From a virus, in the IMG/VR virus record IMGVR_UViG_3300045988_126262: 64,000 nucleotides of DNA. The stretch is one strand, 5' to 3'. Of this stretch, positions 1-64,000 are shown piece after piece (within the stretch, counting starts at the first letter, position 1; every line of letters starts with the position of its first letter). A program made the translations under genes and the position numbers. Under the pieces are notes generated by a model, which had not been told where the DNA came from, made no database searches, and saw only the letters and a list, made by a program, of their open reading frames with translations.

Positions 1-40
1 GCGTAACACTGTATTATACAAAATGTTACGCTTTTCATTT
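1..40 (+). terminator. Putative intrinsic terminator of the flanking gene at the left window edge
   Basis: Perfect 8-bp stem GCGTAACA (1-8) / TGTTACGC (24-31) followed by TTTTCATTT; may be truncated by the window edge. Confidence 0.4.
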
Positions 41-191
41 GCGGAAAGAGAGGGAGTTGAACGTAAAAGGCGTTTTAACATTCATTTTGCTTTATATCCC
101 GATAAATACGGGATTTTGGAGGTTATATTTAGGTTCGTTGTATATTTAATAATGTGATTTAACACATATTTTGAGTTTAATTTGTGCTTCA

Positions 192-222
192 TTTGTGCAA
201 ATAATTACTTACTTTGCACAAA
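192..222 (+). promoter_or_regulatory. 10-bp inverted repeat bracketing the presumed int promoter
   Basis: TTTGTGCAAA (192-201) and TTTGCACAAA (213-222) are exact reverse complements; right arm overlaps a TTACTTTG -7-like box about 20 nt upstream of the int ATG. Confidence 0.3.
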
Positions 223-240
223 ACAAAATGCAATGGAATT

Positions 241-1536
241 ATGGCAACCGTTAAAGCATACGTTCGTTCCAGCAAAAAAAATAACATAGTAAATGTACGT
301 TTCCGACTATCTACTCCGGGGGCAAAATTATTATATTATGTAAGCGATTTACAGATAAACGTAGATCTTTTCGACAACAAGAGAGAAGAAATAAAATCGA
401 GGGCATTGTACCCGGATAAAGAGAGACGAATTTTCAACGAAAAAGTGAGTGAATTAAAGTCTCTTATACTTCGGACATGGGAGGAAAGAGGAGACGACTA
501 CCAGCCAACGAGCGAATGGTTGCGTGATGCCATGCAGCGTAGAGTGAATGGTGAAACACCTGTTAATGATGATTTCTTCGATATATTTGAAAAATTCCTA
601 ACCTATAAACAATACGATGAGAAGCGAGAGGAACATTATGATGTTTTAAAGCGGATAATGATCCGGTATGAAAATTACGAAATTTTTAATGGAGGAAAAT
701 TCAGGTGGAGCCTCGAAATATCAGCATTTGATTTGTCTAATTTCGAAGATTATCTAAAAAACGAGTATAGATTAGCTGAATTATACCCGTCGTTATATGA
801 GGGTGTCAAGAAGTTATCGCCGAGAGGTAGAAATACTATTGCTAACATGATGACGAAGTTAAGGGTGTTCTATATTTGGGCTGTGAGAATGGGGGAGACA
901 ACGACCAACCCTTTTGCAAATTATTCCATAAAAGAGCAAATATATGGGAGGCCTTATTTCCTTACCTTAGAAGAACGGGACAGGGTGTACAATTTGCCCA
1001 TGCCGAACAATCCTTTTCTTGCTATACAGCGTGATATATTTGTCTTTCAATGTATGATTGGTTGTAGAGTAAGCGATTTATACAGGTTAACTCGTGAAAA
1101 CATCAATGACGGGGCTATTGAATATGTTCCGACAAAAACGAAAGGGGATAATCAGGAATATGCTCGTGTACCTTTGACGAAAAAAGCGATTGAAATATTG
1201 GAAAAGTACAAGGAATATGGAGGACGTACCCTTTTTCCCTTTATCTCTGAGCAAAAATACAATGATTCCATCAAGAAGATTTTAAGAATGGCGGGTATCG
1301 ACAGAAAAGTCACCGTCATAAATCCGGTAACGCAGAAAGAGGAGCAAAAGCCTATATATGAGATTGCCAGCTCGCACCTCGCACGTCGTACATTTATCGG
1401 GAATATTTATAAAAAAGTAAAAGACCCGAATATTATCGGGTCTATGAGCGGTCATGTAGAGGGCAGCAAGGCATTTGCCCGTTATCGTGACATAGACGAT
1501 GAAATCAAATTAGATGTGTTGAAAGAGATAGAGTGA
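241..1536 (+). CDS. int: Tyrosine recombinase / phage integrase
   Basis: Track ORF 214-1536 starts on TTG; first in-frame ATG is 241 (MATVKAYVR). C-terminal motifs GCRVSDLYRL, SSHLARRTF and GHVEGS..FARY fit the R..HxxR..Y catalytic signature. Sits at the element edge next to the repressor. Confidence 0.85.
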   Translation: MATVKAYVRSSKKNNIVNVRFRLSTPGAKLLYYVSDLQINVDLFDNKREEIKSRALYPDKERRIFNEKVSELKSLILRTWEERGDDYQPTSEWLRDAMQRRVNGETPVNDDFFDIFEKFLTYKQYDEKREEHYDVLKRIMIRYENYEIFNGGKFRWSLEISAFDLSNFEDYLKNEYRLAELYPSLYEGVKKLSPRGRNTIANMMTKLRVFYIWAVRMGETTTNPFANYSIKEQIYGRPYFLTLEERDRVYNLPMPNNPFLAIQRDIFVFQCMIGCRVSDLYRLTRENINDGAIEYVPTKTKGDNQEYARVPLTKKAIEILEKYKEYGGRTLFPFISEQKYNDSIKKILRMAGIDRKVTVINPVTQKEEQKPIYEIASSHLARRTFIGNIYKKVKDPNIIGSMSGHVEGSKAFARYRDIDDEIKLDVLKEIE

Positions 1537-1747
1537 TAATCTTTCTAATTTTTTTTGTTAAGATCGCATTTATCTATATCATCTGAGGAAATGCCCCCTT
1601 TCTTATATAATGATAGTATTAGCCCTTTATTCTAAGATATTCACATATGTGTGATATATATGTTTCACATTGAGAAATGAAATCTTCATCTTTCACGTAT
1701 TTTTGAATTTCTTCTATAACATCTTCAAAAGACAAGTTTTAGAATAT

Positions 1748-2002
1748 TTATTCAAACATAGACCCCTCTCCGAATATTATCCATTCCAATGAAACCCCAT
1801 AATCATAAACAAGATAATATATCCATTCGGGCTTCAAAACACTACGGTCTGGATTTTTTCTCACATTTGCTATATTGGTACGAGTTATATTGTGCTTCCT
1901 CGTGAATGTTTTAAGCCCACGAATGCGTTTCTGTGCTTTGAGCATATCAATAGCTTCAAAGAAACGTTTAGTTATAGCGATTCCTTCTTTAGAAATTTTC
2001 AT
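1748..2002 (-). CDS. Small HTH DNA-binding protein (phage CI-repressor-type HTH-like)
   Basis: 84-aa ORF with ATG start; C-terminal EWIIFGEGSMFE resembles the WLLTGEG ending of phage CI-type HTH domains; lies downstream of the cI-like gene on the same strand. Confidence 0.5.
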   Translation of the reverse strand: MKISKEGIAITKRFFEAIDMLKAQKRIRGLKTFTRKHNITRTNIANVRKNPDRSVLKPEWIYYLVYDYGVSLEWIIFGEGSMFE

Positions 2003-2050
2003 GACTCAAATTTTAGTCTTTGAAATTCATAGATGATTACATATTTGTTT

Positions 2051-2767
2051 TTATAATCGCTTCATACATCCGAGCACATGGAATACATGTCTTATCATAT
2101 TTTTCGGTAGTTCTTGTATTCCGTATTCAGGAGATCTGTTTGTTGGGATTAAAGAATAACTATCTGGATTGGATGCAGGACCTATCCTTTTTATAGTTCT
2201 CATGTTGTTGGTTGTGATAATAGCATAAACCTCACCATAAGGTAGAAAAGAAGCATCCTCTATTTCCTTTAGAGCTATTATATCGCCATGTGTTATTTCA
2301 GGCTCCATTGAATGTCCAGTGACATTGCACCAACATGTAGCTTCGTTGTACTTCTGAAAGTTAATGAGGTATTCGGGCGTGGTAGTCTGATCGTTCAGAA
2401 CGATGTCGAATCCGCCGATGAAATCGACATTGTAATAAGGCACACCTTGTGTGTAGCTTTTTTGTGGAGTTGGTGCATTCCATTCTGATTCATGAACCAT
2501 GCCTATGTTGCTACTGAGGGTGTATTGCTTGCTTTTTTGTTTTTCTTCCTCCTTAATCATCGGGACATCCGCTCCTGATAGCCACCCTGTAGTAAGGTTA
2601 AATTTTTCCTCCAGTATCTTTTTATACGAATCCTTAAAGGATGTCACTCCGTTCTCCATTCTTGAATACGTGTTTTGACCGACTTCAAGAATGGCAGCCA
2701 TTTGTCGCTGTGTGAGATTCTTGTGAGTCCTCAGCAACTTCAGTCTCAAAACAGGATTAGTATCCAT
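2051..2767 (-). CDS. cI/LexA-like repressor (XRE HTH + S24 peptidase domain)
   Basis: N-terminal HTH (LTQRQMAAILEVGQNTYSRMENG). C-terminal S24 signature GHSMEPEI..GDII plus a downstream Lys (TIKRI). Track start 2776 is TTG; first ATG gives MDTNPVL at 2767. Confidence 0.85.
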   Translation of the reverse strand: MDTNPVLRLKLLRTHKNLTQRQMAAILEVGQNTYSRMENGVTSFKDSYKKILEEKFNLTTGWLSGADVPMIKEEEKQKSKQYTLSSNIGMVHESEWNAPTPQKSYTQGVPYYNVDFIGGFDIVLNDQTTTPEYLINFQKYNEATCWCNVTGHSMEPEITHGDIIALKEIEDASFLPYGEVYAIITTNNMRTIKRIGPASNPDSYSLIPTNRSPEYGIQELPKNMIRHVFHVLGCMKRL

Positions 2768-2780
2768 AAAAATCAATTTA

Positions 2781-2844
2781 TTATCCTTTTTAAGGATATT
2801 TAATGAATAAAATATCCATTTTATCCAAATAAAGGATATATTTG
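2781..2844. promoter_or_regulatory. Immunity operators O1/O2 and rightward early promoter
   Basis: TTATCC-N7-GGATAT occurs twice (2781-2799 and 2821-2839). O2 overlaps a perfect TAnnTTTG box, TATATTTG (2837-2844), 34 nt upstream of the Cro-like ATG. Confidence 0.6.
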
Positions 2845-2877
2845 CACTACAATAATAATCTTAACGAAGCAAAGATA

Positions 2878-3129
2878 ATGAAAGCCGTAGTAAAATCAAA
2901 CATTCTGCCCGATAATGGGATAAAAATGACCTTGAAGGACTATTACGAATCTCTTCCCAAAACCACCAGCCCCAAGACCGAGTTTTTGAAGAGGGTTGTG
3001 GACGAGTGCGGAGTATCGTTCGGCACTGCGATAAACTGGGCAAAACGTGGTATGCACCCAGCGGACGAGAAGCACCTTCCCACGCTGTCGAAACTGACCG
3101 GAATCCCCGAAGAAGAACTGTTCGATTAA
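2878..3129 (+). CDS. Cro-like small DNA-binding protein (early, divergent from repressor)
   Basis: Track ORF begins on TTG at 2842; first ATG is 2878 (MKAVVKS). Called mainly on its position divergent from cI; HTH-like segment ECGVSFGTAINWAKRG. Confidence 0.55.
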   Translation: MKAVVKSNILPDNGIKMTLKDYYESLPKTTSPKTEFLKRVVDECGVSFGTAINWAKRGMHPADEKHLPTLSKLTGIPEEELFD

Positions 3130-3142
3130 GAGTCATAAAGCG

Positions 3143-3697
3143 ATGGAAGACATGGAATTTTACATGGCGGACGGTGAGTTGCTCTGTCAATATCCAGACG
3201 GTAGCGTGAAGCCAGTTACTGATAGCGACACAGACTTCATCCGAGAGATGGTAGCCACTATAAGGGAGTGGTATCCGGGAGCATACAATGCCCTATCGGA
3301 ATGTTACAGCAGAAGTGTGAACAATGTTCCTTACTTCCATTACCTGATGGTGCGGCGTTTCTTGAAGTGCAACTTCGGTAACCTTGACCACACGGCGTTG
3401 GACATACAACGGACGGGTAAGTTCAACTTCGAGAAGGTGCATTGCCCGTTGAGGGGCGAGTGCCGCTACGAGGGTGAAATATGCGGAGCAAAGTTCAACA
3501 GCCGCCTATCCGCAGCGGAGGTTAGGGTAATGCGCTTGGTGTACGATGGAATCAGCAACGACGAGATAGCAGAACGACTGTATATCTCCCCTCACACGGT
3601 AAAAAATCACATAAAGTCTGTATATCTGAAACTTGGGATTCACGAGAAATCCGAATTTATCCAGTATGCACACAATAACAACCTTTTTAATGATTAA
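3143..3697 (+). CDS. LuxR/GerE-type HTH transcriptional regulator
   Basis: C-terminus LSAAEVRVMRLVYDGISNDEIAERLYISPHTVKNHIKSVYLKLG matches the GerE/LuxR HTH pattern; N-terminal 120 aa Cys-rich and unassigned. Confidence 0.75.
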   Translation: MEDMEFYMADGELLCQYPDGSVKPVTDSDTDFIREMVATIREWYPGAYNALSECYSRSVNNVPYFHYLMVRRFLKCNFGNLDHTALDIQRTGKFNFEKVHCPLRGECRYEGEICGAKFNSRLSAAEVRVMRLVYDGISNDEIAERLYISPHTVKNHIKSVYLKLGIHEKSEFIQYAHNNNLFND

Positions 3698-3699
3698 CT

Positions 3700-3906
3700 A
3701 TGTTAAATGAATCCATTTTAAAGATTGTACTAAACGACAAAACATTTAGTCAACGAGAAGCTGAAAAAATAGTAGGAAGCCGAAACCGACTATTTGAACT
3801 AGTTGGGAATGGGTCTATCCGTGCAGAGAAGAAACCGTCAGATAGACAAAACGGAAGATGTTATTGTAATGCTTACGATGTAATCAAATTCGCCTGTATA
3901 AAATAA
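3700..3906 (+). CDS. Hypothetical protein (68 aa)
   Basis: ATG ORF starting 3 nt after the upstream stop; no recognisable motif. Confidence 0.5.
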   Translation: MLNESILKIVLNDKTFSQREAEKIVGSRNRLFELVGNGSIRAEKKPSDRQNGRCYCNAYDVIKFACIK

Positions 3907-3920
3907 GCCCCCTTAATAAC

Positions 3921-4523
3921 ATGAACACAACCTGTATTATCCCACGGTCAACAATCGAGAAACGATACGACAAGGCAAGGGAAGATTTCAACGACCAATA
4001 CGACAACTCCCCTTACAAATTGAAATGTAAGGAATTTTATCTAGGAGGCGGGGTAGAAAACTACGAGGTCGCCAGCCAGATACTATTGATGAACGATGAA
4101 GAAATAGCCAAATCCTACCTCGAAGATTGTGACCCGAAAGACTGGCAGAGCATTCGTCGATACCGGGAAGACCTCATGTGCGATACCACGGACGTATACA
4201 AAACGGCTATTGATATGGTAAAAGCCGATATTCAGAAACTAAAAAACATACAGGACGAGGTAGAAAATTTTCTTGACGACCATATAGGAGAAAACATGGA
4301 CGGTCACTATCTCGACGGAGATATAAACTATGAAGTAGATTTAATCGACAAAAACGTCGATGTCAGCATTCATTACGACGCATACAATCACAAGGAATGG
4401 GACAACGGCGACTATTTAACGCCATCTTCTGGTAGTGGCTACATCGATACGGAATACACGGTAACCGTATTCGACGAATGCGGGAATGAAGAATTTGAGT
4501 TTAACGGTAATTTCCAAATATAA
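3921..4523 (+). CDS. Hypothetical acidic protein (200 aa)
   Basis: ATG ORF in a co-directional array; no motif recognised. Confidence 0.6.
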   Translation: MNTTCIIPRSTIEKRYDKAREDFNDQYDNSPYKLKCKEFYLGGGVENYEVASQILLMNDEEIAKSYLEDCDPKDWQSIRRYREDLMCDTTDVYKTAIDMVKADIQKLKNIQDEVENFLDDHIGENMDGHYLDGDINYEVDLIDKNVDVSIHYDAYNHKEWDNGDYLTPSSGSGYIDTEYTVTVFDECGNEEFEFNGNFQI

Positions 4524-4528
4524 CAGTC

Positions 4529-4705
4529 ATGATATTCTACAAGTTATTTACCCTGCTCGCCATACTGCTTATGCTTTCCTCGATATTCGGGGTAGTCGCT
4601 TCGCTCATCAATGCCAACCTTTGGCAACTGGTAATAAGTATATCCCTGTTAGCGCTGTCATCGATGGCTCTTGCCGGGCAACAACAAACCGATAAGAAAC
4701 TATAA
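4529..4705 (+). CDS. Small membrane protein (58 aa, two predicted TM helices)
   Basis: Own translation: MIFYKLFTLLAILLMLSSIFGVVASLINANLWQLVISISLLALSSMALAGQQQTDKKL. Below the 60-aa track cut-off; preferred over the overlapping track ORF 4486-4695. Confidence 0.5.
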   Translation: MIFYKLFTLLAILLMLSSIFGVVASLINANLWQLVISISLLALSSMALAGQQQTDKKL

Positions 4706-4744
4706 CAAAATCACTAACACAATGGAAAAACGATTAAAAGATTA

Positions 4745-5029
4745 ATGGATATGGGAATAGAAGATACAATTATCAAGGTAGTGAGAGATGAAAACAATAT
4801 ACTGCTCGGAAAATTGGAAGATGTAATTAACCATGCAATATCCGGTATAAAGAAAGGCTATGGAGATGTGTTCTTGCCTGATTATGTACCGGTTAGAAAG
4901 GCAACAGAATTATTAGGGTGTTCTCATAGAGAATTGTTGAAGCGTTTGAATGCAATTAACGCCAAGCCTGAAAAAGTCGGCACACGTAACTGTATTACCA
5001 GAGATGAACTTTTAAAAATCATGAATTAA
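4745..5029 (+). CDS. Hypothetical protein, possible excisionase/MerR-like HTH
   Basis: 94 aa; segment VRKATELLGCSHRELLKRL looks HTH-like; weak. Confidence 0.5.
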   Translation: MDMGIEDTIIKVVRDENNILLGKLEDVINHAISGIKKGYGDVFLPDYVPVRKATELLGCSHRELLKRLNAINAKPEKVGTRNCITRDELLKIMN

Positions 5030-5065
5030 ATAAGTAGCTATAATTCCATATAAATCAAGCATATT

Positions 5066-5093
5066 CACCGCCCGTCCGGGAGGATATGCGGTG
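5066..5093 (+). other. Hairpin with 16-nt loop containing GTCCGGGAGGAT, upstream of recT
   Basis: Stem CACCGC (5066-5071) / GCGGTG (5088-5093). The loop 12-mer recurs in a second hairpin at 26429-26458. Confidence 0.4.
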
Positions 5094-5130
5094 TATAAAA
5101 AGAAACATAACCCTTTAAAATAAAACAACA

Positions 5131-5961
5131 ATGGCAACAACGACATTACCACAATTAAAGAGCCTGTTGAACGGTGATTCGGTCAAGACAAGATTTAACG
5201 AGATATTGGGGAAGAAAGCCCCCGGATTTATCTCCTCGGTCATTTCAGCCGTCAACGGGAACACCATGCTCCAAACGGCCGAGCCCCAAAGCATACTCAA
5301 CTCGGCGGTCATAGCCGCCACGCTCGACCTGCCTATCAATAGCAACTTGGGTCTATCGGCCATCGTTCCCTATTACGACTCCAAGCTGAGGACGACAGTA
5401 GCACAATTCCAGCTCATGTACAAGGGGCTGATAGAGCTATGCCTGCGAAGCGGACAATTCTCCTCTCTCATAGACGAGGTGGTCTATGAGGGTCAGCTTG
5501 TCAAGAAGAATAAATTCACGGGCGAATACATCTTCGACGAGGATTCAAAGACCTCCGACAAGGTCATCGGCTATATGGCCTATTTCCGGCTTGTGAACGG
5601 GTTCGAGAAAACACACTACATGACAGTAGGGGAAGTCGAGGCACATGCCAAGAAGTATTCCCAATCCTACAAGAAAGGGTTCGGAGTATGGAAAGACGAC
5701 TTCGACACGATGGCACGAAAAACGGTTTTAAAACTTCTGCTCGCCAAATATGCCCCCAAATCGATAGAAATGCAACGGGCTATCACTTTCGACCAAGCCA
5801 CGATAAAGGGAGATTTGACACAGCAAGACACCAGTGTGGACGAAGTGGAAATCGAATATGTCGACAACGATACGGCGACCGACCGTCTGAGGGAGATGGC
5901 CGTCGAAGCAGTCGAGCAACCGGAATCTGAAAATGTCAATGGACAAGGACTGTTTGAGTGA
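5131..5961 (+). CDS. recT: RecT-family single-strand annealing recombinase
   Basis: N-terminal pattern ..LKSLLNGDSVKTRFNEILGKKAPGFISS.. and YKGLIELCLRSGQF are typical of RecT; followed by a YqaJ exonuclease. Confidence 0.8.
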   Translation: MATTTLPQLKSLLNGDSVKTRFNEILGKKAPGFISSVISAVNGNTMLQTAEPQSILNSAVIAATLDLPINSNLGLSAIVPYYDSKLRTTVAQFQLMYKGLIELCLRSGQFSSLIDEVVYEGQLVKKNKFTGEYIFDEDSKTSDKVIGYMAYFRLVNGFEKTHYMTVGEVEAHAKKYSQSYKKGFGVWKDDFDTMARKTVLKLLLAKYAPKSIEMQRAITFDQATIKGDLTQQDTSVDEVEIEYVDNDTATDRLREMAVEAVEQPESENVNGQGLFE

Positions 5962-6632
5962 TGGAAGCGCAAAGGACTCTTGAATGGTACAGGAAACGCC
6001 TCGGCTGTTTCACGGGCAGCCGCATAGGCGACCTGATGAAAGCGAACCGAAGCGGCAACGGGTTCGGGGAATGCGCCATGAGCTACATCTACCAAGTGGC
6101 CGGAGAGCGCATGCTCAACCCCCTGCTGTTCGAGGACGACGAGGTTTTCGAAAGTTACCTCTATCAAACCGACATATCCTCGAAACAGATGCGATGGGGA
6201 GCAGAGCAGGAACCCGATGCCCGGCGCATATACGAACTTAAAACAGGTCGCCGTGTCGTCGAGGTAGGACTATGCAAACACCCCACCATCGCCCATTTCG
6301 CAGCCAGCCCCGACGGATATTATTACGATGAGAATAAGCGGGAGAAAGGGGTAATCGAGATAAAAAGCGTGGGAACGGCCACATACGCCAAATACTTCCA
6401 CAAGATAAAGGACAACGATACCCTCCTGTCCACGGAGCCTAAGTACTATTACCAAATCATGTCCGAACTCATGTGCGTTGAAGCCGATTGGTGCGATTTC
6501 ATCGTATATAACCCGTTCGAGAAGCCCTCCATGTTTATCAGAAGGATATATCCAGATGATAACACCTTCAAGAAGATAGCCGAAAGGATATACGAAGCCG
6601 ATGAATTAGTCAATGAAATAATCAATTCATGA
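5961..6632 (+). CDS. YqaJ-like (lambda Exo-type) recombination exonuclease
   Basis: RTLEWYRKRLGCFTGSRIGDLMK (YqaJ N-terminal pattern) and PD-(D/E)xK-like VIEIKSV. Track start 5958 is GTG; the ATG at 5961 overlaps the recT stop (TGATG). Confidence 0.8.
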   Translation: MEAQRTLEWYRKRLGCFTGSRIGDLMKANRSGNGFGECAMSYIYQVAGERMLNPLLFEDDEVFESYLYQTDISSKQMRWGAEQEPDARRIYELKTGRRVVEVGLCKHPTIAHFAASPDGYYYDENKREKGVIEIKSVGTATYAKYFHKIKDNDTLLSTEPKYYYQIMSELMCVEADWCDFIVYNPFEKPSMFIRRIYPDDNTFKKIAERIYEADELVNEIINS

Positions 6633-6781
6633 AAGACTATGAAATACAGTCAATCGTCAGCCTGCTGGAAAGAGCGGCAAAAGCGTTGGAAAAGTCAGAC
6701 GACTACCGGCATAAAGAGCTGGCAAGATTGATGAGAAATAAAGTCAGACAATTAAATAAGAAATACAATGGACAAAAATGA
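6629..6781 (+). CDS. Small hypothetical protein (50 aa)
   Basis: Own translation MKDYEIQSIVSLLERAAKALEKSDDYRHKELARLMRNKVRQLNKKYNGQK; ATGA overlap with the exonuclease stop; below the track cut-off. Confidence 0.4.
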   Translation: MKDYEIQSIVSLLERAAKALEKSDDYRHKELARLMRNKVRQLNKKYNGQK

Positions 6782-7166
6782 GATCTTAAATAGCGACTGT
6801 GATGTCCGCAAGAATGCGGCAGGGAATCCCAACATTCCCGCCGATGTACTCACAGAACTGGCAAAGGACAGCGACTGTATTGTCCGCCGTTATGCGGCAG
6901 GGAACCCCAACATGCCCGATTACGAAGCGGAAGAACTTCAATTTACGGTAAAAGATACCTATGTGTCAGTACAAGGTACTACTCATATCTGGTATAAACA
7001 CAACTATCCCAATGTTGCTCCATTTTATACATGTGGCTGTTTTTGTGGCTCACGAGAGCAATTGTTAATGAGAATTTACACTACTGATAATCAAGGTAGA
7101 GCGGCTGAGCGAATGAGAATATTGAATGCCCTCGACGAGAAGTTCAAAGAAGTTTTTAACCGATAA
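6768..7166 (+). CDS. Hypothetical protein with leucine-rich-repeat-variant (LRV)-like N-terminal repeats
   Basis: Tandem VRKNAAGNPNIPADVLTELAKDSDCIVRRYAAGNPNMP repeat pattern. Confidence 0.6.
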   Translation: MDKNEILNSDCDVRKNAAGNPNIPADVLTELAKDSDCIVRRYAAGNPNMPDYEAEELQFTVKDTYVSVQGTTHIWYKHNYPNVAPFYTCGCFCGSREQLLMRIYTTDNQGRAAERMRILNALDEKFKEVFNR

Positions 7167-7177
7167 GAATAAAAGCG

Positions 7178-7720
7178 ATGAAGACTAGACATAATTTCAA
7201 CAAAGACCTAAGAATGGACTTGGCATGCAGTAGAAACGACTATTTCAGACCTGTATTTTCATATATCCATTTTAAAGATGGTTACGCTTATGCATGCGAT
7301 ACACATATCTTGGTAAAAAACAAGTTATCCGAATGTTCCACATTCACCGATGAAGAAATAGAAAAGCTCGATGGTAAGTTTATAGGCTCAAAAGCCTACA
7401 AGTCTATCCTCTCTTACGATATGGTACAAGTTACGGACATGGGGTTTGAATGTATATTGTGTGACAATCAAAAAGTTATATACCCATTCTCCGAAGTCTA
7501 TAAATACCCTGAAATGGAGAATGTAATTTCAGAACATCTAAAAGAGAGCACAGAAGGAATCACAAAGTTACGGATAGATCCTTCGTTCCTCTCCAAGATT
7601 GGAAAAGCTCTATTCAATTTTGATGACGCATATATGCAGCTTTCGGAAGGCAATAAATCTTTGCTCGTTAAAAGCGACGACAGCGATAGTATCGGAATCA
7701 TTATGCTAAAATTAATATAG
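7178..7720 (+). CDS. Hypothetical protein with weak sliding-clamp (DnaN domain)-like motif
   Basis: RPVFSYIHFKDGYAYACDTHILV resembles the DnaN pattern YLNGxxF..G..L..ATDGHRL; the function call is weak. Confidence 0.55.
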   Translation: MKTRHNFNKDLRMDLACSRNDYFRPVFSYIHFKDGYAYACDTHILVKNKLSECSTFTDEEIEKLDGKFIGSKAYKSILSYDMVQVTDMGFECILCDNQKVIYPFSEVYKYPEMENVISEHLKESTEGITKLRIDPSFLSKIGKALFNFDDAYMQLSEGNKSLLVKSDDSDSIGIIMLKLI

Positions 7721-7737
7721 ATTAAATACGAATCATT

Positions 7738-8136
7738 ATGTTTTACGAAATTAAACTGAAAGTCGATAAAGAGAACGGCAAAGGAGAGAAGAAAGAAGTC
7801 GTCGAACACTTCATCACCGATGTAGAACTGTTCGCCGAGGCCGAGGCAAAAGGATTAGAGCAGTACAACGGAGATTGCGATGTATTCTCTATCACCCGCT
7901 CGAAAGTCATCGAGATAGTCAACGAAAAGGAAGAAGGCAAGCCCTTCTACAAAGCCACGTTGATAGACATATTCATCGATGACAACGGCAATGAAAAGGA
8001 AACGAAGTACTACAACCTCGTTTGCGCCAAAGACATCACCGAAGCCAACCGCCTCATGCAAGAACACATGAGACAAGGCCTTAAAGACATGAGGTTGGAC
8101 GGAATTGTGAAAACCAAAATCATAGACCTGATATAG
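7738..8136 (+). CDS. Hypothetical protein (132 aa)
   Basis: ATG ORF, Lys/Glu-rich; resembles small conserved Bacteroidota phage proteins from memory only. Confidence 0.6.
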   Translation: MFYEIKLKVDKENGKGEKKEVVEHFITDVELFAEAEAKGLEQYNGDCDVFSITRSKVIEIVNEKEEGKPFYKATLIDIFIDDNGNEKETKYYNLVCAKDITEANRLMQEHMRQGLKDMRLDGIVKTKIIDLI

Positions 8137-8243
8137 GAGAATAATGTGAGACATTCCCCGCAAGCCGATCCGGGTACGTGGTCGATCACCATACGGAGAA
8201 AGGAACTGCGGGGAGAAATTAGCCATAAGTGTTTTAGGTGGTA

Positions 8244-8328
8244 TCGGCAGTGGTTCAAACGGGAGAGCGGTATAAGTCGAGTATAAGGAGCGAATATACA
8301 GTTGCGGGTTCGAGTCCCGCCTGCCGAA
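8244..8328 (+). ncRNA. tRNA-like element (85 nt) with a non-canonical anticodon region
   Basis: 7-bp acceptor stem TCGGCAG/CTGCCGA, D-arm GTTC-AAACGGGA-GAGC, T-arm GCGGG-TTCGAGT-CCCGC. The central 35 nt hold a direct repeat GTATAAG-TCGA-GTATAAG and give no 7-nt loop with U33. Confidence 0.45.
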
Positions 8329-8351
8329 CAAAAAGAGAAAGATACAATATA

Positions 8352-8915
8352 ATGGAAGAACAGGCCACATACAACAGAGAACACAAATACGATGTATTGA
8401 TAGGGATAGACCCCGACGTTGAGCGCAGCGGCTACTCCGTATTGGACACAAGGAAAATGAAAATGGAGATGAGTGTTTGCCCATTCCCCTTGTTGGTAGA
8501 GGGCATAAAAAAACTTCATGAGCACTGCAAGAAAAACGATGAACGAGTGGCGGTATATGTCGAGGCAGGTTGGAAAAACAAATCCAACTGGCATTTGTCA
8601 CCGAAGGACACACGGGCGAGCGCAGCCAAGAAAGGCGAGCATGTAGGTCGCAACCAAGAGACCGGTCGCAAGATAGTCGAAATGCTGAGTCATTACGGAA
8701 TACAAGTCATGGAGCAATCCCCATTGCGCAAGTGCTGGCAAGGGAAAGACGGCAAGATCACCCATGAAGAATTGAAGCGGTTGTGCCAGATGAGCGGGAT
8801 AGAGTTTAACAGACCCCGCAGCAACCAAGAAGAAAGGGACTCTGCCCTGCTCGCCATCACCTGCTCCGGATTGCCCATTAAATACAAGGTTGTCGAATCT
8901 GAAATAAACAAATGA
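8352..8915 (+). CDS. RuvC-like Holliday junction resolvase
   Basis: YDVLIGIDPDVERSGYSVLD matches the RuvC-fold N-terminal IGIDPG motif. Track ORF 8238 (GTG) runs through the tRNA-like element; first ATG is 8352. Confidence 0.6.
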   Translation: MEEQATYNREHKYDVLIGIDPDVERSGYSVLDTRKMKMEMSVCPFPLLVEGIKKLHEHCKKNDERVAVYVEAGWKNKSNWHLSPKDTRASAAKKGEHVGRNQETGRKIVEMLSHYGIQVMEQSPLRKCWQGKDGKITHEELKRLCQMSGIEFNRPRSNQEERDSALLAITCSGLPIKYKVVESEINK

Positions 8916-8944
8916 TATGACAGCAGAAGAATTTATAAACTCTA

Positions 8945-8993
8945 CCGTTTTCCGGCAACAAAGGCGTAAAAAATATTCCGTTTTCCGGCAACA
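8945..8993 (+). repeat. Two 16-bp direct repeats (iteron-like)
   Basis: CCGTTTTCCGGCAACA at 8945-8960 and 8978-8993 (33-bp phase); flanking AAAATATTCC is also repeated (about 8970 and 9003). Confidence 0.6.
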
Positions 8994-9032
8994 TTTTATA
9001 TTAAAATATTCCACACAACTAAAATTAAAGCT

Positions 9033-9599
9033 ATGAAGTACAAAGTTGGCGACAAAGTTCAAATTAAAAGCGAAGAATGGATTTATAACAATGTTGGAAT
9101 ACCACATGTTTTAGCATATTTGTTGGAATATGCTGGCAAATATGCTAAAATAACTCGTGTATCTAAATCAGATAATCCAAAATATAGAATAGATATAGAC
9201 TATGGAGAATTTGAGTGGTTTGATCTTCTTTTTGAAGAAAATACTATTGCAGAAACACCTACATTGCAAGACATTTCCAAAACAATACGAGAACAAAATC
9301 TTGGCGTATCGGTGAAAGAAGAGGAAGGAAAGCTCATCATCGAGCCGCTTAAAGTGGAACATGACCTACCTGTTGATACCCCGGTGATGGTAAAAATGCC
9401 AAACGACGAATGGAAACTTGCTTATTATGCAGGAGAACTTAAAACACAATCAGGGGAAATTCTTAAATCAACATGGGTAAGAGGATATAAAAGCGGACAA
9501 GGATTTGGTTCCATAAGCCAAACGCACATCATTCCTTTCGACAAGTTCGACCCGAACAACATCGAGGAAAGTCTTAAACATAACATTGTGAAGCCATGA
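9033..9599 (+). CDS. Hypothetical protein (188 aa)
   Basis: ATG ORF; ATGA overlap with the next gene. Confidence 0.6.
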   Translation: MKYKVGDKVQIKSEEWIYNNVGIPHVLAYLLEYAGKYAKITRVSKSDNPKYRIDIDYGEFEWFDLLFEENTIAETPTLQDISKTIREQNLGVSVKEEEGKLIIEPLKVEHDLPVDTPVMVKMPNDEWKLAYYAGELKTQSGEILKSTWVRGYKSGQGFGSISQTHIIPFDKFDPNNIEESLKHNIVKP

Positions 9600-9805
9600 T
9601 TATAGCCAAGCAAGTTATATCCTCCATTATCGAGGAAAAGAAAAAGAATAACAAGGAGCCCTCCATAGCGAGCTTTACCGAGATACAGTCGGTGGTTATC
9701 CAGTCGCTTAAATCCGAGATAAACGAGTTATGCAAAACCGGTGAGATTGACAAGCACAAGACCCTGAACGGGTGGGCATTCACTATCAATATTGAGAATA
9801 AATGA
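9596..9805 (+). CDS. Hypothetical protein (69 aa)
   Basis: ATGA overlaps at both ends suggest translational coupling. Confidence 0.55.
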   Translation: MIIAKQVISSIIEEKKKNNKEPSIASFTEIQSVVIQSLKSEINELCKTGEIDKHKTLNGWAFTINIENK

Positions 9806-10593
9806 AAGACAGCTTTTTGATTTATAAATCATTTTACAAACCCATATCGAGATTATCGGACAAACAACTGGGCAGGCTGTTTCGAGCAATATTCAAATAT
9901 CAACTTGGCGAGGAGGTTACGGTAGAGGAGGACATTGAAATGGCATTTGAGTTTTTCAAGAATCAATTCGAGATAGATGAACTCAAATATCAGGGCATTG
10001 TCGAGAGAAACCGGAACAACGGGCGTAAAGGAGGTAATGACAAAAACTCTGAAACGGTTAAATCAAAGTCCAGTGGGAGCCAAACGATCCACTCGACCCC
10101 AAATAACCCAGTGGGAGCCAAACGAGCCAGTGGGGGCTTAAATGATAATGATAATGAAAATGATAATGATTTAAAAGAAACTTCTCTATCGAGAAGCAAA
10201 GAAAAAGAAGAAGATTTTGGCAAAGACGTTGACAAGCCACTGACAGAACTGCGTGAAGAACTACTCTCAAATCAAACGTGGATAGAAACGCTATCGATGA
10301 ACAACCACATTGACGAGAACGAATCGAGGTTATATATCGAGGCATATATCCGTAAACTTCAAAACGAGGGTATTTCAAGAAAAAGCGTCAGCGATGCACA
10401 ACAACACTTTGCCCGCTGGTTAAGAATCGAACTAAAACGAGCACGAGATGAGCAATCCGGAATCCATCAAAAACCTAATTCCAAGACCAAACAGGAGCGA
10501 TATGCAGAGTTTGCAGAAGCCATCGCCACCAAGCTGGCAGCGGGAGATACTGGCAACCTACAAGACGGGGGAGAATCTGCTCTGCCTTTTTAG
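9802..10593 (+). CDS. Putative replication organiser (DnaD/Lin1244-like N-terminal domain)
   Basis: N-terminus FLIYKSFYKPISRLSDKQLGRLFRAIFKYQLGEE..FEIDELKYQGIVERNRNNGRKGG resembles phage replisome-organiser N-domains; low-complexity linker. Confidence 0.55.
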   Translation: MKDSFLIYKSFYKPISRLSDKQLGRLFRAIFKYQLGEEVTVEEDIEMAFEFFKNQFEIDELKYQGIVERNRNNGRKGGNDKNSETVKSKSSGSQTIHSTPNNPVGAKRASGGLNDNDNENDNDLKETSLSRSKEKEEDFGKDVDKPLTELREELLSNQTWIETLSMNNHIDENESRLYIEAYIRKLQNEGISRKSVSDAQQHFARWLRIELKRARDEQSGIHQKPNSKTKQERYAEFAEAIATKLAAGDTGNLQDGGESALPF

Positions 10594-11098
10594 CCCAGAC
10601 AATCAAAGCCGCTATTGCCAGAGCCTCGAACGCTGCTTTATCGGCAAGGCTCCGAGCATAGCCCGTGTATCGAGGACATTCGGCAGTCACATCGCCGAGT
10701 CGTGGCTGGAAATACAGCTTCTCGACCTCGCCGAATTTTCGGGAGTCCGCAAGGACGGAATGACGGAAAAGGAGTATGAGGAGATAGCCCGTATCATCAT
10801 CTCCGGCTATGGCGATTTCAAGCTCACCGAGTTCATGGTATTCTTTCAGCGGTTCAAGCAAGGGCTTTACGGGACGTTCTACGGAGTTTTCGACCCTATG
10901 GTGATAACAAGGTCTCTTCGAGAGTTCAGAGCCGACAGAGAGAAACTATTGCGGTTCTATGAGGACAAGAAAAGGCAGGAGGAAAAGGAACGGGAATGGG
11001 AACGAAGCAGAACCACCAGCCTCACCTTCGAGGAATGGGAAGAGCTCAAATGGCTGTTTAACATGGGATATGAAATGAATGATTTGAAGCAAAATTAA
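10502..11098 (+). CDS. Conserved hypothetical protein of the replication module (start uncertain)
   Basis: Track ORF 10448-11098 overlaps the upstream gene by 146 nt; alternative ATG at 10502. Conserved-looking core ..WLEIQLLDLAEFSG..MVFFQRFKQGLYGTFYG. Confidence 0.55.
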   Translation: MQSLQKPSPPSWQREILATYKTGENLLCLFSPDNQSRYCQSLERCFIGKAPSIARVSRTFGSHIAESWLEIQLLDLAEFSGVRKDGMTEKEYEEIARIIISGYGDFKLTEFMVFFQRFKQGLYGTFYGVFDPMVITRSLREFRADREKLLRFYEDKKRQEEKEREWERSRTTSLTFEEWEELKWLFNMGYEMNDLKQN

Positions 11099-11113
11099 GA
11101 AAGGAGAAATGAC

Positions 11114-11416
11114 ATGGAAATAACATTGATAGCGGGATTAGCCATTCTTTTTATTACGCTTGTAATATTTATTTATCTTGACATAAGGAATGACCGAGTA
11201 TATGTTTTCTCGAAGCATATTATCAACTGTTCCCATGAAGAAGTTCAGCGAGTTATCTATGAAGACATAGACAGAGCTAAGCAACTATATAGCCGATTAG
11301 ACGAGCTATACAATAGGAATAGCTACGACGAAATGCTTTACAGCATAAGGCCTCTCAAAGTCAAATATTGGTTCACCGAGGAGGAAATAAAAACTTTTAA
11401 TCTCAGTGACTTATGA
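11114..11416 (+). CDS. Hypothetical membrane-anchored protein (100 aa)
   Basis: N-terminal TM segment ITLIAGLAILFITLVIFIYL. Confidence 0.55.
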   Translation: MEITLIAGLAILFITLVIFIYLDIRNDRVYVFSKHIINCSHEEVQRVIYEDIDRAKQLYSRLDELYNRNSYDEMLYSIRPLKVKYWFTEEEIKTFNLSDL

Positions 11417-11539
11417 GGATAGGGTTGTTAGATGTAGATCATACAGTAATTAGGCTACGGGTAAGACTATTCGAGACTGCCGTGTACTGTCCAAATTATT
11501 AAAACAAATTGAGAATTACAGCAAAAAGGAAAGTTAAGT

Positions 11540-12295
11540 ATGAAAGACATAGAGCTTTACAACGACTCATTCCAGAATTATAAAGTCTATGGTCTGCCAA
11601 AAGCGCAGCTGATTATAGCAGATGTGCCGTATAATTTGGCGAATAACGCCTACGCCAGCAACCCCGCATGGTATATCGACGGAGACAACAAGAACGGCGA
11701 GAGCGCATTGGCAGGCAAACAATTCTTCTCGTCCGACAGCGAGTTTCGTCCGGCCGAGTTCATGCACTTCTGTTCAAAAATGCTCGTGAAAGAGCCGAAA
11801 GAAGCTGGCAAATCCCCCTGCATGATACTGTTTTGCGAGTACGAACAGCAATTCAAATTCATAGAGTTAGGACGCAAATACGGGTTAAATCACTACATAC
11901 CGCTGGTTTTCCGCAAGGACTTCTCTGCGCAAGTGTTGAAAGCAAACATGAAGGTCGTCGGCAACTGCGAATACGGCCTTATCCTTTATCGGGACAAGTT
12001 GCCCAAATTCAACAACAACGGGAGAATGATTTTCAACTGCTTCGACTGGGTGAGGGACAACACCACGCCCAAATGCCACCCTTGCCAGAAACCTGTCCCG
12101 CTCCTCAAACGGTTGATAGAGATATTCACGGACAAGGGCGATGTTGTCATCGACCCGTGCGCAGGAAGCGGCACAACCCTGTATGCGGCGGCCTCATTGG
12201 GAAGAAAGGCATATGGTTTCGAGGTCAACAAACAGTTCTATAACGACGCAAATGAAAAGGTCTTGAAAAGAATACAAGTCAGTTTATTTCAATAA
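11540..12295 (+). CDS. DNA methyltransferase (beta-class N6A/N4C type)
   Basis: Motif IV-like IIADVPYN lies N-terminal to motif I VIDPCAGSGTTLYAA, the permuted order typical of the N4/N6 MTase family. Confidence 0.8.
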   Translation: MKDIELYNDSFQNYKVYGLPKAQLIIADVPYNLANNAYASNPAWYIDGDNKNGESALAGKQFFSSDSEFRPAEFMHFCSKMLVKEPKEAGKSPCMILFCEYEQQFKFIELGRKYGLNHYIPLVFRKDFSAQVLKANMKVVGNCEYGLILYRDKLPKFNNNGRMIFNCFDWVRDNTTPKCHPCQKPVPLLKRLIEIFTDKGDVVIDPCAGSGTTLYAAASLGRKAYGFEVNKQFYNDANEKVLKRIQVSLFQ

Positions 12296-12350
12296 ATTAT
12301 AAAAAGAATACGAATATGGGAGAAACCGAACTTATGAAAGGAGGAGAGCA

Positions 12351-12884
12351 ATGAGAAAAACGATATTAGATGCCTGTTGTGGGGGAAAGATGTTCTACTT
12401 CGACAAACATGACGAAAGAGTTCTTTTTCAAGACATTCGAAAGGTATCTACTCATTTATGCGATGGTAGATCATTTGAAGTAAATCCCGACATACAAGCC
12501 GACTTTACAAATATGCCCTACGAGGATAAATCTTTTTCGATGGTAGTTTTCGATCCGCCTCACTTATTAAGGAATGCTGGAAAGTCAAAGATGGCAGATA
12601 TGTACGGAAGTTTGAACGAAAAAGCATCGCCAACAGGCTACCAACAAATTAAATACGGAGCTCTGTATTCAGATTGGCGTGATATGCTGGCAAAGGGATT
12701 TAAAGAATGTTTTCGAGTCCTGAAACCCGGAGGATTTTTGATTTTCAAATGGAACGAGACCGACATCAAAGTGTCGGAAGTTCTTAAACTCACACCTGAA
12801 AAGCCAATATTCGGGCATATATCCGGCAAACGTTCTAATACACATTGGATTTGTTTCATGAAAGATTTTATAAAGGAGGAATAA
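12351..12884 (+). CDS. SAM-dependent methyltransferase, probable DNA adenine MTase
   Basis: ILDACCGGKMFYF (motif I-like), VVFDPPHL (DPPH/DPPY-like) and LKPGGFLIFKW; start context GAGAGCAATG. Confidence 0.65.
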   Translation: MRKTILDACCGGKMFYFDKHDERVLFQDIRKVSTHLCDGRSFEVNPDIQADFTNMPYEDKSFSMVVFDPPHLLRNAGKSKMADMYGSLNEKASPTGYQQIKYGALYSDWRDMLAKGFKECFRVLKPGGFLIFKWNETDIKVSEVLKLTPEKPIFGHISGKRSNTHWICFMKDFIKEE

Positions 12885-12887
12885 GAG

Positions 12888-13205
12888 ATGTTTATTTTAA
12901 AATGGATAAAAGCAAAGAAAAACGGTATACCATTATATATTAAAGACAAATGGTATAATTATAGGGCGATGATGACAGAAAGTGAAGCGAAAACAACAGA
13001 TCATATACAGATATACGATGACAATGGAAAATATATCGTCCCCAAAAGAGGAGTTACTGTTAATGTTTTTTTCTCAAAAAAGAAAGTTATAGCTACTTAT
13101 GTAATAATAGGGATTCATGAAGAATCGCGGAATAAGGATTGGTTATATGCTTACGATTGGGTAAATGTAGATTTATTTTTCGTTGGAAATATAAAAAAGA
13201 TATGA
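12888..13205 (+). CDS. Hypothetical protein (105 aa)
   Basis: ATG ORF 4 nt after the upstream stop; AT-rich. Confidence 0.5.
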   Translation: MFILKWIKAKKNGIPLYIKDKWYNYRAMMTESEAKTTDHIQIYDDNGKYIVPKRGVTVNVFFSKKKVIATYVIIGIHEESRNKDWLYAYDWVNVDLFFVGNIKKI

Positions 13206-13220
13206 GAAAGGAGGAAAGCA

Positions 13221-13415
13221 ATGATTGAACGATTAAAATGCTGTATCAACATTCTGTTTGAAAAGCAATATATCGTTTTTACGGCAGACAAATACAAGAT
13301 GGGTAAGTTCGGATCAGGATATATCCGTACAACTAATAAAGCATTCTTACAAGCGGCCATTGAGGTTATAGAGGAAATAGATAGTCATCTTGTTGAAGTT
13401 AATGAGAAAAATTGA
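13221..13415 (+). CDS. Hypothetical protein (64 aa)
   Basis: ATG ORF in a co-directional array. Confidence 0.45.
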   Translation: MIERLKCCINILFEKQYIVFTADKYKMGKFGSGYIRTTNKAFLQAAIEVIEEIDSHLVEVNEKN

Positions 13416-13421
13416 TAGGTA

Positions 13422-13745
13422 ATGAAAATAGAAGATATTGAGAAGAAGTCATTAGAATATGCCAAAACAGCAACCCCATCTTGTGTCTTTGGAGATTTTG
13501 ATAAGTACGCAATAGCTGATGCTTTCGAGCATGGTGCAAACTGGCGTATCGATTCAGTGTGGCATTACATAGATAAGAAGGAAATTCCCGAATGTTTTAA
13601 ATCAATTCTATTGGAGTATAAAGAACAAGGAATACCTCTTATAAAGGTTGCAATAAGAGACCACTATGATGATTCTTTCTTTATGGAAGGTTGGATACGT
13701 TGGGCATATGTAGAAGACTTGTTACCAAATAAACAGGAGGAATAG
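13422..13745 (+). CDS. Hypothetical protein (107 aa)
   Basis: ATG ORF in a co-directional array. Confidence 0.55.
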   Translation: MKIEDIEKKSLEYAKTATPSCVFGDFDKYAIADAFEHGANWRIDSVWHYIDKKEIPECFKSILLEYKEQGIPLIKVAIRDHYDDSFFMEGWIRWAYVEDLLPNKQEE

Positions 13746-13773
13746 AGGTTGAAAGACTTAAAAAGAAAAGAAT

Positions 13774-13944
13774 ATGACAGTACAAGAATTGATTGACGAA
13801 CTTGAAAAAGTTCCAGATAAGTCAGCCGAAGTGTTTTATCTTTCAGATAGTGGCGATTTCTTTAATAATTTAGAAGTCTATTCTATGGGTAAGATATATG
13901 GAGACGACGAGGTTACAGAAGTTTATCTAATTAATGGAGATTGA
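13774..13944 (+). CDS. Small hypothetical protein (56 aa)
   Basis: Own translation MTVQELIDELEKVPDKSAEVFYLSDSGDFFNNLEVYSMGKIYGDDEVTEVYLINGD; fills the gap between annotated ORFs. Confidence 0.4.
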   Translation: MTVQELIDELEKVPDKSAEVFYLSDSGDFFNNLEVYSMGKIYGDDEVTEVYLINGD

Positions 13945-13947
13945 AAT

Positions 13948-14673
13948 ATGAAGAAGATAGATTTAACAGGGAATAGGTATGGTCACCTTACTGTCCTGAA
14001 AGAAAATGGGAAACGAGGAAAGAATATTCTTTGGCTATGCCGTTGTGACTGTGGAAACGAAATAAATGTAATTCCGTATAATCTAAAAAACGGTCATACG
14101 CAATCATGTGGATGTATTAGGGGAAATAATCGTATAACGCACCATAAATCAAAAAGTAGGCTATATAGAATATGGAGGAGCATTAAAAGTAGATGTCTCA
14201 ATGAAAATGTATCTCATTATAAATACTATGGTGGTAGAGGGATTTCATTATGCGAGAAATGGACGAACTCATTTGAAAAGTTTTATGAGTGGGCTAACGC
14301 AAATGGGTATCAAGATAATTTGAGCATTGACCGAATAGATGTAAACGGCAATTACGAGCCATCAAATTGCCGTTGGACTAACGCAAAGAAACAGGCAAAT
14401 AACAAAACAAATAACCGATTGATTGAGTATAACGGAGAAACCCATACTTTATCAGAGTGGTCAGACATATTAGGTATTAACCACTTGACTATATCTAAAA
14501 GGATAGATGATTATGGTTGGGACATAAAGAGGGCATTTGAAACTCCTGTTCGAGATAGAATATCCGATGAAATGATTCAATGCGATTGTGGATGCGGAAC
14601 AATTATTAGACGCTATTCTAAATATGGAAGAGAACGTAGATATGTTGTCGGACACAACAATAGAAAACGGTAA
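13948..14673 (+). CDS. HNH_3-like / Cys-rich DNA-binding protein
   Basis: CRCDCGNE..SCGC zinc-like cluster. YGGRGISLCEKW..LSIDRIDVNGNYEPSNCRW resembles HNH_3 (IDHIDGN..NL) with the His replaced by Arg. Confidence 0.55.
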   Translation: MKKIDLTGNRYGHLTVLKENGKRGKNILWLCRCDCGNEINVIPYNLKNGHTQSCGCIRGNNRITHHKSKSRLYRIWRSIKSRCLNENVSHYKYYGGRGISLCEKWTNSFEKFYEWANANGYQDNLSIDRIDVNGNYEPSNCRWTNAKKQANNKTNNRLIEYNGETHTLSEWSDILGINHLTISKRIDDYGWDIKRAFETPVRDRISDEMIQCDCGCGTIIRRYSKYGRERRYVVGHNNRKR

Positions 14674-14717
14674 TAGAACCCCTATGTATTTGTGTATGAT
14701 TTCGAACTGGTAAAGAA

Positions 14718-15254
14718 ATGGAAATAGATAAAATAGAGGCATTTGATTATATGCTCCACCTTTTTGAGGAGTGGCGGGATAATCATGAAACGATTAAGGG
14801 CAAGCCGTTTCCTAAACTTACAGCCATGAAACTGCTGTTTTTGGCTGCTGCTCCTAAGAAAGATAGAGGCGATGACCTTTTGGATATATTCGATAATTTC
14901 TATGCTATGCCATATGGCCCGGTGGAGAGTGATGTATATAATGCAATGTGCGAAGATAAACTTCCTTCGTTTTCGGTTAAATATCGTAGTATTGAACCAA
15001 GAGAAGGTGCGGAACCGTATAACGCAAAAAGATATAATTGCAAGCTTTATCACAGAGTAAGAAATGCTGTAAATGACCTGAGAGAGAAAAACGAAAAATT
15101 GGTATTACTAAATGCTTTTGAACTAGTAGAGATTACTCATAGATGGTCTAGTTGGAATCGGGCGATGGATTTTGCTGAATTTATGAAGCAATTGAGTGCC
15201 AAGATGTCTATTGATTCTATTAGGGATTCAAGCAAGATATTCGATTTAAAATGA
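14718..15254 (+). CDS. Panacea (DUF4065/SocA-like) domain protein, candidate PanA antitoxin
   Basis: LTAMKLLFLAAAP..FYAMPYGPVESDVYNAM fits the DUF4065 pattern KLxKLLY....A..YGPV...vY. Confidence 0.55.
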   Translation: MEIDKIEAFDYMLHLFEEWRDNHETIKGKPFPKLTAMKLLFLAAAPKKDRGDDLLDIFDNFYAMPYGPVESDVYNAMCEDKLPSFSVKYRSIEPREGAEPYNAKRYNCKLYHRVRNAVNDLREKNEKLVLLNAFELVEITHRWSSWNRAMDFAEFMKQLSAKMSIDSIRDSSKIFDLK

Positions 15255-15263
15255 AATATAATC

Positions 15264-15980
15264 ATGGAAAGAAAAGTAGGAGAAATATTTGAGTACAACG
15301 GTGAATGGTATAAGTGTATTGAACAACCCAAAGATTATATAGGTGATGTTTGCAAAATCTGTTCTTTTAGTGGAATAGGAAATTGTGAGCTTGATAGATG
15401 TGTCGAAACTTATAGAAGTGATGGTAAATCTGTCATTTTCAAGAAACTTGAAAAGGTCGGAGAGCCATTTGTATATGATGGCAGAATAATGCAAAAATAT
15501 AAGGACGTTTATAGCCCTACAATTTTCACCTATAAATCATTGTACTGTTATAATGGACTCGATGGAAGAATATGTATAGAAATACCCAAAAACAAAGAAA
15601 ATATGGAAGAAAAGAAATTGAACTTAAAAGAATTTAACATTGAAGCAGCCAAAGCTGGTAAGCCAGTCTGCACAAGAGACGGAAGAAAGGTAAGGATTAT
15701 TTGCTTTGACGCAGAATGTAATAAGCCAATTGTTGCTTTAATATACGATTGTAATAAAGAAACTGTTTTTCAATATCTTAAAAGTGGTAGATTTTTTGTT
15801 GACCAGATTGATAAATATGATCTCATGATGCTCCCCCAGAAGAAAGAGGGGTGGGTTAATATCTATAAAGATTTCGAGGATACAGTTTGTTGTATTTATT
15901 CAACAGAAAAAGAAGCTCTTGAAGAGAAAGAAACAGAAGAAGATTACATCACAACCGTTAAAATCGAGTGGGAGGAGTAA
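15264..15980 (+). CDS. Hypothetical protein (238 aa), possible partner of the upstream Panacea-domain gene
   Basis: Starts 10 nt after the PanA-like stop; Cys-rich N-terminus (C..C..C..C); no toxin motif recognised. Confidence 0.55.
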   Translation: MERKVGEIFEYNGEWYKCIEQPKDYIGDVCKICSFSGIGNCELDRCVETYRSDGKSVIFKKLEKVGEPFVYDGRIMQKYKDVYSPTIFTYKSLYCYNGLDGRICIEIPKNKENMEEKKLNLKEFNIEAAKAGKPVCTRDGRKVRIICFDAECNKPIVALIYDCNKETVFQYLKSGRFFVDQIDKYDLMMLPQKKEGWVNIYKDFEDTVCCIYSTEKEALEEKETEEDYITTVKIEWEE

Positions 15981-15982
15981 CA

Positions 15983-16249
15983 ATGAAGACAGATAAAAGA
16001 CTAAAACCATGTCCTTTTTGTGGTAAAATACCACAAATATATGTTTGTGACGAAGAAGGGAATATACATATTGACGAATACGAAAATGATCCGTGGAGTG
16101 GATTGTGTTATGCAATATGCCACGATATAAGCAATTGCGATTGTGATAATGTTGATTGTCCTATTGCCACACATGAAGGAGAGATATTAGGGACTCAGCT
16201 TTATGAAAGTATTGATGAACTTGTAGAAAAATGGAATAAAAGGTTTTGA
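15983..16249 (+). CDS. Lar-family restriction alleviation-like zinc-ribbon protein
   Basis: MKTDKRLKPCPFCGK.. matches the LKPCPFCGG start typical of Lar_restr_allev proteins. Track start 15968 is GTG; first ATG is 15983. Confidence 0.55.
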   Translation: MKTDKRLKPCPFCGKIPQIYVCDEEGNIHIDEYENDPWSGLCYAICHDISNCDCDNVDCPIATHEGEILGTQLYESIDELVEKWNKRF

Positions 16250-16250
16250 T

Positions 16251-16685
16251 ATGAACATCGAAATATTGAAAGAGGAATACAGCCGGAAAATGGAGAAGGC
16301 TCTGAGAAGGGGCGACTTCGATCTGTTTGAAAACTTACGAAGGCAATACGACCGGCTACTGCAAACCCGTGAGCAAGTCACGGCAAAAACAATCACCGAC
16401 ACCATGAGCAAAGAGGACAAAGAGAAATGCAATCGCCTCCTGAGAAAAATCCCAGTGTTGGCGGACATTGCAGAATCCTCCGCCGTCGATTTACTTTCAC
16501 TACTGAAAAAATACGACGGAACTGTTTCCCTTCCTATGCTGGAAGAACTGAGAGCTTTCAACCACATTGCCCGTGACCTGCGATCCATCATAGACCGTGT
16601 AGGAGACGAATCTTTTGCCATTTCCTTTGGAGATACATGTGACAGGGTGAACGAAAAAATCGAAAGCATATTTGATGAAAATTAG
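16251..16685 (+). CDS. Hypothetical protein (144 aa)
   Basis: ATG ORF 2 nt after the upstream stop. Confidence 0.6.
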   Translation: MNIEILKEEYSRKMEKALRRGDFDLFENLRRQYDRLLQTREQVTAKTITDTMSKEDKEKCNRLLRKIPVLADIAESSAVDLLSLLKKYDGTVSLPMLEELRAFNHIARDLRSIIDRVGDESFAISFGDTCDRVNEKIESIFDEN

Positions 16686-16720
16686 GAGTAAAATATGAGT
16701 TATAAAAAATTATTTGAAAC

Positions 16721-16930
16721 ATGATTGAGAGTATATACAAGTCATATCCTTTCTGCGAGAATTGGGAGAAGAAACATTGCAAGAGTGTCATTGAGGAAGC
16801 CTATCAGTGGGGTGAACAACTCAAAAAGAAAAATATTAAGCAAAAAATTAATACAAGAATAAACATGATGAGATTTTATAATGGGACGAAGCAGGATATA
16901 AATGGGAACTGCAAAGTTACCAAAAGTTAA
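16721..16930 (+). CDS. Hypothetical protein (69 aa)
   Basis: ATG ORF; its last 17 nt (..KVTKS*) form the start of repeat copy A. Confidence 0.45.
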   Translation: MIESIYKSYPFCENWEKKHCKSVIEEAYQWGEQLKKKNIKQKINTRINMMRFYNGTKQDINGNCKVTKS

Positions 16931-17038
16931 ACTCTTGATTATGAGTAAAATAAGGCTGTAAATATTTGGTTAACTCACTGATAATGAGTATCTTTACAAT
17001 ACTAAAACAAACAACATTACTAACAATTAAAAGACAAA
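16914..17038 (+). repeat. Promoter/leader repeat, copy A (125 bp)
   Basis: Differs from copies B (29471) and C (38338) at only 3 positions; carries TTTG-N20-TATCTTTA (-33/-7-like). Confidence 0.85.
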
Positions 17039-17042
17039 AACG

Positions 17043-17225
17043 ATGAAAGTAAAAGAAATAATGGTAGGTTTGAGATACAGAATTTCGGGTGATTTACAAA
17101 ATGGGAATTATGTAACGCACGATGATGTAGTGCGAAAAATAACACGCATTACCGATACACATGTGATATGTGAATGTGGTCGCATATTTATTATAAATAG
17201 TAATCTAAAGATTGAAAAATTCTAA
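17043..17225 (+). CDS. Hypothetical protein (60 aa), first gene of cassette A
   Basis: ATG just after repeat copy A. Confidence 0.5.
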   Translation: MKVKEIMVGLRYRISGDLQNGNYVTHDDVVRKITRITDTHVICECGRIFIINSNLKIEKF

Positions 17226-17268
17226 GTTTAACCGACAGGGCGAAAGCCCTATATAACACATAAGAGCA

Positions 17269-17559
17269 ATGAAAACATTTGATTTTTATCAGGACCGCAA
17301 AGTAACATGTTGGGAGCGTACTCAGTTTTCTATCGAAGCAGAAAGTTATAAAGAAGCGTTAGAAATAATAAAATCATGGGAAGGTGAAGATGTACTTTGT
17401 TTTGAAGATGACAAGCAGATAATGGTTACAGACGGAGAAACTTTATATGAAACATCAGAGGCTATTTCTCCTATTGATAACGGAGGTAGACCAACTATAG
17501 AAGTATTTGATAGTACAGGTAACAAAATTACTGATAATGTCATGAAAACACGATTATGA
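17269..17559 (+). CDS. Hypothetical acidic protein (96 aa)
   Basis: Start context TAAGAGCAATG; preceded by a GAAA-tetraloop hairpin spacer. Confidence 0.55.
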   Translation: MKTFDFYQDRKVTCWERTQFSIEAESYKEALEIIKSWEGEDVLCFEDDKQIMVTDGETLYETSEAISPIDNGGRPTIEVFDSTGNKITDNVMKTRL

Positions 17560-17852
17560 AAGTATATAACTCTAATGGTATATTGGTAGCAGAAGGCTAC
17601 TTGGTGTCCAATCCTAATTTTGTCCCCAAAGGTGAATACAAAGAAACAGAATTGGACAGATACAAACGTAGTGTTGATTTTCGGATAACGAACTGTGGTA
17701 ACAGGTATGAAATCATCTTCAATAAGCCTGTTGTTCTCAAAGAGACACGCTCTATCAAGCGCATAAGCAGCAAAAACAGTTACGCATACCTTGTTACAGA
17801 AAAAGCCTTAGAAAGCCTGAAAAAGCAATATACTCACGCTTGCGATTTCTAA
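17556..17852 (+). CDS. Hypothetical protein (98 aa)
   Basis: ATGA overlap with the upstream gene. Confidence 0.55.
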   Translation: MKVYNSNGILVAEGYLVSNPNFVPKGEYKETELDRYKRSVDFRITNCGNRYEIIFNKPVVLKETRSIKRISSKNSYAYLVTEKALESLKKQYTHACDF

Positions 17853-17897
17853 TCTTATTATCATAAAAAGTTTATTTACAAATTAAATTATCATACA

Positions 17898-18659
17898 ATG
17901 GACAAACAAATAGCATCTGTTTATGAAACATACGACTACGATAAGTTTCATATCATGGAAAAAGGGAATAGGGAAATTGACCATTACAAGAAGATTGCAA
18001 CTCAAATGAATGAGCAATTCCTATTTACAGTTATTATTGTGAATGAAAAATTTGAAATAATAGATGGGCAAAACCGTTTTCTTGCATCAAAGGAACTACA
18101 TAAACCTATAAGATACATCATAGTAGAAGGATACGGCGTTGAGCAGGTGCGTATGTATAATATGGAAGCTCGGAATTGGCAAAAAAAAGACTTTGTTAAA
18201 TCCTATGCAGATGAAGGTAAAAGAGAGTATGTGAAGATAATGGAGTTTCAAAAAAGGTATCCAGATTTCCCAATCTCTATATGCGAATTTTTCTTGCGAA
18301 TGTCTTTGACTTGTGATTATGATAAAAAGAGACACCTAAACCATAGTGCCATACGAAGAGGTCTTTTTGTTATAAAAGATTTTGAAACCTCATGCAAACT
18401 AGCAGATATGGTAATGGCTTATAAACCCTTTTGTGAAAACCAGAGTTCACCAATATACAGGAGAAGGGAGTTTGTAGCAGCTATTATAAAGCTATATCGA
18501 TGTGAAGACTTTGACAATGAGCTCGTATTAAAGAAAATAAAACTCAATCCCCGTGCTTTCACTCCATGTGTAAATTCCGATGATTATATCAGAATGATCG
18601 AAGATATAGTGAATTTCAGAAGTAGGAATAAGGTGAGATTTAATGTATATTCAAAATAG
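17898..18659 (+). CDS. ParB-like nuclease / DGQxR-motif (DUF262/DndB-like) domain protein
   Basis: EIIDGQNRFLASKEL motif characteristic of the ParB/Srx-fold (DGQHR-type) families. Confidence 0.6.
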   Translation: MDKQIASVYETYDYDKFHIMEKGNREIDHYKKIATQMNEQFLFTVIIVNEKFEIIDGQNRFLASKELHKPIRYIIVEGYGVEQVRMYNMEARNWQKKDFVKSYADEGKREYVKIMEFQKRYPDFPISICEFFLRMSLTCDYDKKRHLNHSAIRRGLFVIKDFETSCKLADMVMAYKPFCENQSSPIYRRREFVAAIIKLYRCEDFDNELVLKKIKLNPRAFTPCVNSDDYIRMIEDIVNFRSRNKVRFNVYSK

Positions 18660-18667
18660 CAATAAAG

Positions 18668-18772
18668 GCAGTAAATATCGCTGATTCTCTCACAGTAGAG
18701 TTTAAGAAATATATTTATATATTTCATTTCTTAAATCTTGCTACCTGAAAGGAGTGTCAGCGATATTACTGT
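18668..18772 (+). other. Long compound hairpin (about 105 nt)
   Basis: Outer arms GCAGTAAATATCGCTGA (18668-18684) / TCAGCGATATTACTG (18757-18771) with one bulge. Inner perfect 10-bp stem TTTAAGAAAT (18701-18710) / ATTTCTTAAA (18726-18735). Confidence 0.5.
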
Positions 18773-18855
18773 ATCTGTATCAAATTTGCCGCTCAACGGA
18801 GAATGCAGGAAAACACTAAAACTGGCGAATATAGTAGATTAAACAAATTTAGTCT

Positions 18856-18892
18856 TAAAAGTATATGAAATTCATTCACTTTTACTATTTTT
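18856..18892 (+). promoter_or_regulatory. Late-type promoter P1: 27-bp palindrome + -7 box
   Basis: AAAAGTATATGAAATTCATTCACTTTT (18856-18882), then TATTTTTG (18885-18892). Confidence 0.6.
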
Positions 18893-18913
18893 GAAAAAAA
18901 ATCGTATGAAGTA

Positions 18914-19696
18914 ATGCGAAACATGCCTATGGACGAAATTAAAATTTTTGAGAATGAGCAATTCGGAAAAGTAAGAATTGCAATGAGTGAGAGTAACGAG
19001 CCATTGTTTTGCTTGGCAGATGTGTGCAGTATTATAGGCATTACTAACGCAAGAAATGTCAGGTCAAGACTTGAAGAAGATGATGTCCGCCAAATGGACA
19101 CCATAGATTCGTTAGGTAGAAATCAACAAGTTACATTTATAACAGAAAGCGGTTTATATGATGTGATAATTCGTAGTGACAGCGAAAAAGCAAAGCCGTT
19201 TCGCAAATGGGTGACAAGTGAAGTTCTCCCTTCTATCCGAAAACATGGCGTATACCTGACAAACGAAACACTTGAAAAGGCTCTTTTATCTCCAGATTAT
19301 TTAATTAAACTTGCTACCCAAATTAAAGAAGAACGCCAAAAGCGCATTGAAGCGGAAAAAAAAGTAGCTGAAGCCGCACCGTCAGTTGCATTTACGAATG
19401 CGGTTCAATCTTCTAATACTTCTTGCTTGATTGGAGAACTTGCTAAATTAATTGCTCAGAACGGTTATCCAATCGGAGAAAAGCGGTTATTCGCATGGCT
19501 GCGTGAAAACGGATATCTTGGGAAACATGGTGAACGGTACAATATCCCCAATCAGCAATATATTGAACAAGGATTATTTGAGTTGAAAAAAGGAGTACGG
19601 TCTGGTAATGGTGGCGTATTACATACCACTATAACACCGAAAATAACCGGAAAAGGACAAGTATATTTTGTAAACAAATTCCTTAGAAATCAATAA
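18914..19696 (+). CDS. Antirepressor-like protein (Bro-N + KilAC/ANT domains)
   Basis: N-terminus FENEQFGKVRIAMSESNEPLFCLADVC.. (Bro-N pattern). C-terminus ..CLIGELAKLIAQNGYPIGEKRLFAWLRENGYL (KilAC pattern). Confidence 0.75.
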   Translation: MRNMPMDEIKIFENEQFGKVRIAMSESNEPLFCLADVCSIIGITNARNVRSRLEEDDVRQMDTIDSLGRNQQVTFITESGLYDVIIRSDSEKAKPFRKWVTSEVLPSIRKHGVYLTNETLEKALLSPDYLIKLATQIKEERQKRIEAEKKVAEAAPSVAFTNAVQSSNTSCLIGELAKLIAQNGYPIGEKRLFAWLRENGYLGKHGERYNIPNQQYIEQGLFELKKGVRSGNGGVLHTTITPKITGKGQVYFVNKFLRNQ

Positions 19697-19737
19697 TAAA
19701 TACACAGTGTGAAGATGCACTGCACAATTATACAATC

Positions 19738-21144
19738 ATGGACGAAATAACCGCTATATTAAACAGTGCCCGACCCGTTGATAATATTATCAATGACTTA
19801 AAAAGAAAATCCGTTTGTGTTCCTTCATGGGAATTTCTTATTAAAGCGTATGAACCATCATTCCATGAAATAGCCAAAGATACTATAACACGAAAAGATA
19901 AAATACGCAAAGACGGGACAAAAGAAGAAGCATCACGCATTTACATTGGCCTTGAAAAGCTGCTTACAAAGCGTATGACTGAGTTCATGTTTGCCATTCC
20001 TGTAAAACGTATCTACCACAACACAGAAGGATTTGAAGTCCGCCAACAGATAGCAAAGGCTATAGAGGCAATTTACAAGTATGCCCGAATCGATACAGAA
20101 AATATTAAACGTGCAAATGCGTATTTCGCCTCATGCGAAATTTTCACAATTTGGTACGTAGTAGAAAAGACCAATACATTATATGGTTTTAATAGTAAGT
20201 ATAAGCTAAAATGCAAAACATACTCGCCAATGGAGGGAGTAAAACTATATCCATTGATCGACGAGCTTGACGATATGCTTGCAATGTCCTTTGAATACAC
20301 CAAAAGGGTAAAGGACGAAGTAATTACTTATTTTGAGACATACACATCGGACAAACATTATAAATGGAAACAAAATGGTAAAGGTTGGGAACCTGTCGGA
20401 ACTGTTGAACAAATACGATTAATGAAAATACCCGGTGCATACGCATTTAGACCTGTACCTATATACCACGGATTAACTCGTATTCGCAAAGAATTGGAAT
20501 ATACACTTTCTCGTAACTCCGACGTGATTGCCTATAATTCAGCACCAATTTTGAAAATAGCCGGTGGTATAAAAGGTGGAGAAGATAAAGGAGAAAGCCG
20601 TAGAGTTTACCGTGTGGAATATAATGGAGACGTATCGTATGTATCATGGTCGCAATCTATCGAAGCATTGAAGTATCATGTGGAAACCCTGCTTAAACTC
20701 TATTGGATGCAATCGCAGATGCCGGACGTTTCTTTTGACAACATGAAGTCTTTGGGGAACATAGGTTACGATGCCAGACAAATGCTTTTGACCGACGCAC
20801 ACTTAAAGGTTGGAGACGAAAGCGGCTCATGGATTGAGCTTTTCGAACGTGAGGCAAGTGTCATCAAAGAATTTTTAAAGCACATGAACACATCATGGGA
20901 AAGCGAAATTGATAATATAGAGATTGAACATATCATTACCCCCTTCATACAACAAGATGAAGATGCCACAGCAGATCGCTTATTGAAACTTAATGGCGGA
21001 AAACCAGTCATGTCTCAGCTTGAATCTATCCAACAGGCAGGTTATAGCAATGACGCGCAGGCTACATTGGAACAGATACGGCAAGAGGAGACTATCACTT
21101 CACAAAGCAGGGTCGACAATATATTTGGAGAGTCAGCAATTTAA
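19738..21144 (+). CDS. Portal protein (SPP1 gp6-like)
   Basis: 468 aa, immediately upstream of the MuF-like gene (conserved portal-MuF synteny); N-terminal region resembles SPP1-type portals from memory. Confidence 0.6.
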   Translation: MDEITAILNSARPVDNIINDLKRKSVCVPSWEFLIKAYEPSFHEIAKDTITRKDKIRKDGTKEEASRIYIGLEKLLTKRMTEFMFAIPVKRIYHNTEGFEVRQQIAKAIEAIYKYARIDTENIKRANAYFASCEIFTIWYVVEKTNTLYGFNSKYKLKCKTYSPMEGVKLYPLIDELDDMLAMSFEYTKRVKDEVITYFETYTSDKHYKWKQNGKGWEPVGTVEQIRLMKIPGAYAFRPVPIYHGLTRIRKELEYTLSRNSDVIAYNSAPILKIAGGIKGGEDKGESRRVYRVEYNGDVSYVSWSQSIEALKYHVETLLKLYWMQSQMPDVSFDNMKSLGNIGYDARQMLLTDAHLKVGDESGSWIELFEREASVIKEFLKHMNTSWESEIDNIEIEHIITPFIQQDEDATADRLLKLNGGKPVMSQLESIQQAGYSNDAQATLEQIRQEETITSQSRVDNIFGESAI

Positions 21145-21247
21145 TTAGATAATTATGGGAAATATCAGTTTTCAAGATAAAGGTGGCGTGGGTATATTGC
21201 TTATGCCGCTGGCTTAAAATATATCTTAAAGCTATAAAACGGCATGT

Positions 21248-23884
21248 ATGGCAAAGCCGAAAACTCCAAATCAGAAACGCAAGTACGGCGAGCTGAATAA
21301 ACGGCTCGCCAAATACGTCATGCTTGTGGAATCCATATACGAGGATTTGAATTTAGAGGCGGCTAAAATAGTCGGAATCACCGATTTTACCATTGATAGT
21401 GATAGGCCGTTTATGTGGTCGGATTATCCCCAAACAAGAAAACGGATAAGAGACTTACAAGAAAGGTTCGTTGAGGACATCGGAGCTGTAATATATAGTG
21501 GCACTTCTGAAGAATGGAAAAACAGCAACGAAGTTCAAGATCTTCTTGCCAACAAAGTATTGCAAACTTATGGCGCAACCATAGGAAAGGAGAAATACGA
21601 AATCCTATACCAGCCCAATAATGATGCATTGAAAGCGTTTCAGCAACGTAAGGATAAAGGATTTACTATATCAGATAAGTTGTGGAATCAATCGACTCTG
21701 TATAAGCAAGAACTTGAAGAAGCCATATCATGTGCCATTCAAAAAGGTACGAGTGCAATTACATTAAGTAAGCAAATATCCAAATATCTGCTCGATTTCC
21801 CACAACTACAAAAAGATTACAAGGAAAGGTTCGGAAAAGCATCACGGGCAATGGATTGTGAGTATCGTTCTATCCGTTTGGCTGCTTCCGAAATCAATAT
21901 GGCATACCGCCAAGCTGAAAACCTTCGCTGGCAGCAGATGGACTTCGTGGTGGGATATGAAATCAAGTTGAGCAACAACCATACTTGCAACGGAAAGCCT
22001 TTCCAAGACATTTGCGATATACTAGCCGGGAAGTACCCGAAAGACTTCCAATGGACCGGTTGGCATCCCCTTTGTTATTCAGATGATAGCGAAGTTCTGA
22101 CGAATAGAGGTTGGAAGTTATTCAAAGACGTTTTAGATGATGATTTGATATTATCGTTAAATCCAAATACACGTAATATAGAATGGGTTGAATTTATCGA
22201 TAGACAATGTTTCTCATATTATGGAGAAATGATACATTTCTACAATCGCTCTCTTGATTGTCTCGTAACCCCAGAACACAATATGGTGTATTTGAATAAG
22301 AATGACGGAAAAATTAAGAATTGCCAAGCGAAAGAATACACGAAAGGTAAAGGCAGATTTTATAGAGGTTGCGAGTATGAATCAGGCGATGTCGAATTTT
22401 ACCAAATTGATGATTTGATAATCCAATTTGATTTGTTCTGCGAATTTATGGGGTATTGGCTTTCTGACGGTAGTACAATGAGCAATTCGGGCGTCGTAAT
22501 ATCCCAGCAAGAGGGAGAAACGGCAAGAGATAAAATAGTTGATTGTATCAATCGTATGGGATTTGAACCACATCTTGAAAAACAAAAGGTCGTATTTTAT
22601 AACACTACCATACGCAACTATTTGAAGATTTTTGGACGGTGTATAAACAAATTTGTCCCGTATGTTATAAAGAATGCTTCAAAGAGGCAGATAAGGATTT
22701 TTCTTGATGCCTTTGTCCTTTGCGACGGTTATAAGCGTCCTTGCAGATCATTCATAGGGAATCACGGTAATGAATTCAAGTCAGATAAAGATGAAATCAT
22801 ATACTTCACCACATCTGAACGCATGGCAGGAGACTTATCCGAACTAATACTGAAATCAGGACATAGGCCTTCTTTTTCTATAAATAAAGCAGGAGTATCA
22901 CACAAAGCGAATGGTCCAATTATAAAGTCAAACTATGATTGTTACTCTATACGTGAATGCTATTCTGTCACGTCTTCGGTATTTAATAAAGAGATACAGC
23001 ATTATGATGGTCTTGTCTATGATTTGACACTGGAACGCAACCATATCATGTATATCCGCAGGAACGGAAAATGCTTTTGGGGTAGCAATTGTCGCTGTTA
23101 CAAGATACCCATTCTAAAAACCGAAGAAGAATTTTGGGAATGGGACGGTCGGAGTGAAGCCACGACAGCAAGCGTGAACGAAGTTAAAGACGTACCGGAC
23201 GCTTTCAAAAAGTGGGTATTAGATAATCAAGAGCGCATCAGCACAGCAAAAAAACGTAATACTTTACCATACTTTTTGCGTGATAATAAATCCGTTTATC
23301 AGAAAATAACAGTTGAAAGTTCCATTTCGGAAATTGTAAAACGAGCATCATCAGTGGGAGATGAAGTACAGTCCATAGCAGAACGGATCGCAATAAAAAA
23401 TGGTGGTTATGTTACGCCTATTAATTTCAAGAGTACAACTTCTATCACAAGAAAAGTCATCACAGAAGGTATAACTCCATACGATATTAAAGATGCTGTA
23501 AGAACAACCATAATCGTTCCGAAGTCCCGAATAGAAGATGTGTTAGAAGAACTGTACAAAACGGAAGGCTTTTTACGCCTTAAAAGGCAAAAACCAGAAT
23601 CATTCATGGGATATAGTGGAAACATCGTAAACATAAGAACCACAAATGGTCTTACTGCGGAAATACAGGTTAATACGGAACGTATGATTTTTGCAAAAGA
23701 AAGGCCGGAAGATGCGAAACGTATTCTTGGAAAAAAACGTTGGGAAGAAATACATAATGAGACAGGAATGGAAGGTGGTCTCGGACATAAATATTATGAG
23801 CAATGGCGCATACTCGATAAATCAAGTAATGAAGCACTAAAAATAGTAGAAAAATCTATTGAATATTATAGTCATTTCCGATAA
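21248..23884 (+). CDS. MuF/SPP1 gp7-like head morphogenesis protein with an inserted intein and a C-terminal RelA/SpoT-like (toxSAS-like) domain
   Basis: The extein junction restores GWHPL|CRCYKIP (the MuF HPxCRC motif). C-terminal motifs FKSTTSITRKV, DAVRTTIIV, GYSGNIVNI and AEIQVNT parallel RSH synthetase motifs RxKxxxSxxxK, DxxGxRVI, GYxSxH and EIQIRT. Confidence 0.7.
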   Translation: MAKPKTPNQKRKYGELNKRLAKYVMLVESIYEDLNLEAAKIVGITDFTIDSDRPFMWSDYPQTRKRIRDLQERFVEDIGAVIYSGTSEEWKNSNEVQDLLANKVLQTYGATIGKEKYEILYQPNNDALKAFQQRKDKGFTISDKLWNQSTLYKQELEEAISCAIQKGTSAITLSKQISKYLLDFPQLQKDYKERFGKASRAMDCEYRSIRLAASEINMAYRQAENLRWQQMDFVVGYEIKLSNNHTCNGKPFQDICDILAGKYPKDFQWTGWHPLCYSDDSEVLTNRGWKLFKDVLDDDLILSLNPNTRNIEWVEFIDRQCFSYYGEMIHFYNRSLDCLVTPEHNMVYLNKNDGKIKNCQAKEYTKGKGRFYRGCEYESGDVEFYQIDDLIIQFDLFCEFMGYWLSDGSTMSNSGVVISQQEGETARDKIVDCINRMGFEPHLEKQKVVFYNTTIRNYLKIFGRCINKFVPYVIKNASKRQIRIFLDAFVLCDGYKRPCRSFIGNHGNEFKSDKDEIIYFTTSERMAGDLSELILKSGHRPSFSINKAGVSHKANGPIIKSNYDCYSIRECYSVTSSVFNKEIQHYDGLVYDLTLERNHIMYIRRNGKCFWGSNCRCYKIPILKTEEEFWEWDGRSEATTASVNEVKDVPDAFKKWVLDNQERISTAKKRNTLPYFLRDNKSVYQKITVESSISEIVKRASSVGDEVQSIAERIAIKNGGYVTPINFKSTTSITRKVITEGITPYDIKDAVRTTIIVPKSRIEDVLEELYKTEGFLRLKRQKPESFMGYSGNIVNIRTTNGLTAEIQVNTERMIFAKERPEDAKRILGKKRWEEIHNETGMEGGLGHKYYEQWRILDKSSNEALKIVEKSIEYYSHFR
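22073..23089 (+). mobile_element. Intein (339 aa) with LAGLIDADG homing-endonuclease domain
   Basis: Starts CYSDDSEVLTNRGW and ends ..KCFWGSN with +1 Cys. LAGLIDADG-like blocks MGYWLSDGS and FLDAFVLCDGY. Inserted in the conserved HPxCRC motif. Confidence 0.75.
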
Positions 23885-23908
23885 AAATAATTATCTTTAC
23901 ATATAAAT

Positions 23909-24139
23909 ATGAACCCAAATATCCTACAAAAAAAATTACAAGCGGGTGAAGAAGTCTATATTTTAGACGATTTTGAAGAATCTGCAATACGTCTTGTTCT
24001 TGAAAATGGAAAGACAAATGCTTTCATTAAGCACAAAGGAAGACGCAATGAAAAGGAAATATCACAGTCAAATGAAACCGTTTGCGAGATAATATTAGGA
24101 GGTATAGAAATACCCAAATCAGAATATGACATGTACTAA
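23909..24139 (+). CDS. Hypothetical protein (76 aa), candidate immunity factor for the MuF C-terminal domain
   Basis: Immediately downstream of the toxin-like domain; overlaps the SAH gene by 14 nt. Confidence 0.5.
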   Translation: MNPNILQKKLQAGEEVYILDDFEESAIRLVLENGKTNAFIKHKGRRNEKEISQSNETVCEIILGGIEIPKSEYDMY

Positions 24140-24563
24140 AAATTCACTATTAGAAAAAGCCCTTCAAATCGCCGTCAAAGCCCATAGCGGACAAACCGAT
24201 AAAGCTGGAGCAGCCTACATCTTCCACCCTATCCGTGTGGCAAACCGATGCAAAACAGATGAGGAGCGCATAGTAGCTTTATTGCATGACACGATAGAAG
24301 ATACCGAAGTTACTGCTGAATATTTACTAATGGAAGGCTTTCCTCATAATATTGTGGATGCTATACTTTCTGTCACTCGTAACGATGATGAGATCTATGA
24401 CGATTTCATAAAACGGTGTAGATTGAATCCTATTGGAAGACAAGTAAAGCTGCACGACTTGGAGGACAATTTGGACGTAACCCGTTTACCTCAAATAATA
24501 GAGGAAGACTTACCGAGATTGAACAAGTATCTTAAAGCGTATAAGTTTTTGCTGTCATTGTAG
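24126..24563 (+). CDS. HD-domain small alarmone hydrolase (SpoT/Mesh1-like SAH)
   Basis: ALQIAVKAHSGQTDKAGAAYIFHPIRVA and VALLHDTIEDT (HD..ED hydrolase signature). Confidence 0.8.
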   Translation: MTCTKNSLLEKALQIAVKAHSGQTDKAGAAYIFHPIRVANRCKTDEERIVALLHDTIEDTEVTAEYLLMEGFPHNIVDAILSVTRNDDEIYDDFIKRCRLNPIGRQVKLHDLEDNLDVTRLPQIIEEDLPRLNKYLKAYKFLLSL

Positions 24564-24573
24564 AGAAACGGTC

Positions 24574-24903
24574 ATGAAGCAAATCAAGCTATCAAAACAG
24601 GAGAAGCAAGTGTTGCGTTTAATCAGCAGCGGGATTGTCTGCCCAAACACTTATCCGCACCATATATTCATTTCGTGCGTAGACTCGCTGGAAAGATTAG
24701 GTCTTGTCAAAGGTCTATGGAACGAGGGGCATGAACTTGAAGATGTCCGCATAACGAAATATGGAAAAATTTATCTTGCCACCAATCCTAACTTACGCAA
24801 TCCCATAGACTGGAAATGGATTATAACTACCATCATCGCAGTAGCAAGTGCCATATTCGGCGCTATGGCCTTGTTTGTGGCTTGCTCGATAAAATACGGA
24901 TAA
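24574..24903 (+). CDS. Membrane-anchored hypothetical protein (109 aa)
   Basis: C-terminal TM WIITTIIAVASAIFGAMALFVAC; N-terminal part possibly winged-helix-like. Confidence 0.55.
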   Translation: MKQIKLSKQEKQVLRLISSGIVCPNTYPHHIFISCVDSLERLGLVKGLWNEGHELEDVRITKYGKIYLATNPNLRNPIDWKWIITTIIAVASAIFGAMALFVACSIKYG

Positions 24904-24982
24904 TTCCTTTGATTTAAAGAATTGATGTTTGTACAACTCTAATTTGGCATTTGTTTACACACGTCTATTTTGAGGCATATAA

Positions 24983-25019
24983 AAAGCGGTGAGATTAATT
25001 TTTCATCGCTTTCTTTTTA
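24983..25019 (+). terminator. Putative intrinsic terminator
   Basis: Stem AAAGCGGTGA / TCATCGCTTT (one G-U pair) with a 10-nt loop, followed by a T-rich run CTTTTTAC. Confidence 0.5.
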
Positions 25020-25153
25020 CGTTTTCTGTTACAACTTTTGTGGTGCACTTCATTATTTGTGAAGATATGGGGATTTTACTTTAAACTGAATTTCGCCTTA
25101 CGATTCACTGCCTTAGGAAATCGTATAATAGCCCTCAAAGGTTAATAATATTG

Positions 25154-25202
25154 AATTATGTATGAAATTCATACATTTTCAAGATTCCATGCTCTAATTT
25201 TG
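25154..25202 (+). promoter_or_regulatory. Late-type promoter P2 (divergent palindrome copy)
   Basis: AATTATGTATGAAATTCATACATTTTC (25154-25180; 22/27 match to consensus); TAATTTTG box at 25195-25202. Confidence 0.45.
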
Positions 25203-25213
25203 TGCCCAATAAT

Positions 25214-25463
25214 TAGCATTACCTCGTAAAATTCAATACTTTTGTAATGCTACAAGTTGATGAACTTAATCATCTCGCAGGGCAAGCGGTTAATTTGCTC
25301 AATAGAAAGTTGGGCTTTTTTTATGCCTATACTTTTATATATTGGCGGCCTCCTATACGTAAGTAAAGATTAGCCTTTCGAGGTGAAGTCCATTAACTTG
25401 TAGCAGCGTATATGGCGGCCGCTTTTTGCTGCCTATCATACAACTTAATGCTACAAGTTTATG
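25214..25463 (+). promoter_or_regulatory. Structured 5' leader with three copies of TGCTACAAGTT / AACTTGTAGCA
   Basis: TGCTACAAGTT at 25248-25258 and 25449-25459; reverse complement at 25395-25405. An additional 9-bp hairpin TAGCATTAC (25214-25222) / GTAATGCTA (25244-25252). Confidence 0.5.
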
Positions 25464-26285
25464 GCAGCCCAAATTCAAGTCCTAAAACAAACAGAATTGC
25501 TTGGACACCAATTCACAGTTTACGGAACAGCAGAAAATCCCATGTTCCTTGCAAGAGAGATTGCAGAATGCATCGATTACGACAAAACAAGCCTTAACAA
25601 ATTGGTTGCATCTGTAGATGATGATGAAAAGGGTCGGAACATTATTCCGACCCCCGGTGGAAACCAACAAGTTTGGTTCCTAACCGAAGGTGGTTTATAC
25701 GAAGTCCTTATGCAAAGCCGCAAGCCAATAGCCAAACAATTCAAGAAAGGGGTCAAACAAATCCTTCACGAAGTACGTACCACAGGCGGCTACATCTCCA
25801 CCAAGCAAGAAGACACACCAGAAGAAATCATGGCACGTGCGCTAACCATTGCACAAGCCACTCTTGCCAAAAGAGAAGAACGATTAAAACAGCTCGAAGC
25901 TGAAAATGCCCAGAAACAAATTATCATCGAGAGAAAAGACGAGGAAATATCCATAAAGGACGATACTATAAAGGTCCTCGCCCCCAAAGGTAAATGTTAC
26001 GATGAAATCATGTCGAGTGAAGGACTTGTGACGACAAACATGATAGCGGCATTCTTAGGTGTATCGGCTATAAAACTGAACAAACTACTCTGTGAATGGG
26101 GAGTTCAATACAGACAATCTTCTGTTTACTTCCTCACGGCCAAATACCGCAGTAAAGGATTTACCAAACATGTCCCCTACCCTTATATGGATAACGGAGT
26201 ACAGAAATCAAGAGAACATATGTATTGGACCGAATCAGGCAGAAAGTTTGTCATTGAATTGTTCAATACCAAACTCTCGGCATAA
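25461..26285 (+). CDS. Second antirepressor-like protein (Bro-N + coiled coil + KilAC)
   Basis: LGHQFTVYGTAENPMFLAREIAECIDY (Bro-N pattern); C-terminus LVTTNMIAAFLGVSAIKLNKLLCEWGVQY (KilAC pattern). Confidence 0.7.
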   Translation: MAAQIQVLKQTELLGHQFTVYGTAENPMFLAREIAECIDYDKTSLNKLVASVDDDEKGRNIIPTPGGNQQVWFLTEGGLYEVLMQSRKPIAKQFKKGVKQILHEVRTTGGYISTKQEDTPEEIMARALTIAQATLAKREERLKQLEAENAQKQIIIERKDEEISIKDDTIKVLAPKGKCYDEIMSSEGLVTTNMIAAFLGVSAIKLNKLLCEWGVQYRQSSVYFLTAKYRSKGFTKHVPYPYMDNGVQKSREHMYWTESGRKFVIELFNTKLSA

Positions 26286-26428
26286 TATCAGCTATAACCA
26301 TAAAGTTATTATAAATCCAAAGGGGCGGTTTATCCGCTCCGGGGTTACCCTACCCTAATAGGGTGCTTTTATATGTTTGTTAAATTATAGACGGGGCAGC
26401 CGCTTGTGAAAGTAAGCTATCCCACCGG

Positions 26429-26458
26429 TAGCGGACGTGTCCGGGAGGATTCCCGCTA
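26429..26458 (+). other. Hairpin with loop containing GTCCGGGAGGAT (second copy)
   Basis: Stem TAGCGG (26429-26434) / CCGCTA (26453-26458); loop 12-mer identical to 5074-5085. Confidence 0.4.
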
Positions 26459-26492
26459 TTCCGAACATCGTTAAACAATAAACTTTTTTTAT

Positions 26493-26792
26493 ATGGAAAC
26501 AACCGAATTAAAACAAGATGAGCAGACAGTAGAAGTAATCGAACATCGTAGCGTCGATACCATGCGTAACGCAGTCATCAGTGGACAGACAAGGGAGTTA
26601 TTAATCATGTTGGCAGGATTGCGGGATATAGAGAACTCTTTTTGCAACTGGAAGAACAAGTACGGAATTGTATCAGATAATGATACAGATCACTTTATAC
26701 AACTAACAACCCAATGCGGAACCTTGATACAGGAAAGTATCATTAAGTCTATAAATGACAATTTAGGCCGATTGGATTTTAAGGCGATATGA
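26493..26792 (+). CDS. Hypothetical protein (99 aa)
   Basis: ATG ORF; no motif. Confidence 0.5.
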   Translation: METTELKQDEQTVEVIEHRSVDTMRNAVISGQTRELLIMLAGLRDIENSFCNWKNKYGIVSDNDTDHFIQLTTQCGTLIQESIIKSINDNLGRLDFKAI

Positions 26793-27008
26793 AACGTAAT
26801 ATTTTAAGCATTAACATAGAGATACCGATGTTTATAATATATCGGATCCCAATTTCCTGAACATCTCCCCTCCGAGCTTTCATGCCGGGTGGAGTAAGAC
26901 GAACGACAAGCCGAGAGAGAAATTTTTCTAAAATAGAATAAAAACAGACACGATTGTTTGCTAATTTGGAAACAAATTATTATCTTTGTAAATATAACAA
27001 GAAACGAT

Positions 27009-27350
27009 ATGGCCGGGCATACGATAACCATAATACTAAGCGATGAGGCGAACAGTTTTGTAAGGCAGCAGCCATTCAAGGCACAGCAGAAGATAGCGTA
27101 TAATATTCGTAGAGTGCAGAGTGGTCTAATAGAAAAGGACGTTTTCAAGAAATTGGAAAACTCTGATATATGGGAGTTACGGACGCTTTTCAACGGAATT
27201 TGTTACCGTCTGTTTGCTTTCTGGGACACCAAGAAAGGGGCTTTGGTAGTGGTTACTCACGGGATAGTGAAAAAGACGCAGAAAACCCCTAAAAAGGAGA
27301 TAGAAAAGGCAGAGAGAATAAGGAAAGAATATTTTAATGATAAAAAGTAA
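27009..27350 (+). CDS. higB: RelE/HigB-superfamily toxin (Gp49/DUF891-like)
   Basis: ..IWELRTLFNGICYRLFAFWD..ALVVVTHGIVKKTQKTPKKEIEKA matches the Gp49-like pattern. Track start 26958 is TTG; first ATG is 27009. A TATCTTTG box lies at about 26981. Confidence 0.75.
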   Translation: MAGHTITIILSDEANSFVRQQPFKAQQKIAYNIRRVQSGLIEKDVFKKLENSDIWELRTLFNGICYRLFAFWDTKKGALVVVTHGIVKKTQKTPKKEIEKAERIRKEYFNDKK

Positions 27351-27355
27351 CAGAT

Positions 27356-27688
27356 ATGGCAAAGATGAATTTCACACCAGCAGACAAATTGATAGATGAT
27401 GTATGGGGAAAGGTGGGCACTCCCGAAAGGGACGCTATGGAAGCTCAACTCAAAGATGATTTGCAGGCTTATTACATTGGAGAGGCTATCAAGGCAGAAA
27501 GGCTCAAACAGAACCTCACACAGGAGGAATTAGGCAAAAAAGTAGGCGTGAAACGCTCTCAAATTTGTAAGTTGGAGAGCGGTAAGTGTATAATAACACT
27601 TCCTACTATGAGCAAAGTTTTTAAGGCTTTGGGAATTACAACGGCCACCCTTGATTTGGGAATAGGCGGAAAGGTTGCTTTGTGGTAA
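27356..27688 (+). CDS. higA: XRE-family HTH antitoxin (HigA-like)
   Basis: LKQNLTQEELGKKVGVKRSQICKLESGK HTH; sits 5 nt downstream of the toxin (toxin-first HigBA order). Confidence 0.75.
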   Translation: MAKMNFTPADKLIDDVWGKVGTPERDAMEAQLKDDLQAYYIGEAIKAERLKQNLTQEELGKKVGVKRSQICKLESGKCIITLPTMSKVFKALGITTATLDLGIGGKVALW

Positions 27689-27712
27689 GAATATAAAGCA
27701 GGATCCATAACG

Positions 27713-27740
27713 AGGAGGACGCAAAACGCCCTCCTTTTTT
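27713..27740 (+). terminator. Intrinsic terminator after the HigBA-like operon
   Basis: AGGAGGACG-CAAAA-CGCCCTCCT (one mismatch) followed by TTTTTT. Confidence 0.7.
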
Positions 27741-27850
27741 GTCGCCTTATACTTTAAATTTAGGTCGTGATTAGGTAATAAATAAACTTAAACGAGTTAC
27801 AAATGAAATCATTGCTTCATTCATAATCTTTAATTCAAATCCAGACAATA

Positions 27851-28612
27851 CTATCCTACAATCGAGAGATACCGGCTTAAAGATTCTATTTCAGCCCGTA
27901 TAACGACCTTTTGGAACTCTGCCGGATTGTTCTCCGTATGAGAGGCTTCCAGTGCCTTGTAATAGCTTATTTTGTCCTCGTTGCTGCCTTTGAGATTTAC
28001 CAGTGTATAACCGTTGCGGAGTAAGTATAGATTCATCAGAAGCCGAGATGTACGCCCGTTCCCGTCTATGAACGGGTGTATTCGTACCAACTCATCATGA
28101 AGATAAGCCGCAATGAGCACCGGGTGAATGCCCTGCTCCTCCATTCCGGAAAACCTTGTCATAAAAGCCTCCATTTGTGGTTGTATCAAATACGGCTGTG
28201 GAGGGACATGTGTACTTCCCGAAATCATAACAGGCACGCCCCGATAACGTCCGGCATTCTCTCTGTCTATGCCATGTAGCACAATAGCGTGTATTTCCTT
28301 GATTGTGCGCTCCGATATTTCCATACCTCCCTTTGCAAAGTCCTTTATGTAGTCTATCGCTTCAACGTGGTTAATCGCTTCAAGGTGTTCCCGCATTGAC
28401 TTTCCGGCGATAGTAACCCCCTCGTTGACTACTAACTCCGTTTCTTGCAGTGTGAGCGTATTTCCCTCGATCCGGTTGCTTTCATAGGTGTATTCAATGG
28501 CAAACGCATTCTCTATCTTTTGCAGGGCATCCGGTGGTAATGGGCGCAGCCCCAACAAACGAGCTTTCAACGTGTCGCATTGAAGTAATAGCTTTGTTAT
28601 TTCCTCGTTCAT
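27851..28612 (-). CDS. fic: Fic-domain protein (putative AMPylase), class with N-terminal inhibitory motif
   Basis: Canonical HPFIDGNGRTSR Fic motif; N-terminal SNRIEG fits the (S/T)xxxE(G/N) inhibitory helix. Confidence 0.9.
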   Translation of the reverse strand: MNEEITKLLLQCDTLKARLLGLRPLPPDALQKIENAFAIEYTYESNRIEGNTLTLQETELVVNEGVTIAGKSMREHLEAINHVEAIDYIKDFAKGGMEISERTIKEIHAIVLHGIDRENAGRYRGVPVMISGSTHVPPQPYLIQPQMEAFMTRFSGMEEQGIHPVLIAAYLHDELVRIHPFIDGNGRTSRLLMNLYLLRNGYTLVNLKGSNEDKISYYKALEASHTENNPAEFQKVVIRAEIESLSRYLSIVG

Positions 28613-28615
28613 GGC

Positions 28616-28879
28616 TTAATCTTTTGACTCAATTACCTTTAACTTCGCTCCACATTTAGGACACGTCAATACAGTAGTATCGATATTGGGGCGTACTTCT
28701 TCTGGTGATACAAACAATTCCCATATATTAACTCCTAAATTAGAAGCAATTGAAGTAAGAACTTTAATTGAAGGATTCCCTGATATATGTTGGTTCAATG
28801 CACTTTGGCTAATTCCCATTCTTTCGGCTAACTCTTTTGTAGTTATACCTTTTTGCTCAATAATATCTCTTATTCTCAT
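28616..28879 (-). CDS. XRE HTH protein with C-terminal zinc ribbon (regulator/antitoxin candidate for Fic)
   Basis: KGITTKELAERMGISQSALNQHISG HTH; CPKCGAKL half-ribbon at the C-terminus; 3-nt gap to fic. Confidence 0.7.
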   Translation of the reverse strand: MRIRDIIEQKGITTKELAERMGISQSALNQHISGNPSIKVLTSIASNLGVNIWELFVSPEEVRPNIDTTVLTCPKCGAKLKVIESKD

Positions 28880-28934
28880 ATCCTAAAAGTTATTTCTGTT
28901 ACAAAAGTCGTTTTTTTATTAGTATATGCAAGCT

Positions 28935-29009
28935 ATATCTTGTATAAATAAAGTTAAATACAAGATAAATCTTGCTCAAACCATTGTAAATACAAGATAT
29001 AACTTGTAT
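28935..29009. promoter_or_regulatory. Operator-like inverted repeats upstream of the HTH-fic operon
   Basis: ATATCTTGTAT (28935-28945) / ATACAAGATA (28958-28967), and ATACAAG-N6-CTTGTAT (28990-29009). Confidence 0.5.
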
Positions 29010-29037
29010 CTTTATATCATAAAACTAAAACAAAGAT

Positions 29038-29325
29038 ATGAAAACGAAAATCAACAAATCGCAACTCTTCAAAATGGCATGGTCAATGTATAAACGCTCT
29101 ATCTCGGTTCTCGGCCGTGAGTTCTGCCAGTCGTTCAGTGCTTGTTTGAGGAACGCATGGTTTAAGATGAAAGCGGAAGCCCGCAAGGCAGAAAAAGAGG
29201 CTCGCCGGTTAATGAAAAAGTCGGGACCCGCACAAAAGCCCGAATCGATTGTATTCGACTCAGCAATGGAAAGAGGTATAATAGAGTATTACAGAAACCA
29301 AAGCGGGCGTTATTGCGGAGATTGA
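29038..29325 (+). CDS. Hypothetical basic protein (95 aa)
   Basis: ATG ORF divergent from the fic operon. Confidence 0.5.
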   Translation: MKTKINKSQLFKMAWSMYKRSISVLGREFCQSFSACLRNAWFKMKAEARKAEKEARRLMKKSGPAQKPESIVFDSAMERGIIEYYRNQSGRYCGD

Positions 29326-29470
29326 TACACCAAATACACGTGCTCTTCCAAAACAACAAGAGCGGTGGCCCGGCTATATCACTGTGGAAACAAAAGCCGG
29401 GTCACTTTAATAAAAACCAATAGATTAAACCTATTGTCCGTGATACTCCATTTCATTCATATTTCATTTC

Positions 29471-29606
29471 AAGTTACCAAAAGTTAAACTCCTGATTATG
29501 AGTAAAATAAGGTTGTAAATATTTGGTTAACTTACTGATAATGAGTATCTTTACAATACTAAAACAAACAACATTACTAACAATTAAAAGACAAAGAGCA
29601 ATGAAA
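29471..29606 (+). repeat. Promoter/leader repeat, copy B
   Basis: Identical to copy C over about 136 bp, through ..AAAGAGCAATGAAA. Confidence 0.9.
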
Positions 29607-29939
29607 GCAACTCATATTTTTACAGAGAAATTTGATACAAGAAGAAAACTTGCCAACAGAGCACTGAAAGCAATGAATGACATCTGTGACTACGATAATG
29701 GTACAATTCGCAACCCTTATGAGCTTGCAAGTTCTGTAATGAAAGACGGTAGAACACTTATCCAAACTATCTATGAAGATGGCGAGGTACAATACAATGA
29801 TGGGTGGTATATCGTAGAAGTTGACGAATATTGTATGTATGTTGACTTAACAGGTATTGCTACTAAAGAAATGGGGATTGAGAAGTATGAGTATATTGAC
29901 GAAATCAGCGAATTTGAAGAGATTGAAGTATTAGTATAA
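29601..29939 (+). CDS. Hypothetical protein (112 aa), first gene of cassette B
   Basis: Track ORF 29523 begins on TTG inside the repeat; first ATG is 29601 with the AGAGCAATG context. Confidence 0.55.
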   Translation: MKATHIFTEKFDTRRKLANRALKAMNDICDYDNGTIRNPYELASSVMKDGRTLIQTIYEDGEVQYNDGWYIVEVDEYCMYVDLTGIATKEMGIEKYEYIDEISEFEEIEVLV

Positions 29940-29982
29940 TTTTAACTAGCAGAGCGAAAGCCTTGCACAATATATAAGAGCA

Positions 29983-30627
29983 ATGAACACATATTACAAG
30001 TTTGCGCCAAACGTATTTTTGGCAAAGTGCGAAGAAAAGCATGAAAGAGGTGAGGAAATTCTAGTTACAACCAAGTATGGAAAAGAGAATGAAAGTATCG
30101 TTTTTAATCTGATATTTGAGCGTGACGGATTCTATTATTACTCCATCGTAAGGGCTGACGGATTCAACGTACAAGAATGGGCAAAACGTAGAGCCGAACG
30201 TAGACGTGAATGGTCTGTATCAGCAAATAAAAAAAGTCATGAATATTTCGAAAAGTCAAATAAGGACAGAGATTTTCTTTCACTTGGAGAACCTATTAAA
30301 GTAGGACATCATAGCGAAAGACGACACAGAAAAGCAATAGCGGATGCTTGGAGAAACATGGGTAAAAGCGTTGAATTTAGCGACAAAGCAACAGAACATG
30401 AAAGAGAAGCCGAATACTGGGACAAGCGTGCTACAACCATCAACCTATCTATGCCGGAAAGTATTTACTTTTATGCGCACAAGCTGGAAGAAGCCAAAGA
30501 ATATCATGAAGGTGTAAAGTCAGGCAAATATCCACGTGAACACTCCTACACTCTTACTTATGCCAAAAAAGCAGTAAATGAAGCTCAAAAGAATTACGAT
30601 CTTGCAGTAAAATTATGGGGAGAATAA
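29983..30627 (+). CDS. DUF3560-like protein
   Basis: GEPIKVGHHSERRHRKAIADAW resembles the DUF3560 core seen in plasmid/ICE leading regions (from memory); AGAGCAATG start. Confidence 0.55.
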   Translation: MNTYYKFAPNVFLAKCEEKHERGEEILVTTKYGKENESIVFNLIFERDGFYYYSIVRADGFNVQEWAKRRAERRREWSVSANKKSHEYFEKSNKDRDFLSLGEPIKVGHHSERRHRKAIADAWRNMGKSVEFSDKATEHEREAEYWDKRATTINLSMPESIYFYAHKLEEAKEYHEGVKSGKYPREHSYTLTYAKKAVNEAQKNYDLAVKLWGE

Positions 30628-30630
30628 AAA

Positions 30631-30879
30631 ATGGAAAAGTTGATTAGAAACGATAACGCTTGGAGTGTGATGATCATTACAGGGGATAAACTTGGCTATA
30701 AAAGCGAAGCTTTAGAACTTGCTAAAAAGGTGTTATTGGAGCATTATAGCTTATATCCAAGTCAAATACCTTTTTTATCAGGGGAGGCGACAAGAATACA
30801 CAATTTAATTGCTTATGATAAAAAAGTTTATAAAGCAAACGAAATGGCACAACGCATAATAAAAGAGTTAGGACTATGA
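30631..30879 (+). CDS. Hypothetical protein (82 aa)
   Basis: ATG ORF 3 nt after the upstream stop. Confidence 0.5.
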   Translation: MEKLIRNDNAWSVMIITGDKLGYKSEALELAKKVLLEHYSLYPSQIPFLSGEATRIHNLIAYDKKVYKANEMAQRIIKELGL

Positions 30880-31190
30880 AAACGAAAGTTACAAAAGACG
30901 GTTTTGTCTGGCTTATAGTAGATAAAGACACAGCCACAGCCATATACAAAACTGGAACGCAAGAATTGTATTCTCTATACGACGACGATGCAGAAGGACT
31001 TATCGAAAGTGATGAAGATTTTGAAAGAGCATTACGGAGCAGTTGCCCATTTGGAGTTGAAGTTGGCTACATTAAAGACTTGCTCCCAACCTGTACGAAA
31101 TGTGGTAATTCGCTTTTCCTCTCTCCTGCTTCTGGATATATGTGGCGGTGTAATAAATGTGATGAAGATTATACAAGTAATGAAATATGA
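30876..31190 (+). CDS. Hypothetical zinc-ribbon protein (104 aa)
   Basis: CTKCG..N15..CNKCD motif; ATGA overlap. Confidence 0.55.
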   Translation: MKTKVTKDGFVWLIVDKDTATAIYKTGTQELYSLYDDDAEGLIESDEDFERALRSSCPFGVEVGYIKDLLPTCTKCGNSLFLSPASGYMWRCNKCDEDYTSNEI

Positions 31191-31369
31191 AATATAAATA
31201 CAAATTCAGAATAATCGAAACCTACTCGAAGATAGTGGAGGTAGAAGCAGAAAACATGGATTCCGCTCATGAGAAAGTAGAAGAAATGATAAACACAGAA
31301 GAAATCGACCTTACTGACGATGATTTTGAAGACATAGAAATTTACCCTTATGGAAACCAAGACAAGTAA
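31187..31369 (+). CDS. Hypothetical acidic protein (60 aa)
   Basis: ATGA overlap; strongly acidic. Confidence 0.45.
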   Translation: MKYKYKFRIIETYSKIVEVEAENMDSAHEKVEEMINTEEIDLTDDDFEDIEIYPYGNQDK

Positions 31370-31404
31370 AGCTATATCCTATATCCCTACTCCACTCCGG
31401 CTAT

Positions 31405-31611
31405 TTGAAAGAAGCATTAGCTATATTCTCTACTTTTCGAGTTGGTTTCTCCAAAGAAGAACGCAGGACATTGAAGATAGCCCACGAATGTCTTTCAGGC
31501 AATGCTGGGTTCTATCGTCAACTTGGGATTGATACCAGTGCGGAGATTGAGAAATGCAGGTCGATTTTACTTTCCAAGTATCAGAGAATCAATAAGTTAA
31601 ATAAAGTTTAA
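31405..31611 (+). CDS. Hypothetical protein (68 aa; TTG start, uncertain)
   Basis: Preferred over the overlapping 31350-31532 ORF on amino-acid composition only. Confidence 0.3.
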   Translation: MKEALAIFSTFRVGFSKEERRTLKIAHECLSGNAGFYRQLGIDTSAEIEKCRSILLSKYQRINKLNKV

Positions 31612-31701
31612 TCAGAGTGAATAATAGGCGTAACTCATTGGTATTCAATATATTATTTATATCTTTATATATCAAAAATAACAACTTAAACAACAAGAGC
31701 A

Positions 31702-32013
31702 ATGAAAAAATATCTGTTTTATATTACGAACGATGGAAATATTGGTGTAAGAGAACATCATTTTGATTGGAAAGAAAATGATAAGATTATGACAAATGGT
31801 TCGTCGAGCAGGATTCTGAAAGTTTTTGATGGTAATAGCCACAACATAATGATAGCGAATAAGATAATGAAAACCCTTAATAAGGTTGGTAAAATAAGAA
31901 CGAGACTTGGATATAGAGACGGAATGCCTGCAATTATTCAATCTGGATACAAATGGAGAGATGCTAATGCTAAACTTGAATACGTAAATGAGAATTTACG
32001 TGCTATGATTTAA
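31702..32013 (+). CDS. Hypothetical protein (103 aa)
   Basis: AGAGCAATG start context. Confidence 0.5.
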   Translation: MKKYLFYITNDGNIGVREHHFDWKENDKIMTNGSSSRILKVFDGNSHNIMIANKIMKTLNKVGKIRTRLGYRDGMPAIIQSGYKWRDANAKLEYVNENLRAMI

Positions 32014-32045
32014 GTAATAGATATGTAAACATTCCTAAAAGAGCA

Positions 32046-32321
32046 ATGAGTGAGATAGAACAAATGACATATGAACTTAACCTAATATTACACTCTGATA
32101 CCTATCAGTTTGAAATCGATACAGAAGATTATGTCTTCGGATTCAAGAAAACCATAAGAAAACGAACTAAAAGTTTAGCAAAAGCTATTCAATTACAAGT
32201 TAAGCTAATTAATGATTGCGGGCGATTTTTGTCTGAAACAGTGAGAATCGTATCTGTACGGTTTTACAGGAACGGTGAGTTAAGAAAAGAAGTTCATGTC
32301 AACGAAACAACGCATAAATAA
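32046..32321 (+). CDS. Hypothetical protein (91 aa)
   Basis: AGAGCAATG start context. Confidence 0.5.
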   Translation: MSEIEQMTYELNLILHSDTYQFEIDTEDYVFGFKKTIRKRTKSLAKAIQLQVKLINDCGRFLSETVRIVSVRFYRNGELRKEVHVNETTHK

Positions 32322-32328
32322 TAGAGCA

Positions 32329-32757
32329 ATGGAAATGAAAAGAGCAATGACAAGCCAAGAAAGTTTTGCTATTCTCCGAGAAATTGAAAATCGAAAGTAT
32401 CCCGGAGGCATAAGTCTTACAGATTGGACTAGGCAAATTCAAGAAGAGAAAATTAAAGCCATTAAGGGCCTTGTCCCAGAGGAAGGCTTAGGCTGCACAA
32501 TCTGCTATTATTCAGACAGACGTGCAGCCACGGTTACAAGAATAATCTCTCCATGCAAGATAGAGGTGACATTTAACGAAGTTAGGTGCATCGACTACTA
32601 TGCCGGGGATTATGAGATTTTGCCGAAGCTCAAAGGAGAGCCAAAGGTGTTTACCAAAAGAAGAAATGGATATTGGGTAGCAGAAGGACAGCCAGTCAAG
32701 GGCGGTGTCTTGCTGATGCTGCATTATCAAAGTCATTATATTGACCCAAGTTTTTAA
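32329..32757 (+). CDS. Hypothetical protein (142 aa)
   Basis: The internal ATG at 32329 carries the AGAGCAATG context and avoids overlap with the upstream gene (track start 32296). Confidence 0.55.
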   Translation: MEMKRAMTSQESFAILREIENRKYPGGISLTDWTRQIQEEKIKAIKGLVPEEGLGCTICYYSDRRAATVTRIISPCKIEVTFNEVRCIDYYAGDYEILPKLKGEPKVFTKRRNGYWVAEGQPVKGGVLLMLHYQSHYIDPSF

Positions 32758-32769
32758 AGAATAAGAGCA

Positions 32770-32919
32770 ATGAGGACGGCGACATTGAAAGAGCCATACA
32801 AAGGCTATCGAAACATTATCCTAATAGAATATTGGGGTAACGTATGCAAATGGGAAGTAGAGATTTGCGGAAGTGGTAAACATATCTTCGTTTATGAAGA
32901 TGAATTTGTGGAGGACTAA
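32770..32919 (+). CDS. Small hypothetical protein (49 aa)
   Basis: Own translation MRTATLKEPYKGYRNIILIEYWGNVCKWEVEICGSGKHIFVYEDEFVED; AGAGCAATG start context. Confidence 0.4.
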   Translation: MRTATLKEPYKGYRNIILIEYWGNVCKWEVEICGSGKHIFVYEDEFVED

Positions 32920-32922
32920 ATT

Positions 32923-33174
32923 ATGACATTCGAGGATTTGAAAGAAAGTGACAAGGATAAAATAAAGAACGTTAACCGGCGAAATCGTTATGGATTGTCA
33001 AGCAAACAGCTTGAGCGTCTTATCAAAGAACATAAGAAAGCAATGCAATTAGGCGATGAATATACTTGTTTACTTATAGAATATCGCCTTTGTGACATCA
33101 ATTTTCATACGGAGGTGGATTTGTTGCACGCCGGAGAATATGAAAAAGTCATAGAAATAATAAAAACGTGGTAG
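32923..33174 (+). CDS. Hypothetical protein (83 aa)
   Basis: ATG ORF 3 nt after the upstream stop. Confidence 0.5.
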   Translation: MTFEDLKESDKDKIKNVNRRNRYGLSSKQLERLIKEHKKAMQLGDEYTCLLIEYRLCDINFHTEVDLLHAGEYEKVIEIIKTW

Positions 33175-33193
33175 TTTAGACAATTTTAGCACT

Positions 33194-33230
33194 AAAAGTG
33201 CATGAATTTCATATACTTTTTATATATTTA
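33194..33230 (+). promoter_or_regulatory. Late-type promoter P3: palindrome + -7-like box
   Basis: AAAAGTGCATGAATTTCATATACTTTT (33194-33220), then TATATTTA (33223-33230). Confidence 0.55.
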
Positions 33231-33250
33231 CACCGTAAAAAGAACAAAAA

Positions 33251-33655
33251 ATGAAGATTTTTACATCGTATTTCGGTAATAGCCGAAAACTGAAAGAGGC
33301 GGGAGTTAATATGATTTGCGTAGCAATCGGAAAACCCAGATTTATAGCTGGTATTCCACAAATGCTGAATGTTTGCCCGACTCGTTATATGGTAAGTGGA
33401 CCTTGTTCCCACGATGAATACCTAAAACTTTACGACAGAATATTGGCAAGCCAAGATGCGAACCAAGTCGTGAAACAAATTGAAATGTTAAGCGGAGGAA
33501 AAGACGTTGCTCTTTGTTGCTACGAAAAACCGGGTGATTTCTGCCATCGCCATATTTTGGCAAAATGGATCACAGAAAATACTGGTATTGAAATCACAGA
33601 ATTTGGAGTTGTTGAGAAGAAAGAGCCCAATTATGAACAAGCGAGTTTGTTTTGA
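33251..33655 (+). CDS. DUF488-family protein
   Basis: MKIFTSYFGN.. and ..LCCYEKPGDFCHRHILAKWI match the DUF488 pattern. Confidence 0.65.
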   Translation: MKIFTSYFGNSRKLKEAGVNMICVAIGKPRFIAGIPQMLNVCPTRYMVSGPCSHDEYLKLYDRILASQDANQVVKQIEMLSGGKDVALCCYEKPGDFCHRHILAKWITENTGIEITEFGVVEKKEPNYEQASLF

Positions 33656-33735
33656 AAATAATGCCAACCATCAATAGCGTTTGATGGGATGCTGTCAGAT
33701 TTGCCAAGCAAGCGGTGGTTTGACAGCATTGGTTT

Positions 33736-33808
33736 GGTTGAATGGCGAAGTGATTAACGCAACGGTCTGCAAAACCGTTATTCGTGGGTTTGAATCCCAC
33801 TTCAACCT
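33736..33808 (+). tRNA. tRNA-Cys (GCA)
   Basis: Hand-folded cloverleaf: acceptor GGTTGAA/TTCAACC, anticodon arm ACGGT-CTGCAAA-ACCGT, T-arm GTGGG-TTTGAAT-CCCAC, discriminator U73. Atypical features are U56 and a D-loop without GG. Confidence 0.7.
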
Positions 33809-33864
33809 CAGAGGACCGAAGTACAAGGAAGGGCAGTGGAAATTCTGTGCAGGCTGCCCATATT

Positions 33865-33934
33865 GCGGAAATAGCTCATCGGCAGAGCGTTGGCATTCCA
33901 ACCAAAGAGTGGGGTTCGATTCCCTGTTTCCGCT
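33865..33934 (+). tRNA. tRNA-Gly(UCC)-like gene with an irregular anticodon arm
   Basis: Perfect acceptor GCGGAAA/TTTCCGC, D-arm GCTC-ATCGGCA-GAGC, T-loop TTCGATT. The anticodon region TTGG-CATTCCAA-CCAA gives a 4-bp stem with an 8-nt loop. Confidence 0.5.
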
Positions 33935-34157
33935 CAACCCTTATAGTAGCGATAAGCAAAAGCAAGAACATTAAAGCTTGTGCAGTTTACGGGGTGATAG
34001 AAATTGCTATCTGACACGACTGAAAGAAGCCGAAGAATTGCATAAGTGTTCTTGTAAGTAGCTTGAAGAATGATTGAATTTGTGTTTAAGCCTGTCGGGA
34101 ATACGCTCGACAGGCATTTAACGCAAAATGTATATGAAGTTATATACAACTCAGTAA

Positions 34158-35459
34158 ATGTTTACAGGAACGACACCACCAGAAGTTAAATTGCTCCTTC
34201 AAGATTTGATGAGAGGAGTAAAAGGGAAAGATGTTTTTATCGGATGTTCAGGAAACTACACCACCGATAAAATCATGTCAGCGATGGGTTATACTGTACA
34301 TTCAAACGATGTAAGCCTATATTCTAAATTGATAGCGGATTTACTGCTTGATACTAGCACAGAAGTAGAGTGTATTAATCCTGAATTAAAAAACGTTTTT
34401 GATACATGGGAAGAAACCAAATACAAAAAACTTGTTCAGGTTATGTTCGCTTTAAAAGTAGCGCAATTCCATCAACGTAAGAATGATTATCAAGAAGAAA
34501 TGTTCAACGCATTCATTGAACAATCTAAGATTTATTATGATAATACTATCAAGAAGCTAGAGAAAGGTGCGTTAGATTTTTCCATTCAAAGTTTTTACTA
34601 CGGGGATTTTTTGGACTTCCTAAAAATGAAAAGAGGTAAAGGTGTGGGAATTAGTTTTCCACCGACTTACAAAGGGGGATATGAAAAATTATTTAGTTAT
34701 GTCGAAGAAAGTTTTAAATATGAACATGCACCCTATAATATATTCGATCCCAAAGAAGGAGGAGCTGTTTTTAAGGAACTGTTAGATAACGATGAAAATA
34801 TCATTTATTCAGACAGATACTTTAATATATTGGAAGGGTACTTGGTCGGGAAAATAAGGCTTGGTTCAAATAAAAATCCTCTATTTGCTTATTCAAGCCT
34901 ACAAACGAATAACCATTATTACATTGAGCGAGATAAATGCGTAAAGCCTTCCCATATCCATATACTTCCGGTAGATTATCAATTTACAACCGACACAGTA
35001 ATTACAGTTCGCCCATGTGCCGTTAATGACGTGAACTATTATAAGGCATTCTACATGGCAAACAAGGTCAATTACACAACAGGCGGAGATTTTGGCCTTG
35101 TGTTCATGGCAGACGGTATGGCTTTTGGGTTTACATCATTCAGCAAGCAGTTATCCACATTGTCGCAGATATTTATGCAAAGCGATTTTGTGGTTAATTC
35201 TGAGACCCAGCGTTTGAGCAAATTGCTTATCATGCTGGTGAAATCCCACGATGTCCGGAGGTTGATAGCACGGAAGATGTATAATTATTATGATGGAGTG
35301 AAGACTACTGTATATACCACCAGTCCTGTATCGATGAAATACAGGGGGGTATTCAACCTTGAGCGGAGAGATGAAGGTAAATTGATATATTCTTCCATCT
35401 TTACAGAGAAATCATTAAACGAACTATATGCGCTATGGATAAGAAAGTACAAGAAGTAA
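34158..35459 (+). CDS. Putative DNA methyltransferase-like protein with a large C-terminal extension
   Basis: VFIGCSGNY (motif I-like) and ISFPPTYKGGY ((D/N/S)PPY-like); assignment is tentative. Confidence 0.6.
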   Translation: MFTGTTPPEVKLLLQDLMRGVKGKDVFIGCSGNYTTDKIMSAMGYTVHSNDVSLYSKLIADLLLDTSTEVECINPELKNVFDTWEETKYKKLVQVMFALKVAQFHQRKNDYQEEMFNAFIEQSKIYYDNTIKKLEKGALDFSIQSFYYGDFLDFLKMKRGKGVGISFPPTYKGGYEKLFSYVEESFKYEHAPYNIFDPKEGGAVFKELLDNDENIIYSDRYFNILEGYLVGKIRLGSNKNPLFAYSSLQTNNHYYIERDKCVKPSHIHILPVDYQFTTDTVITVRPCAVNDVNYYKAFYMANKVNYTTGGDFGLVFMADGMAFGFTSFSKQLSTLSQIFMQSDFVVNSETQRLSKLLIMLVKSHDVRRLIARKMYNYYDGVKTTVYTTSPVSMKYRGVFNLERRDEGKLIYSSIFTEKSLNELYALWIRKYKK

Positions 35460-36199
35460 AAGACGTGCATATCATTCAGGAGAAATTAGATGAAGTAAAC
35501 AATTTGATTGCTCCATATCAACTGGCATACGTCAGTCCAACCAAAGATTGTATCCCATTGGAAAAAAACGCCCATTATATGGAAAAGCAGACGCTTGACC
35601 GATTGACTACTAATGTAGCAGAAGATGGCTTTCTTTCTCAATTACCGTTTGCAATGAAACGGAATGACGGTAAATATCTTATTTTATCTGGGAATCATCG
35701 GTTAAAAGCGAGTATCAAAGCGAAACTTGAATATATCCTTATCCTCTATATTGACGAGGTGGATAAAGACAAACAGATTGCTTATACATTATCACATAAT
35801 GCTTTGGTAGGTAAGGATGACATGCAAATGCTCAAAGAAATATATTCGGAAATGCGTAGCATAGAATCACGAGAATATTCAGGGTTAAACGGTATAAAGT
35901 TCATGGATACAGATAAAATACCGACTGTATCTATTAACGATGGGGATATTGAACTTACTGAAATGAAATTCTTGTTTACTGAAAGTAGGAGCAATAATGT
36001 CAAAAATGTGCTTGCAGAACTAGAAAAACAGAAATTATCAGAAGATTGTTCTATCGTCGTTGGCTCTTATGAAGCTTTTATTAAAGTGGCTACCGAAGTG
36101 AAGAATAAATATAATATTAAGAGCAATACAGTCGCATTTGCACGAATGGTAGATATTTGTGAAACATATCTTAAGGATTTGGAAGAAAAGGAGGAATAG
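35435..36199 (+). CDS. ParB-like nuclease domain protein
   Basis: YLILSGNHRLKASIKA fits the ParB/Srx GxHR motif; lies directly upstream of terminase small subunit. Confidence 0.65.
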   Translation: MDKKVQEVKDVHIIQEKLDEVNNLIAPYQLAYVSPTKDCIPLEKNAHYMEKQTLDRLTTNVAEDGFLSQLPFAMKRNDGKYLILSGNHRLKASIKAKLEYILILYIDEVDKDKQIAYTLSHNALVGKDDMQMLKEIYSEMRSIESREYSGLNGIKFMDTDKIPTVSINDGDIELTEMKFLFTESRSNNVKNVLAELEKQKLSEDCSIVVGSYEAFIKVATEVKNKYNIKSNTVAFARMVDICETYLKDLEEKEE

Positions 36200-36200
36200 T

Positions 36201-36713
36201 ATGTCGAGAAGAGGTAGGCCAAGAGATAAGTTGTCATTGTATGATAAATACATCAAAGGCAAGGAAGAGATTATAAAATCTGACTGTCGAAACGGTGCAG
36301 ATAATAAAGGGATTTGTAAACGATTGGGTATTGGGCTTACTACTTATAAAAGAATCCTTTCCCAATACCCAGAAGTACGCGATCTACTTAAGGAGAGCCG
36401 GCAAGAAGCTGACTTAAAGGTAGAAAGTGCATTGTATAAACGAGCCATCGGATATGATTACGAAGAAACAGTTACAGAAGTCAGGGTTGCTGAAGATGGG
36501 TCAGCGCAAACTACTGTTGTCAAAAAAACAAAGAAGCACGTTGCAGGAGATACTACTGCTCAAATATTTTGGCTTAAAAATAGAAAGCCTGATATATGGA
36601 GAGACAAGCAAGATGTAAACGTAAACAATGACGAATGGGTAGATGCTTTGAAATCTCTTACAGGTTCATATAAGAATGACAACAAGCGAGGAAAAGAAGA
36701 AAATAATAAATGA
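36201..36713 (+). CDS. Terminase small subunit
   Basis: ALYKRAIGYDYEE...TTAQIFWLKNRKPDIWRDKQ is a typical TerS C-terminal pattern with an N-terminal HTH. Track start 36159 is GTG; first ATG is 36201. Confidence 0.75.
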   Translation: MSRRGRPRDKLSLYDKYIKGKEEIIKSDCRNGADNKGICKRLGIGLTTYKRILSQYPEVRDLLKESRQEADLKVESALYKRAIGYDYEETVTEVRVAEDGSAQTTVVKKTKKHVAGDTTAQIFWLKNRKPDIWRDKQDVNVNNDEWVDALKSLTGSYKNDNKRGKEENNK

Positions 36714-38217
36714 AGCAATACATTATTGGTCTAAAGATTGGAACAGGTTTATACGTGATGCGCTTTGTGCAAATCTTGACAGAGAGCAACAAGCTATCAT
36801 TGAGTCCGTACAGCACAATCCTATGACCGCTGTGGCATCAGGTACGGCAAGAGGGAAAGATTTTGTCGCTGCTTGTGCTGCATTATGCTTTATGTATCTT
36901 ACCCCTCGTTTTGACATGAATGGCGTTTTGTCTGAGAATACAAAGGTCGCATTAACCGCCCCATCTGGAAGGCAAGTAAAAAACATCATGACACCAGAAG
37001 TTAGGAGGCTTGTACGTTCAGCAAGGGCAAAGTTCCCATTTTGTTGCCCGGGAAGATTAGTATCAGACGATATAAGGACAAATTATGAAGAATGGTTTTT
37101 AACGGGGTTCAAAGCAGATGATAATGCTACTGAAGTTTGGTCTGGTTTTCATGCGGCAAATGTTATGTTTGTTGTTACAGAAGCCTCTGGTATATCAGAA
37201 ACCATATACAATGCTATTGAAGGTAACTTACAGGGAAATTCCCGTTTACTCATCGTATTTAATCCTAACATAACTACGGGTTATGCCGCACGAGCCATGA
37301 AATCCAATCGATTTGCGAAATTCCGGTTAAACTCACTCAATGCAGAGAATGTAGTCAAAAGGAAATTAGTCATTCCCGGTCAAGTAGATTATGAATGGGT
37401 AAAAGATAAAGTGACAAATTGGTGTTCTCCCATTCAGAAGGCAGATTTTAATGAAGGAGAAGGTGATTTTAAGTGGGAAGGTGGTCTATACCGACCTAAT
37501 GACCTTTTTCGTGTCAAGGTACTTGGTATGTTTCCAAAAGTCTCCGAAGATGTACTTATTCCGTATGAATGGATAGAGATTGCAAATGATAATTGGAATC
37601 GTTTACAAGAAGAAGGTTTTACACCGTCTAAATCATGTAAGATTGGTTCTGATGTTGCTGGTATGGGTCGAGATGAAAGTGTACTTTGCCCTCGATACGG
37701 AAACTATGTCCCTAAATTTGAAGTTCACCAATCTGCTGGAAAAGCGGACCACATGCATGTCGCAGGAATGCACATCATATATCTTTCTGACAAAAAATCC
37801 AAAGCGTACATCGATACAATAGGTGAAGGAGCTGGAGTATATTCCCGATTGGAAGAACTCGGATATAGAAATGTTTATTCTTGTAAGTATTCCGAGAGTG
37901 CAAAAGGCTTGCATGACCTTACCGGACAATATGAATTTGCCAATATGCGAGCTTACTGCTATTGGTCTTTACGTGATTGGCTTAATCCTAAGAACGGTTT
38001 TGGGGCGGCTATTCCCCCTTGTGACAAACTCATGGAGGAAGCAACCGAAACACACTGGAAGTTCCAAAGCGATGGACGGATTATAATTGAACCGAAAGAA
38101 GAAATCAAGAAACGTATCAAACGTTCGCCAGACTATATGGATGCACTTGCTAATACATTTTATCCATTTGACTATGATTTTATTAGTGACGAAGAATTAC
38201 TAAAAGACTTTTTATGA
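36676..38217 (+). CDS. Terminase large subunit
   Basis: 513 aa; Walker A-like ASGTARGKDF; overlaps TerS by 38 nt; followed by a strong terminator. Confidence 0.8.
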   Translation: MTTSEEKKKIINEAIHYWSKDWNRFIRDALCANLDREQQAIIESVQHNPMTAVASGTARGKDFVAACAALCFMYLTPRFDMNGVLSENTKVALTAPSGRQVKNIMTPEVRRLVRSARAKFPFCCPGRLVSDDIRTNYEEWFLTGFKADDNATEVWSGFHAANVMFVVTEASGISETIYNAIEGNLQGNSRLLIVFNPNITTGYAARAMKSNRFAKFRLNSLNAENVVKRKLVIPGQVDYEWVKDKVTNWCSPIQKADFNEGEGDFKWEGGLYRPNDLFRVKVLGMFPKVSEDVLIPYEWIEIANDNWNRLQEEGFTPSKSCKIGSDVAGMGRDESVLCPRYGNYVPKFEVHQSAGKADHMHVAGMHIIYLSDKKSKAYIDTIGEGAGVYSRLEELGYRNVYSCKYSESAKGLHDLTGQYEFANMRAYCYWSLRDWLNPKNGFGAAIPPCDKLMEEATETHWKFQSDGRIIIEPKEEIKKRIKRSPDYMDALANTFYPFDYDFISDEELLKDFL

Positions 38218-38295
38218 TCGCTATAAACCTCTATCTTTGCATCGAAGACTGTCTTATTATTTATTAATAATTGCAGTTTTCATTGCTCTTATGTA

Positions 38296-38322
38296 CGCCG
38301 GCTTGTGAAAGTCGGCGTTTTT
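38296..38322 (+). terminator. Intrinsic terminator after terL
   Basis: CGCCGGC-TTGTGAAA-GTCGGCG (one G-U pair) followed by TTTTT. Confidence 0.7.
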
Positions 38323-38337
38323 GATATTACAATATCC

Positions 38338-38473
38338 AAGTTACCAAAAGTTAAACTCCTGATTATGAGTAAAATAAGGTTGTAAATATTTGGTTAACTT
38401 ACTGATAATGAGTATCTTTACAATACTAAAACAAACAACATTACTAACAATTAAAAGACAAAGAGCAATGAAA
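38338..38473 (+). repeat. Promoter/leader repeat, copy C
   Basis: TTTG (38389-38392), a 20-nt gap, then TATCTTTA (38413-38420); internal direct repeats GATTATGAGTA (38361) / GATAATGAGTA (38404). Confidence 0.9.
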
Positions 38474-38824
38474 CATTCAGAAGAACAAATAAAAGAAATA
38501 ATGTTAGCCTTATACGAACAACTTGGCAGACATAGATTTGTAGTTATGACAGGATCAAAATTTACTGGTTACATGGAGAATGAATCTGGTGACCTAGAGC
38601 AGGTTATTAAATTGAGCAAAAATAAATCTGGCGCAGATAAATTAATTATTACTTATGAAGAAGGTAAGGATACTTATTCTATGAGATTCATCAAATCCCC
38701 GAAATTAAACAAAAAGACTTTTTCTTTTTCCGAGGCCAAAGAGGTCTTCTTTTCGAGTGATATTTATGCTGAACAGTTGCAAGAAGTGTTCACACAAGTG
38801 ACAGGCTTATATACTCATCTTTAA
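38468..38824 (+). CDS. Hypothetical protein (118 aa), first gene of cassette C
   Basis: Track start 38390 is TTG inside the repeat; first ATG is 38468 with the AGAGCAATG context. Confidence 0.55.
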   Translation: MKHSEEQIKEIMLALYEQLGRHRFVVMTGSKFTGYMENESGDLEQVIKLSKNKSGADKLIITYEEGKDTYSMRFIKSPKLNKKTFSFSEAKEVFFSSDIYAEQLQEVFTQVTGLYTHL

Positions 38825-38894
38825 ACATAAAATCGATGAAAGCAAACAATCCTAACTACAAATTCGAAATAGCATAACTAAATACATAAGAGCA

Positions 38895-39332
38895 ATGAAA
38901 AAGAAAGCAGTAGAATACAGCATAACAGCAAAAAAACAAGATTTTGAAGTTGTCAAAGTTTATTCTTCTATAGACTCTGCTAATTTCGCAAGAAAGTTCT
39001 ATCATGAAGATATTCTTATTTACGAAAGTGCATTCATTATATTGATGAACAAAGCCTGCAATATAACCGGGTATGCTAAAATCTCTCAAGGAGGAATATG
39101 CGGAACACCAGTTGACAAAAGATTGATTGCCAAATATGCTATTGAGACTCTCTCTGCTGGTGTCATATTCGTTCATAATCACCCAAGCGGTAACAAAAAC
39201 CCTAGTAATGAGGATATAAAAATGACTAACTCCCTTAAAAATATATTGAAATTGTTCGATATAAAATTATTAGACAGTATTATTCTAACTGAAAATGATT
39301 ATCTTTCAATGAGTGATGAATGCCTTATATAG
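38895..39332 (+). CDS. radC: RadC-like JAB/MPN domain protein
   Basis: IFVHNHPSGNKNPSNEDIKMT (HxHPSG...S..D JAMM motif). Confidence 0.85.
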   Translation: MKKKAVEYSITAKKQDFEVVKVYSSIDSANFARKFYHEDILIYESAFIILMNKACNITGYAKISQGGICGTPVDKRLIAKYAIETLSAGVIFVHNHPSGNKNPSNEDIKMTNSLKNILKLFDIKLLDSIILTENDYLSMSDECLI

Positions 39333-39557
39333 TATCTAATCTGCAACCTCACACGCAATTTTCAGATTCACTGATGAAACAATCTTTGCCATTCTCAATA
39401 GAATAACTGGATAATAACGCAAATTCACTTCCACTTGCCGTTGGTTACTTGATGATAAATCTCTCATTCCCAGCCATCTTGTTTTTGTCTTGCTTTGTCT
39501 TATTCTTTATTAACCTCTTTTCTTAAAAAAAAATAAAACTCGATCAATATTTTATTG

Positions 39558-39595
39558 AAAAGTGTATGAAATTCATATACTTTACTGTATATTTG
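39558..39595 (+). promoter_or_regulatory. Late-type promoter P4: palindrome + -7 box
   Basis: AAAAGTGTATGAAATTCATATACTTTA (39558-39584), then TATATTTG (39588-39595). Confidence 0.6.
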
Positions 39596-39683
39596 CAAAA
39601 AGCGTATGAAGATGTACGCCACCCGACTTGTCGTAAACACCTGTTTGTCCGTTTAGGCGGAGGCACATCTGAAAGAAGATGCG

Positions 39684-39723
39684 AATAGTCTGCTGGCTAC
39701 ATTGCTACGCAGACTATTTTTTT
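39684..39723 (+). terminator. Promoter-proximal intrinsic terminator in the P4 leader
   Basis: Perfect 10-bp stem AATAGTCTGC (39684-39693) / GCAGACTATT (39709-39718), 15-nt loop, then TTTTT. Confidence 0.7.
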
Positions 39724-39740
39724 GTTTAAACCTAAATGAA

Positions 39741-40451
39741 ATGAACAGACAACAGCAAGTTTTCGTAAGGTTGAAACTTAAAGCGAAGGCGTTAGGGTTC
39801 AACGCAAAGGAATTGAAGGGTATCGCCGCCAAGATTGCCGATAACCTGAAATCCGCAGAAGATGCCTCAGAAGAGGATGTAAACGCAGAAATCGACGAGC
39901 AGATAGAAGCGGTTCTCCCTTACCTCACTTTCGGCCAGTCGCAAGCCAACCGTTTGCTTGACGAATGGAAGAAAAAACACCCCGAATCAGAAGAAGATGA
40001 TGATGACGACGTTGACGATGACACGTCAAAAGGCGGCTCTCGTCCAGCTGGTTCAAACAAGAAAAATCCCAACAACAAAGGAAATGAACAAGACGAAGAA
40101 CCCGCATGGTTTAAGTCTTTCAGAGAGCAACAGGAAGCCCGTTTTGCCGCATTGGAAGGTGAAAAAGTTTCTAACTTGCGTAAGGCCAAACTTGAAGCCC
40201 TGCTGAAAGACACTGGAACATTCGGTTCACGTACCTTGAAAAGCTTCTCTAAGATGAGCTTTGAAAGTGACGACGATTTCGAGGAGTTCTATTCAGATGT
40301 TGAGGAAGACCTGAAGAATTATAATCAAGAGCGTGCAGATGCAGGTTTGGCAACATTGGCAACCCCTCCTGCTGCCGGAAGTAAAGGTTCGGGTAAACAA
40401 GACGAAGTATTAACCGACAAAGAAGTTGAAGATTTAGTCAACACTTTCTAA
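39741..40451 (+). CDS. Scaffolding protein (acidic, coiled-coil)
   Basis: Asp/Glu-rich (EEDDDDDVDDD) helical protein directly upstream of the capsid gene. Track start 39702 is TTG inside the terminator loop; first ATG is 39741. Confidence 0.6.
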   Translation: MNRQQQVFVRLKLKAKALGFNAKELKGIAAKIADNLKSAEDASEEDVNAEIDEQIEAVLPYLTFGQSQANRLLDEWKKKHPESEEDDDDDVDDDTSKGGSRPAGSNKKNPNNKGNEQDEEPAWFKSFREQQEARFAALEGEKVSNLRKAKLEALLKDTGTFGSRTLKSFSKMSFESDDDFEEFYSDVEEDLKNYNQERADAGLATLATPPAAGSKGSGKQDEVLTDKEVEDLVNTF

Positions 40452-40472
40452 GTCAAAAAAGAAATTGTAACA

Positions 40473-40874
40473 ATGGGTGCAACAGCAAATTTATCAAGCG
40501 AAATGGAAGTTCTCAATGCCGGAATGGATTCTGTCGTAATCCGGCATTATGTAGCTGGCATTATCGGAGGTCGTACTCTTGACGTATCAAATTATAACCT
40601 TCCGGTTATTAAAGCCGGACACGTTGTTATTCGTGATCCGTCAACAGACACGTACAAACCTATGCCCGTAAAATCATCTGGCGATGGATACGACTCACTT
40701 CCCGGTTCTCATGAATATGTAGGAGTAGTTGTATGTACAAAACCAACTAGTGAACCATTGGTTGGTATTATGTATAGTGGCGAAGTCAATGATTTGGCGA
40801 GTCCATACCCCATAGACGACATAAAAGCGGCTATGAAAACGGCATTGCCAACTCTTGTATTCTTACACGATTAA
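40473..40874 (+). CDS. Hypothetical head-module protein (133 aa)
   Basis: Located between the scaffold and major capsid genes. Confidence 0.55.
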   Translation: MGATANLSSEMEVLNAGMDSVVIRHYVAGIIGGRTLDVSNYNLPVIKAGHVVIRDPSTDTYKPMPVKSSGDGYDSLPGSHEYVGVVVCTKPTSEPLVGIMYSGEVNDLASPYPIDDIKAAMKTALPTLVFLHD

Positions 40875-40893
40875 TGTAGAAAGGAGGTAAAAA

Positions 40894-42204
40894 ATGAAAG
40901 AATCACTATTTATTGAATACATCAGAAAGATTTTCCCGAAACTTCAAACCATCATCGAGAGAATCAATGGTAAGCGAGGCAATCAGCTTACATATCTTCA
41001 CAAGACAATGCTTCGCAAAGAATATTCCGCAGACCAAAAGTGGGAAAGTGCATCAGTTAACACAACTTATGTTGCGGCCGACATGGTAGCAATGGACTCA
41101 CCTCTCCCTCCCAAGATGAGAGACTCCATTGCTCACGCAAATGGTACATTGCCAAAGGTCGGAATGAAAAAAATTCTTCGTGAGACTCAGATCAACACAA
41201 TCAACATCATGAAAGCTCAAGGAGCTGCGTTCACTAATATAGCTAACAAGCTAACCAACGATGCGGTAGCTTGCTCTGTTGGTATCGATGAAAAGAACGA
41301 AGCAAACTTTTTAACTGCTTTATCTGATGGAGTTGTAATCGTTGAAGATGAAAACAATACAGGAACTGGATTGCGCATAAATTTCAACTATTTACCGCAA
41401 AATAGCTTTGGTGTAGAAACAGCTGGAACTATTTCCTCTGATGACATAAAGCGTGTTATTGCAAAAGCTGACGCAGATGGAAACTCAATTACAACGATAG
41501 CAATCTCGTTATCGACTTACAATAAAATGAGACAAGAACAATGGGCAAAAGAATTGGTTGCCAACTATCGAGGTCAGACATTCGACAGCAACACTAAGTT
41601 ACCTGTTCCTACTGCTACATTGTTTGACGAAGCATTTGCCGATGACAACAACGGAATTACATTCTTAAAGATTGACCGTACAGTCATTTCTGAGAAAAAT
41701 GGTAAACGCATTCCGTACAAACCGTGGAATGCGAACAAACTAATATTCCTTACTACACAAGAAGTTGGCGCATTGGTTTGGGGCACACTTGCAGAAGTTA
41801 CTAATCCCGTAGCAGGAGTAATTTATTCCACGGTAGATGAATACAAACTTATCAGCAAGTATTCTAAAAATGATCCTTTGCAGGAATTTACAAGTGGTCA
41901 AGCATTAGTTCTCCCTGTTATTGAAAACGTAGACCAAATCTACTCTCTTGACATCTCAGAGGCTCAAACGATTGACACTACCGAAGAGGGAAAAGATTCT
42001 ACCGATAAGAACATCACCATTTGGGGACAAGCTTACATAAAAGCAAACTTCGTCGCAGAGTTCAATAAAATAACCGGTAAAAACTTATCGACGACTATTT
42101 CAGACGATAAGTTAATTGCTGCTGTGAACAAATTGAATGATGCCGATGAAGCTAAGCTCAAAAAAGCTGTTGAATCATATAAAACAACAAATGGAGATAG
42201 TTAA
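40894..42204 (+). CDS. Major capsid protein
   Basis: 436 aa; synteny (scaffold then capsid then connector genes); a GGAGG-like RBS upstream, which is rare in this window. Confidence 0.65.
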   Translation: MKESLFIEYIRKIFPKLQTIIERINGKRGNQLTYLHKTMLRKEYSADQKWESASVNTTYVAADMVAMDSPLPPKMRDSIAHANGTLPKVGMKKILRETQINTINIMKAQGAAFTNIANKLTNDAVACSVGIDEKNEANFLTALSDGVVIVEDENNTGTGLRINFNYLPQNSFGVETAGTISSDDIKRVIAKADADGNSITTIAISLSTYNKMRQEQWAKELVANYRGQTFDSNTKLPVPTATLFDEAFADDNNGITFLKIDRTVISEKNGKRIPYKPWNANKLIFLTTQEVGALVWGTLAEVTNPVAGVIYSTVDEYKLISKYSKNDPLQEFTSGQALVLPVIENVDQIYSLDISEAQTIDTTEEGKDSTDKNITIWGQAYIKANFVAEFNKITGKNLSTTISDDKLIAAVNKLNDADEAKLKKAVESYKTTNGDS

Positions 42205-42207
42205 GCC

Positions 42208-42546
42208 ATGAAGACAATTCAGCAAGCTCTTATAGACGAAATACATTACCCTATTTCAGAAGGTTTTGTAGAGAATGTGATGATAAAACGCAAACTCAAT
42301 CCATTTGGTTATTGCGATTCAGATACAATGGACTCAAAGGAGTATATGGGAGCTTTGGCTGACTGTCTTTGGTCTTTAGTTCAGTCTATCAATTTTTCTG
42401 AAGCAGACAAGTCTTTCGGTTCTTTATCAGATAAAGACAAAGAACGTATTCTGTTACGTGTTAACTCAATCTATAATGCCATTGGTGAACCTTCGGTAGA
42501 GTTGGAGGCAAAGCCAATGGTATATATAGGTGACTGCCTTTTGTAA
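42208..42546 (+). CDS. Head-tail connector module protein (112 aa)
   Basis: Position after the capsid gene. Confidence 0.5.
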   Translation: MKTIQQALIDEIHYPISEGFVENVMIKRKLNPFGYCDSDTMDSKEYMGALADCLWSLVQSINFSEADKSFGSLSDKDKERILLRVNSIYNAIGEPSVELEAKPMVYIGDCLL

Positions 42547-42547
42547 T

Positions 42548-42874
42548 ATGTCAGTAATAATACTATATCCACACAGATTGCAGTACCTCGTATCAAAAGA
42601 TGGTTACGAGGATAGCAATGGTGATTATCATGAAGGAGAAACTAACTGGGAAGGCTGTATTGAATGCGACGCAGTTCCTGCTGGTAAAGCCTCTGAAAAA
42701 GAGTTTGACGATGGTATTGTAAGAAGCTATTCATATACAGTTTATCTACGTGCAAATTGTCGAACATTCATGATCGGTGACAGGATTAAGATACATCTGC
42801 TTGAAGGAATTGAAAGGGAGTTTAGTGTGAAAGGTTTCCATCGCTACCAGAAACAATGTAAACTATGGGTATAA
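42548..42874 (+). CDS. Head-tail adaptor/closure-like protein (108 aa)
   Basis: Position; first ATG is 42548 (track GTG 42530). Confidence 0.5.
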   Translation: MSVIILYPHRLQYLVSKDGYEDSNGDYHEGETNWEGCIECDAVPAGKASEKEFDDGIVRSYSYTVYLRANCRTFMIGDRIKIHLLEGIEREFSVKGFHRYQKQCKLWV

Positions 42875-43326
42875 GAATGACCACCAAGCTAAGCGAAGTG
42901 CATGACATGCTCATGAGAGAAACAGAGCGTGTCGAGCGTCTTACTATTCGTGCTTTATCCAAACTTGGCGAACAATGCGTTACAAAAATTCGTGATAGAG
43001 CAGGTGATAAAAGTTGGTACGACCAAACAGGCAACTTGCGTAGTTCGGTTGGATATGTGATTGCTCATAATAAGAACATTATTCAATACTCAACTTTCAA
43101 CCAAGTGAAGCAAGGTTCAGAAGGTGTAAAAACAGGTAAAGACTTAGCGGAAGAACTTGCTAAAAGATATTCCAACAACTATGTACTTATCGTAGTCGCC
43201 GGAATGAACTATGCTGAGTTTGTAGAAGCGATGGATAATAAAGACGTACTTGCATCAACCGAACTTTGGGCAAAAGAACAAGTTCTATTGATGCTTGAAA
43301 AACTTAAAAGACAGATTGCGAAATAA
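42865..43326 (+). CDS. Head-tail joining (HK97 gp10-like) protein
   Basis: Position and size; alternative start at 42877. Confidence 0.5.
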   Translation: MGIRMTTKLSEVHDMLMRETERVERLTIRALSKLGEQCVTKIRDRAGDKSWYDQTGNLRSSVGYVIAHNKNIIQYSTFNQVKQGSEGVKTGKDLAEELAKRYSNNYVLIVVAGMNYAEFVEAMDNKDVLASTELWAKEQVLLMLEKLKRQIAK

Positions 43327-43748
43327 TGAAATCCGATATTGAAATAGCTAAGTTCGTTTATCACAAAATTAAAGGTACAGAACTCGAACGTAATGTCTCC
43401 GGTAAATTGAGTGACAGAGGAAGGCCCAACAAATCTGATAAAGAAGATATAGTCATATCTGTTCTTGCAAATGAAGGTTGCGGGCAAATACAACGAGCCT
43501 ATGTGAATGTCAATATATATGTCAAAGACTTATGGGACTCTGAAATCAAAACATGGGAAAAAGATTCAATCCGAATTTGTGAATTATGCGAACTATCGAA
43601 GTTTTTATTCGCTATACGAAAAGACGAATATCATACGGTTCCATCACAATGCAGTCAAAAAACTGATTCAACAGGAGTTTCATTTGAAGACGGACATACA
43701 GAGCATTTCATTAATAACAAACTGTACATAGAGATAAATAACGAATAA
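43326..43748 (+). CDS. Tail completion-like protein (140 aa)
   Basis: TAATG overlap with the upstream gene; position before the tail tube gene. Confidence 0.5.
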   Translation: MKSDIEIAKFVYHKIKGTELERNVSGKLSDRGRPNKSDKEDIVISVLANEGCGQIQRAYVNVNIYVKDLWDSEIKTWEKDSIRICELCELSKFLFAIRKDEYHTVPSQCSQKTDSTGVSFEDGHTEHFINNKLYIEINNE

Positions 43749-43773
43749 ATTTTTAATATAAATTAGGTATATC

Positions 43774-44322
43774 ATGGCAGTAATAGGATGGGGTAAGCCC
43801 CGTGTATTTATAAAAGATTTGGATGCTTCTGCTCCTAAATGGGAGGAATTACCTACCCCTGTGGAAGATTCTACACAGTTGACAACAACAAAAGGAGATA
43901 AACAAGAAGCAAAAATCGAAGGAGGCGAAAATGAAGATGTAAAGTATGGAAAGAATACCTATGCTTTGGCATTGAACATTCGTGCCGCAAAAGGACGTAA
44001 GCGTCCTGTAAGTGATAGCGATGGTGTTGTTGCACACAATTATGCCGTTGTTGTTCAACCGGAAGACCCAGAAGTTCAAGGCTTCTGTATGGAGAAAACG
44101 ACAGTTTCCGTCGAAGACACCTTTACTTCTGCTGACGGTGGTGTTTGGGCATACACTTTTGATGCTTTGAAAGCAGCCGCCGATAAAAAACAAATTCAGT
44201 GGGGTAAAATCATCGTGACGGAATCCGGTGGAAACATCAGTAAAATTGAATGCGATCCTGAAGATGAGTCTGGAGACGGTGATAAATTCGAAGTAGCTCC
44301 TAATCCAAGTGTTGGTGTATAA
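43774..44322 (+). CDS. Major tail (tube) protein
   Basis: 182 aa; located upstream of the chaperone-like gene and tape measure. Confidence 0.55.
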   Translation: MAVIGWGKPRVFIKDLDASAPKWEELPTPVEDSTQLTTTKGDKQEAKIEGGENEDVKYGKNTYALALNIRAAKGRKRPVSDSDGVVAHNYAVVVQPEDPEVQGFCMEKTTVSVEDTFTSADGGVWAYTFDALKAAADKKQIQWGKIIVTESGGNISKIECDPEDESGDGDKFEVAPNPSVGV

Positions 44323-44375
44323 TTCAATAGGTTGTAGATAGAGCCAAACGTGGGGGCTTCGTACCCACGTGTTCT

Positions 44376-44446
44376 GCGTATCTGGTGTAACGGTAGCACA
44401 TATACACTCCATGTATAAAGTTGTGGTTCGACCCCACAGTTACGCT
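44376..44446 (+). tRNA. tRNA-like gene with UCC anticodon and C33
   Basis: Acceptor GCGTATC/GTTACGC (one U-U mismatch), D-arm GTGT-AACGGTA-GCAC, anticodon arm TATAC-ACTCCAT-GTATA, T-arm TGTGG-TTCGACC-CCACA. Preceded by the hairpin ACGTGGG/CCCACGT (44347-44369). Confidence 0.55.
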
Positions 44447-44464
44447 CAGTATAATTTATTTTGC

Positions 44465-45181
44465 ATGGACAAAGAAGGGAAAATAATAGAAATGGATATT
44501 ACAGATACTATCATGGAAAGACCTTATGAGTTCCATATAGGAGAAATGCAATTCTACTTATACCCTGCCACATTGGGTAAAATATACCTTTTATCACGTC
44601 TTACCGAAAATTTAGAAATAAATAAAGACTTCCTTTCTCTAAATCCATATATGGAAGCATTACGATTATGCAATTCCAAAAGAGATATTATATGCAAAAT
44701 ATTGTCTTACCATACATTCGATAAAAAGGAAGAATTATTCAATAGCCACCTAATAAATGAAAGACGAAAGCTATTTGAAGACAACCTCTCGAATGAAGAA
44801 CTTGCTCAACTATTCATAATAGTGTTATCAAAGGATAACATTGAGCAGTTTATTAAACACTTCAAGATTGATATTGAGAAAAAAGAACAAGAAAAAATAT
44901 CAAGAATCAAGAAAAAGAAGTGTAACACTATAACCTTTGGAGGTAAAAGTATTTATGGTACTTTGATAGATATAGCCTGCGAACGCTATGGCTGGACTAT
45001 GGACTATGTTGTATGGGGTATTAGTTATGCCAACCTGCATATGTTACTTAATGATTACATAACATCTATATACCTTACTGACGACGAGATAAAAAAATAT
45101 CATATATCTACGGACCGAACATTTATAAACGGGGACGATCCTAAAAATATGGATAAAATAAAAGGCATGAAGTGGGACTAA
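44465..45181 (+). CDS. Tail assembly chaperone-like protein (by position)
   Basis: The first plausible ATG after the tRNA-like gene gives MDKEGKIIEMD; the track ORF 44369 reads through the tRNA-like sequence. Confidence 0.5.
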   Translation: MDKEGKIIEMDITDTIMERPYEFHIGEMQFYLYPATLGKIYLLSRLTENLEINKDFLSLNPYMEALRLCNSKRDIICKILSYHTFDKKEELFNSHLINERRKLFEDNLSNEELAQLFIIVLSKDNIEQFIKHFKIDIEKKEQEKISRIKKKKCNTITFGGKSIYGTLIDIACERYGWTMDYVVWGISYANLHMLLNDYITSIYLTDDEIKKYHISTDRTFINGDDPKNMDKIKGMKWD

Positions 45182-45286
45182 AAATAATATTAATCCCCTT
45201 ATCCATATCCAACGTTATTAAGCATTCTGCTATAAATTTATTTTAATGCATCCTATTAATAATGTTCCACAATGTACACTGTTTTC

Positions 45287-45982
45287 TTATAAAGGGATAG
45301 TATCAATATGAATGATTTCACCATTTGTACCAATATCTATCGTCCAACATATCACGTCATTATAATTAGTCCATGCCCCAATAGATGGCACTTGAATTGT
45401 GGCATTTTCAAGTATTTGATAATAAACCTTTTCTCCAATATATATATAAAAGAAATTCAGAGGATATTGTTTTGCGCTTCCTTTTGTAGCAGATTTTATT
45501 CCAGAATTATATGTATTAAATGACATTGTAATATTACCAAAATATGGAGCATTAAATGTATATGATTTTCCGCTCAAAGTATTGTTTTTAGTAGATGGAG
45601 TCTTTTTGACTTTTGTAAACGATATACTTTTTGTTTTTTTATTTCCATATAAATCTTTATAGTCGATATTCACTTTAAGCAAATCATCTGATACTTCTTC
45701 AACTGTATAAATTGTTGTCCTATTAAAATAGGAATTTTGACATGATACTATATTTTTGGATTGAGTATAATCACCGCTATCTATAAACTCATCTGCAATA
45801 TATGCCGAATAGAATCCATCATTTCCAAATGACACTACATAATTTTCACTTTCCCAAACACCTATAATTAGTGATTTCGTATCATCACTCGTCGATCCGG
45901 GTTCTCCGTCCTCCGTTCGTGCACATGATTGTAAAATAATAATTGATAATAGAATCAATATATATAAAAATAATTTCTTCAT
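45287..45982 (-). CDS. Lipoprotein (231 aa), moron on the opposite strand
   Basis: Signal peptide with lipobox MKKLFLYILILLSIIILQSC, followed by an acidic stretch (ARTEDGEPGSTSDD). Confidence 0.75.
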   Translation of the reverse strand: MKKLFLYILILLSIIILQSCARTEDGEPGSTSDDTKSLIIGVWESENYVVSFGNDGFYSAYIADEFIDSGDYTQSKNIVSCQNSYFNRTTIYTVEEVSDDLLKVNIDYKDLYGNKKTKSISFTKVKKTPSTKNNTLSGKSYTFNAPYFGNITMSFNTYNSGIKSATKGSAKQYPLNFFYIYIGEKVYYQILENATIQVPSIGAWTNYNDVICWTIDIGTNGEIIHIDTIPL

Positions 45983-45994
45983 ATCTTTATTTTT

Positions 45995-47125
45995 TTATTT
46001 ATCAGCACATTTTTTCGCCAAATCAAGACCCTCTTTAAGACCATCGGCATAATTAAAAATATCATCGATAGTCTCAATGTCAATCCATTCATTCGTCTTG
46101 TAGTTATCCTTTGGCAAGCATATTTTTTTACTCCGTTTCCCTATATAAATGCGGCAAATCCACCACCATGTACTACCATCTATGTTCACTGAAAAATAAG
46201 TCTTGTAGTCGTTATATTGAATACGAGATACATCTACATACTGCCTCAATATACTGCGCACAATGTTATAGGCATCTATCTCCTCTTGTGTAGTAACTAT
46301 ACCTTTTTCTCGGTCTTGAAATACTACACCATCGGGAAGTTTTTCTTCATTCATTTCGTTTGGTTGTTGATTTTCATTCTCAACCTCCTGTGGTATCTGT
46401 TTTTCCTCCTTATTCTCATTCTTCATAGCCACATTCAAACGGTCGGATATAATATCGTTAATCACCGAAGCAATGGATTTCTTAACAATAGGTCTATATT
46501 GGTCCACAAGTTTTGCCGTATATTTCCCATCATTAAGATTACGGACAAAATAACGTGTAAATTCATCGTCTGGCATTTGGAAATTACGATTAAGCATTTC
46601 TTTTACTTGTATCGTGATTTGTAACTCTTGTGCCGTACTCAATATATCTTGCTCATTATAATAAGACTTATGAAACTTTTTCAGTTGCTCAATATCGTTG
46701 TCCGATAAATCGAGCATATTTACCACAAGGAACGGCTTTTCGTCCATTATGTTCACCTTTTCTAAATCTGTATAAAAGCGATATTCTATTCCATTCGTCA
46801 AGACCCCAAACCTAGCCTTTGATGCGACAAAATATCTTTGTAACTGAGTGTCATGTAAATTCAAGTTTTGTTTACAATGCTTGCATTCTATAAGTAGTAT
46901 AGGATTTTCGTCCTTCATTATGGCATAGTCTATTTTTTCGCCTTTTCTCTTAACTAAGTCACAATCCATTTCCGGTACAACCTCAAAGGGATTGAATACA
47001 TCATACCCCAATGCTGCTATCACAGGCATTACAAAAGAGGTTTTTGTCGCTTCTTCCGTTGCTATGCTATCCTTCTGTTTAGCAATTTTCTCTACAATCT
47101 GTTGAATTGTATCTTTGAAATCCAT
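45995..47125 (-). CDS. HsdR_N-like PD-(D/E)xK nuclease-domain protein (376 aa)
   Basis: EEATKTSFVMPVIAALGYDVF..KIDYAIMKDENPILLIECKH..RFGVLTNGIEYRFY matches the type I restriction enzyme R N-terminal domain pattern. Own TACTTTTG -7 box on the minus strand (47152-47159). Confidence 0.7.
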   Translation of the reverse strand: MDFKDTIQQIVEKIAKQKDSIATEEATKTSFVMPVIAALGYDVFNPFEVVPEMDCDLVKRKGEKIDYAIMKDENPILLIECKHCKQNLNLHDTQLQRYFVASKARFGVLTNGIEYRFYTDLEKVNIMDEKPFLVVNMLDLSDNDIEQLKKFHKSYYNEQDILSTAQELQITIQVKEMLNRNFQMPDDEFTRYFVRNLNDGKYTAKLVDQYRPIVKKSIASVINDIISDRLNVAMKNENKEEKQIPQEVENENQQPNEMNEEKLPDGVVFQDREKGIVTTQEEIDAYNIVRSILRQYVDVSRIQYNDYKTYFSVNIDGSTWWWICRIYIGKRSKKICLPKDNYKTNEWIDIETIDDIFNYADGLKEGLDLAKKCADK

Positions 47126-47234
47126 ATCTTATGCTGTTAAGATTGTTTCGTCAAAAGTATAATACAATAATCATTTATTAAAATATTTATACTCACACAT
47201 TAGTTAAACTTTATTAACTCTATTCTATTTTATC

Positions 47235-47270
47235 AAAAGTATATGAATTTCATACACTTTTGTATATTTG
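47235..47270 (+). promoter_or_regulatory. Late-type promoter P5: palindrome + -7 box
   Basis: AAAAGTATATGAATTTCATACACTTTT (47235-47261), then TATATTTG (47263-47270). Confidence 0.6.
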
Positions 47271-47315
47271 CAAATGATGTGATGTTACATCTACCCCTTT
47301 TAATCGAAAAGACTC

Positions 47316-50300
47316 ATGGCCGGACTTCATTTTGATATAACAGGCGACAATTCTAATTTTCTTCGTAAACTACGAGAAGTAGAAACCGGAGTAACCAATA
47401 CTTCTAAGGAAATAGAAAAAAATGGATTGGGCATAGAAGATATGTTCAACAAAATGACGAAAGCAGCTGCAGCTTTTGGGGCTGGCTTTACAGCAAAAGA
47501 ACTTATCCAAAATATTATACAAGTAAGAGGTGAATTTCAACAATTAGAGGTCGCCTTTACCACTATGCTTGGAAGTAGTGAAAAGGCAAACGTCCTTATG
47601 GCTCAGCTCACAGAAACAGCCGCCAAAACTCCATTCGATCTACAAGGTGTTGCCAATGGAGCTCGTCAATTACTGGCTTACGGTACTTCTGCTGAAGATG
47701 TTAACGAGACTCTTATACGATTAGGGAACATTGCAGCCGGACTTTCACAACCTTTGGGAGACTTAGTATATCTCTATGGTACAACTATGACACAAGGTCG
47801 ACTTTATACACAGGACCTAAACCAATTCACTGGACGAGGTATTCCAATGATAAAAGAACTTGCCAAAGAATTTGGAGTAGCTGAAAGTGAAATCAAAGGA
47901 ATGGTAGAAGCTGGTATGATAGGGTTTCCAGAGGTTCAGAAAGTCATACAGAACCTTACCAACGAGGGTGGTATGTTCTTTAACTTAATGCAAGAACAAA
48001 GCAAAACCATTACCGGACAGATTTCTAACATAGGAGATAGTTTCTCGATGATGTTGAACGACATCGGCAAAGCGAATGAAGGTATTATCAATGATGCATT
48101 ATCCGGAGTCTCTTATTTGATAGGAAACTATGAAACTGTCGGAAAAACCTTGCTTGAAATCGTCGGAACATACGGAGCGTATAAAGCTGCATTGATTACT
48201 ATAACAGCTTTACAAAAAGTATATTCCGCCGTATTAGCTCAGTCCGCATTAAATCAAAGTCTTGCAGCAGCTTCAGGAATAACATTATCAAATGCAGAAG
48301 CTTTGGCTGCTACTCGCACGAAATTATTGCAAGTTGCGCAAGCTGCACTGAACAAGACTTTACTTGCCAACCCATATGTCTCAGTAGCAGCGGCAGTAGC
48401 AGCACTAGGTTTAGGCATTTATAAATTAGTCACTTATCAAACAGAAGCGGAAAAGGCACAGGAAAGGCTGAATGCTGCGGAAAAGGAATCTGAGAAAGCA
48501 GCCTTATCTGAGCAAAGGGAACTTGCTAAGCTCAATGGAGAATTGTCTTCATTAAAAGAAGGTACAGATGAATATAATACCGTCAAAGAAAAAATTGTTG
48601 CAGGATATAGCAAGTATTATGAAGGTCTAGAAGAAGAAATAAATAAGGTTGGACTCACAGAAGAAGCTTATGAAAAACTCACAAAAGCAATCACAGATTC
48701 TTACGGGGCAAGACAATACCAGCATTTCAAGTCGCAGCAGGAAGATTGGTTGGACAACATAATGTCCGATAATCTCGGAAAGATACAAGACCGCCTATAT
48801 AGCGAGTTAGGAGATAAAGAAGGTGCAAAACTCTATTCACAAATCTACCATGCCATATTGGAACGAAGAGATTTGGATGCTGCGATCCAAGACAAACTAA
48901 ATGAAATACAAGGCAAAGGTACGATTTTTGCGGATTCACGTATTGATACATATATCTCCAATATCCGAGAAGCGCAAAAAATAACAGAGGATTTAGATGA
49001 AAAAGCGCGTGAAAAGTTTGGCGTTACAAGTATAAATACCTCTCAACAGGCAGCAAATGAGCCATTTTCCACCGAAGGTAAATCCATCTCCCAACTTGAA
49101 GAAGAAATCAAGAAGGCTGAAACCTCACTTGCCTCATTAAAAAAGGCCCTTGCAGACGGCAGCGGCACGAAAGAAGCAGTGGAGCAACAAGAGGCTTATA
49201 TCAAGTCGCTTCAAGACACTGTACTTGAACGTGAGAAAGATTTGAGGGTAATCAATGAAGTCAAAACACAAATCTCAAAATTAGAGAAAGAGCAGGGAGA
49301 AACTGTAAGCGGAAGCAAGGAATACAATGCGTTACAATCACGAATTGACGCACTCCGTGCAAAGCTGCCTAAAACAGCCACTGGATTGACTGACATAAAT
49401 GCCTATACCGACCAGCTGAACAGGATTAAAGAACTCCGTAAAAAAAATGCAAGTGAACGAATACGACTTGATACGGATTTGGAGAACCAAGTAGAACAGG
49501 CTCGGATAAATGCGATGGAGGACGGCATAGACAAAGAAATGGCGCAACGTGAACTGAACAACAAAATAGAATTACAAGACATCGAAAGACAGAAGCAGGA
49601 ATATATCCGTAAAATTACGGAGGCGCAAAGACAAATATTTGAAGCAGAGGAGAACGCCAAAGCCGCCAAAGATAAGAACTACAAGAAAAAGGCGTTTGAC
49701 CCTTCCTCTGTCTCTGTTGATACATCGATGTTTGACAACATGTCAGAATACACCAAACAGAAGCAGGCCAACGAAACGGCAAATTATTATAACAATATTC
49801 TCGCCAAGTATCAAGACTATACAACAAAGCGTTTAAGCGTTACAAAGAAATACCAGAATGATTTAGCAAATCTGGAAAAAGCGGGAGGTACGGAGGAGCA
49901 AAAGGCTGAATTGTCCTATCAGCTAACGGAAGCATTAAACGCTATCGATAAAGAATTTGCCATGCGTGAAGTTTCTTTTCAGACGTGGGCAAATAGTATA
50001 ACAAATATGAGTTTGGACGAACTGGAACGGTTGCTTACCGAAGCGGAACAGGAATTAGCACGCATGGAAAATGAAGGAGGGACAAACGGAAACGAACTTG
50101 CAGTGCAGCGTGCAAAGGTAACGGCAACGAAAGACCGAATCGCCAATATAAAAAGTAAAGAAAGCACATCGCCGGATAAACGAAGTATTAAAGAGTGGCA
50201 GGAGTTGTATAAAACTTTATCTAAGGTAGAAAGAGAGTTTGAAGAACTTGGAGATACAATAGGGGGCACGGTCGGTGAAATTATATCCGCAGCCGGAAGT

Positions 50301-51599
50301 ATCTCCTCTTCTACGTTACAAATGATTGATGGTATTGTAACACTTGCAAATAGTTCTTCTACTGCCATGTCAGGAACGGCCGAAGCTGCATCTACGGCAA
50401 TTCAGAATGTAGAAAAAGCCTCCGTAATACTGTCGATTGTAGGTGCAGCCTTGCAAGTAGCAACAAAAATAGTAAGCTTATTTAGACAAGAGTCGTCGTA
50501 TGAAAAGTACGAAGAAGCAAAGGAGGTGTACGAGTCATATATAGATATATTGGATCAGATAATCGAGAAACAATTGGAATTGGCCGATTCGCTGGCGGGA
50601 GAAAACGCACAGGCTGCCTATGACAAAGCGATAGAATTATACAAGAAACAGGCAGATTCGGCACGGGTATTAGGAGCACAATATTACAAATCTAGGGAAT
50701 CCGGGGAAAAATCGAAAGGGTATCAAGATTTTTACGGTATGTCCGCCGCCGGTTGGCAGCAAGCCGCATCCGCACTAGGTATATCTGCGCAAGAATTGGC
50801 TATGATGATGTCAAAAAACATGACTAACTTATTTAACCTTCCCGTTGAGCAATTAGAAAAACTAATGTCGGAAGCTCCTCTATTTATATCACAGCTGGAT
50901 AGTGAAGCGCAAGAATACATAAAGCAGATTATCGAAGCGGAGAATAATATTAAATCGACGGCAGAGCGAGAGATGGAGAACGCCACAGGCATATCTTTTG
51001 AATCTTTCTCCGATGACATATTAGAGTCCTTGTATGATGTGGAGAAAGGAGCGGAGGACATTGCGGACGACATCGCAGACTATATGAGAAAAGCTCTCAT
51101 TAAAGCCATGTATGTAAAGCAATATGAACCGGAAATGCGCAAATGGTATGAGATGTGGGCGGAGGCGACAAAAGACGGAGAAATCGACACGGAAGAACAG
51201 ACCGCACTGGATAACCTAAAAAATTCAATTATTCAAGGAGCCGAAGCGGGAGCCGCCGCTATCAATGCACAATTTGGAACAGGTTCTACCACCGAACAAA
51301 AGTCGACAGCCGGAGGTTCTGAAACCATGTCACAAGATACAGCAACGGAATTAAACGGCCGGTTTACAGCGTTGCAGCTTTCTGGTGAAGAAATCAAAAA
51401 TCAAATGATTTCAGCCGTAATCTCTCTAAATTCTCTTTTATCTTTATCAACTAATAGCAATTCTATATTAAATAACATTCTTAATCAACACGTGATTACT
51501 AACAGCTACTTAGAAGACATTGCAAAATACACGAAGCCAATTCTTGAATTTGGCGATAAATTTGATAGAATGATTTCAATTTTTAACAATAAACTATAA
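47316..51599 (+). CDS. Tail tape measure protein (TP901-family core)
   Basis: 1427 aa, long coiled coils; N-terminal core ..FDLQGVANGARQLLAYGTSAEDVNETLIRLGNIAAG..DLNQFTGRGIP.. Confidence 0.9.
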   Translation: MAGLHFDITGDNSNFLRKLREVETGVTNTSKEIEKNGLGIEDMFNKMTKAAAAFGAGFTAKELIQNIIQVRGEFQQLEVAFTTMLGSSEKANVLMAQLTETAAKTPFDLQGVANGARQLLAYGTSAEDVNETLIRLGNIAAGLSQPLGDLVYLYGTTMTQGRLYTQDLNQFTGRGIPMIKELAKEFGVAESEIKGMVEAGMIGFPEVQKVIQNLTNEGGMFFNLMQEQSKTITGQISNIGDSFSMMLNDIGKANEGIINDALSGVSYLIGNYETVGKTLLEIVGTYGAYKAALITITALQKVYSAVLAQSALNQSLAAASGITLSNAEALAATRTKLLQVAQAALNKTLLANPYVSVAAAVAALGLGIYKLVTYQTEAEKAQERLNAAEKESEKAALSEQRELAKLNGELSSLKEGTDEYNTVKEKIVAGYSKYYEGLEEEINKVGLTEEAYEKLTKAITDSYGARQYQHFKSQQEDWLDNIMSDNLGKIQDRLYSELGDKEGAKLYSQIYHAILERRDLDAAIQDKLNEIQGKGTIFADSRIDTYISNIREAQKITEDLDEKAREKFGVTSINTSQQAANEPFSTEGKSISQLEEEIKKAETSLASLKKALADGSGTKEAVEQQEAYIKSLQDTVLEREKDLRVINEVKTQISKLEKEQGETVSGSKEYNALQSRIDALRAKLPKTATGLTDINAYTDQLNRIKELRKKNASERIRLDTDLENQVEQARINAMEDGIDKEMAQRELNNKIELQDIERQKQEYIRKITEAQRQIFEAEENAKAAKDKNYKKKAFDPSSVSVDTSMFDNMSEYTKQKQANETANYYNNILAKYQDYTTKRLSVTKKYQNDLANLEKAGGTEEQKAELSYQLTEALNAIDKEFAMREVSFQTWANSITNMSLDELERLLTEAEQELARMENEGGTNGNELAVQRAKVTATKDRIANIKSKESTSPDKRSIKEWQELYKTLSKVEREFEELGDTIGGTVGEIISAAGSISSSTLQMIDGIVTLANSSSTAMSGTAEAASTAIQNVEKASVILSIVGAALQVATKIVSLFRQESSYEKYEEAKEVYESYIDILDQIIEKQLELADSLAGENAQAAYDKAIELYKKQADSARVLGAQYYKSRESGEKSKGYQDFYGMSAAGWQQAASALGISAQELAMMMSKNMTNLFNLPVEQLEKLMSEAPLFISQLDSEAQEYIKQIIEAENNIKSTAEREMENATGISFESFSDDILESLYDVEKGAEDIADDIADYMRKALIKAMYVKQYEPEMRKWYEMWAEATKDGEIDTEEQTALDNLKNSIIQGAEAGAAAINAQFGTGSTTEQKSTAGGSETMSQDTATELNGRFTALQLSGEEIKNQMISAVISLNSLLSLSTNSNSILNNILNQHVITNSYLEDIAKYTKPILEFGDKFDRMISIFNNKL

Positions 51600-51600
51600 A

Positions 51601-52020
51601 ATGGCATCGGGAGAGTTTTACATAAATGGGAAAGACTGCTATACAACTTGGGGTATAAGTATGGATACATCATCTCTTTCCTTCTTAATGACACCGTCAC
51701 CTTTAAAAGAGTTCATCGAAAACAAGTCTCGATTAGAACATGGCAAACGAGTCCTGTCCTCTAATCCTAAAATCGATGAACGAAATATCACTTTAACTTT
51801 TAACCTGACGGCAAAAACGGAAGAAGAATTCTTTTCAAGATACAACAGCTTTTGTGAAGAATTGGCAACAGGCATAATAAATATAAAAACAAAGTATCAA
51901 CCAAATATTACTTACAAAACAATCTATATTTCATGCAATCAATTTACGCAATTCATGAGAGGAATAGCACGATTTTCTCTAAAACTTGTCGAATATAATC
52001 CAGCAGATAGAAATTCATAA
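51601..52020 (+). CDS. Distal tail-like protein (139 aa)
   Basis: Starts 2 nt after the tape measure stop. Confidence 0.5.
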   Translation: MASGEFYINGKDCYTTWGISMDTSSLSFLMTPSPLKEFIENKSRLEHGKRVLSSNPKIDERNITLTFNLTAKTEEEFFSRYNSFCEELATGIINIKTKYQPNITYKTIYISCNQFTQFMRGIARFSLKLVEYNPADRNS

Positions 52021-52057
52021 AAAAGTGCATGTTTTTCATACACTTTTATTATCTTTG
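52021..52057 (+). promoter_or_regulatory. Late-type promoter P6: palindrome + -7 box
   Basis: AAAAGTGCATGTTTTTCATACACTTTT (52021-52047), then TATCTTTG (52050-52057); the ATG lies 12 nt downstream. Confidence 0.6.
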
Positions 52058-52068
52058 ACTGAAATCGT

Positions 52069-55000
52069 ATGAAGATATACGAAACCATCATGATAGACAT
52101 TAAAAACATACAAGGAGATACTATTTTATCAGTTCCTATAACAGAAGAATGTGTTCATGTAGAAGAATTGATGAAATCCGATTATGTAGAATTGTCGTGG
52201 AACTCGGACCAAAATGAAGAGATTCCGGTAGGGGCTTATATCATACTCGATGGTGAGAAATATTCTCTTTTGGATCCATATAATCCAGAACAAAAGAACG
52301 AGGTCAAATTTCAATACAAACCACAATTTCATTCGAAATTTATATCATGGGGTAAAGTGCCTTTTTTCATGTATTCTTATGATGAGAATAACGAGATAAC
52401 TAATCGGGAGCCGGATTGGTCTCTTACCGATAACCCGGCCAATTTCATGAGTGTTATTTGTAAGGCTATCGAGAACGAAACCGGGGATACATGGACTTAC
52501 GCCGTCGATTCTTCTCTTAACGCTTCCACTTCTTTGTCTTTCCAATCAATCGACATATTGTCTGCCTTGAACAGTATAGCATCTGCGTTTGATACAGAAT
52601 GGTGGGTTGAGAAAGATTCCATGATTATTCATCTGTCGAAATCCGAACATGGAGCTGTTGTTTCTCTCGAAGTTGGTGAAAACATCAATACACCTTCGGT
52701 CACGGAGGGAAAAGATGGGTATTATACCCGATTTTACGCATTCGGGTCAACTCGAAACATCGTACAGGAATACAAAGGTGCTAATGTCAACAATTTGGTC
52801 AACAAACGGCTGACTCTTGACCCTAAAAAATATCCGAACGGATATAAAGATATAAGGCCAAACCTTCAACAGGGAGAGATATTTAGCAAAATCCTCCAGT
52901 TCGATGATATATACCCTTCATCGGAACTCTCCATATCAGATGTCAGATTCCGCCTTATGTGGCGTATAGACTCGGAAACGAATGATAAAATACAGATAGG
53001 CACAGATGAAAACGGAGACCCTATATACGACCAATATGCGATATGGTATTTTCAAATACCGGAATTTAACTTCGACAATTCCACTTATGACGAAGAAAAA
53101 AATCCGAATGGTATGCTTATACCCAATAAAGTACCTTCGGTACATTTCCAATCGGGGGCTTTGCAAGGTATGGAATTTGAGCTTATATACCATGATGAGA
53201 GTAAAACAATAACAAGTGATGACGGCATAAGCTTCGAAGTCAAAAAAGGAGATTTCGAGATTAAATATAAAGAGGAAGAAGGTAACTATATTATCCCTGC
53301 TATTACGGGACTTATACCGTCGGAAAATGACGATATTATCCTATTCAACGTCAAAATGCCGGAAGAATATACAGATTCGGCGTACATACGTCTAGAAACG
53401 GCTATGAACGAAGAAATAGAACGGCTTTCTTCCGACCAAAACAATTACCAGTTTTCATCTAATCCTGTGGTGTTCAATGAAAACAATCCTGATTTATCCA
53501 TAGGAAGAAAAGTCGAATACATAAACGCAGGATATTCATATGTTACTCGTGTTATAAGCCTTACAACCAAACTCGACTATCCTTGCGAACAGACTATTAC
53601 CATCGGGAACAACCTAATAAAAGGGAATACGCAAGAACTGAAAGAAGAGGTTGCATCTGCCAATAAGAATATCGACTTGATTTCTGCCATCAATGATATG
53701 ACGGCTTCCCTGCAACAATCGTATCAACGGACTGTAAAACAAATGCAGGAAGGATTTGCCCGTATTAACGATATGTGGAAATTCGACACAGAGTTGGAAA
53801 ATACGATATACTCGAAATTTAATGTGTATTCACAGGGTGGAATATCCGCTCTTGGTGTATGGCGTGGGGAAGGGGGTGGCGGTGGTGAAGGAGGGCTCAT
53901 CAAGCTCGTGTATGGGTTCGACGATCTGGGCGGCGCATTCGACAACGCCACCCTTACCGATACCTTCAACGCCTATACCATCAACGAGATTTGGAAACTC
54001 GCCAACGCCGGCGCATCTACGATAGGTACAGGCAATGTGGTGACGGCCGTCAGCAAAACGGGCGGTAACATCGTTGTCACCAAAGGCATCACCCTGTACG
54101 ATTGGGTGCAGCAGCCGAACAAGCCTACCTATTCGCTGGCCGAGATAAACAACGTGAGCGGCACATATACGGGGCTGACCGTAGGCAATGCGAACAACGC
54201 CGATTATGCCACGAATGCCGGATATGCCGTCTCGTCAGGAAATTCTGCCAACACGAGCGCTTTCGCGAACAAGGACATTTACCACTATCAAGAGGCGGGC
54301 TGGATTATTCTGTCATCGCATAAGTATATAGATTCCGAGAGTCGTTGGTATTGGAACAAGATTGCTACCGTCACGGACAGTCATACGAATTACTCGGGCG
54401 TGGTCATCGAAATCGAAGCCGTCGAGGATTATGTGACCGGAGGAGCCGTTTACGGAAGGCTTTACCTTACCTGTGGGGAGGGTGCTATATCCCTTAACTT
54501 GATGACCATGCAGAAGTGTCAATCCCAGAGGGACCTGTACATACATGCCTGTATAGACAAGAGCGGGAACGTGTGGGTGAAAACGAATACGCAATGGCAT
54601 AACCAGTTCCGGTTCAGAACTGTCGGAAAAGAGTACCTCTATATCGACACATATACGAGCGATATAGAAACCACTCTCGACAAACCTGCCGACACGAGCG
54701 AGGAGATAGAAAACCGGATAGTCGTGCTCCGGGACGGTAATTTTACTTATTTCTCGAACTCCCGTCTCGACAACGTCACTTGCAGCCAAGCCGATAAATT
54801 AGCCAGTTCCCGGACGATTTGGGGAAATTCGTTTGACGGTACGGGTGACGTTTCGGGTAATCTGACAGATGTAGGCAGCATTTCCATGAGCGGAGATATA
54901 AATGGGGTTGAAAGAATTTACTGTTCAGGAGTCGTGGCGGAAACCGGTAGCAAGAGGGTTACTATCTATAATGGCGGAATATTGGCCACAAACTATCTCC

Positions 55001-55461
55001 GTTCGAACGGGTATATCACATCGGACGGTAACATCACGGCCGGAGGGGATATATCGTCGCAAGGCAATATCTCGGCACAAGGCTCGGTCACCGCCTTGAC
55101 GACCTCGGACAAACGTTTGAAGCGGGATTTCGACCACACCCGAAGTTATACCGACAGGCTCTTGGCGATGGGCAGGGTATGCGATTTCCGATACACCGAA
55201 AAAGCACGGAAGCGTAACAAGGGCGGCGTGGACGGGAAAGCCCATACGGGGCTGATCTATCAAAAGGTGAAAGAGGTATTGCCATCGATGGCCTACGAAA
55301 CGGGGGACGGTTACGGCGCCCTTAATTACCTCTCACCCGACTATATCAACACCATCGCCGGTGCAACGCAGGAGACAGCCCGTCTGGTTAAAGCCCTTAA
55401 AAAAGAGGTGGAACGATTGAAAAAGGAATTGTCCGAATTAAAAGGGAAAGGAGGAAAGTGA
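52069..55461 (+). CDS. Tail-associated/tail spike protein with C-terminal S74 intramolecular chaperone domain
   Basis: 1130 aa. C-terminus TSDKRLKRDFD...GLIYQKVKEVLP...coiled coil matches the peptidase S74 autoprocessing domain. Internal GEGGGGGEGG linker. Confidence 0.75.
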   Translation: MKIYETIMIDIKNIQGDTILSVPITEECVHVEELMKSDYVELSWNSDQNEEIPVGAYIILDGEKYSLLDPYNPEQKNEVKFQYKPQFHSKFISWGKVPFFMYSYDENNEITNREPDWSLTDNPANFMSVICKAIENETGDTWTYAVDSSLNASTSLSFQSIDILSALNSIASAFDTEWWVEKDSMIIHLSKSEHGAVVSLEVGENINTPSVTEGKDGYYTRFYAFGSTRNIVQEYKGANVNNLVNKRLTLDPKKYPNGYKDIRPNLQQGEIFSKILQFDDIYPSSELSISDVRFRLMWRIDSETNDKIQIGTDENGDPIYDQYAIWYFQIPEFNFDNSTYDEEKNPNGMLIPNKVPSVHFQSGALQGMEFELIYHDESKTITSDDGISFEVKKGDFEIKYKEEEGNYIIPAITGLIPSENDDIILFNVKMPEEYTDSAYIRLETAMNEEIERLSSDQNNYQFSSNPVVFNENNPDLSIGRKVEYINAGYSYVTRVISLTTKLDYPCEQTITIGNNLIKGNTQELKEEVASANKNIDLISAINDMTASLQQSYQRTVKQMQEGFARINDMWKFDTELENTIYSKFNVYSQGGISALGVWRGEGGGGGEGGLIKLVYGFDDLGGAFDNATLTDTFNAYTINEIWKLANAGASTIGTGNVVTAVSKTGGNIVVTKGITLYDWVQQPNKPTYSLAEINNVSGTYTGLTVGNANNADYATNAGYAVSSGNSANTSAFANKDIYHYQEAGWIILSSHKYIDSESRWYWNKIATVTDSHTNYSGVVIEIEAVEDYVTGGAVYGRLYLTCGEGAISLNLMTMQKCQSQRDLYIHACIDKSGNVWVKTNTQWHNQFRFRTVGKEYLYIDTYTSDIETTLDKPADTSEEIENRIVVLRDGNFTYFSNSRLDNVTCSQADKLASSRTIWGNSFDGTGDVSGNLTDVGSISMSGDINGVERIYCSGVVAETGSKRVTIYNGGILATNYLRSNGYITSDGNITAGGDISSQGNISAQGSVTALTTSDKRLKRDFDHTRSYTDRLLAMGRVCDFRYTEKARKRNKGGVDGKAHTGLIYQKVKEVLPSMAYETGDGYGALNYLSPDYINTIAGATQETARLVKALKKEVERLKKELSELKGKGGK

Positions 55462-55465
55462 GCGT

Positions 55466-56737
55466 ATGGCCATCGATAAAAACAAGATCGTAGCCCCGGT
55501 AGCGATAACCGACCCGTATAACCTGCTGGGAATATACCCGAAGAACGGGGTATGGGACGTGGCCGACATCGTTGCCCTCGAACGCCCCCTGTTGCAGGGT
55601 GGCCGTCCGGGACGTATCAACAAATGGAGTCGTCATAAACCCGTGCGCTATCCGCAGGCTGCACCGCTATCCGACAACTATCCTCAGCAATCCGGCGGGG
55701 TCACTACATACGTCGATCAATGGGAAGGGAGCGACACCGACAAAAATCAGGGCATACGTTATGGGCTGAAAGCCACGATACCGCACGGCACGAATATCGT
55801 CGCTATCCATGATACCTCCTTCGACTATGTGGCCTATCCCCACCCGGGTACGGATTTTTGTCGCCTGAGCGATTTCGACGGCTACGACCACAATGCGGAA
55901 CCTAATCTTATCGGAAGTAAAATTGACGAAATCAGTGCGGACGTGCCGCATCTTTTTGTCGATATTAACTATTACGATACTTCGGTGAATCCTACCGGCG
56001 TACCCGTCGAATCATGGCTGTCGCTGGCCTCCGACAAGAGTATCGGCGATTATTATCCGGCTATTTTGGCAACCGATGGAAATGGAAGCAGTTTTGCCCG
56101 ATTGCTGACGAACGCCTCGACAAACACCGTAACCACCTTACGGGTGGGCAATGTGTGGTACTCCGCTTTCAAGGTCAAGTTTTTCAGTGACGGTACTACT
56201 CCGCCGATACTTCCTGTCGGACAGAGCGACACATTTCCGGGGGAGGATTCGATAGGGACGAATTTGAAGGTGACATTGTTCCTTATCGATAAGAAGTCGT
56301 TCGAATACTGGACAGGGGTCGACAAACAGATCACCGTGGCGGATTATTTCCCCATACCCACATCGATAGCTATGACAGCCGAGATAAACAGCACATATAC
56401 CCCGATTAAAATCGTGGATTTCACTTTCCTTTCGAGTTACTTTCAGGTGCGTATCAGTTTTCCGAACGGAAATCCTCCGGTGGGTGAGAAATACACCTTC
56501 CGCATTTCGGGGTCCGGATTCCTCGCGATATATGATTACGAATACAAGGGAGCAGGGATTCTCATTTTGAATATCCCTTTGGGGACGATACATCCGGACC
56601 TTCCACCGGGAACCCATACCTATTACCTGACCTGTTCCGTGTATGGGGTCTCCTCGTCGGGTGAGGCCGGCGTTCAACTCGACTCCCTATCCAAAAACGT
56701 GACATTTGACATTCCCGACAGCGGGATTATCAGTTAA
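55466..56737 (+). CDS. Tail fibre/receptor-binding module protein (423 aa)
   Basis: Position in the tail fibre block; higher GC than the surroundings. Confidence 0.55.
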   Translation: MAIDKNKIVAPVAITDPYNLLGIYPKNGVWDVADIVALERPLLQGGRPGRINKWSRHKPVRYPQAAPLSDNYPQQSGGVTTYVDQWEGSDTDKNQGIRYGLKATIPHGTNIVAIHDTSFDYVAYPHPGTDFCRLSDFDGYDHNAEPNLIGSKIDEISADVPHLFVDINYYDTSVNPTGVPVESWLSLASDKSIGDYYPAILATDGNGSSFARLLTNASTNTVTTLRVGNVWYSAFKVKFFSDGTTPPILPVGQSDTFPGEDSIGTNLKVTLFLIDKKSFEYWTGVDKQITVADYFPIPTSIAMTAEINSTYTPIKIVDFTFLSSYFQVRISFPNGNPPVGEKYTFRISGSGFLAIYDYEYKGAGILILNIPLGTIHPDLPPGTHTYYLTCSVYGVSSSGEAGVQLDSLSKNVTFDIPDSGIIS

Positions 56738-56755
56738 CCATAAATACAAAACATT

Positions 56756-56995
56756 ATGATTGAGTTAGTAAAAATCAGCGAAAACATCAGCCGTTCGTTC
56801 AACGGAAAAGAGACTGTGGAAACCCTGCAAGCGGTCAATTACCGAATTGTGGAAAACGGTGTGGAAAAAGGTCATGTCACTGTCGGGCAAGGCAGTTTTA
56901 ACATGAATGTCTATTCCATGACCTCCACGGTCGAGGAGACAAAGGGCCTTGTGGAAAAAATGTTCAACGCATTATCCGATGGCAGCGATGAGTGA
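56756..56995 (+). CDS. Hypothetical protein (79 aa)
   Basis: ATG ORF in the tail fibre block. Confidence 0.5.
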   Translation: MIELVKISENISRSFNGKETVETLQAVNYRIVENGVEKGHVTVGQGSFNMNVYSMTSTVEETKGLVEKMFNALSDGSDE

Positions 56996-57326
56996 CAAAA
57001 AGTACGAAGAGAAATACTCATGGGAGGATATTAAGTTTACCATTGGCTTTGAGGACAGAAACAAGCAGCCCATCGATGCCGAGACGAAGAAGTTTAAGTT
57101 CATCTACAAGGACGAGGCCGGTTGTTGTTGCGAAGTGAGCTATGACGGAAAGACACGTAAGAACTGTGTGTTCCGTGACGGCGTGCTGTACGGCATATTC
57201 AATTCCGGGACTTTCCGCTATGGCTTGCTCACGGTCGAGAGGCATTACTGGATAGAGGATGCCGATTTCGATGACGGCAAATGGGACTATGGAGATGTTT
57301 ACAAAACCAATATAATCATCAAGTGA
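56988..57326 (+). CDS. Hypothetical protein (112 aa)
   Basis: First ATG is 56988 (track TTG 56949); overlaps the upstream stop. Confidence 0.5.
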   Translation: MSDKKYEEKYSWEDIKFTIGFEDRNKQPIDAETKKFKFIYKDEAGCCCEVSYDGKTRKNCVFRDGVLYGIFNSGTFRYGLLTVERHYWIEDADFDDGKWDYGDVYKTNIIIK

Positions 57327-57327
57327 T

Positions 57328-58836
57328 ATGGCAGATAGTGATTGCATAATCGTTCATGAGCAGGTGGTAGTACCCGATGCCGCCGTGGTGGAGGAAATGG
57401 TTGCCTTGCCCGGTGAAAAAGGTGACAAGGGAGACCCTTTTACCTACGACGATTTTACGCCGGAGCAAATCGCCGAGCTTCAACGCCCTGCGACAGAGGC
57501 GGCGGCAGTTGCCAATCAAGCGGCTGAAAAGGCAAACAAGGCGGCCACGGATATAGAGGCTCTCGGCGACAGGTTGACGGCAGAAGAAGCGAAACGGGAA
57601 TCGGCTGAAAGCGGCCGTGCCTCGGCAGAGAGTGATAGAGCCGAAGCGGAAGTTCTAAGAGAGACGAGTTTTTCCCAAATGCAAACTACGCTCGAAGGGC
57701 TTATTTCCGATACAAACACAGCCACATCGAACGCCAACACAGCGGCGGGAAATGCGGAGAATGCCGCAACGGAAGCTAACAACTCGGCAACTCTCGCTAA
57801 TGCGGCAGCCGATAAAGCTAACCAAGCGGCGGAGAGCATAGACGATAAAATCTCCGGGAAACAAGACAGATTGATTAGTGGAGAAAACGTCGAAATAAAA
57901 GACAACATTATTTCTGCGCAGGGGATAAACGGGAAATTATTCGAAGATACGAGTAAAACCTACCAGCTGTATTATTTTAAAAACGGTTTGTTTTTTTATT
58001 GCAACAAGGATAGCAGGCTTGCCTGTTGGAATGAACAGACAGGAGAAGATACAGTTTATGATGAAATCACGTTAAATATACATTCATATCTCTATAATAG
58101 AAACTCTTGCTTCGTTTATAAAGACGGTAAAATCATTGTACCTAACAGTAGTGCCATCACCTGCTGGGATTTAGATACACGAACTAAGATATGGACTTTA
58201 TCAGAACCGTACTATAATTGCAACTTCGTCGAATATAAGGACTTCGTTTATTTTTACAAAAATGATGGCGTTCTACGACTGATAGATTTTGAAACCGGTC
58301 TCACTGAAAAAGAATTCGATCTGAAAGAATTGTCCGGAGCCTCTATTTCAGATATTCAGAATTTCGGGCAATGCGAATACAACGAATTCAATTATTTCCT
58401 GTCGTACAGTAATTTGTTTAAAATCGACAGTTCCAACGGCGATATTTCATTTGTCGGAAAAATAGAAGGTTCAGGATATAACATTATCGTCTATTTCAAA
58501 AGTGCGGCTTATGTTATAAGCCATCAAAAGATTTGTACGATAGAGATGTCAAACATAGAGAACGGAACTCTTGCCAAGAAAAACGAAGCGGGATATACCA
58601 TGAATACTTATGTCAATGTTTCCCCAAGCGATTCATTGATGGACAATTCGATTTATGGTTATAAATATAAACTCACTTTCAACAGCTTGTACTACAATAT
58701 TTATGTATATGCAGATATAAATATGGACGAGTATGCCGGTAGGGTGGTAAAGGGAGATTCCGGGTATATACAAATTCCTAACCCTAATTTGGAAAATGGA
58801 AAACTTCTGTATCCGAGGTATAAAAAATTCAATTGA
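57328..58836 (+). CDS. Tail fibre protein with a collagen-like triplet stretch, Ala-rich coiled coil and beta-propeller-like C-terminus
   Basis: GEKGDKGDP triplets; a long A/E/N-rich heptad region; the C-terminal 300 aa are rich in aromatic/Asn repeats. Confidence 0.65.
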   Translation: MADSDCIIVHEQVVVPDAAVVEEMVALPGEKGDKGDPFTYDDFTPEQIAELQRPATEAAAVANQAAEKANKAATDIEALGDRLTAEEAKRESAESGRASAESDRAEAEVLRETSFSQMQTTLEGLISDTNTATSNANTAAGNAENAATEANNSATLANAAADKANQAAESIDDKISGKQDRLISGENVEIKDNIISAQGINGKLFEDTSKTYQLYYFKNGLFFYCNKDSRLACWNEQTGEDTVYDEITLNIHSYLYNRNSCFVYKDGKIIVPNSSAITCWDLDTRTKIWTLSEPYYNCNFVEYKDFVYFYKNDGVLRLIDFETGLTEKEFDLKELSGASISDIQNFGQCEYNEFNYFLSYSNLFKIDSSNGDISFVGKIEGSGYNIIVYFKSAAYVISHQKICTIEMSNIENGTLAKKNEAGYTMNTYVNVSPSDSLMDNSIYGYKYKLTFNSLYYNIYVYADINMDEYAGRVVKGDSGYIQIPNPNLENGKLLYPRYKKFN

Positions 58837-58837
58837 T

Positions 58838-59224
58838 ATGATACAAGTTAAAATATACGACGAAAGAGTCACTAATATTTATTATGGCGAAACCCTGATA
58901 GAAGGATTCATACGAATAGATTCTATCCCATCTCCCGAAGAGATACCCGGAAAAATACCCGTGATGTATTACCGGAACGGTGCGATAGTCTATGAGTACG
59001 AGGCCGCACCGGAAGCGACGGATAACGGCACGGAAACACCACCTGCCCAAATAGACTACGGAGAAACGGTAAACGGATTGATCCGTCGGAAATATACCTT
59101 GTCGGAGGAGTTGGCGATACTTCGGCAAAGAGATACGAAAGCAGAGGAGTTCGAGGCTTATAACGCCTATGCGGAATCCTGCAAAGAGGAAGCTATATTG
59201 TTAATCGAAAAACAGAAACATTGA
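58838..59224 (+). CDS. Hypothetical protein (128 aa), possible fibre assembly factor
   Basis: First ATG is 58838, immediately after the fibre gene. Confidence 0.45.
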   Translation: MIQVKIYDERVTNIYYGETLIEGFIRIDSIPSPEEIPGKIPVMYYRNGAIVYEYEAAPEATDNGTETPPAQIDYGETVNGLIRRKYTLSEELAILRQRDTKAEEFEAYNAYAESCKEEAILLIEKQKH

Positions 59225-59225
59225 T

Positions 59226-59849
59226 ATGGGAGGGATAAACGAGGCTACGGAGGTGGCCAGAGGGATAAGCGAACAGGGGTTCTTGGTGATGACCGCAGCA
59301 TTCTTCTTGGTGTTGTCGGCCATGATGATGGTGGCCTGCTTCAAGTGGTTCAAGTCGATTATCACCAAGAGTATGGAGGATTACGGCGAATCCCTGAAAG
59401 AGCTTATCGAAAAGACGAACGACCAGAATAATATGTTGTCCGACATATCGGAAGGGTTGAGGCAGGAAACCTTGTTGCGCTTGAAAGTGGTTATAAGCAA
59501 CGCTATTGACTTGTCTGTCGAGCAGGTATGCCGGATTATTAAAGACGTCCGAGAGGAGAACAACATCGACAAGAAGGAGCAGACAAAAAAGAAAATACAC
59601 GCAAGGGTGTGGAATGTTCAAGACGAGCGGGCAAACGGCTTTAACTATTTCACCTATCACGGCAAGAAGCTCTCCGATTTCACCAACCCGAAATGGGGTG
59701 AATGGGTGGCTGACGTGGTAGAGAGCGAGGTCTATTCTGACAAAGTTAACAACGGTAGAGCCTATGCCAATGTGAAGCAAGTTTACGAAAGGATAAAACA
59801 CGATTTTTTTAACAGATTAGAAAATGGAAACGATGAAAGCAATTTATGA
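59226..59849 (+). CDS. Membrane-anchored protein (207 aa)
   Basis: N-terminal TM FLVMTAAFFLVLSAMMMVACF. Confidence 0.55.
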   Translation: MGGINEATEVARGISEQGFLVMTAAFFLVLSAMMMVACFKWFKSIITKSMEDYGESLKELIEKTNDQNNMLSDISEGLRQETLLRLKVVISNAIDLSVEQVCRIIKDVREENNIDKKEQTKKKIHARVWNVQDERANGFNYFTYHGKKLSDFTNPKWGEWVADVVESEVYSDKVNNGRAYANVKQVYERIKHDFFNRLENGNDESNL

Positions 59850-60102
59850 CAAATTGGTAAAGTGGATTGAAAATATTCCCCACGACAAGCTGCTGCATTT
59901 TATCGCAGGAGGTGTCATCGCCTCTTTCTTCGCCATCGTGATAGGTGCGACGGCGGAATATTGTGTGCTGTTCTCTGCCATAGCGGGCTGTATCAAGGAG
60001 GCTGTCGACGAGTGGAGGAAGCCGGGGGCTTGGTCGTATGCCGACTTGCTGGCGACCATACTGGGAGGGCTGGTGATTCAAATCGAGGTTTGGATTGCCT
60101 GA
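59824..60102 (+). CDS. Small multi-TM protein, holin candidate
   Basis: 92 aa with 2-3 hydrophobic segments; lies upstream of the endolysin (separated from it by an inserted module). Confidence 0.45.
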   Translation: METMKAIYDKLVKWIENIPHDKLLHFIAGGVIASFFAIVIGATAEYCVLFSAIAGCIKEAVDEWRKPGAWSYADLLATILGGLVIQIEVWIA

Positions 60103-60235
60103 CGAAAAAAATGAATTTTTATAACCCGGCGACGGGAAAGCGTTCTTTGACTTCTTGGAATCACCGTTTGATTTATCGTAAAAAAGTATAAGAATTGGTT
60201 GCATGTTACGATATTTTTTGTTACTTTGCAACAAG

Positions 60236-60715
60236 ATGATAAGCGATACCTATAAATACGATAGCGTTACGGTTGCAAACTATATCATTGCGTTTGCTAA
60301 CCAGAATAAGTTTTTCATTAACATGACTAAGCTTCAAAAGTTGTTGTATATAGCTTATGGAGTATATCTTTACGTAAAGAACGAACGCTTGACAAACGAG
60401 CACCCTCAGGCTTGGCCGTATGGTCCGGTTTTCCCGACCACTCGAAATAAATTGATAAAAAAGGATTTTTCAGAAATTTCCCTTTCTGATGAAAACCTTG
60501 AAAAAATAGCCCGTGATTCCGAAATGGAATCTCTGATGAAACTGGTCTTTGGCAGCTATGGTTCTAAAACTGCCGCCTATCTGACGGAATGGTCTCACAA
60601 GCCCGGTTCTCCGTGGGATAGGACCGTTAAGCAGCCTTCATTCAGCTGGGGGGATAGAATCCCGGATAGTTATATCCAAGAGTATTTTAAGACACTAATT
60701 TCTCCCAAAGCATGA
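60236..60715 (+). CDS. Panacea (DUF4065/SocA-like) domain antitoxin candidate (PanA)
   Basis: MTKLQKLLYIAYGVYL...AWPYGPVFPT is a strong match to the DUF4065 core. A TTACTTTG -7-like box lies at 60221-60228; alternative ATG at 60203. Confidence 0.75.
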   Translation: MISDTYKYDSVTVANYIIAFANQNKFFINMTKLQKLLYIAYGVYLYVKNERLTNEHPQAWPYGPVFPTTRNKLIKKDFSEISLSDENLEKIARDSEMESLMKLVFGSYGSKTAAYLTEWSHKPGSPWDRTVKQPSFSWGDRIPDSYIQEYFKTLISPKA

Positions 60716-61059
60716 CTAAACAGAAAGATTCTTTTAGCGGCTTGGATTTACGTAGTGAGAATGGTGTCCATATTTCTCCCGACTCAAATTTGGGCGATAT
60801 AGACGACAAGAATTTATCCGAACAAATACGGGAGCGATATTCACAAGATACACAATTTCGTAAACATTTGGCCAGATGGGTCATGTGGATTATCCCCATA
60901 TGGTTATTCATAGTAATTGCCATTCTTGTATTTTGCGGGATCGGATTATTTTCATTGGGACCGGAAATATTGATAGCTCTATTGGCTACGACGACTATCA
61001 ATGTATTAGGTTTAGCCAATATCGTATTAAAGGGTATTTTCCCGAACAGAAAAAAATAA
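60712..61059 (+). CDS. Two-TM membrane protein, candidate PanA-associated toxin
   Basis: ATGA overlap with the PanA-like gene; TM segments WVMWIIPIWLFIVIAILVFCGIGLF and ILIALLATTTINVLGLANIVL. Confidence 0.6.
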   Translation: MTKQKDSFSGLDLRSENGVHISPDSNLGDIDDKNLSEQIRERYSQDTQFRKHLARWVMWIIPIWLFIVIAILVFCGIGLFSLGPEILIALLATTTINVLGLANIVLKGIFPNRKK

Positions 61060-61070
61060 ACATTGCTCAC

Positions 61071-61259
61071 ATGGATACAAAAGGTTCATTCCCCTATGTC
61101 CAGAACTCGTCCGATACGGATTCTCAACCTCCGATACCGGCTGATTATTCTCCAAAATTCGATGAAAGTTATTTAAATTCTTTAATCGAAAAGGCTTACC
61201 CTCGTCTAAAAGATGTCGACCCTGTACAATGGCTCGATGAATTGAGGAGAGAGGATTGA
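61071..61259 (+). CDS. Small acidic hypothetical protein (62 aa)
   Basis: First ATG in the track ORF 60876-61259; 11 nt after the upstream stop. Confidence 0.4.
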   Translation: MDTKGSFPYVQNSSDTDSQPPIPADYSPKFDESYLNSLIEKAYPRLKDVDPVQWLDELRRED

Positions 61260-61340
61260 TAATGCCTTCGGCCTACGTTTGTCCCATTTTCAATAACGGA
61301 TAAGCCTAACCCTAAGGCTACTCTCCCATACATTCGTTAC

Positions 61341-61374
61341 AAGCGGTGATTCTAAAAAAGTCACCGCTTTTTTT
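61341..61374 (+). terminator. Intrinsic terminator
   Basis: AAGCGGTGA (61341-61349) / TCACCGCTT (61361-61369) followed by TTTTT. Confidence 0.75.
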
Positions 61375-61391
61375 GTCGCCAAAAATGAAGA

Positions 61392-61796
61392 ATGGATATG
61401 AAATACTTCACGATGAAAGAACTCACAAAGAGCTCGACGGCCGATAAACTGGGTATAGACAATACCCCTACTCCCGAAGCGTCGGCCCAGTTGTCGAACC
61501 TTGTCACCCATGTTTTAGACCCACTGCGGGAGATGTACGGAAAGGCGATAACCGTCAATTCGGGCTATCGTTGTCCCAAACTCAATGCCGCTGTGGGTGG
61601 TGCGAAAAACAGCCAGCACATGAGGGGCGAGGCGGCGGACATAACGGCAGGGAGCAAGGAGGAGAACAAGAGGCTGTTCGAGCTTATACGGGATAACCTT
61701 CCCTTCGACCAGCTTTTGAACGAGAGCAATTACAGTTGGGTGCACGTGTCTTATGTGTCTACATCGAAGAACCGGAAACAAATACTGAGCCTATGA
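61392..61796 (+). CDS. Endolysin, peptidase M15 (VanY/L-Ala-D-Glu peptidase-like)
   Basis: FTMKELTKSSTADKLGIDNTP.., SGYRCPKLNAAVGGAKNSQHMRGEAADI and WVHVSY (the H..D..H zinc triad pattern of the M15 family). Confidence 0.85.
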   Translation: MDMKYFTMKELTKSSTADKLGIDNTPTPEASAQLSNLVTHVLDPLREMYGKAITVNSGYRCPKLNAAVGGAKNSQHMRGEAADITAGSKEENKRLFELIRDNLPFDQLLNESNYSWVHVSYVSTSKNRKQILSL

Positions 61797-62191
61797 GACA
61801 TATCGTATTCCTATTGTTGTTTTTGGCTATCTTGGCTGCGACGAGTTGTACCAGACATGTGTACGTTCCGGTGGAAACGACAAAGAGCGACACGGTGTAT
61901 CTGAACCGGGTGCAGCTCGATTCCATATACATGCGGGACAGTGTTTTTGTAGAGAAATCGGGAGACACGATACGTGAGTTCCAATACAAGTACATATACA
62001 GGTTCAAGGACAGAATCGATACGCTGTATATATCCAAGACGGACAGCATACAAGTACCCTACCCCGTCGAGGTAGTAAAGTACAAGACTCCTCAATGGTG
62101 CTGGTGGACACTCGGTGGCATTGTCTTGCTGCTTGTCCCTTACATCGTGAAATGGATAACAAAATTGAAAGGACTGGGTTTCTTGATATAA
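61793..62191 (+). CDS. Unimolecular spanin candidate (N-terminal lipoprotein signal + C-terminal TM)
   Basis: MRHIVFLLLFLAILAATSC lipobox and C-terminal WCWWTLGGIVLLLVPYIVKWI; the ATGA overlaps the endolysin stop. Confidence 0.6.
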   Translation: MRHIVFLLLFLAILAATSCTRHVYVPVETTKSDTVYLNRVQLDSIYMRDSVFVEKSGDTIREFQYKYIYRFKDRIDTLYISKTDSIQVPYPVEVVKYKTPQWCWWTLGGIVLLLVPYIVKWITKLKGLGFLI

Positions 62192-62276
62192 TTTGATTTA
62201 CGACTCCTTCCGGGGCTTCGGAGTATAAAGAGGAAAGCCTCAATCTCTTGCTGCTCTTCCAAAACTAACAAGAGAC

Positions 62277-62337
62277 AACATCACGGGGAATGTTACGAGG
62301 CTTTCACAGCCTTTAAACAGGAACGTGATGTTTTTTA
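62277..62337 (+). terminator. Compound terminator-like hairpin
   Basis: AACATCACG (62277-62285) / CGTGATGTT (62324-62332) enclosing an inner AGGCT/AGCCT hairpin, followed by TTTTTTATT. Confidence 0.45.
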
Positions 62338-62385
62338 TTGTGTCAACAATCTATAATTTAACAAATATTTAAAAAGGCAAGAGAT

Positions 62386-62685
62386 ATGAAAACCAATGAA
62401 ATCTTTGAACACGTCTTGCAAATCGTTTGCGAGGAATGTGAGCTGTGTTACGGCGAATTGATCAATGGTGCGAACAAAAATGCGGTCGACGCACGTTGCC
62501 TGCTCATCTGTGCGTTGGTATCGCTCGGCTTCTCCGAGGAGAACACCGCCGCTTATCTTTCCATGACCCGACAGGGAGTGAACAAATTGAAAAACAGCCT
62601 GAAACAGCGGTGTTCGGGAAGTTTTATTCTGACAACGACAAATCAACGGGTCAGCAACAGGATAGCCACCGAAATCCGAGGATAG
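62386..62685 (+). CDS. Small HTH protein (DnaA C-terminal domain-like)
   Basis: AVDARCLLICALVSLGFSEENTAAYLSMTRQGVNKL resembles the DnaA domain IV / sigma region 4-like HTH. Confidence 0.5.
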   Translation: MKTNEIFEHVLQIVCEECELCYGELINGANKNAVDARCLLICALVSLGFSEENTAAYLSMTRQGVNKLKNSLKQRCSGSFILTTTNQRVSNRIATEIRG

Positions 62686-62709
62686 CAACGGCAATAGCCA
62701 TACGTTTGT

Positions 62710-63693
62710 ATGCGGCCGATATTGGCCGTAACCATCAATTATATCTATATGGAAAGAACGTATGTTTTCAATCAAGAGCCCAATGGTGGCGGAAGCAAGT
62801 TCGACATCATGGCTTTATTGCCCAACCTGATGGGCGGTAAAGGGGTCGATCCCGGACTCTTGGCCCTTCTCAATCAGGGAAGGAACAATCAGGACGCTTG
62901 GGGCGGAGGCATGTGGTGGATTTGGATTATCCTGCTGTGGTTCTGCTGGGGCGGTAACGGATTCGGAGGTTTTGGCAACCGGGGCGGGCTTCCTGCCGAG
63001 TTGAACGGCGATGTAGGACGTGAATACCTGATGTCGGCCATTCAAGGGAACGGTAATGCCATCAACCAACTCGCCTCGTCCTTGAACTGCTCTACCCAAC
63101 AGTTACAATCTGCCTTGTGCAACATTCAGGGCTTGATTCAGGGTGTCGGCAACCAAGTGGGCATGTCCGCACAACAGATCATCAACAGCATTCAATCGGG
63201 TAATTGTACGCTGGCTACCCAAATCGCAGATTGCTGCTGCAAGACGCAAAACGCAATCGAGAGACAAGGATATGAAACTCGTATCGCCACCTCGGAACAA
63301 ACCCACTCCCTCGTGGACAGCGGCAATGAGAACACTCGTGCCATTTTGGCGAAGCTGGATTCTATCCAAACTCAGGCTTTACAGGACAAGATCACCGCTT
63401 TGACGGCAGAGAAGGCTACTTTGGCGGCTGAAATCTCCCAACGGAACCAGAATGCGACCATTCTCAATGCGGTAGGGCAACAGATTGCTCCCCTCGCTGC
63501 CGGTTTGCAGGCTCTCCAAAGCGATGTGGACGGCATCAAGTGTAAATTGCCCAATACCGTTCCCGTGGTATATCCGAACATTCAGGCTGTAAACACGGAC
63601 TTGTACCGGGCTGCCGCTTATGGTGCTTATGCGGGCGATGTCGCATACGGGCGCAGCGGTTACGGATGCGGTTGCAACAACTACTGGGGTTAA
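62710..63693 (+). CDS. Gly/Trp-rich membrane protein with Cys-rich coiled-coil C-terminus
   Basis: WGGGMWWIWIILLWFCWGGNGFGGFGNRGG segment; multiple Cys (CCC, ..GCGCNNYWG end); alternative start at 62749 (MERTYVF). Confidence 0.6.
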   Translation: MRPILAVTINYIYMERTYVFNQEPNGGGSKFDIMALLPNLMGGKGVDPGLLALLNQGRNNQDAWGGGMWWIWIILLWFCWGGNGFGGFGNRGGLPAELNGDVGREYLMSAIQGNGNAINQLASSLNCSTQQLQSALCNIQGLIQGVGNQVGMSAQQIINSIQSGNCTLATQIADCCCKTQNAIERQGYETRIATSEQTHSLVDSGNENTRAILAKLDSIQTQALQDKITALTAEKATLAAEISQRNQNATILNAVGQQIAPLAAGLQALQSDVDGIKCKLPNTVPVVYPNIQAVNTDLYRAAAYGAYAGDVAYGRSGYGCGCNNYWG

Positions 63694-63716
63694 TTCCAGT
63701 AAGAAAGGAGGTATAT

Positions 63717-64000
63717 ATGTGGCCTAACTTTTTTACAGGGTTTCCCTTTCCGTTCCCGACGCTGGGCAGAGTGAATTACAACACTCTTCCTACGGTGGCG
63801 GTGACGGTCGGCACGGAGAACGTGACTTTGGAACTTCCAAACCATGCGTTCCGTAACAGGGACTATGTGGGGGGATTCTATATCAATCTCCGTCAGGCGA
63901 TACCCGCCGGAACGACCGCAACGCTTCCCATTCTCATCGGGACGAACGGGGACACGAGACCTCTGCTGGCTTACAACAACGAGCCGGTGACGGTAGAGAA
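63717..64000 (+). CDS. Hypothetical protein, 5' partial (runs off the window)
   Basis: Own translation MWPNFFTGFPFPFPTLGRVNYNTLP... is open to the window end; AAAGGAGG lies 8 nt upstream. Confidence 0.5.
   Translation, partial: MWPNFFTGFPFPFPTLGRVNYNTLPTVAVTVGTENVTLELPNHAFRNRDYVGGFYINLRQAIPAGTTATLPILIGTNGDTRPLLAYNNEPVTVE

What the first reader, a model, noticed from the sequence alone, without database searches (positions are those of the whole stretch)
18856..52057. Six copies of a 27-bp palindrome fused to the -7 promoter box mark the heads of all late operons
The consensus is AAAAGTGTATGAA(A/T)TTCATACACTTTT. Copies are at:
- 18856-18882
- 25154-25180 (the divergent copy)
- 33194-33220
- 39558-39584
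- 47235-47261
- 52021-52047

In five copies the palindrome centre lies 15-17 bp upstream of a TAnnTTTG-type box: TATTTTTG at 18885, TATATTTA at 33223, TATATTTG at 39588, TATATTTG at 47263 and TATCTTTG at 52050. The palindrome therefore occupies the place of the usual -33 TTTG element, which is absent.

The sites precede antirepressor/portal/MuF, the second antirepressor, DUF488-tRNAs-terminase, scaffold-capsid-tail tube, the tape measure, and the tail fibre block. This looks like a dedicated late-gene regulatory site for a dimeric phage protein, acting as activator or repressor. Candidate regulators are the LuxR-type protein (3143-3697) and the small HTH at 62386-62685. I know of no described late-promoter architecture of this kind for Bacteroidota phages.
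Basis: partly seen in the sequence, partly recalled or inferred. Interest (0 to 1): 0.65.

Follow-up and report, generated by a model that had tools for sequence, protein, structure and literature searches.

The report
Palindromic regulator site on phage late promoters
A gut Bacteroides-type prophage carries the same 27-bp palindrome directly beside the promoter box of five structural-gene operons; it is most likely the docking site of a still unidentified regulator of late genes, a layout known from coliphage P1 but not described for Bacteroidota phages.

Summary
Six copies of AAAAGTRYATGAAWTTCATRYACTTTT exist, where chance predicts none, and there are no others. Five end 1-3 nt before a TAnnTTT(G/A) -7 box, with the dyad centre 15-17 nt upstream (P about 1e-12).

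It is a protein-binding DNA site, not an RNA hairpin or terminator. Arm substitutions in 26 variants from more than 100 related viral contigs are not compensatory, and folding is weak (-4 to -10 kcal/mol).

Related lineages keep a dyad at the same offset (16±1 nt) but change its inner sequence. The shared core is AAAGTG-N13-CACTTT.

Activator and repressor cannot be separated by sequence. I favour a P1 Lpa-like late activator site (about 0.45) over a repressor operator (about 0.3).

- The missing -33 TTTG is not diagnostic, because the early promoter also lacks it.
- The LuxR-type gene does not track the dyad.
- The HTH call for 62386-62685 has no support.

The regulator remains unidentified.

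The parts
18857..18883 (+). Palindrome copy 1 (AAAAGTATATGAAATTCATTCACTTTT), upstream of the Bro-N/ANT, portal and MuF-toxin operon
18886..18893 (+). -7 box TATTTTTG, 16 nt from the dyad centre
18902..18919 (+). Leader hairpin tcgtatGAAGTAatgcga, starting 8 nt after the box
19705..19722 (+). Leader hairpin cagtgtGAAGATgcactg, 15 nt before the portal ATG, with no promoter box
25154..25180 (+). Palindrome copy 2 with degenerate outer arms and no adjacent -7 box. In related contigs its left half is fused to the right half of copy 4.
33194..33220 (+). Palindrome copy 3, upstream of the DUF488, tRNA and terminase block
33223..33230 (+). -7 box TATATTTA, with no leader hairpin
34129..34148 (+). Leader hairpin tgtatatGAAGTTatataca, 9 nt before the ATG of the DAM-like/GNAT gene
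39558..39584 (+). Palindrome copy 4, upstream of the scaffold-position gene and capsid block
39588..39595 (+). -7 box TATATTTG
39602..39619 (+). Leader hairpin gcgtatGAAGATgtacgc
47235..47261 (+). Palindrome copy 5, in the divergent region between the leftward accessory genes and the tape-measure gene
47234..47241 (-). Perfect -7 box TACTTTTG on the minus strand, embedded in the left arm and facing the leftward gene 45995-47125
47263..47270 (+). -7 box TATATTTG
47276..47291 (+). Leader hairpin gatgtGATGTTacatc
52021..52047 (+). Palindrome copy 6, starting directly after the stop codon of 51601-52020 and upstream of the tail or fibre block
52050..52057 (+). -7 box TATCTTTG
52065..52082 (+). Leader hairpin tcgtatGAAGATatacga. 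The likely true start codon is 52090 (MIDIK..., as in L199).
3143..3697 (+).
2782..2838 (.). Immunity operators TATCC-N7-GGATA between the S24 repressor gene and the early promoter (-7 box at 2837). This motif differs from the late palindrome.

Best explanation
The palindrome is the DNA-binding site of a dimeric regulator specific to this phage family. The regulator sits immediately upstream of the host-type -7 box and acts as a late-gene activator, much as Lpa does at the 11 late promoters of coliphage P1.

If the box starts near -12, the site covers about -41 to -15.

**Shown**
- The site exists and is symmetric at the DNA level.
- It is fixed 16±1 nt from the -7 box.
- It is conserved in more than 100 related contigs.
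- Sister lineages have a dyad at the same offset with a different inner sequence.

**Inferred**
- A protein binds the site.
- That protein contacts or recruits the host sigma-A RNA polymerase.
- The effect is positive.
- The regulator is not the S24 repressor, and probably not the LuxR-type protein.

The outer half-sites AAAGTG and CACTTT (N13 apart) are the part shared by the family. The inner ATGAA-W-TTCAT is an elaboration specific to this lineage.
For: **Statistics and placement**
- Six copies against about 0 expected.
- Five copies abut a -7 box, P about 1e-12.

**DNA-level symmetry, not RNA structure**
- In 26 unique variants, arm positions 2 and 9-11 never vary and positions 5-6 almost never.
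- Positions 7 and 8 are non-complementary in 16/26 and 12/26 variants.

**Fixed geometry across lineages**
- Centre to box is 15-17 nt here.
- It is 16-17 nt in the L198/L199 lineage, which carries TGATTGAA-WW-TCAATCA.
- It is 16 nt in 58 of the 60 contigs with the L204-type capsid-operon promoter. Nearly all of these keep AAAGTG-N13-CACTTT.
- Among 1,225 unique TAnnTTTG boxes in all loci, 29 have a dyad of at least 10/13 at this offset, and 24 of those are these late promoters.

**Not a host regulon**
- A scan of 185,579 species genomes gave only 30 scattered, chance-like hits.
- The motif matches neither the phage's own immunity operators nor the Bacteroidetes SOS boxes GGA-N5-TCC and CTAA-N5-TTAG (PMC8565304).

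**Precedent for positive control**
- Late genes of well-studied phages are under positive control (PMC10695390).

**L204 lineage**
- Its tape-measure and fibre promoters have perfect -7 boxes and little or no dyad.
- A good box alone is therefore presumably not enough for uncontrolled expression in a lysogen. This last step is inference.
Against: - No regulator has been identified. No window protein other than CI, the Cro-position ORF, LuxR, two antitoxin HTHs and the Bro-N proteins looks DNA-binding.
- A site spanning about -41 to -15 would also occlude RNA polymerase.
- In the L244 immunity type, a likely repressor operator sits 15 nt from the early -7 box, the same geometry.
- The -7 boxes are perfect consensus, like the repressor-controlled early promoter at 2837.
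- The early promoter also lacks a -33 TTTG, so nothing in the core elements marks these promoters as activator-dependent.
- Transcription starts were not measured.
Confidence: 0.45

Rival explanations
1. The palindrome is a repressor operator. A phage-encoded dimer, distinct from the S24 immunity repressor, binds it and blocks sigma-A RNA polymerase at intrinsically strong late promoters, keeping the structural and toxin genes silent in the lysogen. Known parallels are the mycobacteriophage L5 stoperators, the phiC31 conserved inverted repeats and RK2 KorB sites (from memory).
For: - The site abuts the -7 box and covers the -33 region.
- The -7 boxes are perfect and resemble the repressed early promoter.
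- A presumed immunity operator in L242/L244/L247 has the same offset, 15 nt, from an early -7 box.
- At copy 5 the left arm contains a leftward -7 box, which any bound protein would occlude.
Against: - The immunity repressor has different operators, TATCC-N7-GGATA, so a second lysogeny repressor would be needed, and none is evident.
- Simple occlusion does not require the strict 16±1 nt spacing that is kept across lineages with different dyad sequences.
- L204-lineage tape-measure and fibre promoters lack a good dyad yet must also be silent in lysogens.
- Well-studied phages control late genes positively.
Confidence: 0.3
2. The LuxR/GerE-type protein (3143-3697) is the specific binder and activator.
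For: - It is the only classical activator-type HTH in the window.
- LuxR-family dimers typically bind 18-20-bp dyads (from memory), and the core here is 19 bp.
- Its C-terminal HTH is nearly invariant between variants that are 100% and 66% identical overall. These variants sit next to different immunity modules but occur in phages with the same late palindrome.
Against: - Only 86 viral contigs encode a relative, against 257 with the capsid gene.
- By my comparison of the contig lists (recorded), most large contigs that carry the palindrome returned no LuxR hit. One example is the 67.7-kb contig 3300045988_136686, which has copies at both ends.
- LuxR-positive contigs carry four different dyad types.
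- No palindrome lies within 10 kb of any LuxR gene.
- No GerE-type HTH is encoded in the palindrome-, capsid- and contig-walk loci (L001-L117, L148-L226, L250-L253).
- Caveats: the search relied on short N-terminal peptide patterns, many contigs are truncated, and 6 of the 86 relatives were not listed.
Confidence: 0.1
3. No dedicated factor binds the site. The 27-mer plus box plus leader is a promoter cassette copied within the genome, and kept as a homology patch where modules recombine. On this view the symmetry serves bidirectional promoter-like arms: (T/C)ACTTTT is one base away from a -7 box.
For: - L148 and L004 carry hybrids, the left half or upstream flank of copy 2 joined to the right half of copy 4, which deletes or relocates about 14 kb.
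- Copy 1 has two alternative upstream flanks and two alternative downstream genes.
- At copy 5 the left arm forms a perfect leftward -7 box.
Against: - Flanks outside the 27-mer and box are unrelated between the six copies.
- The invariant positions are mirror-symmetric.
- Sister lineages change both arms symmetrically, for example AATATG-N13-CATATT in L199.
- Only one of the five left arms forms a good reverse box.
- Recombination at a conserved regulatory site is expected anyway and does not exclude binding.
Confidence: 0.1
4. The palindrome is a bidirectional intrinsic terminator or other RNA hairpin that closes the preceding operon.
For: The sequence is an inverted repeat flanked by A4 and T4. 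Copies 3 and 6 lie 20 nt and 0 nt after a stop codon.
Against: - Folding energy is -4.3 to -10 kcal/mol, against -14 to -16 for the GC-rich terminators at 24983 and 38295 in the same genome.
- Arm substitutions are not compensatory.
- Copy 5 lies in a divergent region with nothing to terminate.
- In the L204 lineage only a 7-bp A/T-rich outer stem with a 13-nt loop remains.
Confidence: 0.03

Closest known systems
Coliphage P1 late promoters and the activator Lpa (gp10)
   Same: Many dispersed late operons (11 in P1) each carry a conserved inverted repeat immediately upstream of the -10-type element. That repeat is the binding site of a phage-encoded late activator working with host RNA polymerase (PMC10695390).
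   Different: - The host promoter grammar differs: Bacteroidota -7 TAnnTTTG rather than -10/-35.
- The repeat is 27 bp with its centre about 16 nt before the box. In P1 it is a 9-bp repeat centred near -22 (from memory).
- No Lpa-like annotation appeared among the ORFs scanned.
- Binding and activation are untested here.
P2 Ogr / P4 Delta sites (TGT-N12-ACA) and Mu Mor/C sites
   Same: Short outer half-sites separated by a long spacer (GTG-N13-CAC here), repeated at several late promoters (from memory).
   Different: Those dyads are centred near -55 or -43.5 and do not abut the -10. Ogr is a small zinc-finger protein and Mor/C are small HTH proteins; no homologue was detected here.
T4 MotA box at middle promoters
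   Same: An activator site replaces the upstream promoter element at about -30, at a fixed distance from the -10-type element (from memory).
   Different: The MotA box is asymmetric and needs the co-factor AsiA to remodel sigma. The site here is a dyad.
Multi-site phage and plasmid repressor operators (mycobacteriophage L5 stoperators, phiC31 conserved inverted repeats, RK2 KorB OB sites)
   Same: One short motif is repeated at many transcription units across the genome and bound by a single repressor (from memory).
   Different: Stoperators are asymmetric and act on elongation. The phiC31 repeats and OB sites are not held at one fixed distance from the core promoter. Here the immunity repressor clearly has other operators.
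PhiBxa-type MuF-toxin prophages of Bacteroidaceae
   Same: The operon behind copy 1 encodes a MuF N-terminal domain fused to a toxin-like C-terminus, followed by immunity-type genes. This is the arrangement described for PhiBxa and Apk2 (PMC11699363).
   Different: That literature deals with the toxin, not with transcriptional control. Relatedness of the whole phage to PhiBxa was not tested.

Membership tests
Bacteroidota sigma-A (-33/-7) promoter | -7 element TAnnTTTG(Y) | tested here: met
   Four perfect TAnnTTTG boxes and one TATATTTA lie 1-3 nt after the palindrome. The consensus is taken from PMC12632263.
Bacteroidota sigma-A (-33/-7) promoter | -33 element TTTG about 19-21 nt upstream of the -7 box | tested here: not met
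   There is no TTTG in that window at any of the five promoters. It is also absent at the early promoter and at all other intergenic boxes.
Bacteroidota sigma-A (-33/-7) promoter | Transcription start a few nt downstream of the box | not testable with these tools
   This needs 5' RACE or dRNA-seq.
P1 Lpa-type late promoter | Conserved inverted repeat at a fixed position just upstream of the -10-type element at many late operons | tested here: met
   Five operon heads carry it, with the centre 15-17 nt from the box. The same offset holds in sister lineages.
P1 Lpa-type late promoter | Phage-encoded activator homologous to Lpa | tested here: inconclusive
   None of the ORFs scanned against Pfam, PHROGs or NCBIfam carried such an annotation. 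Many small ORFs have no match at all.
P1 Lpa-type late promoter | Promoter activity depends on the activator | not testable with these tools
   This needs a reporter or induction experiment.
LuxR/GerE box | 18-20-bp dyad | tested here: met
   The 19-bp core is GTRYATGAAWTTCATRYAC.
LuxR/GerE box | Co-occurrence of the site with the cognate LuxR-type gene | tested here: not met
   LuxR relatives occur with four dyad types. They were not detected in most contigs carrying the palindrome or in the late-region loci.
Intrinsic terminator | Stable G+C-rich stem followed by a U-run | tested here: not met
   Folding energy is -4.3 to -10 kcal/mol with 2-4 G-C pairs. The terminator scan does not call these sites, while real terminators score -14 to -16.
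Intrinsic terminator | Stem maintained by compensatory change | tested here: not met
   Arm positions 7 and 8 are mismatched in 16/26 and 12/26 variants.
Immunity (CI-type) operator of this phage | Same motif as the operators between the repressor gene and the early promoter | tested here: not met
   Those operators are TATCC-N7-GGATA.
Bacteroidetes SOS (LexA-like) box | GGA-N5-TCC or CTAA-N5-TTAG | tested here: not met
   The motifs from PMC8565304 do not match. There is also no host regulon in 185,579 genomes.

The most novel reading that the evidence does not exclude
PhiBxa-like Bacteroidaceae prophages may use a two-part late-gene control system with no homologue among described regulators.
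- The first part is a dyad (core AAAGTG-N13-CACTTT) locked 16 nt upstream of the -7 box. It would be bound by an unknown factor that substitutes for -33 recognition.
- The second part is a 5'-terminal leader hairpin with a GA(A/U)GNN loop on late transcripts. It would be read by an RNA-binding factor acting on antitermination, stability or translation.

Together these would time expression of the virion genes and of the MuF-fused toxin cargo.
Probability: 0.25. Interest if true: 0.75.

Novelty: new variant of a known kind. Interest (0 to 1): 0.52.

Why it matters
- Nothing in the held literature describes how temperate Bacteroidota phages time their late genes.
- This phage group is common in human-gut viromes: 257 viral contigs carry the capsid gene.
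- The first palindrome-controlled operon carries a MuF-fused polymorphic toxin of the kind linked to gut colonisation. The regulator of this site would therefore also set when the toxin is made.
- The site gives a concrete bait, the 27-mer, for finding a Bacteroides-phage late regulator.
- The cassette of dyad, -7 box and leader hairpin is a compact candidate part for regulated expression in Bacteroides.

Tried and rejected
1. **Annotated relatives.** Megablast of 18000-42900 against INPHARED phages gave no hit. The capsid protein reaches only distant Cellulophaga and Porphyromonas phages and unannotated faecal contigs.
2. **Host regulon.** The genome-wide pattern scan returned only chance or terminator-like hits.
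3. **Rfam.** It found only three tRNAs in the window.
4. **Different specificity in L198/L199.** I first read TGATTGAA-WW-TCAATCA as a different specificity co-evolving with a regulator. On alignment its half-site differs from an allowed window half-site (GTGAATGAA) by one base, so I dropped that claim.
5. **L204 palindrome at 5356.** AAAGGTGTCAAGTGACACTTT overlaps the portal ATG and is not a promoter dyad.
6. **Contig walking.** Walking contig 3300045988_072890 (L251, L253) to find its early or regulatory genes yielded none.
7. **Presence/absence of window ORFs in 14 contigs.** Coverage was too patchy to name a regulator.
   - ParB-like 17898-18659 is missing from four of the contigs covered around copy 1.
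   - Neither Bro-N/ANT gene was found in the covered part of contig 144371 (positions 4200-38513).
   - The only ORFs constantly next to copy 1 are the unannotated 16721-16930, 17269-17559 and 17556-17852.
8. **CGTATGAAG as a third half-site.** The same leader motif persists in the L204 lineage, which lacks the inner palindrome, and its 3' partner covaries. It is better read as a hairpin.
9. **A second phage group.** L008, L056, L061 and L098, with the related L024/L045, carry one copy after a 92%-identical tape-measure C-terminus. This is probably a recombination remnant and gave no regulator clue.
10. **Sigma-70-type promoter scan.** It is uninformative for this host.


Full report
**1. The observation**

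All are on the + strand, where shuffles predict none. A half-site weight matrix and an outer-arm search find no further full sites, only isolated half-sites.

Five copies are followed after 1-3 nt by TAnnTTT(G/A). The dyad centre lies 16, 16, 17, 15 and 16 nt before the first T of the box. Only 64 such boxes occur on the + strand, so the chance of this adjacency is about 1e-12. Copy 2 has weak outer arms and no adjacent box.

The window is a temperate siphovirus-type prophage. It encodes:
- an integrase, an S24/HTH repressor, RecT/YqaJ and methylases;
- an SPP1-type portal, a MuF-type protein, TerS/TerL, the major capsid protein, a tape measure and tail genes.

The palindromes head the portal/MuF, terminase, capsid, tape-measure and tail-fibre blocks. 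Two + strand blocks, 29038-33174 and 38408-39332, have none.

**2. DNA site or RNA structure?**

Pattern and capsid-gene scans of viral contigs brought in more than 100 stretches from close relatives. Pooling all copies that are followed by a -7 box gives 26 distinct 27-mers.
- Arm positions 2 and 9-11 never vary, and positions 5-6 almost never.
- Positions 7 and 8 vary freely and are non-complementary in 16/26 and 12/26 variants.
- Only 3 of the 26 variants are perfect palindromes.

As RNA the copies fold at -4.3 to -10 kcal/mol. The G+C-rich terminators at 24983 and 38295 in the same genome fold at -14 to -16, and the terminator scan does not call the palindromes. Copy 5 lies between divergent genes, where there is nothing to terminate.

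The symmetry is therefore read at the DNA level, as expected for a dimeric protein. The terminator reading is rejected.

**3. What relatives show**

- **Capsid 82-83% identical (L198/L199).** These carry TGATTGAA-WW-TCAATCA, or a degenerate form with outer arms AATATG-N13-CATATT, at the portal, capsid-operon and fibre promoters. Centre-to-box distance is again 16-17 nt.
- **Capsid about 75% identical (L204 lineage).** These lack the inner palindrome. In all 60 contigs found with its leader sequence, the capsid-operon promoter has an outer inverted repeat. In nearly all it is AAAGTG-N13-CACTTT, in three sub-types. The repeat sits 16 nt from the box in 58 contigs and 17 nt in the 2 contigs of sub-type iii.
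- **L204 tape-measure and fibre promoters.** They have perfect boxes but little or no dyad.
- **All loci together.** Of 1,225 distinct TAnnTTTG boxes, 29 have a dyad of at least 10/13 at this offset, and 24 of those are these late promoters.

The family-wide element is thus an outer dyad locked to the -7 box. The window's lineage has extended it inward to a full 27-bp palindrome and placed it on every structural operon.

The motif is not a host regulon: 185,579 species genomes gave 30 scattered hits in coding DNA or in unrelated A/T-rich hairpins.

**4. Who binds?**

*The S24 repressor.* It has its own operators, TATCC-N7-GGATA, around the early -7 box at 2837. Bacteroidetes SOS boxes are GGA-N5-TCC and CTAA-N5-TTAG. 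Neither matches the palindrome.

*The LuxR/GerE protein (3143-3697).* It is the only classical activator-type HTH in the window. Its HTH is nearly invariant between variants 100% and 66% identical overall. These lie beside different immunity modules but occur in phages with the same palindrome. That fits a conserved target. Four observations count against a dedicated link:
- Relatives occur in only 86 contigs, against 257 for the capsid gene.
- LuxR-positive contigs carry the window-type palindrome or any of three L204-type dyads.
- By my comparison of contig lists, most large contigs that carry the palindrome gave no LuxR hit.
- No GerE-type HTH is encoded anywhere in the palindrome-, capsid- and contig-walk loci (L001-L117, L148-L226, L250-L253).

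The LuxR search used short peptide patterns and many contigs are truncated, so the gene is not excluded. It is not supported as the dedicated partner.

*Other candidates.*
- ORF 62386-62685 matches no family.
- The ParB-like gene 17898-18659 is missing from four palindrome-carrying contigs covered around copy 1. Neither Bro-N/ANT gene was found in the covered part of contig 144371, although the first 4.2 kb of that contig was not sampled.
- The small unannotated ORFs 16721-16930, 17269-17559 and 17556-17852 are always just upstream of copy 1 in this lineage. They are positional candidates only.

The regulator remains unidentified. Because the outer dyad persists across mosaic early regions, a factor from the conserved late module or from the host is also possible.

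**5. Activator or repressor?**

*For an activator:*
- The strictly kept 16±1 nt spacing, maintained while the dyad sequence changes.
- The P1 precedent: 11 late promoters, each with an inverted repeat bound by Lpa, together with the general rule of positive late control.
- The need for L204-type promoters without a good dyad to be silent in lysogens.

*For a repressor:*
- The site would cover about -41 to -15.
- The boxes are perfect, as at the repressed early promoter.
- The missing -33 TTTG is shared by every other intergenic box in the window.
- A presumed immunity operator in the L244 immunity type sits at the same 15-nt offset from its early box.

At copy 5 the left arm contains a perfect leftward -7 box (TACTTTTG) facing the accessory genes 45287-47125. 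Any bound protein would shut that promoter while acting on the tape-measure promoter.

I put the activator reading at about 0.45 and the repressor reading at about 0.3.

**6.

A hairpin starts 5-8 nt after the box at copies 1, 4, 5 and 6. Similar hairpins lie 9-15 nt before the portal and DAM-like start codons, where there is no promoter. Each has a 5-7-bp stem and the loop GA(A/U)GNN.

- CGTATGAAG occurs only three times in the window, all in these leaders.
- The window has 8 such hairpins on the + strand and 1 on the - strand, against about 2 expected per strand.
- In 1.57 Mb of capsid-oriented loci there are 336 instances (30 distinct) on the late strand and 38 (5 distinct) on the other.
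- Orthologous leaders keep the structure with different stems. The capsid-operon leader is gcgtat/gtacgc here and gcatgt/acatgc in L204. The tape-measure leader is gatgt/acatc here and ccgtgt/gcacgg in L204.
- On 14 leaders, 98.8% of cells pair and 4 of 6 pairs change on both sides. The set was picked with a hairpin filter, so pairing itself is partly by construction. The strand bias, the placement and the orthologous compensation are the real evidence.

The hairpin would sit at or near the 5' end of the late transcripts. It could stabilise the 5' end, or be a protein recognition element affecting translation or antitermination. I did not resolve this.

**7. Recombination at the site**

- L148 carries a hybrid palindrome: the left half of copy 2 joined to the right half of copy 4. 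L004 joins the upstream flank of copy 2 to copy 4.
- Copy 1 has two alternative upstream flanks. It is followed by Bro-N in some contigs and directly by the portal gene in others.
- The terminase block sits between MuF and the capsid operon here, but upstream of the portal gene in L199 and L204.

The cassettes are therefore module junctions. This is expected of conserved regulatory sequences and does not argue against binding.

**8. Comparison and verdict**

The closest described system is the set of P1 Lpa-dependent late promoters. The logic is the same: a dispersed inverted repeat next to the -10-type element of many late operons. The differences are the host promoter grammar, the dyad size and position, and the absence of a recognisable regulator.

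The finding is real and its core reading is sound. The mechanism is only partly resolved. I rate it a new variant of a known kind, of moderate interest.

Noticed in passing
window 18902-18919, 19705-19722, 34129-34148, 39602-39619, 47276-47291, 52065-52082; also L204 4553-4570, 8709-8726, 16271-16288, 20984-21003; L199 about 5586, 8712, 18637: A conserved 5' leader hairpin (5-7-bp stem, loop GA(A/U)GNN) sits at late-gene heads in all three lineages. Stems covary between orthologous leaders and the motif is strongly biased to the late strand. Its function is unknown; candidates are 5'-end protection, translation control or an antitermination signal.
   Followed up: partly
window 21248-24563: The MuF-type head protein (878 aa) has a long C-terminal extension that hits the PHROG annotated 'Bxa ADP-ribosyl transferase'. 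It is followed by a Tis1-immunity-like ORF (23909-24139) and an HD-domain ORF (24126-24563). This is the MuF polymorphic-toxin plus immunity layout described for PhiBxa and Apk2 (PMC11699363), and it lies in the operon behind palindrome copy 1.
   Followed up: partly
L148 and L004 (viral contigs 3300029058_000010 and 3300029552_000211), compared with window 25154 and 39558: L148 has a hybrid palindrome: the left half of copy 2 joined to the right half of copy 4. L004 joins the upstream flank of copy 2 to copy 4. Recombination inside the palindrome therefore removes or relocates the roughly 14-kb block between the two copies. The terminase module is also placed differently in the L199 and L204 lineages.
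   Followed up: partly
window 2782-2845: Three dyads, TATCC-N7-GGATA at 2782-2798 and 2822-2838 and GGATA-N14-TATCC at 2794-2817, abut the early -7 box TATATTTG at 2837. They lie between the S24 repressor gene (2051-2767, - strand) and an 83-aa ORF in the Cro position (2878-3129). They are probably the immunity operators.
   Followed up: partly
window 47234-47241 (- strand) and 47152-47159 (- strand): Two perfect TACTTTTG boxes face the leftward accessory genes 45995-47125 (HSDR_N domain) and 45287-45982. One is embedded in the left arm of palindrome copy 5, so occupancy of the palindrome should affect both divergent promoters.
   Followed up: no
L056 1660-1810; the same element in L008, L061 and L098 (the related L024/L045 differ downstream): In a second phage group, a single palindrome copy follows a tape-measure C-terminus 80-92% identical to the window's. 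About 14 nt after the palindrome there is a TATATTTG box, and then roughly 100 nt of G+C-rich sequence ending in a hairpin plus T-run. This may be a small RNA gene convergent with the tape-measure gene.
   Followed up: no
window 3143-3697 and about 80 relatives (L227-L310): The LuxR-type protein has a Cys-rich N-terminal domain with conserved C15, C54, C76 and a CPLRGEC-x6-C motif. This domain diverges (59-100% overall identity) while the GerE HTH stays nearly invariant. It may be a metal- or redox-sensing early regulator with a conserved target, but that target is unknown.
   Followed up: partly
window 60731-64000 and 1725-3200, compared with L235: In contig 3300029236_000032 the homologues of the window's right end and of its left end lie 5.3 kb apart on one strand. 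The genes at 60.7-64 kb therefore belong to the same element as the integrase and immunity region, and the window is probably a permuted or nearly complete phage genome.
   Followed up: no
window 27009-29325: This is an accessory block. It holds a Gp49/HigB-like toxin with an HTH antitoxin (27009-27688), a Fic/DOC protein with an Xre-type HTH (27851-28879, - strand) that has its own CTTGTAT/ATACAAG repeats at 28900-29030, and a 95-aa basic protein (29038-29325) with a weak match to the N-terminus of AcrIIA3.
   Followed up: no
window 33865-33935 and 44376-44447: ARAGORN reports an odd tRNA with a 2-base anticodon at 33865-33935, which Rfam confirms as tRNA-like. It also reports a tRNA-Gly at 44376-44447, which Rfam does not confirm and which overlaps the start of ORF 44411-45181.
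   Followed up: no
window 24574-24903: This 109-aa ORF is 97-100% conserved in the 10 of 14 palindrome-carrying contigs where it was detected. Its N-terminus reads like a winged-helix or GerE-type start (LSKQEKQVLRLISSG) and its C-terminus is a predicted membrane helix. It lies just upstream of copy 2 and matches no family.
   Followed up: no

Follow-up and report, generated by a model that had tools for sequence, protein, structure and literature searches.

The 64,000-nucleotide stretch of viral DNA analysed here (IMG/VR record IMGVR_UViG_3300045988_126262, the window) carries a locus that is very likely the Barnesiella-prophage orthologue of the Apk2–BcTis1–Aph1 polymorphic-toxin module, mechanism included. 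That module was already characterised in 2023, and the roles of both of its immunity proteins are known (Ahmad et al., PNAS, PMC10083569). Only a mobile intein within the head-protein portion makes the Barnesiella module unusual. The host genus is indicated by proteins 99-100% identical to the MuF precursor, which are named Barnesiella intestinihominis. An SPP1-type portal gene (19738-21144) lies directly upstream, and intergenic spacings at the locus are 24 nt, a 14-nt overlap (between the 76-aa and HD protein ORFs) and 10 nt. The gene set given in a preliminary description of this DNA, an 878-aa MuF protein, a 76-aa ORF and a 145-aa HD protein, is correct in content and in coordinates. The features of the locus are as follows.

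21248..23884, + strand: MuF–Apk2 polymorphic toxin precursor ORF, 878 aa (predicted spliced product 539 aa)
21248..22072, + strand: N-extein, the MuF (SPP1 gp7-like) head-morphogenesis domain, aa 1-275, ending ...TGWHPL
22073..23089, + strand: class-1 intein of 339 aa, aa 276-614, within the HP-x-CRC motif of MuF
23090..23317, + strand: start of the C-extein (CRCYKIPILK...) and linker, aa 615-690, placed by alignment with intein-less alleles
23318..23884, + strand: Apk2tox, putative Tas1-like adenosine 3'-pyrophosphokinase, a (p)ppApp synthetase toxin domain, aa 691-878
23909..24139, + strand: Tis1-like (BcTis1/IapK-type) putative non-enzymatic immunity protein, 76 aa
24126..24563, + strand: Aph1-type, putatively (p)ppApp-specific small alarmone hydrolase, the enzymatic immunity protein, 145 aa
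23288..24147, + strand: exchangeable toxin–immunity cassette, spanning the toxin domain and the Tis1-like gene and reaching 22 nt (7 codons) into the hydrolase gene

The homology, architecture and conserved residues of this module are established, as are its intein boundaries. The last 188 aa of the MuF protein match Tas1 (PDB 6OX6) across the whole domain with an E value of 2.1e-27 (query 7-186 against chain 253-432, 64 of 177 residues identical), and Tas1 is the only PDB match that the domain finds by sequence. An AF2 model of the domain (pLDDT 85.9) was compared with known structures by Foldseek, which aligned it to 6OX6_A with an E value of 6e-14, TM scores of 0.87/0.84 and an rmsd of 2.3 Å, whereas TM scores to Rel, SAS and CapRel structures were about 0.4-0.56. 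The structural search bears out the RSH fold that had been proposed for the MuF C-terminus, and the sequence match to Tas1, like that of the HD protein to PDB 7SMG, is far beyond chance. All five RSH-like motifs quoted in the preliminary description are found in the order given, namely FKSTTSITRKV (aa 727-737), DAVRTTIIV (aa 749-757), GYSGNIVNI (aa 788-796), AEIQVNT (aa 804-810) and GHKYYEQWR (aa 846-854). The substitutions at usually conserved positions that it remarked upon are present as well, but they do not represent degeneration, as GYSG, EIQVN and GHKYYExWR are common to the toxin domain and Tas1. The syn3 motif reads GYSGNI in the window and GYSGVN in Tas1, and the B. caccae-type Apk2 encoded at locus L084, which is assumed to be the active enzyme of the published work, also has GYSGNI. 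The substitutions shared with Tas1 correspond to the signature differences between Apk and RSH enzymes (Paulet et al. 2025, PMC12226406). The domain is 73% identical to B. caccae-type Apk2tox.

The preliminary description left the substrate and the role of the 76-aa protein open, and both had already been answered by the published work on Apk2–BcTis1–Aph1, in which Apk2 enzymes make pApp, ppApp and pppApp from AMP, ADP and ATP (PMC10083569). Going by the enzymology of these orthologues, the substrate of the window toxin would be ATP, ADP or AMP and not tRNA. It is highly improbable that the domain is instead a tRNA CCA-end pyrophosphokinase like CapRel, FaRel2 and PhRel2, which would stop translation rather than deplete ATP. 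The RSH/toxSYNTH fold is shared with such enzymes, and CapRel (7ZTB) is among the Foldseek matches with an E value of about 5e-4. However, the TM score to CapRel is 0.47 against 0.87 for Tas1, and CapRel is missing from the PDB matches by sequence, where Tas1 stands alone. In addition, tRNA-targeting toxSAS are neutralised by pZFD-type antitoxins while Tis1-like inhibitors accompany (p)ppApp makers (PMC11782079), the neighbouring hydrolase retains the (p)ppApp-specificity residues of Aph1, and Apk2 orthologues yield only (p)ppApp (PMC12226406, PMC10083569). The tRNA pyrophosphorylation raised in the preliminary description is therefore disfavoured. Still harder to credit is an ordinary small alarmone synthetase that triggers the host stringent response through (p)ppGpp. 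The domain has a weak match to Pfam RelA_SpoT (E 0.046, under the cut-off), and Rel and SAS structures are among its Foldseek matches, but like other Apk enzymes it has different residues in place of the guanine-recognising SxH in syn3. Apk2 orthologues give (p)ppApp only, and motif swaps in them yielded no pppGpp (PMC12226406); hydrolysis of ppGpp by Aph1 is undetectable (PMC10083569).

The two downstream genes extend the agreement with the (p)ppApp reading. The HD protein contains the previously described HSGQ..HP..LLHDTIEDT motif, matches the (p)ppApp hydrolase PDB 7SMG (E 6e-76) as well as phrog_990 (E 2e-47), and is identical to native B. caccae Aph1 (P0141) at 118 of 143 positions (82.5%). 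Both HD dipeptides are conserved, and the Aph1 specificity residues D24, R96, D116, R119 and K133 are all kept. The 76-aa protein is identical at 49 of 76 positions (64%) to the 75-aa BcTis1-type ORF that separates Apk2 from Aph1 in the B. caccae-type locus, which itself encodes the exact Aph1 of PDB 7SMG. The window protein matches Pfam PF24154 (Tis1_ImmP) with an E value of 4.8e-4 and 20.6 bits, short of the 27-bit cut-off, and all 22 members of its family match PF24154, the best at 1.4e-7. Single-sequence and profile searches of the PDB with the 76-aa protein gave no match, and a Foldseek search of the PDB with its AF2 model (pLDDT 87) did not retrieve Tis1. A relative of this protein is found in all 80 related viral loci. 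The core of the earlier proposal, an RSH-fold toxin borne by MuF with a small binder and an SAH-type hydrolase as immunity proteins, agrees with experiments on orthologues 64-83% identical to the window proteins (PMC10083569). Work on such orthologues has demonstrated their enzymology, toxicity in E. coli and an additive effect of both immunity proteins (PMC10083569, PMC12226406, PMC11782079); BcTis1 and Aph1 each protect partially and together protect fully (PMC10083569).

By analogy with these systems, the MuF gene would be translated as an 878-aa precursor, from which the intein (aa 276-614) is predicted to excise itself and join ...WHPL to CRCYK..., leaving a 539-aa MuF–Apk2 protein whose junction sequence is identical to that of intein-free alleles. 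The Tas1-like domain would then move pyrophosphate from ATP onto the 3'-OH of AMP, ADP or ATP, so that pApp, ppApp and pppApp are formed and the ATP pool is drained. The cell that makes the toxin would be protected by two co-transcribed immunity proteins, the Tis1-like protein blocking the acceptor-nucleotide site of the toxin and the Aph1-type hydrolase turning (p)ppApp back into AMP, ADP or ATP. From the analogy with SPP1 gp7, we infer that a few copies would be installed at the portal of the capsid through the MuF domain and that the toxin would enter the next host along with the DNA.

The closest known counterpart, in a Bacteroides caccae prophage (BACCAC_01148/01147/01146; PMC10083569; Aph1 is PDB 7SMG), matches the window module in its three genes, their order and their overlaps, and shares the adjoining SPP1-type portal gene and the setting of a Bacteroidales siphovirus-type prophage. 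The MuF and toxin domains are each 73% identical between the two modules, the Tis1-like protein 64% and Aph1 82.5%. Apart from the host genus, they differ in that the B. caccae-type MuF–Apk2 is 538 aa long, lacks an intein and carries the motif HPNDLC in place of HPL|CRC; downstream, its locus has an ORF of 31 aa as opposed to 109 aa in the window. The Apk2–IapK–Aph1 systems of Streptococcus pneumoniae, Mannheimia haemolytica and Pasteurella multocida prophages (Bartoli et al. 2023; Paulet et al. 2025, PMC12226406) likewise combine a MuF carrier, a (p)ppApp synthetase and binder and hydrolase immunity, although they come from distant hosts and are probably more divergent in sequence. Within these systems hydrolases are interchangeable, whereas binders are mostly partner-specific (PMC12226406). 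The Pseudomonas aeruginosa type VI secretion pair Tas1 (Apk1)–Tis1 (6OX6) has the same toxin fold and motifs, and the 76-aa window protein is assigned to the Pfam family of its Tis1, but the Tas1 carrier is PAAR and not MuF, delivery is by the T6SS, and there is no hydrolase immunity gene, Tis1 alone being fully protective (PMC10083569). The tricistronic toxin-antitoxin system of Cellulomonas marina also counters a (p)ppApp toxin, the toxSAS FaRel, with a hydrolase (the SAH ATfaRel) and a binder with a Tis1-like domain (AT2faRel) (PMC11782079). In contrast to the window module, FaRel is free-standing with no delivery domain, and AT2faRel has an additional pZFD domain; the window toxin domain is much nearer to Tas1.

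The intein is real and its boundaries are precise. It lies at aa 276-614 (nt 22073-23089), so the preliminary description was right that one is present, and has the splicing features C1, block B TPEH (aa 341), block F VYDLTLERNH (aa 590), a terminal GSN and a +1 Cys. Its N-terminal part matches the AceL NrdHF intein 6ZGQ (E 2.2e-5), with weaker matches to TIGR01443 for the C-terminal region (E 0.077 and 13.3 bits, below the 15.6-bit cut-off) and to LAGLIDADG_3 (E 0.029, under the cut-off). A canonical two-motif LAGLIDADG homing-endonuclease domain occupies approximately aa 375-577 (nt 22370-22978), and this segment is missing from mini-intein alleles of 148 aa. Empty-site alleles read WHPL|CRCYK, and the joined exteins align without gaps to the intein-free locus L088 at 98.5% nucleotide identity. 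Among the 80 related viral (Apk2) loci, the intein is absent from 70, full in 7 and in mini form in 3, and those without it include phages with exteins that are about 99% identical. The same intein is also found in sister phages whose MuF carries an ADP-ribosyltransferase (ART) toxin. Given its location in the MuF domain, its sporadic distribution and its occurrence with ART toxins, the earlier suggestion that intein splicing gates the toxin is unsupported; the intein is a sporadic selfish homing element and not a toxin regulator. The InterPro family IPR006528 is presumably the SPP1 gp7/MuF-type family. Inteins of actinobacteriophages likewise invade minor capsid proteins (IPR006528; bioRxiv 10.1101/2025.01.02.630785) and are sporadic across the extein phylogeny, although non-canonical homing endonucleases are reported for them, whereas the window intein has a canonical one and sits in a toxin-carrying protein of a Bacteroidales phage.

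It is very unlikely that the toxin domain, or the whole precursor, is an inactive relic with a non-splicing intein or a decayed active site. The penultimate residue of the intein is Ser in place of the usual His, and full-length B. caccae Apk2 is less toxic than the isolated domain (PMC10083569). Nevertheless, more than 50 protein clusters, at 99-100% identity, contain the 878-aa ORF in intact form, 97 columns of the toxin domain do not vary among 13 homologues that are 67-100% identical to that of the window, and both immunity genes are kept in essentially all loci. Moreover, since the intein interrupts the most conserved motif of the head protein, a phage unable to splice it out would probably be crippled.

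The MuF precursor matches PHROG head-morphogenesis/MuF families over aa 17-286, including phrog_7625 (E 4.9e-89) and the Bxa MuF-ART family phrog_16625 (E 1.9e-64). Bxa–BAH–Bsi of a Bacteroides stercoris phage (PMC11699363) thus has a carrier of the same family and, like the window module, pairs enzymatic with structural immunity; it differs in its ADP-ribosylation chemistry and its cognate immunity proteins. An appreciable though rather unlikely possibility is that the enzymology is as described but that the toxin, instead of entering along with the injected DNA, acts in or from the producing cell, as an addiction or abortive-infection module, as an interbacterial toxin freed at lysis or as a Bxa-like factor on the animal host. 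No MuF toxin has been demonstrated in virions or as ejected in the literature to date, Bxa, a MuF-ART from the same family of phages, targets epithelial cells and promotes colonisation, and immunity genes within the late head operon fit protection of the producer. Entry with the DNA is favoured by the toxin always being fused to MuF and adjoining the portal gene, by the role of SPP1 gp7 as a minor capsid protein that sits at the portal and binds the DNA ahead of its ejection (literature cited in PMC10083569), and by a carrier being unnecessary for a free toxin.

The MuF–toxin–Tis1-like arrangement is found in all 80 IMG/VR relatives and the Aph gene in 79, the remaining locus being interrupted by the contig end. 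In sister phages a Bxa-like ART cassette occupies exactly the same slot. Compared with one such phage (L166), the window is 99% identical at the nucleotide level up to 23287 and 98.3% identical from 24148, and in L166 the interval between these positions instead encodes an ART toxin domain plus an ADP-ribosylglycohydrolase. Upstream, the cassette is bounded by a recombination breakpoint close to aa 680 (nt 23287), and protein-level identity of the MuF precursor with ART variants stops at aa 680-682. Retention of the Aph1 gene beside non-cognate toxins and the intein polymorphism are minor new points.

The window is a siphovirus-type prophage in which the portal gene is immediately followed by a MuF head-protein gene and a short run of small ORFs. 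The features needed below are as follows.

19738-21144, SPP1-type portal gene (PF05133, E 5e-27), immediately upstream of MuF
21248-23884, MuF–Apk2 ORF, 878 aa, from the ORF call
22073-23089, class-1 intein within MuF (aa 276-614, 339 aa), delimited by splicing residues and empty-site alleles
23909-24139, Tis1-like ORF, 76 aa, starting 24 nt past the MuF stop codon
24126-24563, HD protein, 145 aa, overlapping the 76-aa ORF by 14 nt
24574-24903, plus strand, ORF of 109 aa, beginning 10 nt past the HD stop codon
36159-38217, TerS and TerL of the siphovirus-type prophage
40894-42204, major head protein of the siphovirus-type prophage
47316-51599, tape measure of the siphovirus-type prophage

The N-terminal 275 aa of the 878-aa protein are of the MuF/SPP1 gp7 head-morphogenesis type (phrog_7625, E 4.9e-89; also phrog_1657 and phrog_115), and the PHROG matches include the family of the Bacteroides MuF-ADP-ribosyltransferase Bxa. 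The preliminary description had proposed that this MuF protein ends in an RSH/toxSAS-like domain and is followed by a small ORF and an HD hydrolase. The ORFs and motifs are as it stated, with the five quoted motifs at aa 727-737, 749-757, 788-796, 804-810 and 846-854, and its interpretation is essentially right. When the last 188 aa were searched against the PDB by sequence, the sole match was Tas1, the type VI (p)ppApp synthetase toxin (6OX6, E 2.1e-27), which covers the whole domain with 64 of 177 residues identical. The structural search that had been suggested as a check, carried out with Foldseek on an AlphaFold2 model (pLDDT 85.9), likewise placed the domain on Tas1 and in the RSH synthetase fold (TM 0.87/0.84, rmsd 2.3 Å, E 6e-14). 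The synthetase motifs carry Apk-type signatures: KS..., IKD..R.TIIV, GYSG, EIQVN and GHKYYE.WR are common to the domain and Tas1. They are also the same in the B. caccae-type Apk2 and are unchanged across 13 homologues, and a reading of the domain as catalytically dead was rejected, in part on such conservation.

Two other activities were weighed for a domain of this fold. By both sequence and Foldseek, it is closer to Tas1/Apk1 than to (p)ppGpp synthetases: the model reaches a TM of only ~0.4-0.56 against Rel, SAS and CapRel, with no RSH enzyme other than Tas1 exceeding 0.56, and the (p)ppGpp synthetase reading was rejected, Apk2 orthologues making (p)ppApp only and the guanine-recognizing SxH of the syn3 motif being replaced here. 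A tRNA pyrophosphokinase was rejected because the TM to CapRel is 0.47 against 0.87 to Tas1, and because the adjacent inhibitor is Tis1-like and not a pZFD domain. Inhibitors of the Tis1 type, which are characteristic of (p)ppApp makers, occlude the acceptor site; toxSAS enzymes that target tRNA are instead blocked by pZFD domains (PMC11782079). The toxin domain is therefore best regarded as Apk2-type, with (p)ppApp synthesis from ATP and toxicity expected from its orthologues. The toxSAS enzymes FaRel, FaRel2, CapRel and PhRel are free-standing toxins in toxin-antitoxin operons, the tRNA-targeting ones being neutralized by pZFD/PAD1 domains. The module in the window resembles FaRel in its expected product and in having both kinds of neutralization, but it is not a toxin-antitoxin module, as its toxin is joined to a phage head protein of 500 aa. 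Neither the toxin nor the Tis1-like protein has a dedicated model in NCBIfam, and PADLOC returned no match.

Although the preliminary description treated the system as open, it had already been published. Ahmad et al. 2023 (PMC10083569) described MuF-Apk2 (BACCAC_01148), BcTis1 (BACCAC_01147) and Aph1 (BACCAC_01146) in a B. caccae prophage, and the Apk2–BcTis1–Aph1 arrangement there is exactly that of the window. In that study the Apk2 toxin domain arrested growth of E. coli, lowered ATP and made pApp, ppApp and pppApp; BcTis1 alone or Aph1 alone gave partial protection and the two together gave full protection (PMC10083569). Further Apk2 systems have been characterized from S. pneumoniae, M. 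haemolytica and P. multocida, in which hydrolases can stand in for one another, the binders being mostly partner-specific (PMC12226406). The module has thus been characterized biochemically and structurally since 2023, and the copy in the window adds little to that account.

A genome-contig scan with the HD protein returned no B. caccae or Barnesiella record, and a reference locus was found instead by using the sequence of 7SMG to identify contigs encoding exactly that protein. The resulting locus, L084, is a metagenomic scaffold that we take as B. caccae-type because the exact Aph1 is encoded there. It contains a 538-aa MuF-Apk2, a 75-aa ORF, Aph1 and a 31-aa ORF. Between the window and L084, identity is 73% for the MuF domain, 71% for the linker, 73% for the toxin domain, 64% (49/76) for the Tis1-like ORF and 82.5% for Aph1.

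The 76-aa protein matches the Tis1 immunity protein family (PF24154) with an E of 4.8e-4 and 20.6 bits, under the 27-bit cut-off; all 22 of the 22 members of its family match the same profile, the best at E 1.4e-7. An AlphaFold2 model was obtained with a pLDDT of 87.1, yet Foldseek of this model against the PDB gave nothing at E <= 0.001 and Tis1 was absent from the top 50, and single-sequence and profile searches of the PDB with the protein gave no match. The resemblance of BcTis1 to the Tis1 structure that has been claimed (PMC10083569) was not reproduced by these searches. The assignment to the family thus depends on the Pfam profile together with the 64% identity (49 of 76 residues) to the BcTis1-type ORF. 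Toxin binding with occlusion of the acceptor-nucleotide site is established for the Tas1–Tis1 pair, and BcTis1 has been inferred to act likewise (PMC10083569, PMC11782079). By analogy, the 76-aa protein is a putative immunity protein of the Tis1/BcTis1/IapK type that would bind the toxin and occlude its acceptor site.

The HD protein is a single-domain homolog of Aph1 that retains both HD dipeptides. It matches the PDB entry 7SMG, '(p)ppApp hydrolase', with an E of 6e-76, and is identical to the native B. caccae Aph1 at 118 of 143 residues. The Aph-specific residues D24, R96, D116, R119 and K133 are all kept at the aligned positions. According to the authors of the Apk2 study, conserved active-site residues set the specificity of Aph1 for (p)ppApp, with a D24R/R119A double mutant gaining ppGpp hydrolysis, and B. 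caccae Aph1 and 12 homologues hydrolyze pApp, ppApp and pppApp but not ppGpp (PMC10083569). The protein in the window is therefore predicted, from the activity of these orthologues, to be an Aph1-type (p)ppApp hydrolase.

The MuF–Apk2 ORF is interrupted by an intein bounded by C276 and N614, with C615 at +1, block B as TPEH (aa 341) and block F as VYDLTLERNH (aa 590). The penultimate block G histidine is absent: the intein ends GSN, with serine in the place of the usual histidine. The penultimate residue varies among functional inteins, and serine is not disqualifying. The N-terminal splicing part of the intein is similar to that of the AceL NrdHF intein (6ZGQ, E 2.2e-5), and further profile matches are weak. 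The intein contains two LAGLIDADG-type motifs, GYWLSDGS at aa 402 and FVLCDGY at aa 489; the match to Pfam LAGLIDADG_3 has an E of 0.029, below the cut-off. In mini-intein alleles of 148 aa the putative endonuclease region (aa 375-577) is deleted.

The boundaries are confirmed by alleles in which the intein is missing. Among 80 IMG/VR loci with a relative of the toxin domain, 70 are intein-free, 7 carry a full intein and 3 a mini-intein; where the toxin domain is 98-100% identical to that of the window (22 loci), the corresponding numbers are 18, 1 and 3. Examples of this polymorphism are L088:4760-4790 and L092:4329-4772. Empty alleles in the near-identical group, such as L087, L088 and L094, read WHPL/CRCYK, the slash marking the intein site, which is exactly the predicted splice product. 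The predicted splice-junction peptide is ...WTGWHPLCRCYK and the empty-site sequence is TGGCATCCCCTT/TGCCGGTGTTAC. Joined end to end, the exteins of the window (1620 nt) give a gap-free alignment to the intein-free L088 at 98.5% identity, with two synonymous differences right at the junction, where the window has TGTCGCTGT and the empty allele TGCCGGTGT. Lineages with aspartate at +1 (HPNDLC, HPNDMC, HPLDRC) never carry the intein, and B. caccae-type and Parabacteroides alleles are also without it. The same MuF-plus-intein N-terminus is fused to ADP-ribosyltransferase (ART) toxins as well.

The preliminary description had the toxin gated by intein splicing. Placed between the two cysteines of the MuF HP-x-CRC motif, the intein might act as a conditional splicing switch, for example one responsive to redox or zinc, in which case it would delay MuF–Apk2 maturation and so time packaging competence or limit activity in the lysogen. 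We regard such a switch as highly improbable, given that 70 of the 80 loci lack the intein, that it has ART partners too, and that it shows a full, mini and empty pattern typical of a homing element. The sporadic distribution and the ART fusions instead form the pattern of a homing intein that has settled in a conserved motif of a structural phage protein, and not that of a toxin-specific regulator. Inteins are not mentioned in the Apk2 paper (PMC10083569) or the Bxa paper (PMC11699363). A literature search on inteins in MuF found nothing relevant, and a broader search returned only actinophage minor-capsid inteins. The InterPro family concerned, IPR006528, is presumably the MuF/SPP1 gp7-type head-morphogenesis family. 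Actinobacteriophage minor capsid proteins assigned to IPR006528 have been reported to contain inteins (bioRxiv 10.1101/2025.01.02.630785).

Comparison with a sister phage, L166, indicates that the toxin can be exchanged as a cassette. Nucleotide identity between the two is 99% up to nt 23287 (aa 680) and 98.3% from nt 24148 (HD codon 8). The segment between, 23288-24147, holds the Apk2 toxin domain and the Tis1-like gene in the window and an ART domain with an ADP-ribosylglycohydrolase in L166 (7041-8432). Given that this segment is swapped while both flanks are near-identical, the Aph1-like gene belongs to the constant flank. In Parabacteroides, a far more distantly related locus, L001 (8640-10420), also combines MuF-ART and ADP-ribosylglycohydrolase with an intact Aph1-like gene, 80% identical to that of the window, and its MuF is without an intein. 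An Aph1-like gene is thus kept downstream of ART cassettes in two divergent lineages. Beside ART it could be an 'orphan' immunity gene against the Apk2 toxins of rival phages, or a remnant of recombination; its retention next to a non-cognate toxin hints that the 'universal' hydrolase may also protect against the Apk2 of rivals. These Aph1 genes kept beside ART toxins and the full, mini and empty intein polymorphism in a MuF toxin are the modest new points of the locus.

Taking the enzymology and immunity roles from the orthologues, we infer the following as the most likely course for the module. The 878-aa precursor would be translated, and the intein would splice out to leave a 539-aa MuF-Apk2. 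The Tis1-like binder and Aph1 would neutralize the toxin in the cell that makes it, and the MuF domain would steer the protein into the capsid, from which it would pass together with the DNA to a new host at ejection. There, because the new host has no immunity, (p)ppApp synthesis would deplete ATP. The locus offers a natural, near-isogenic set of gut phages with a full, mini or no intein, with an Apk2 or ART cassette in one slot, and with Aph1 kept in all. These variants could help to show what part MuF toxins play over the life cycle of a phage and whether the capsid carries them.

The order of genes in the prophage is unusual, in that portal and MuF lie ahead of the terminase (19738-24563 versus 36159-42204). 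They are ~12 kb upstream of TerS/TerL, with an accessory-gene island in between, and no portal gene follows the terminase in the window. Related contigs (L083) likewise have portal and MuF before the terminase and variable genes between. In the window the island spans 24900-36150, between the toxin module and the terminase, and includes a Gp49-like toxin (26958), a Fic protein (27851-28612, minus strand), DUF3560, DUF488, an amidoligase-like protein and a ParB-like nuclease. It also holds the second of two Bro-N/KilAC antirepressor-like genes, at 25461, the first being at 18914. Relatives have SocA/Panacea-domain genes in place of this content. The 109-aa ORF next to the HD gene has a C-terminal transmembrane helix with a weak resemblance to 'smalltalk'/DUF6486 peptides (E ~0.005-0.008, below cut-offs). 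It is restricted to the window's own lineage, and a 31-aa ORF stands at the same place in the B. caccae-type locus. An ORF of 145 aa at 38895-39332 was considered as a second Aph and ruled out on its match to a 'DNA repair protein' PHROG.

The 5.2-kb module had no match when phage records in GenBank were searched by megablast. The 878-aa MuF–Apk2 protein has counterparts 99-100% identical to it in records of Barnesiella intestinihominis. ARAGORN called four tRNA-like genes, at 8244-8329, 33736-33809, 33865-33935 and 44376-44447; the calls comprise Arg-TCG, Cys-GCA, one with an abnormal two-base anticodon, and Gly-TCC, the last of which overlaps an ORF start. Between the head and tail modules lie two minus-strand genes (45287-47125), one of which encodes an HSDR_N-like domain of the type I restriction kind (PF04313, E 1e-13); the L084 phage also has an HSDR_N gene on the minus strand, further downstream. 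Finally, G+C rises to 0.48-0.52 at 54000-58000 and 62000-64000, in the distal tail region, compared with 0.35-0.41 over most of the prophage, which suggests a mosaic origin of tail-fibre or host-range genes.
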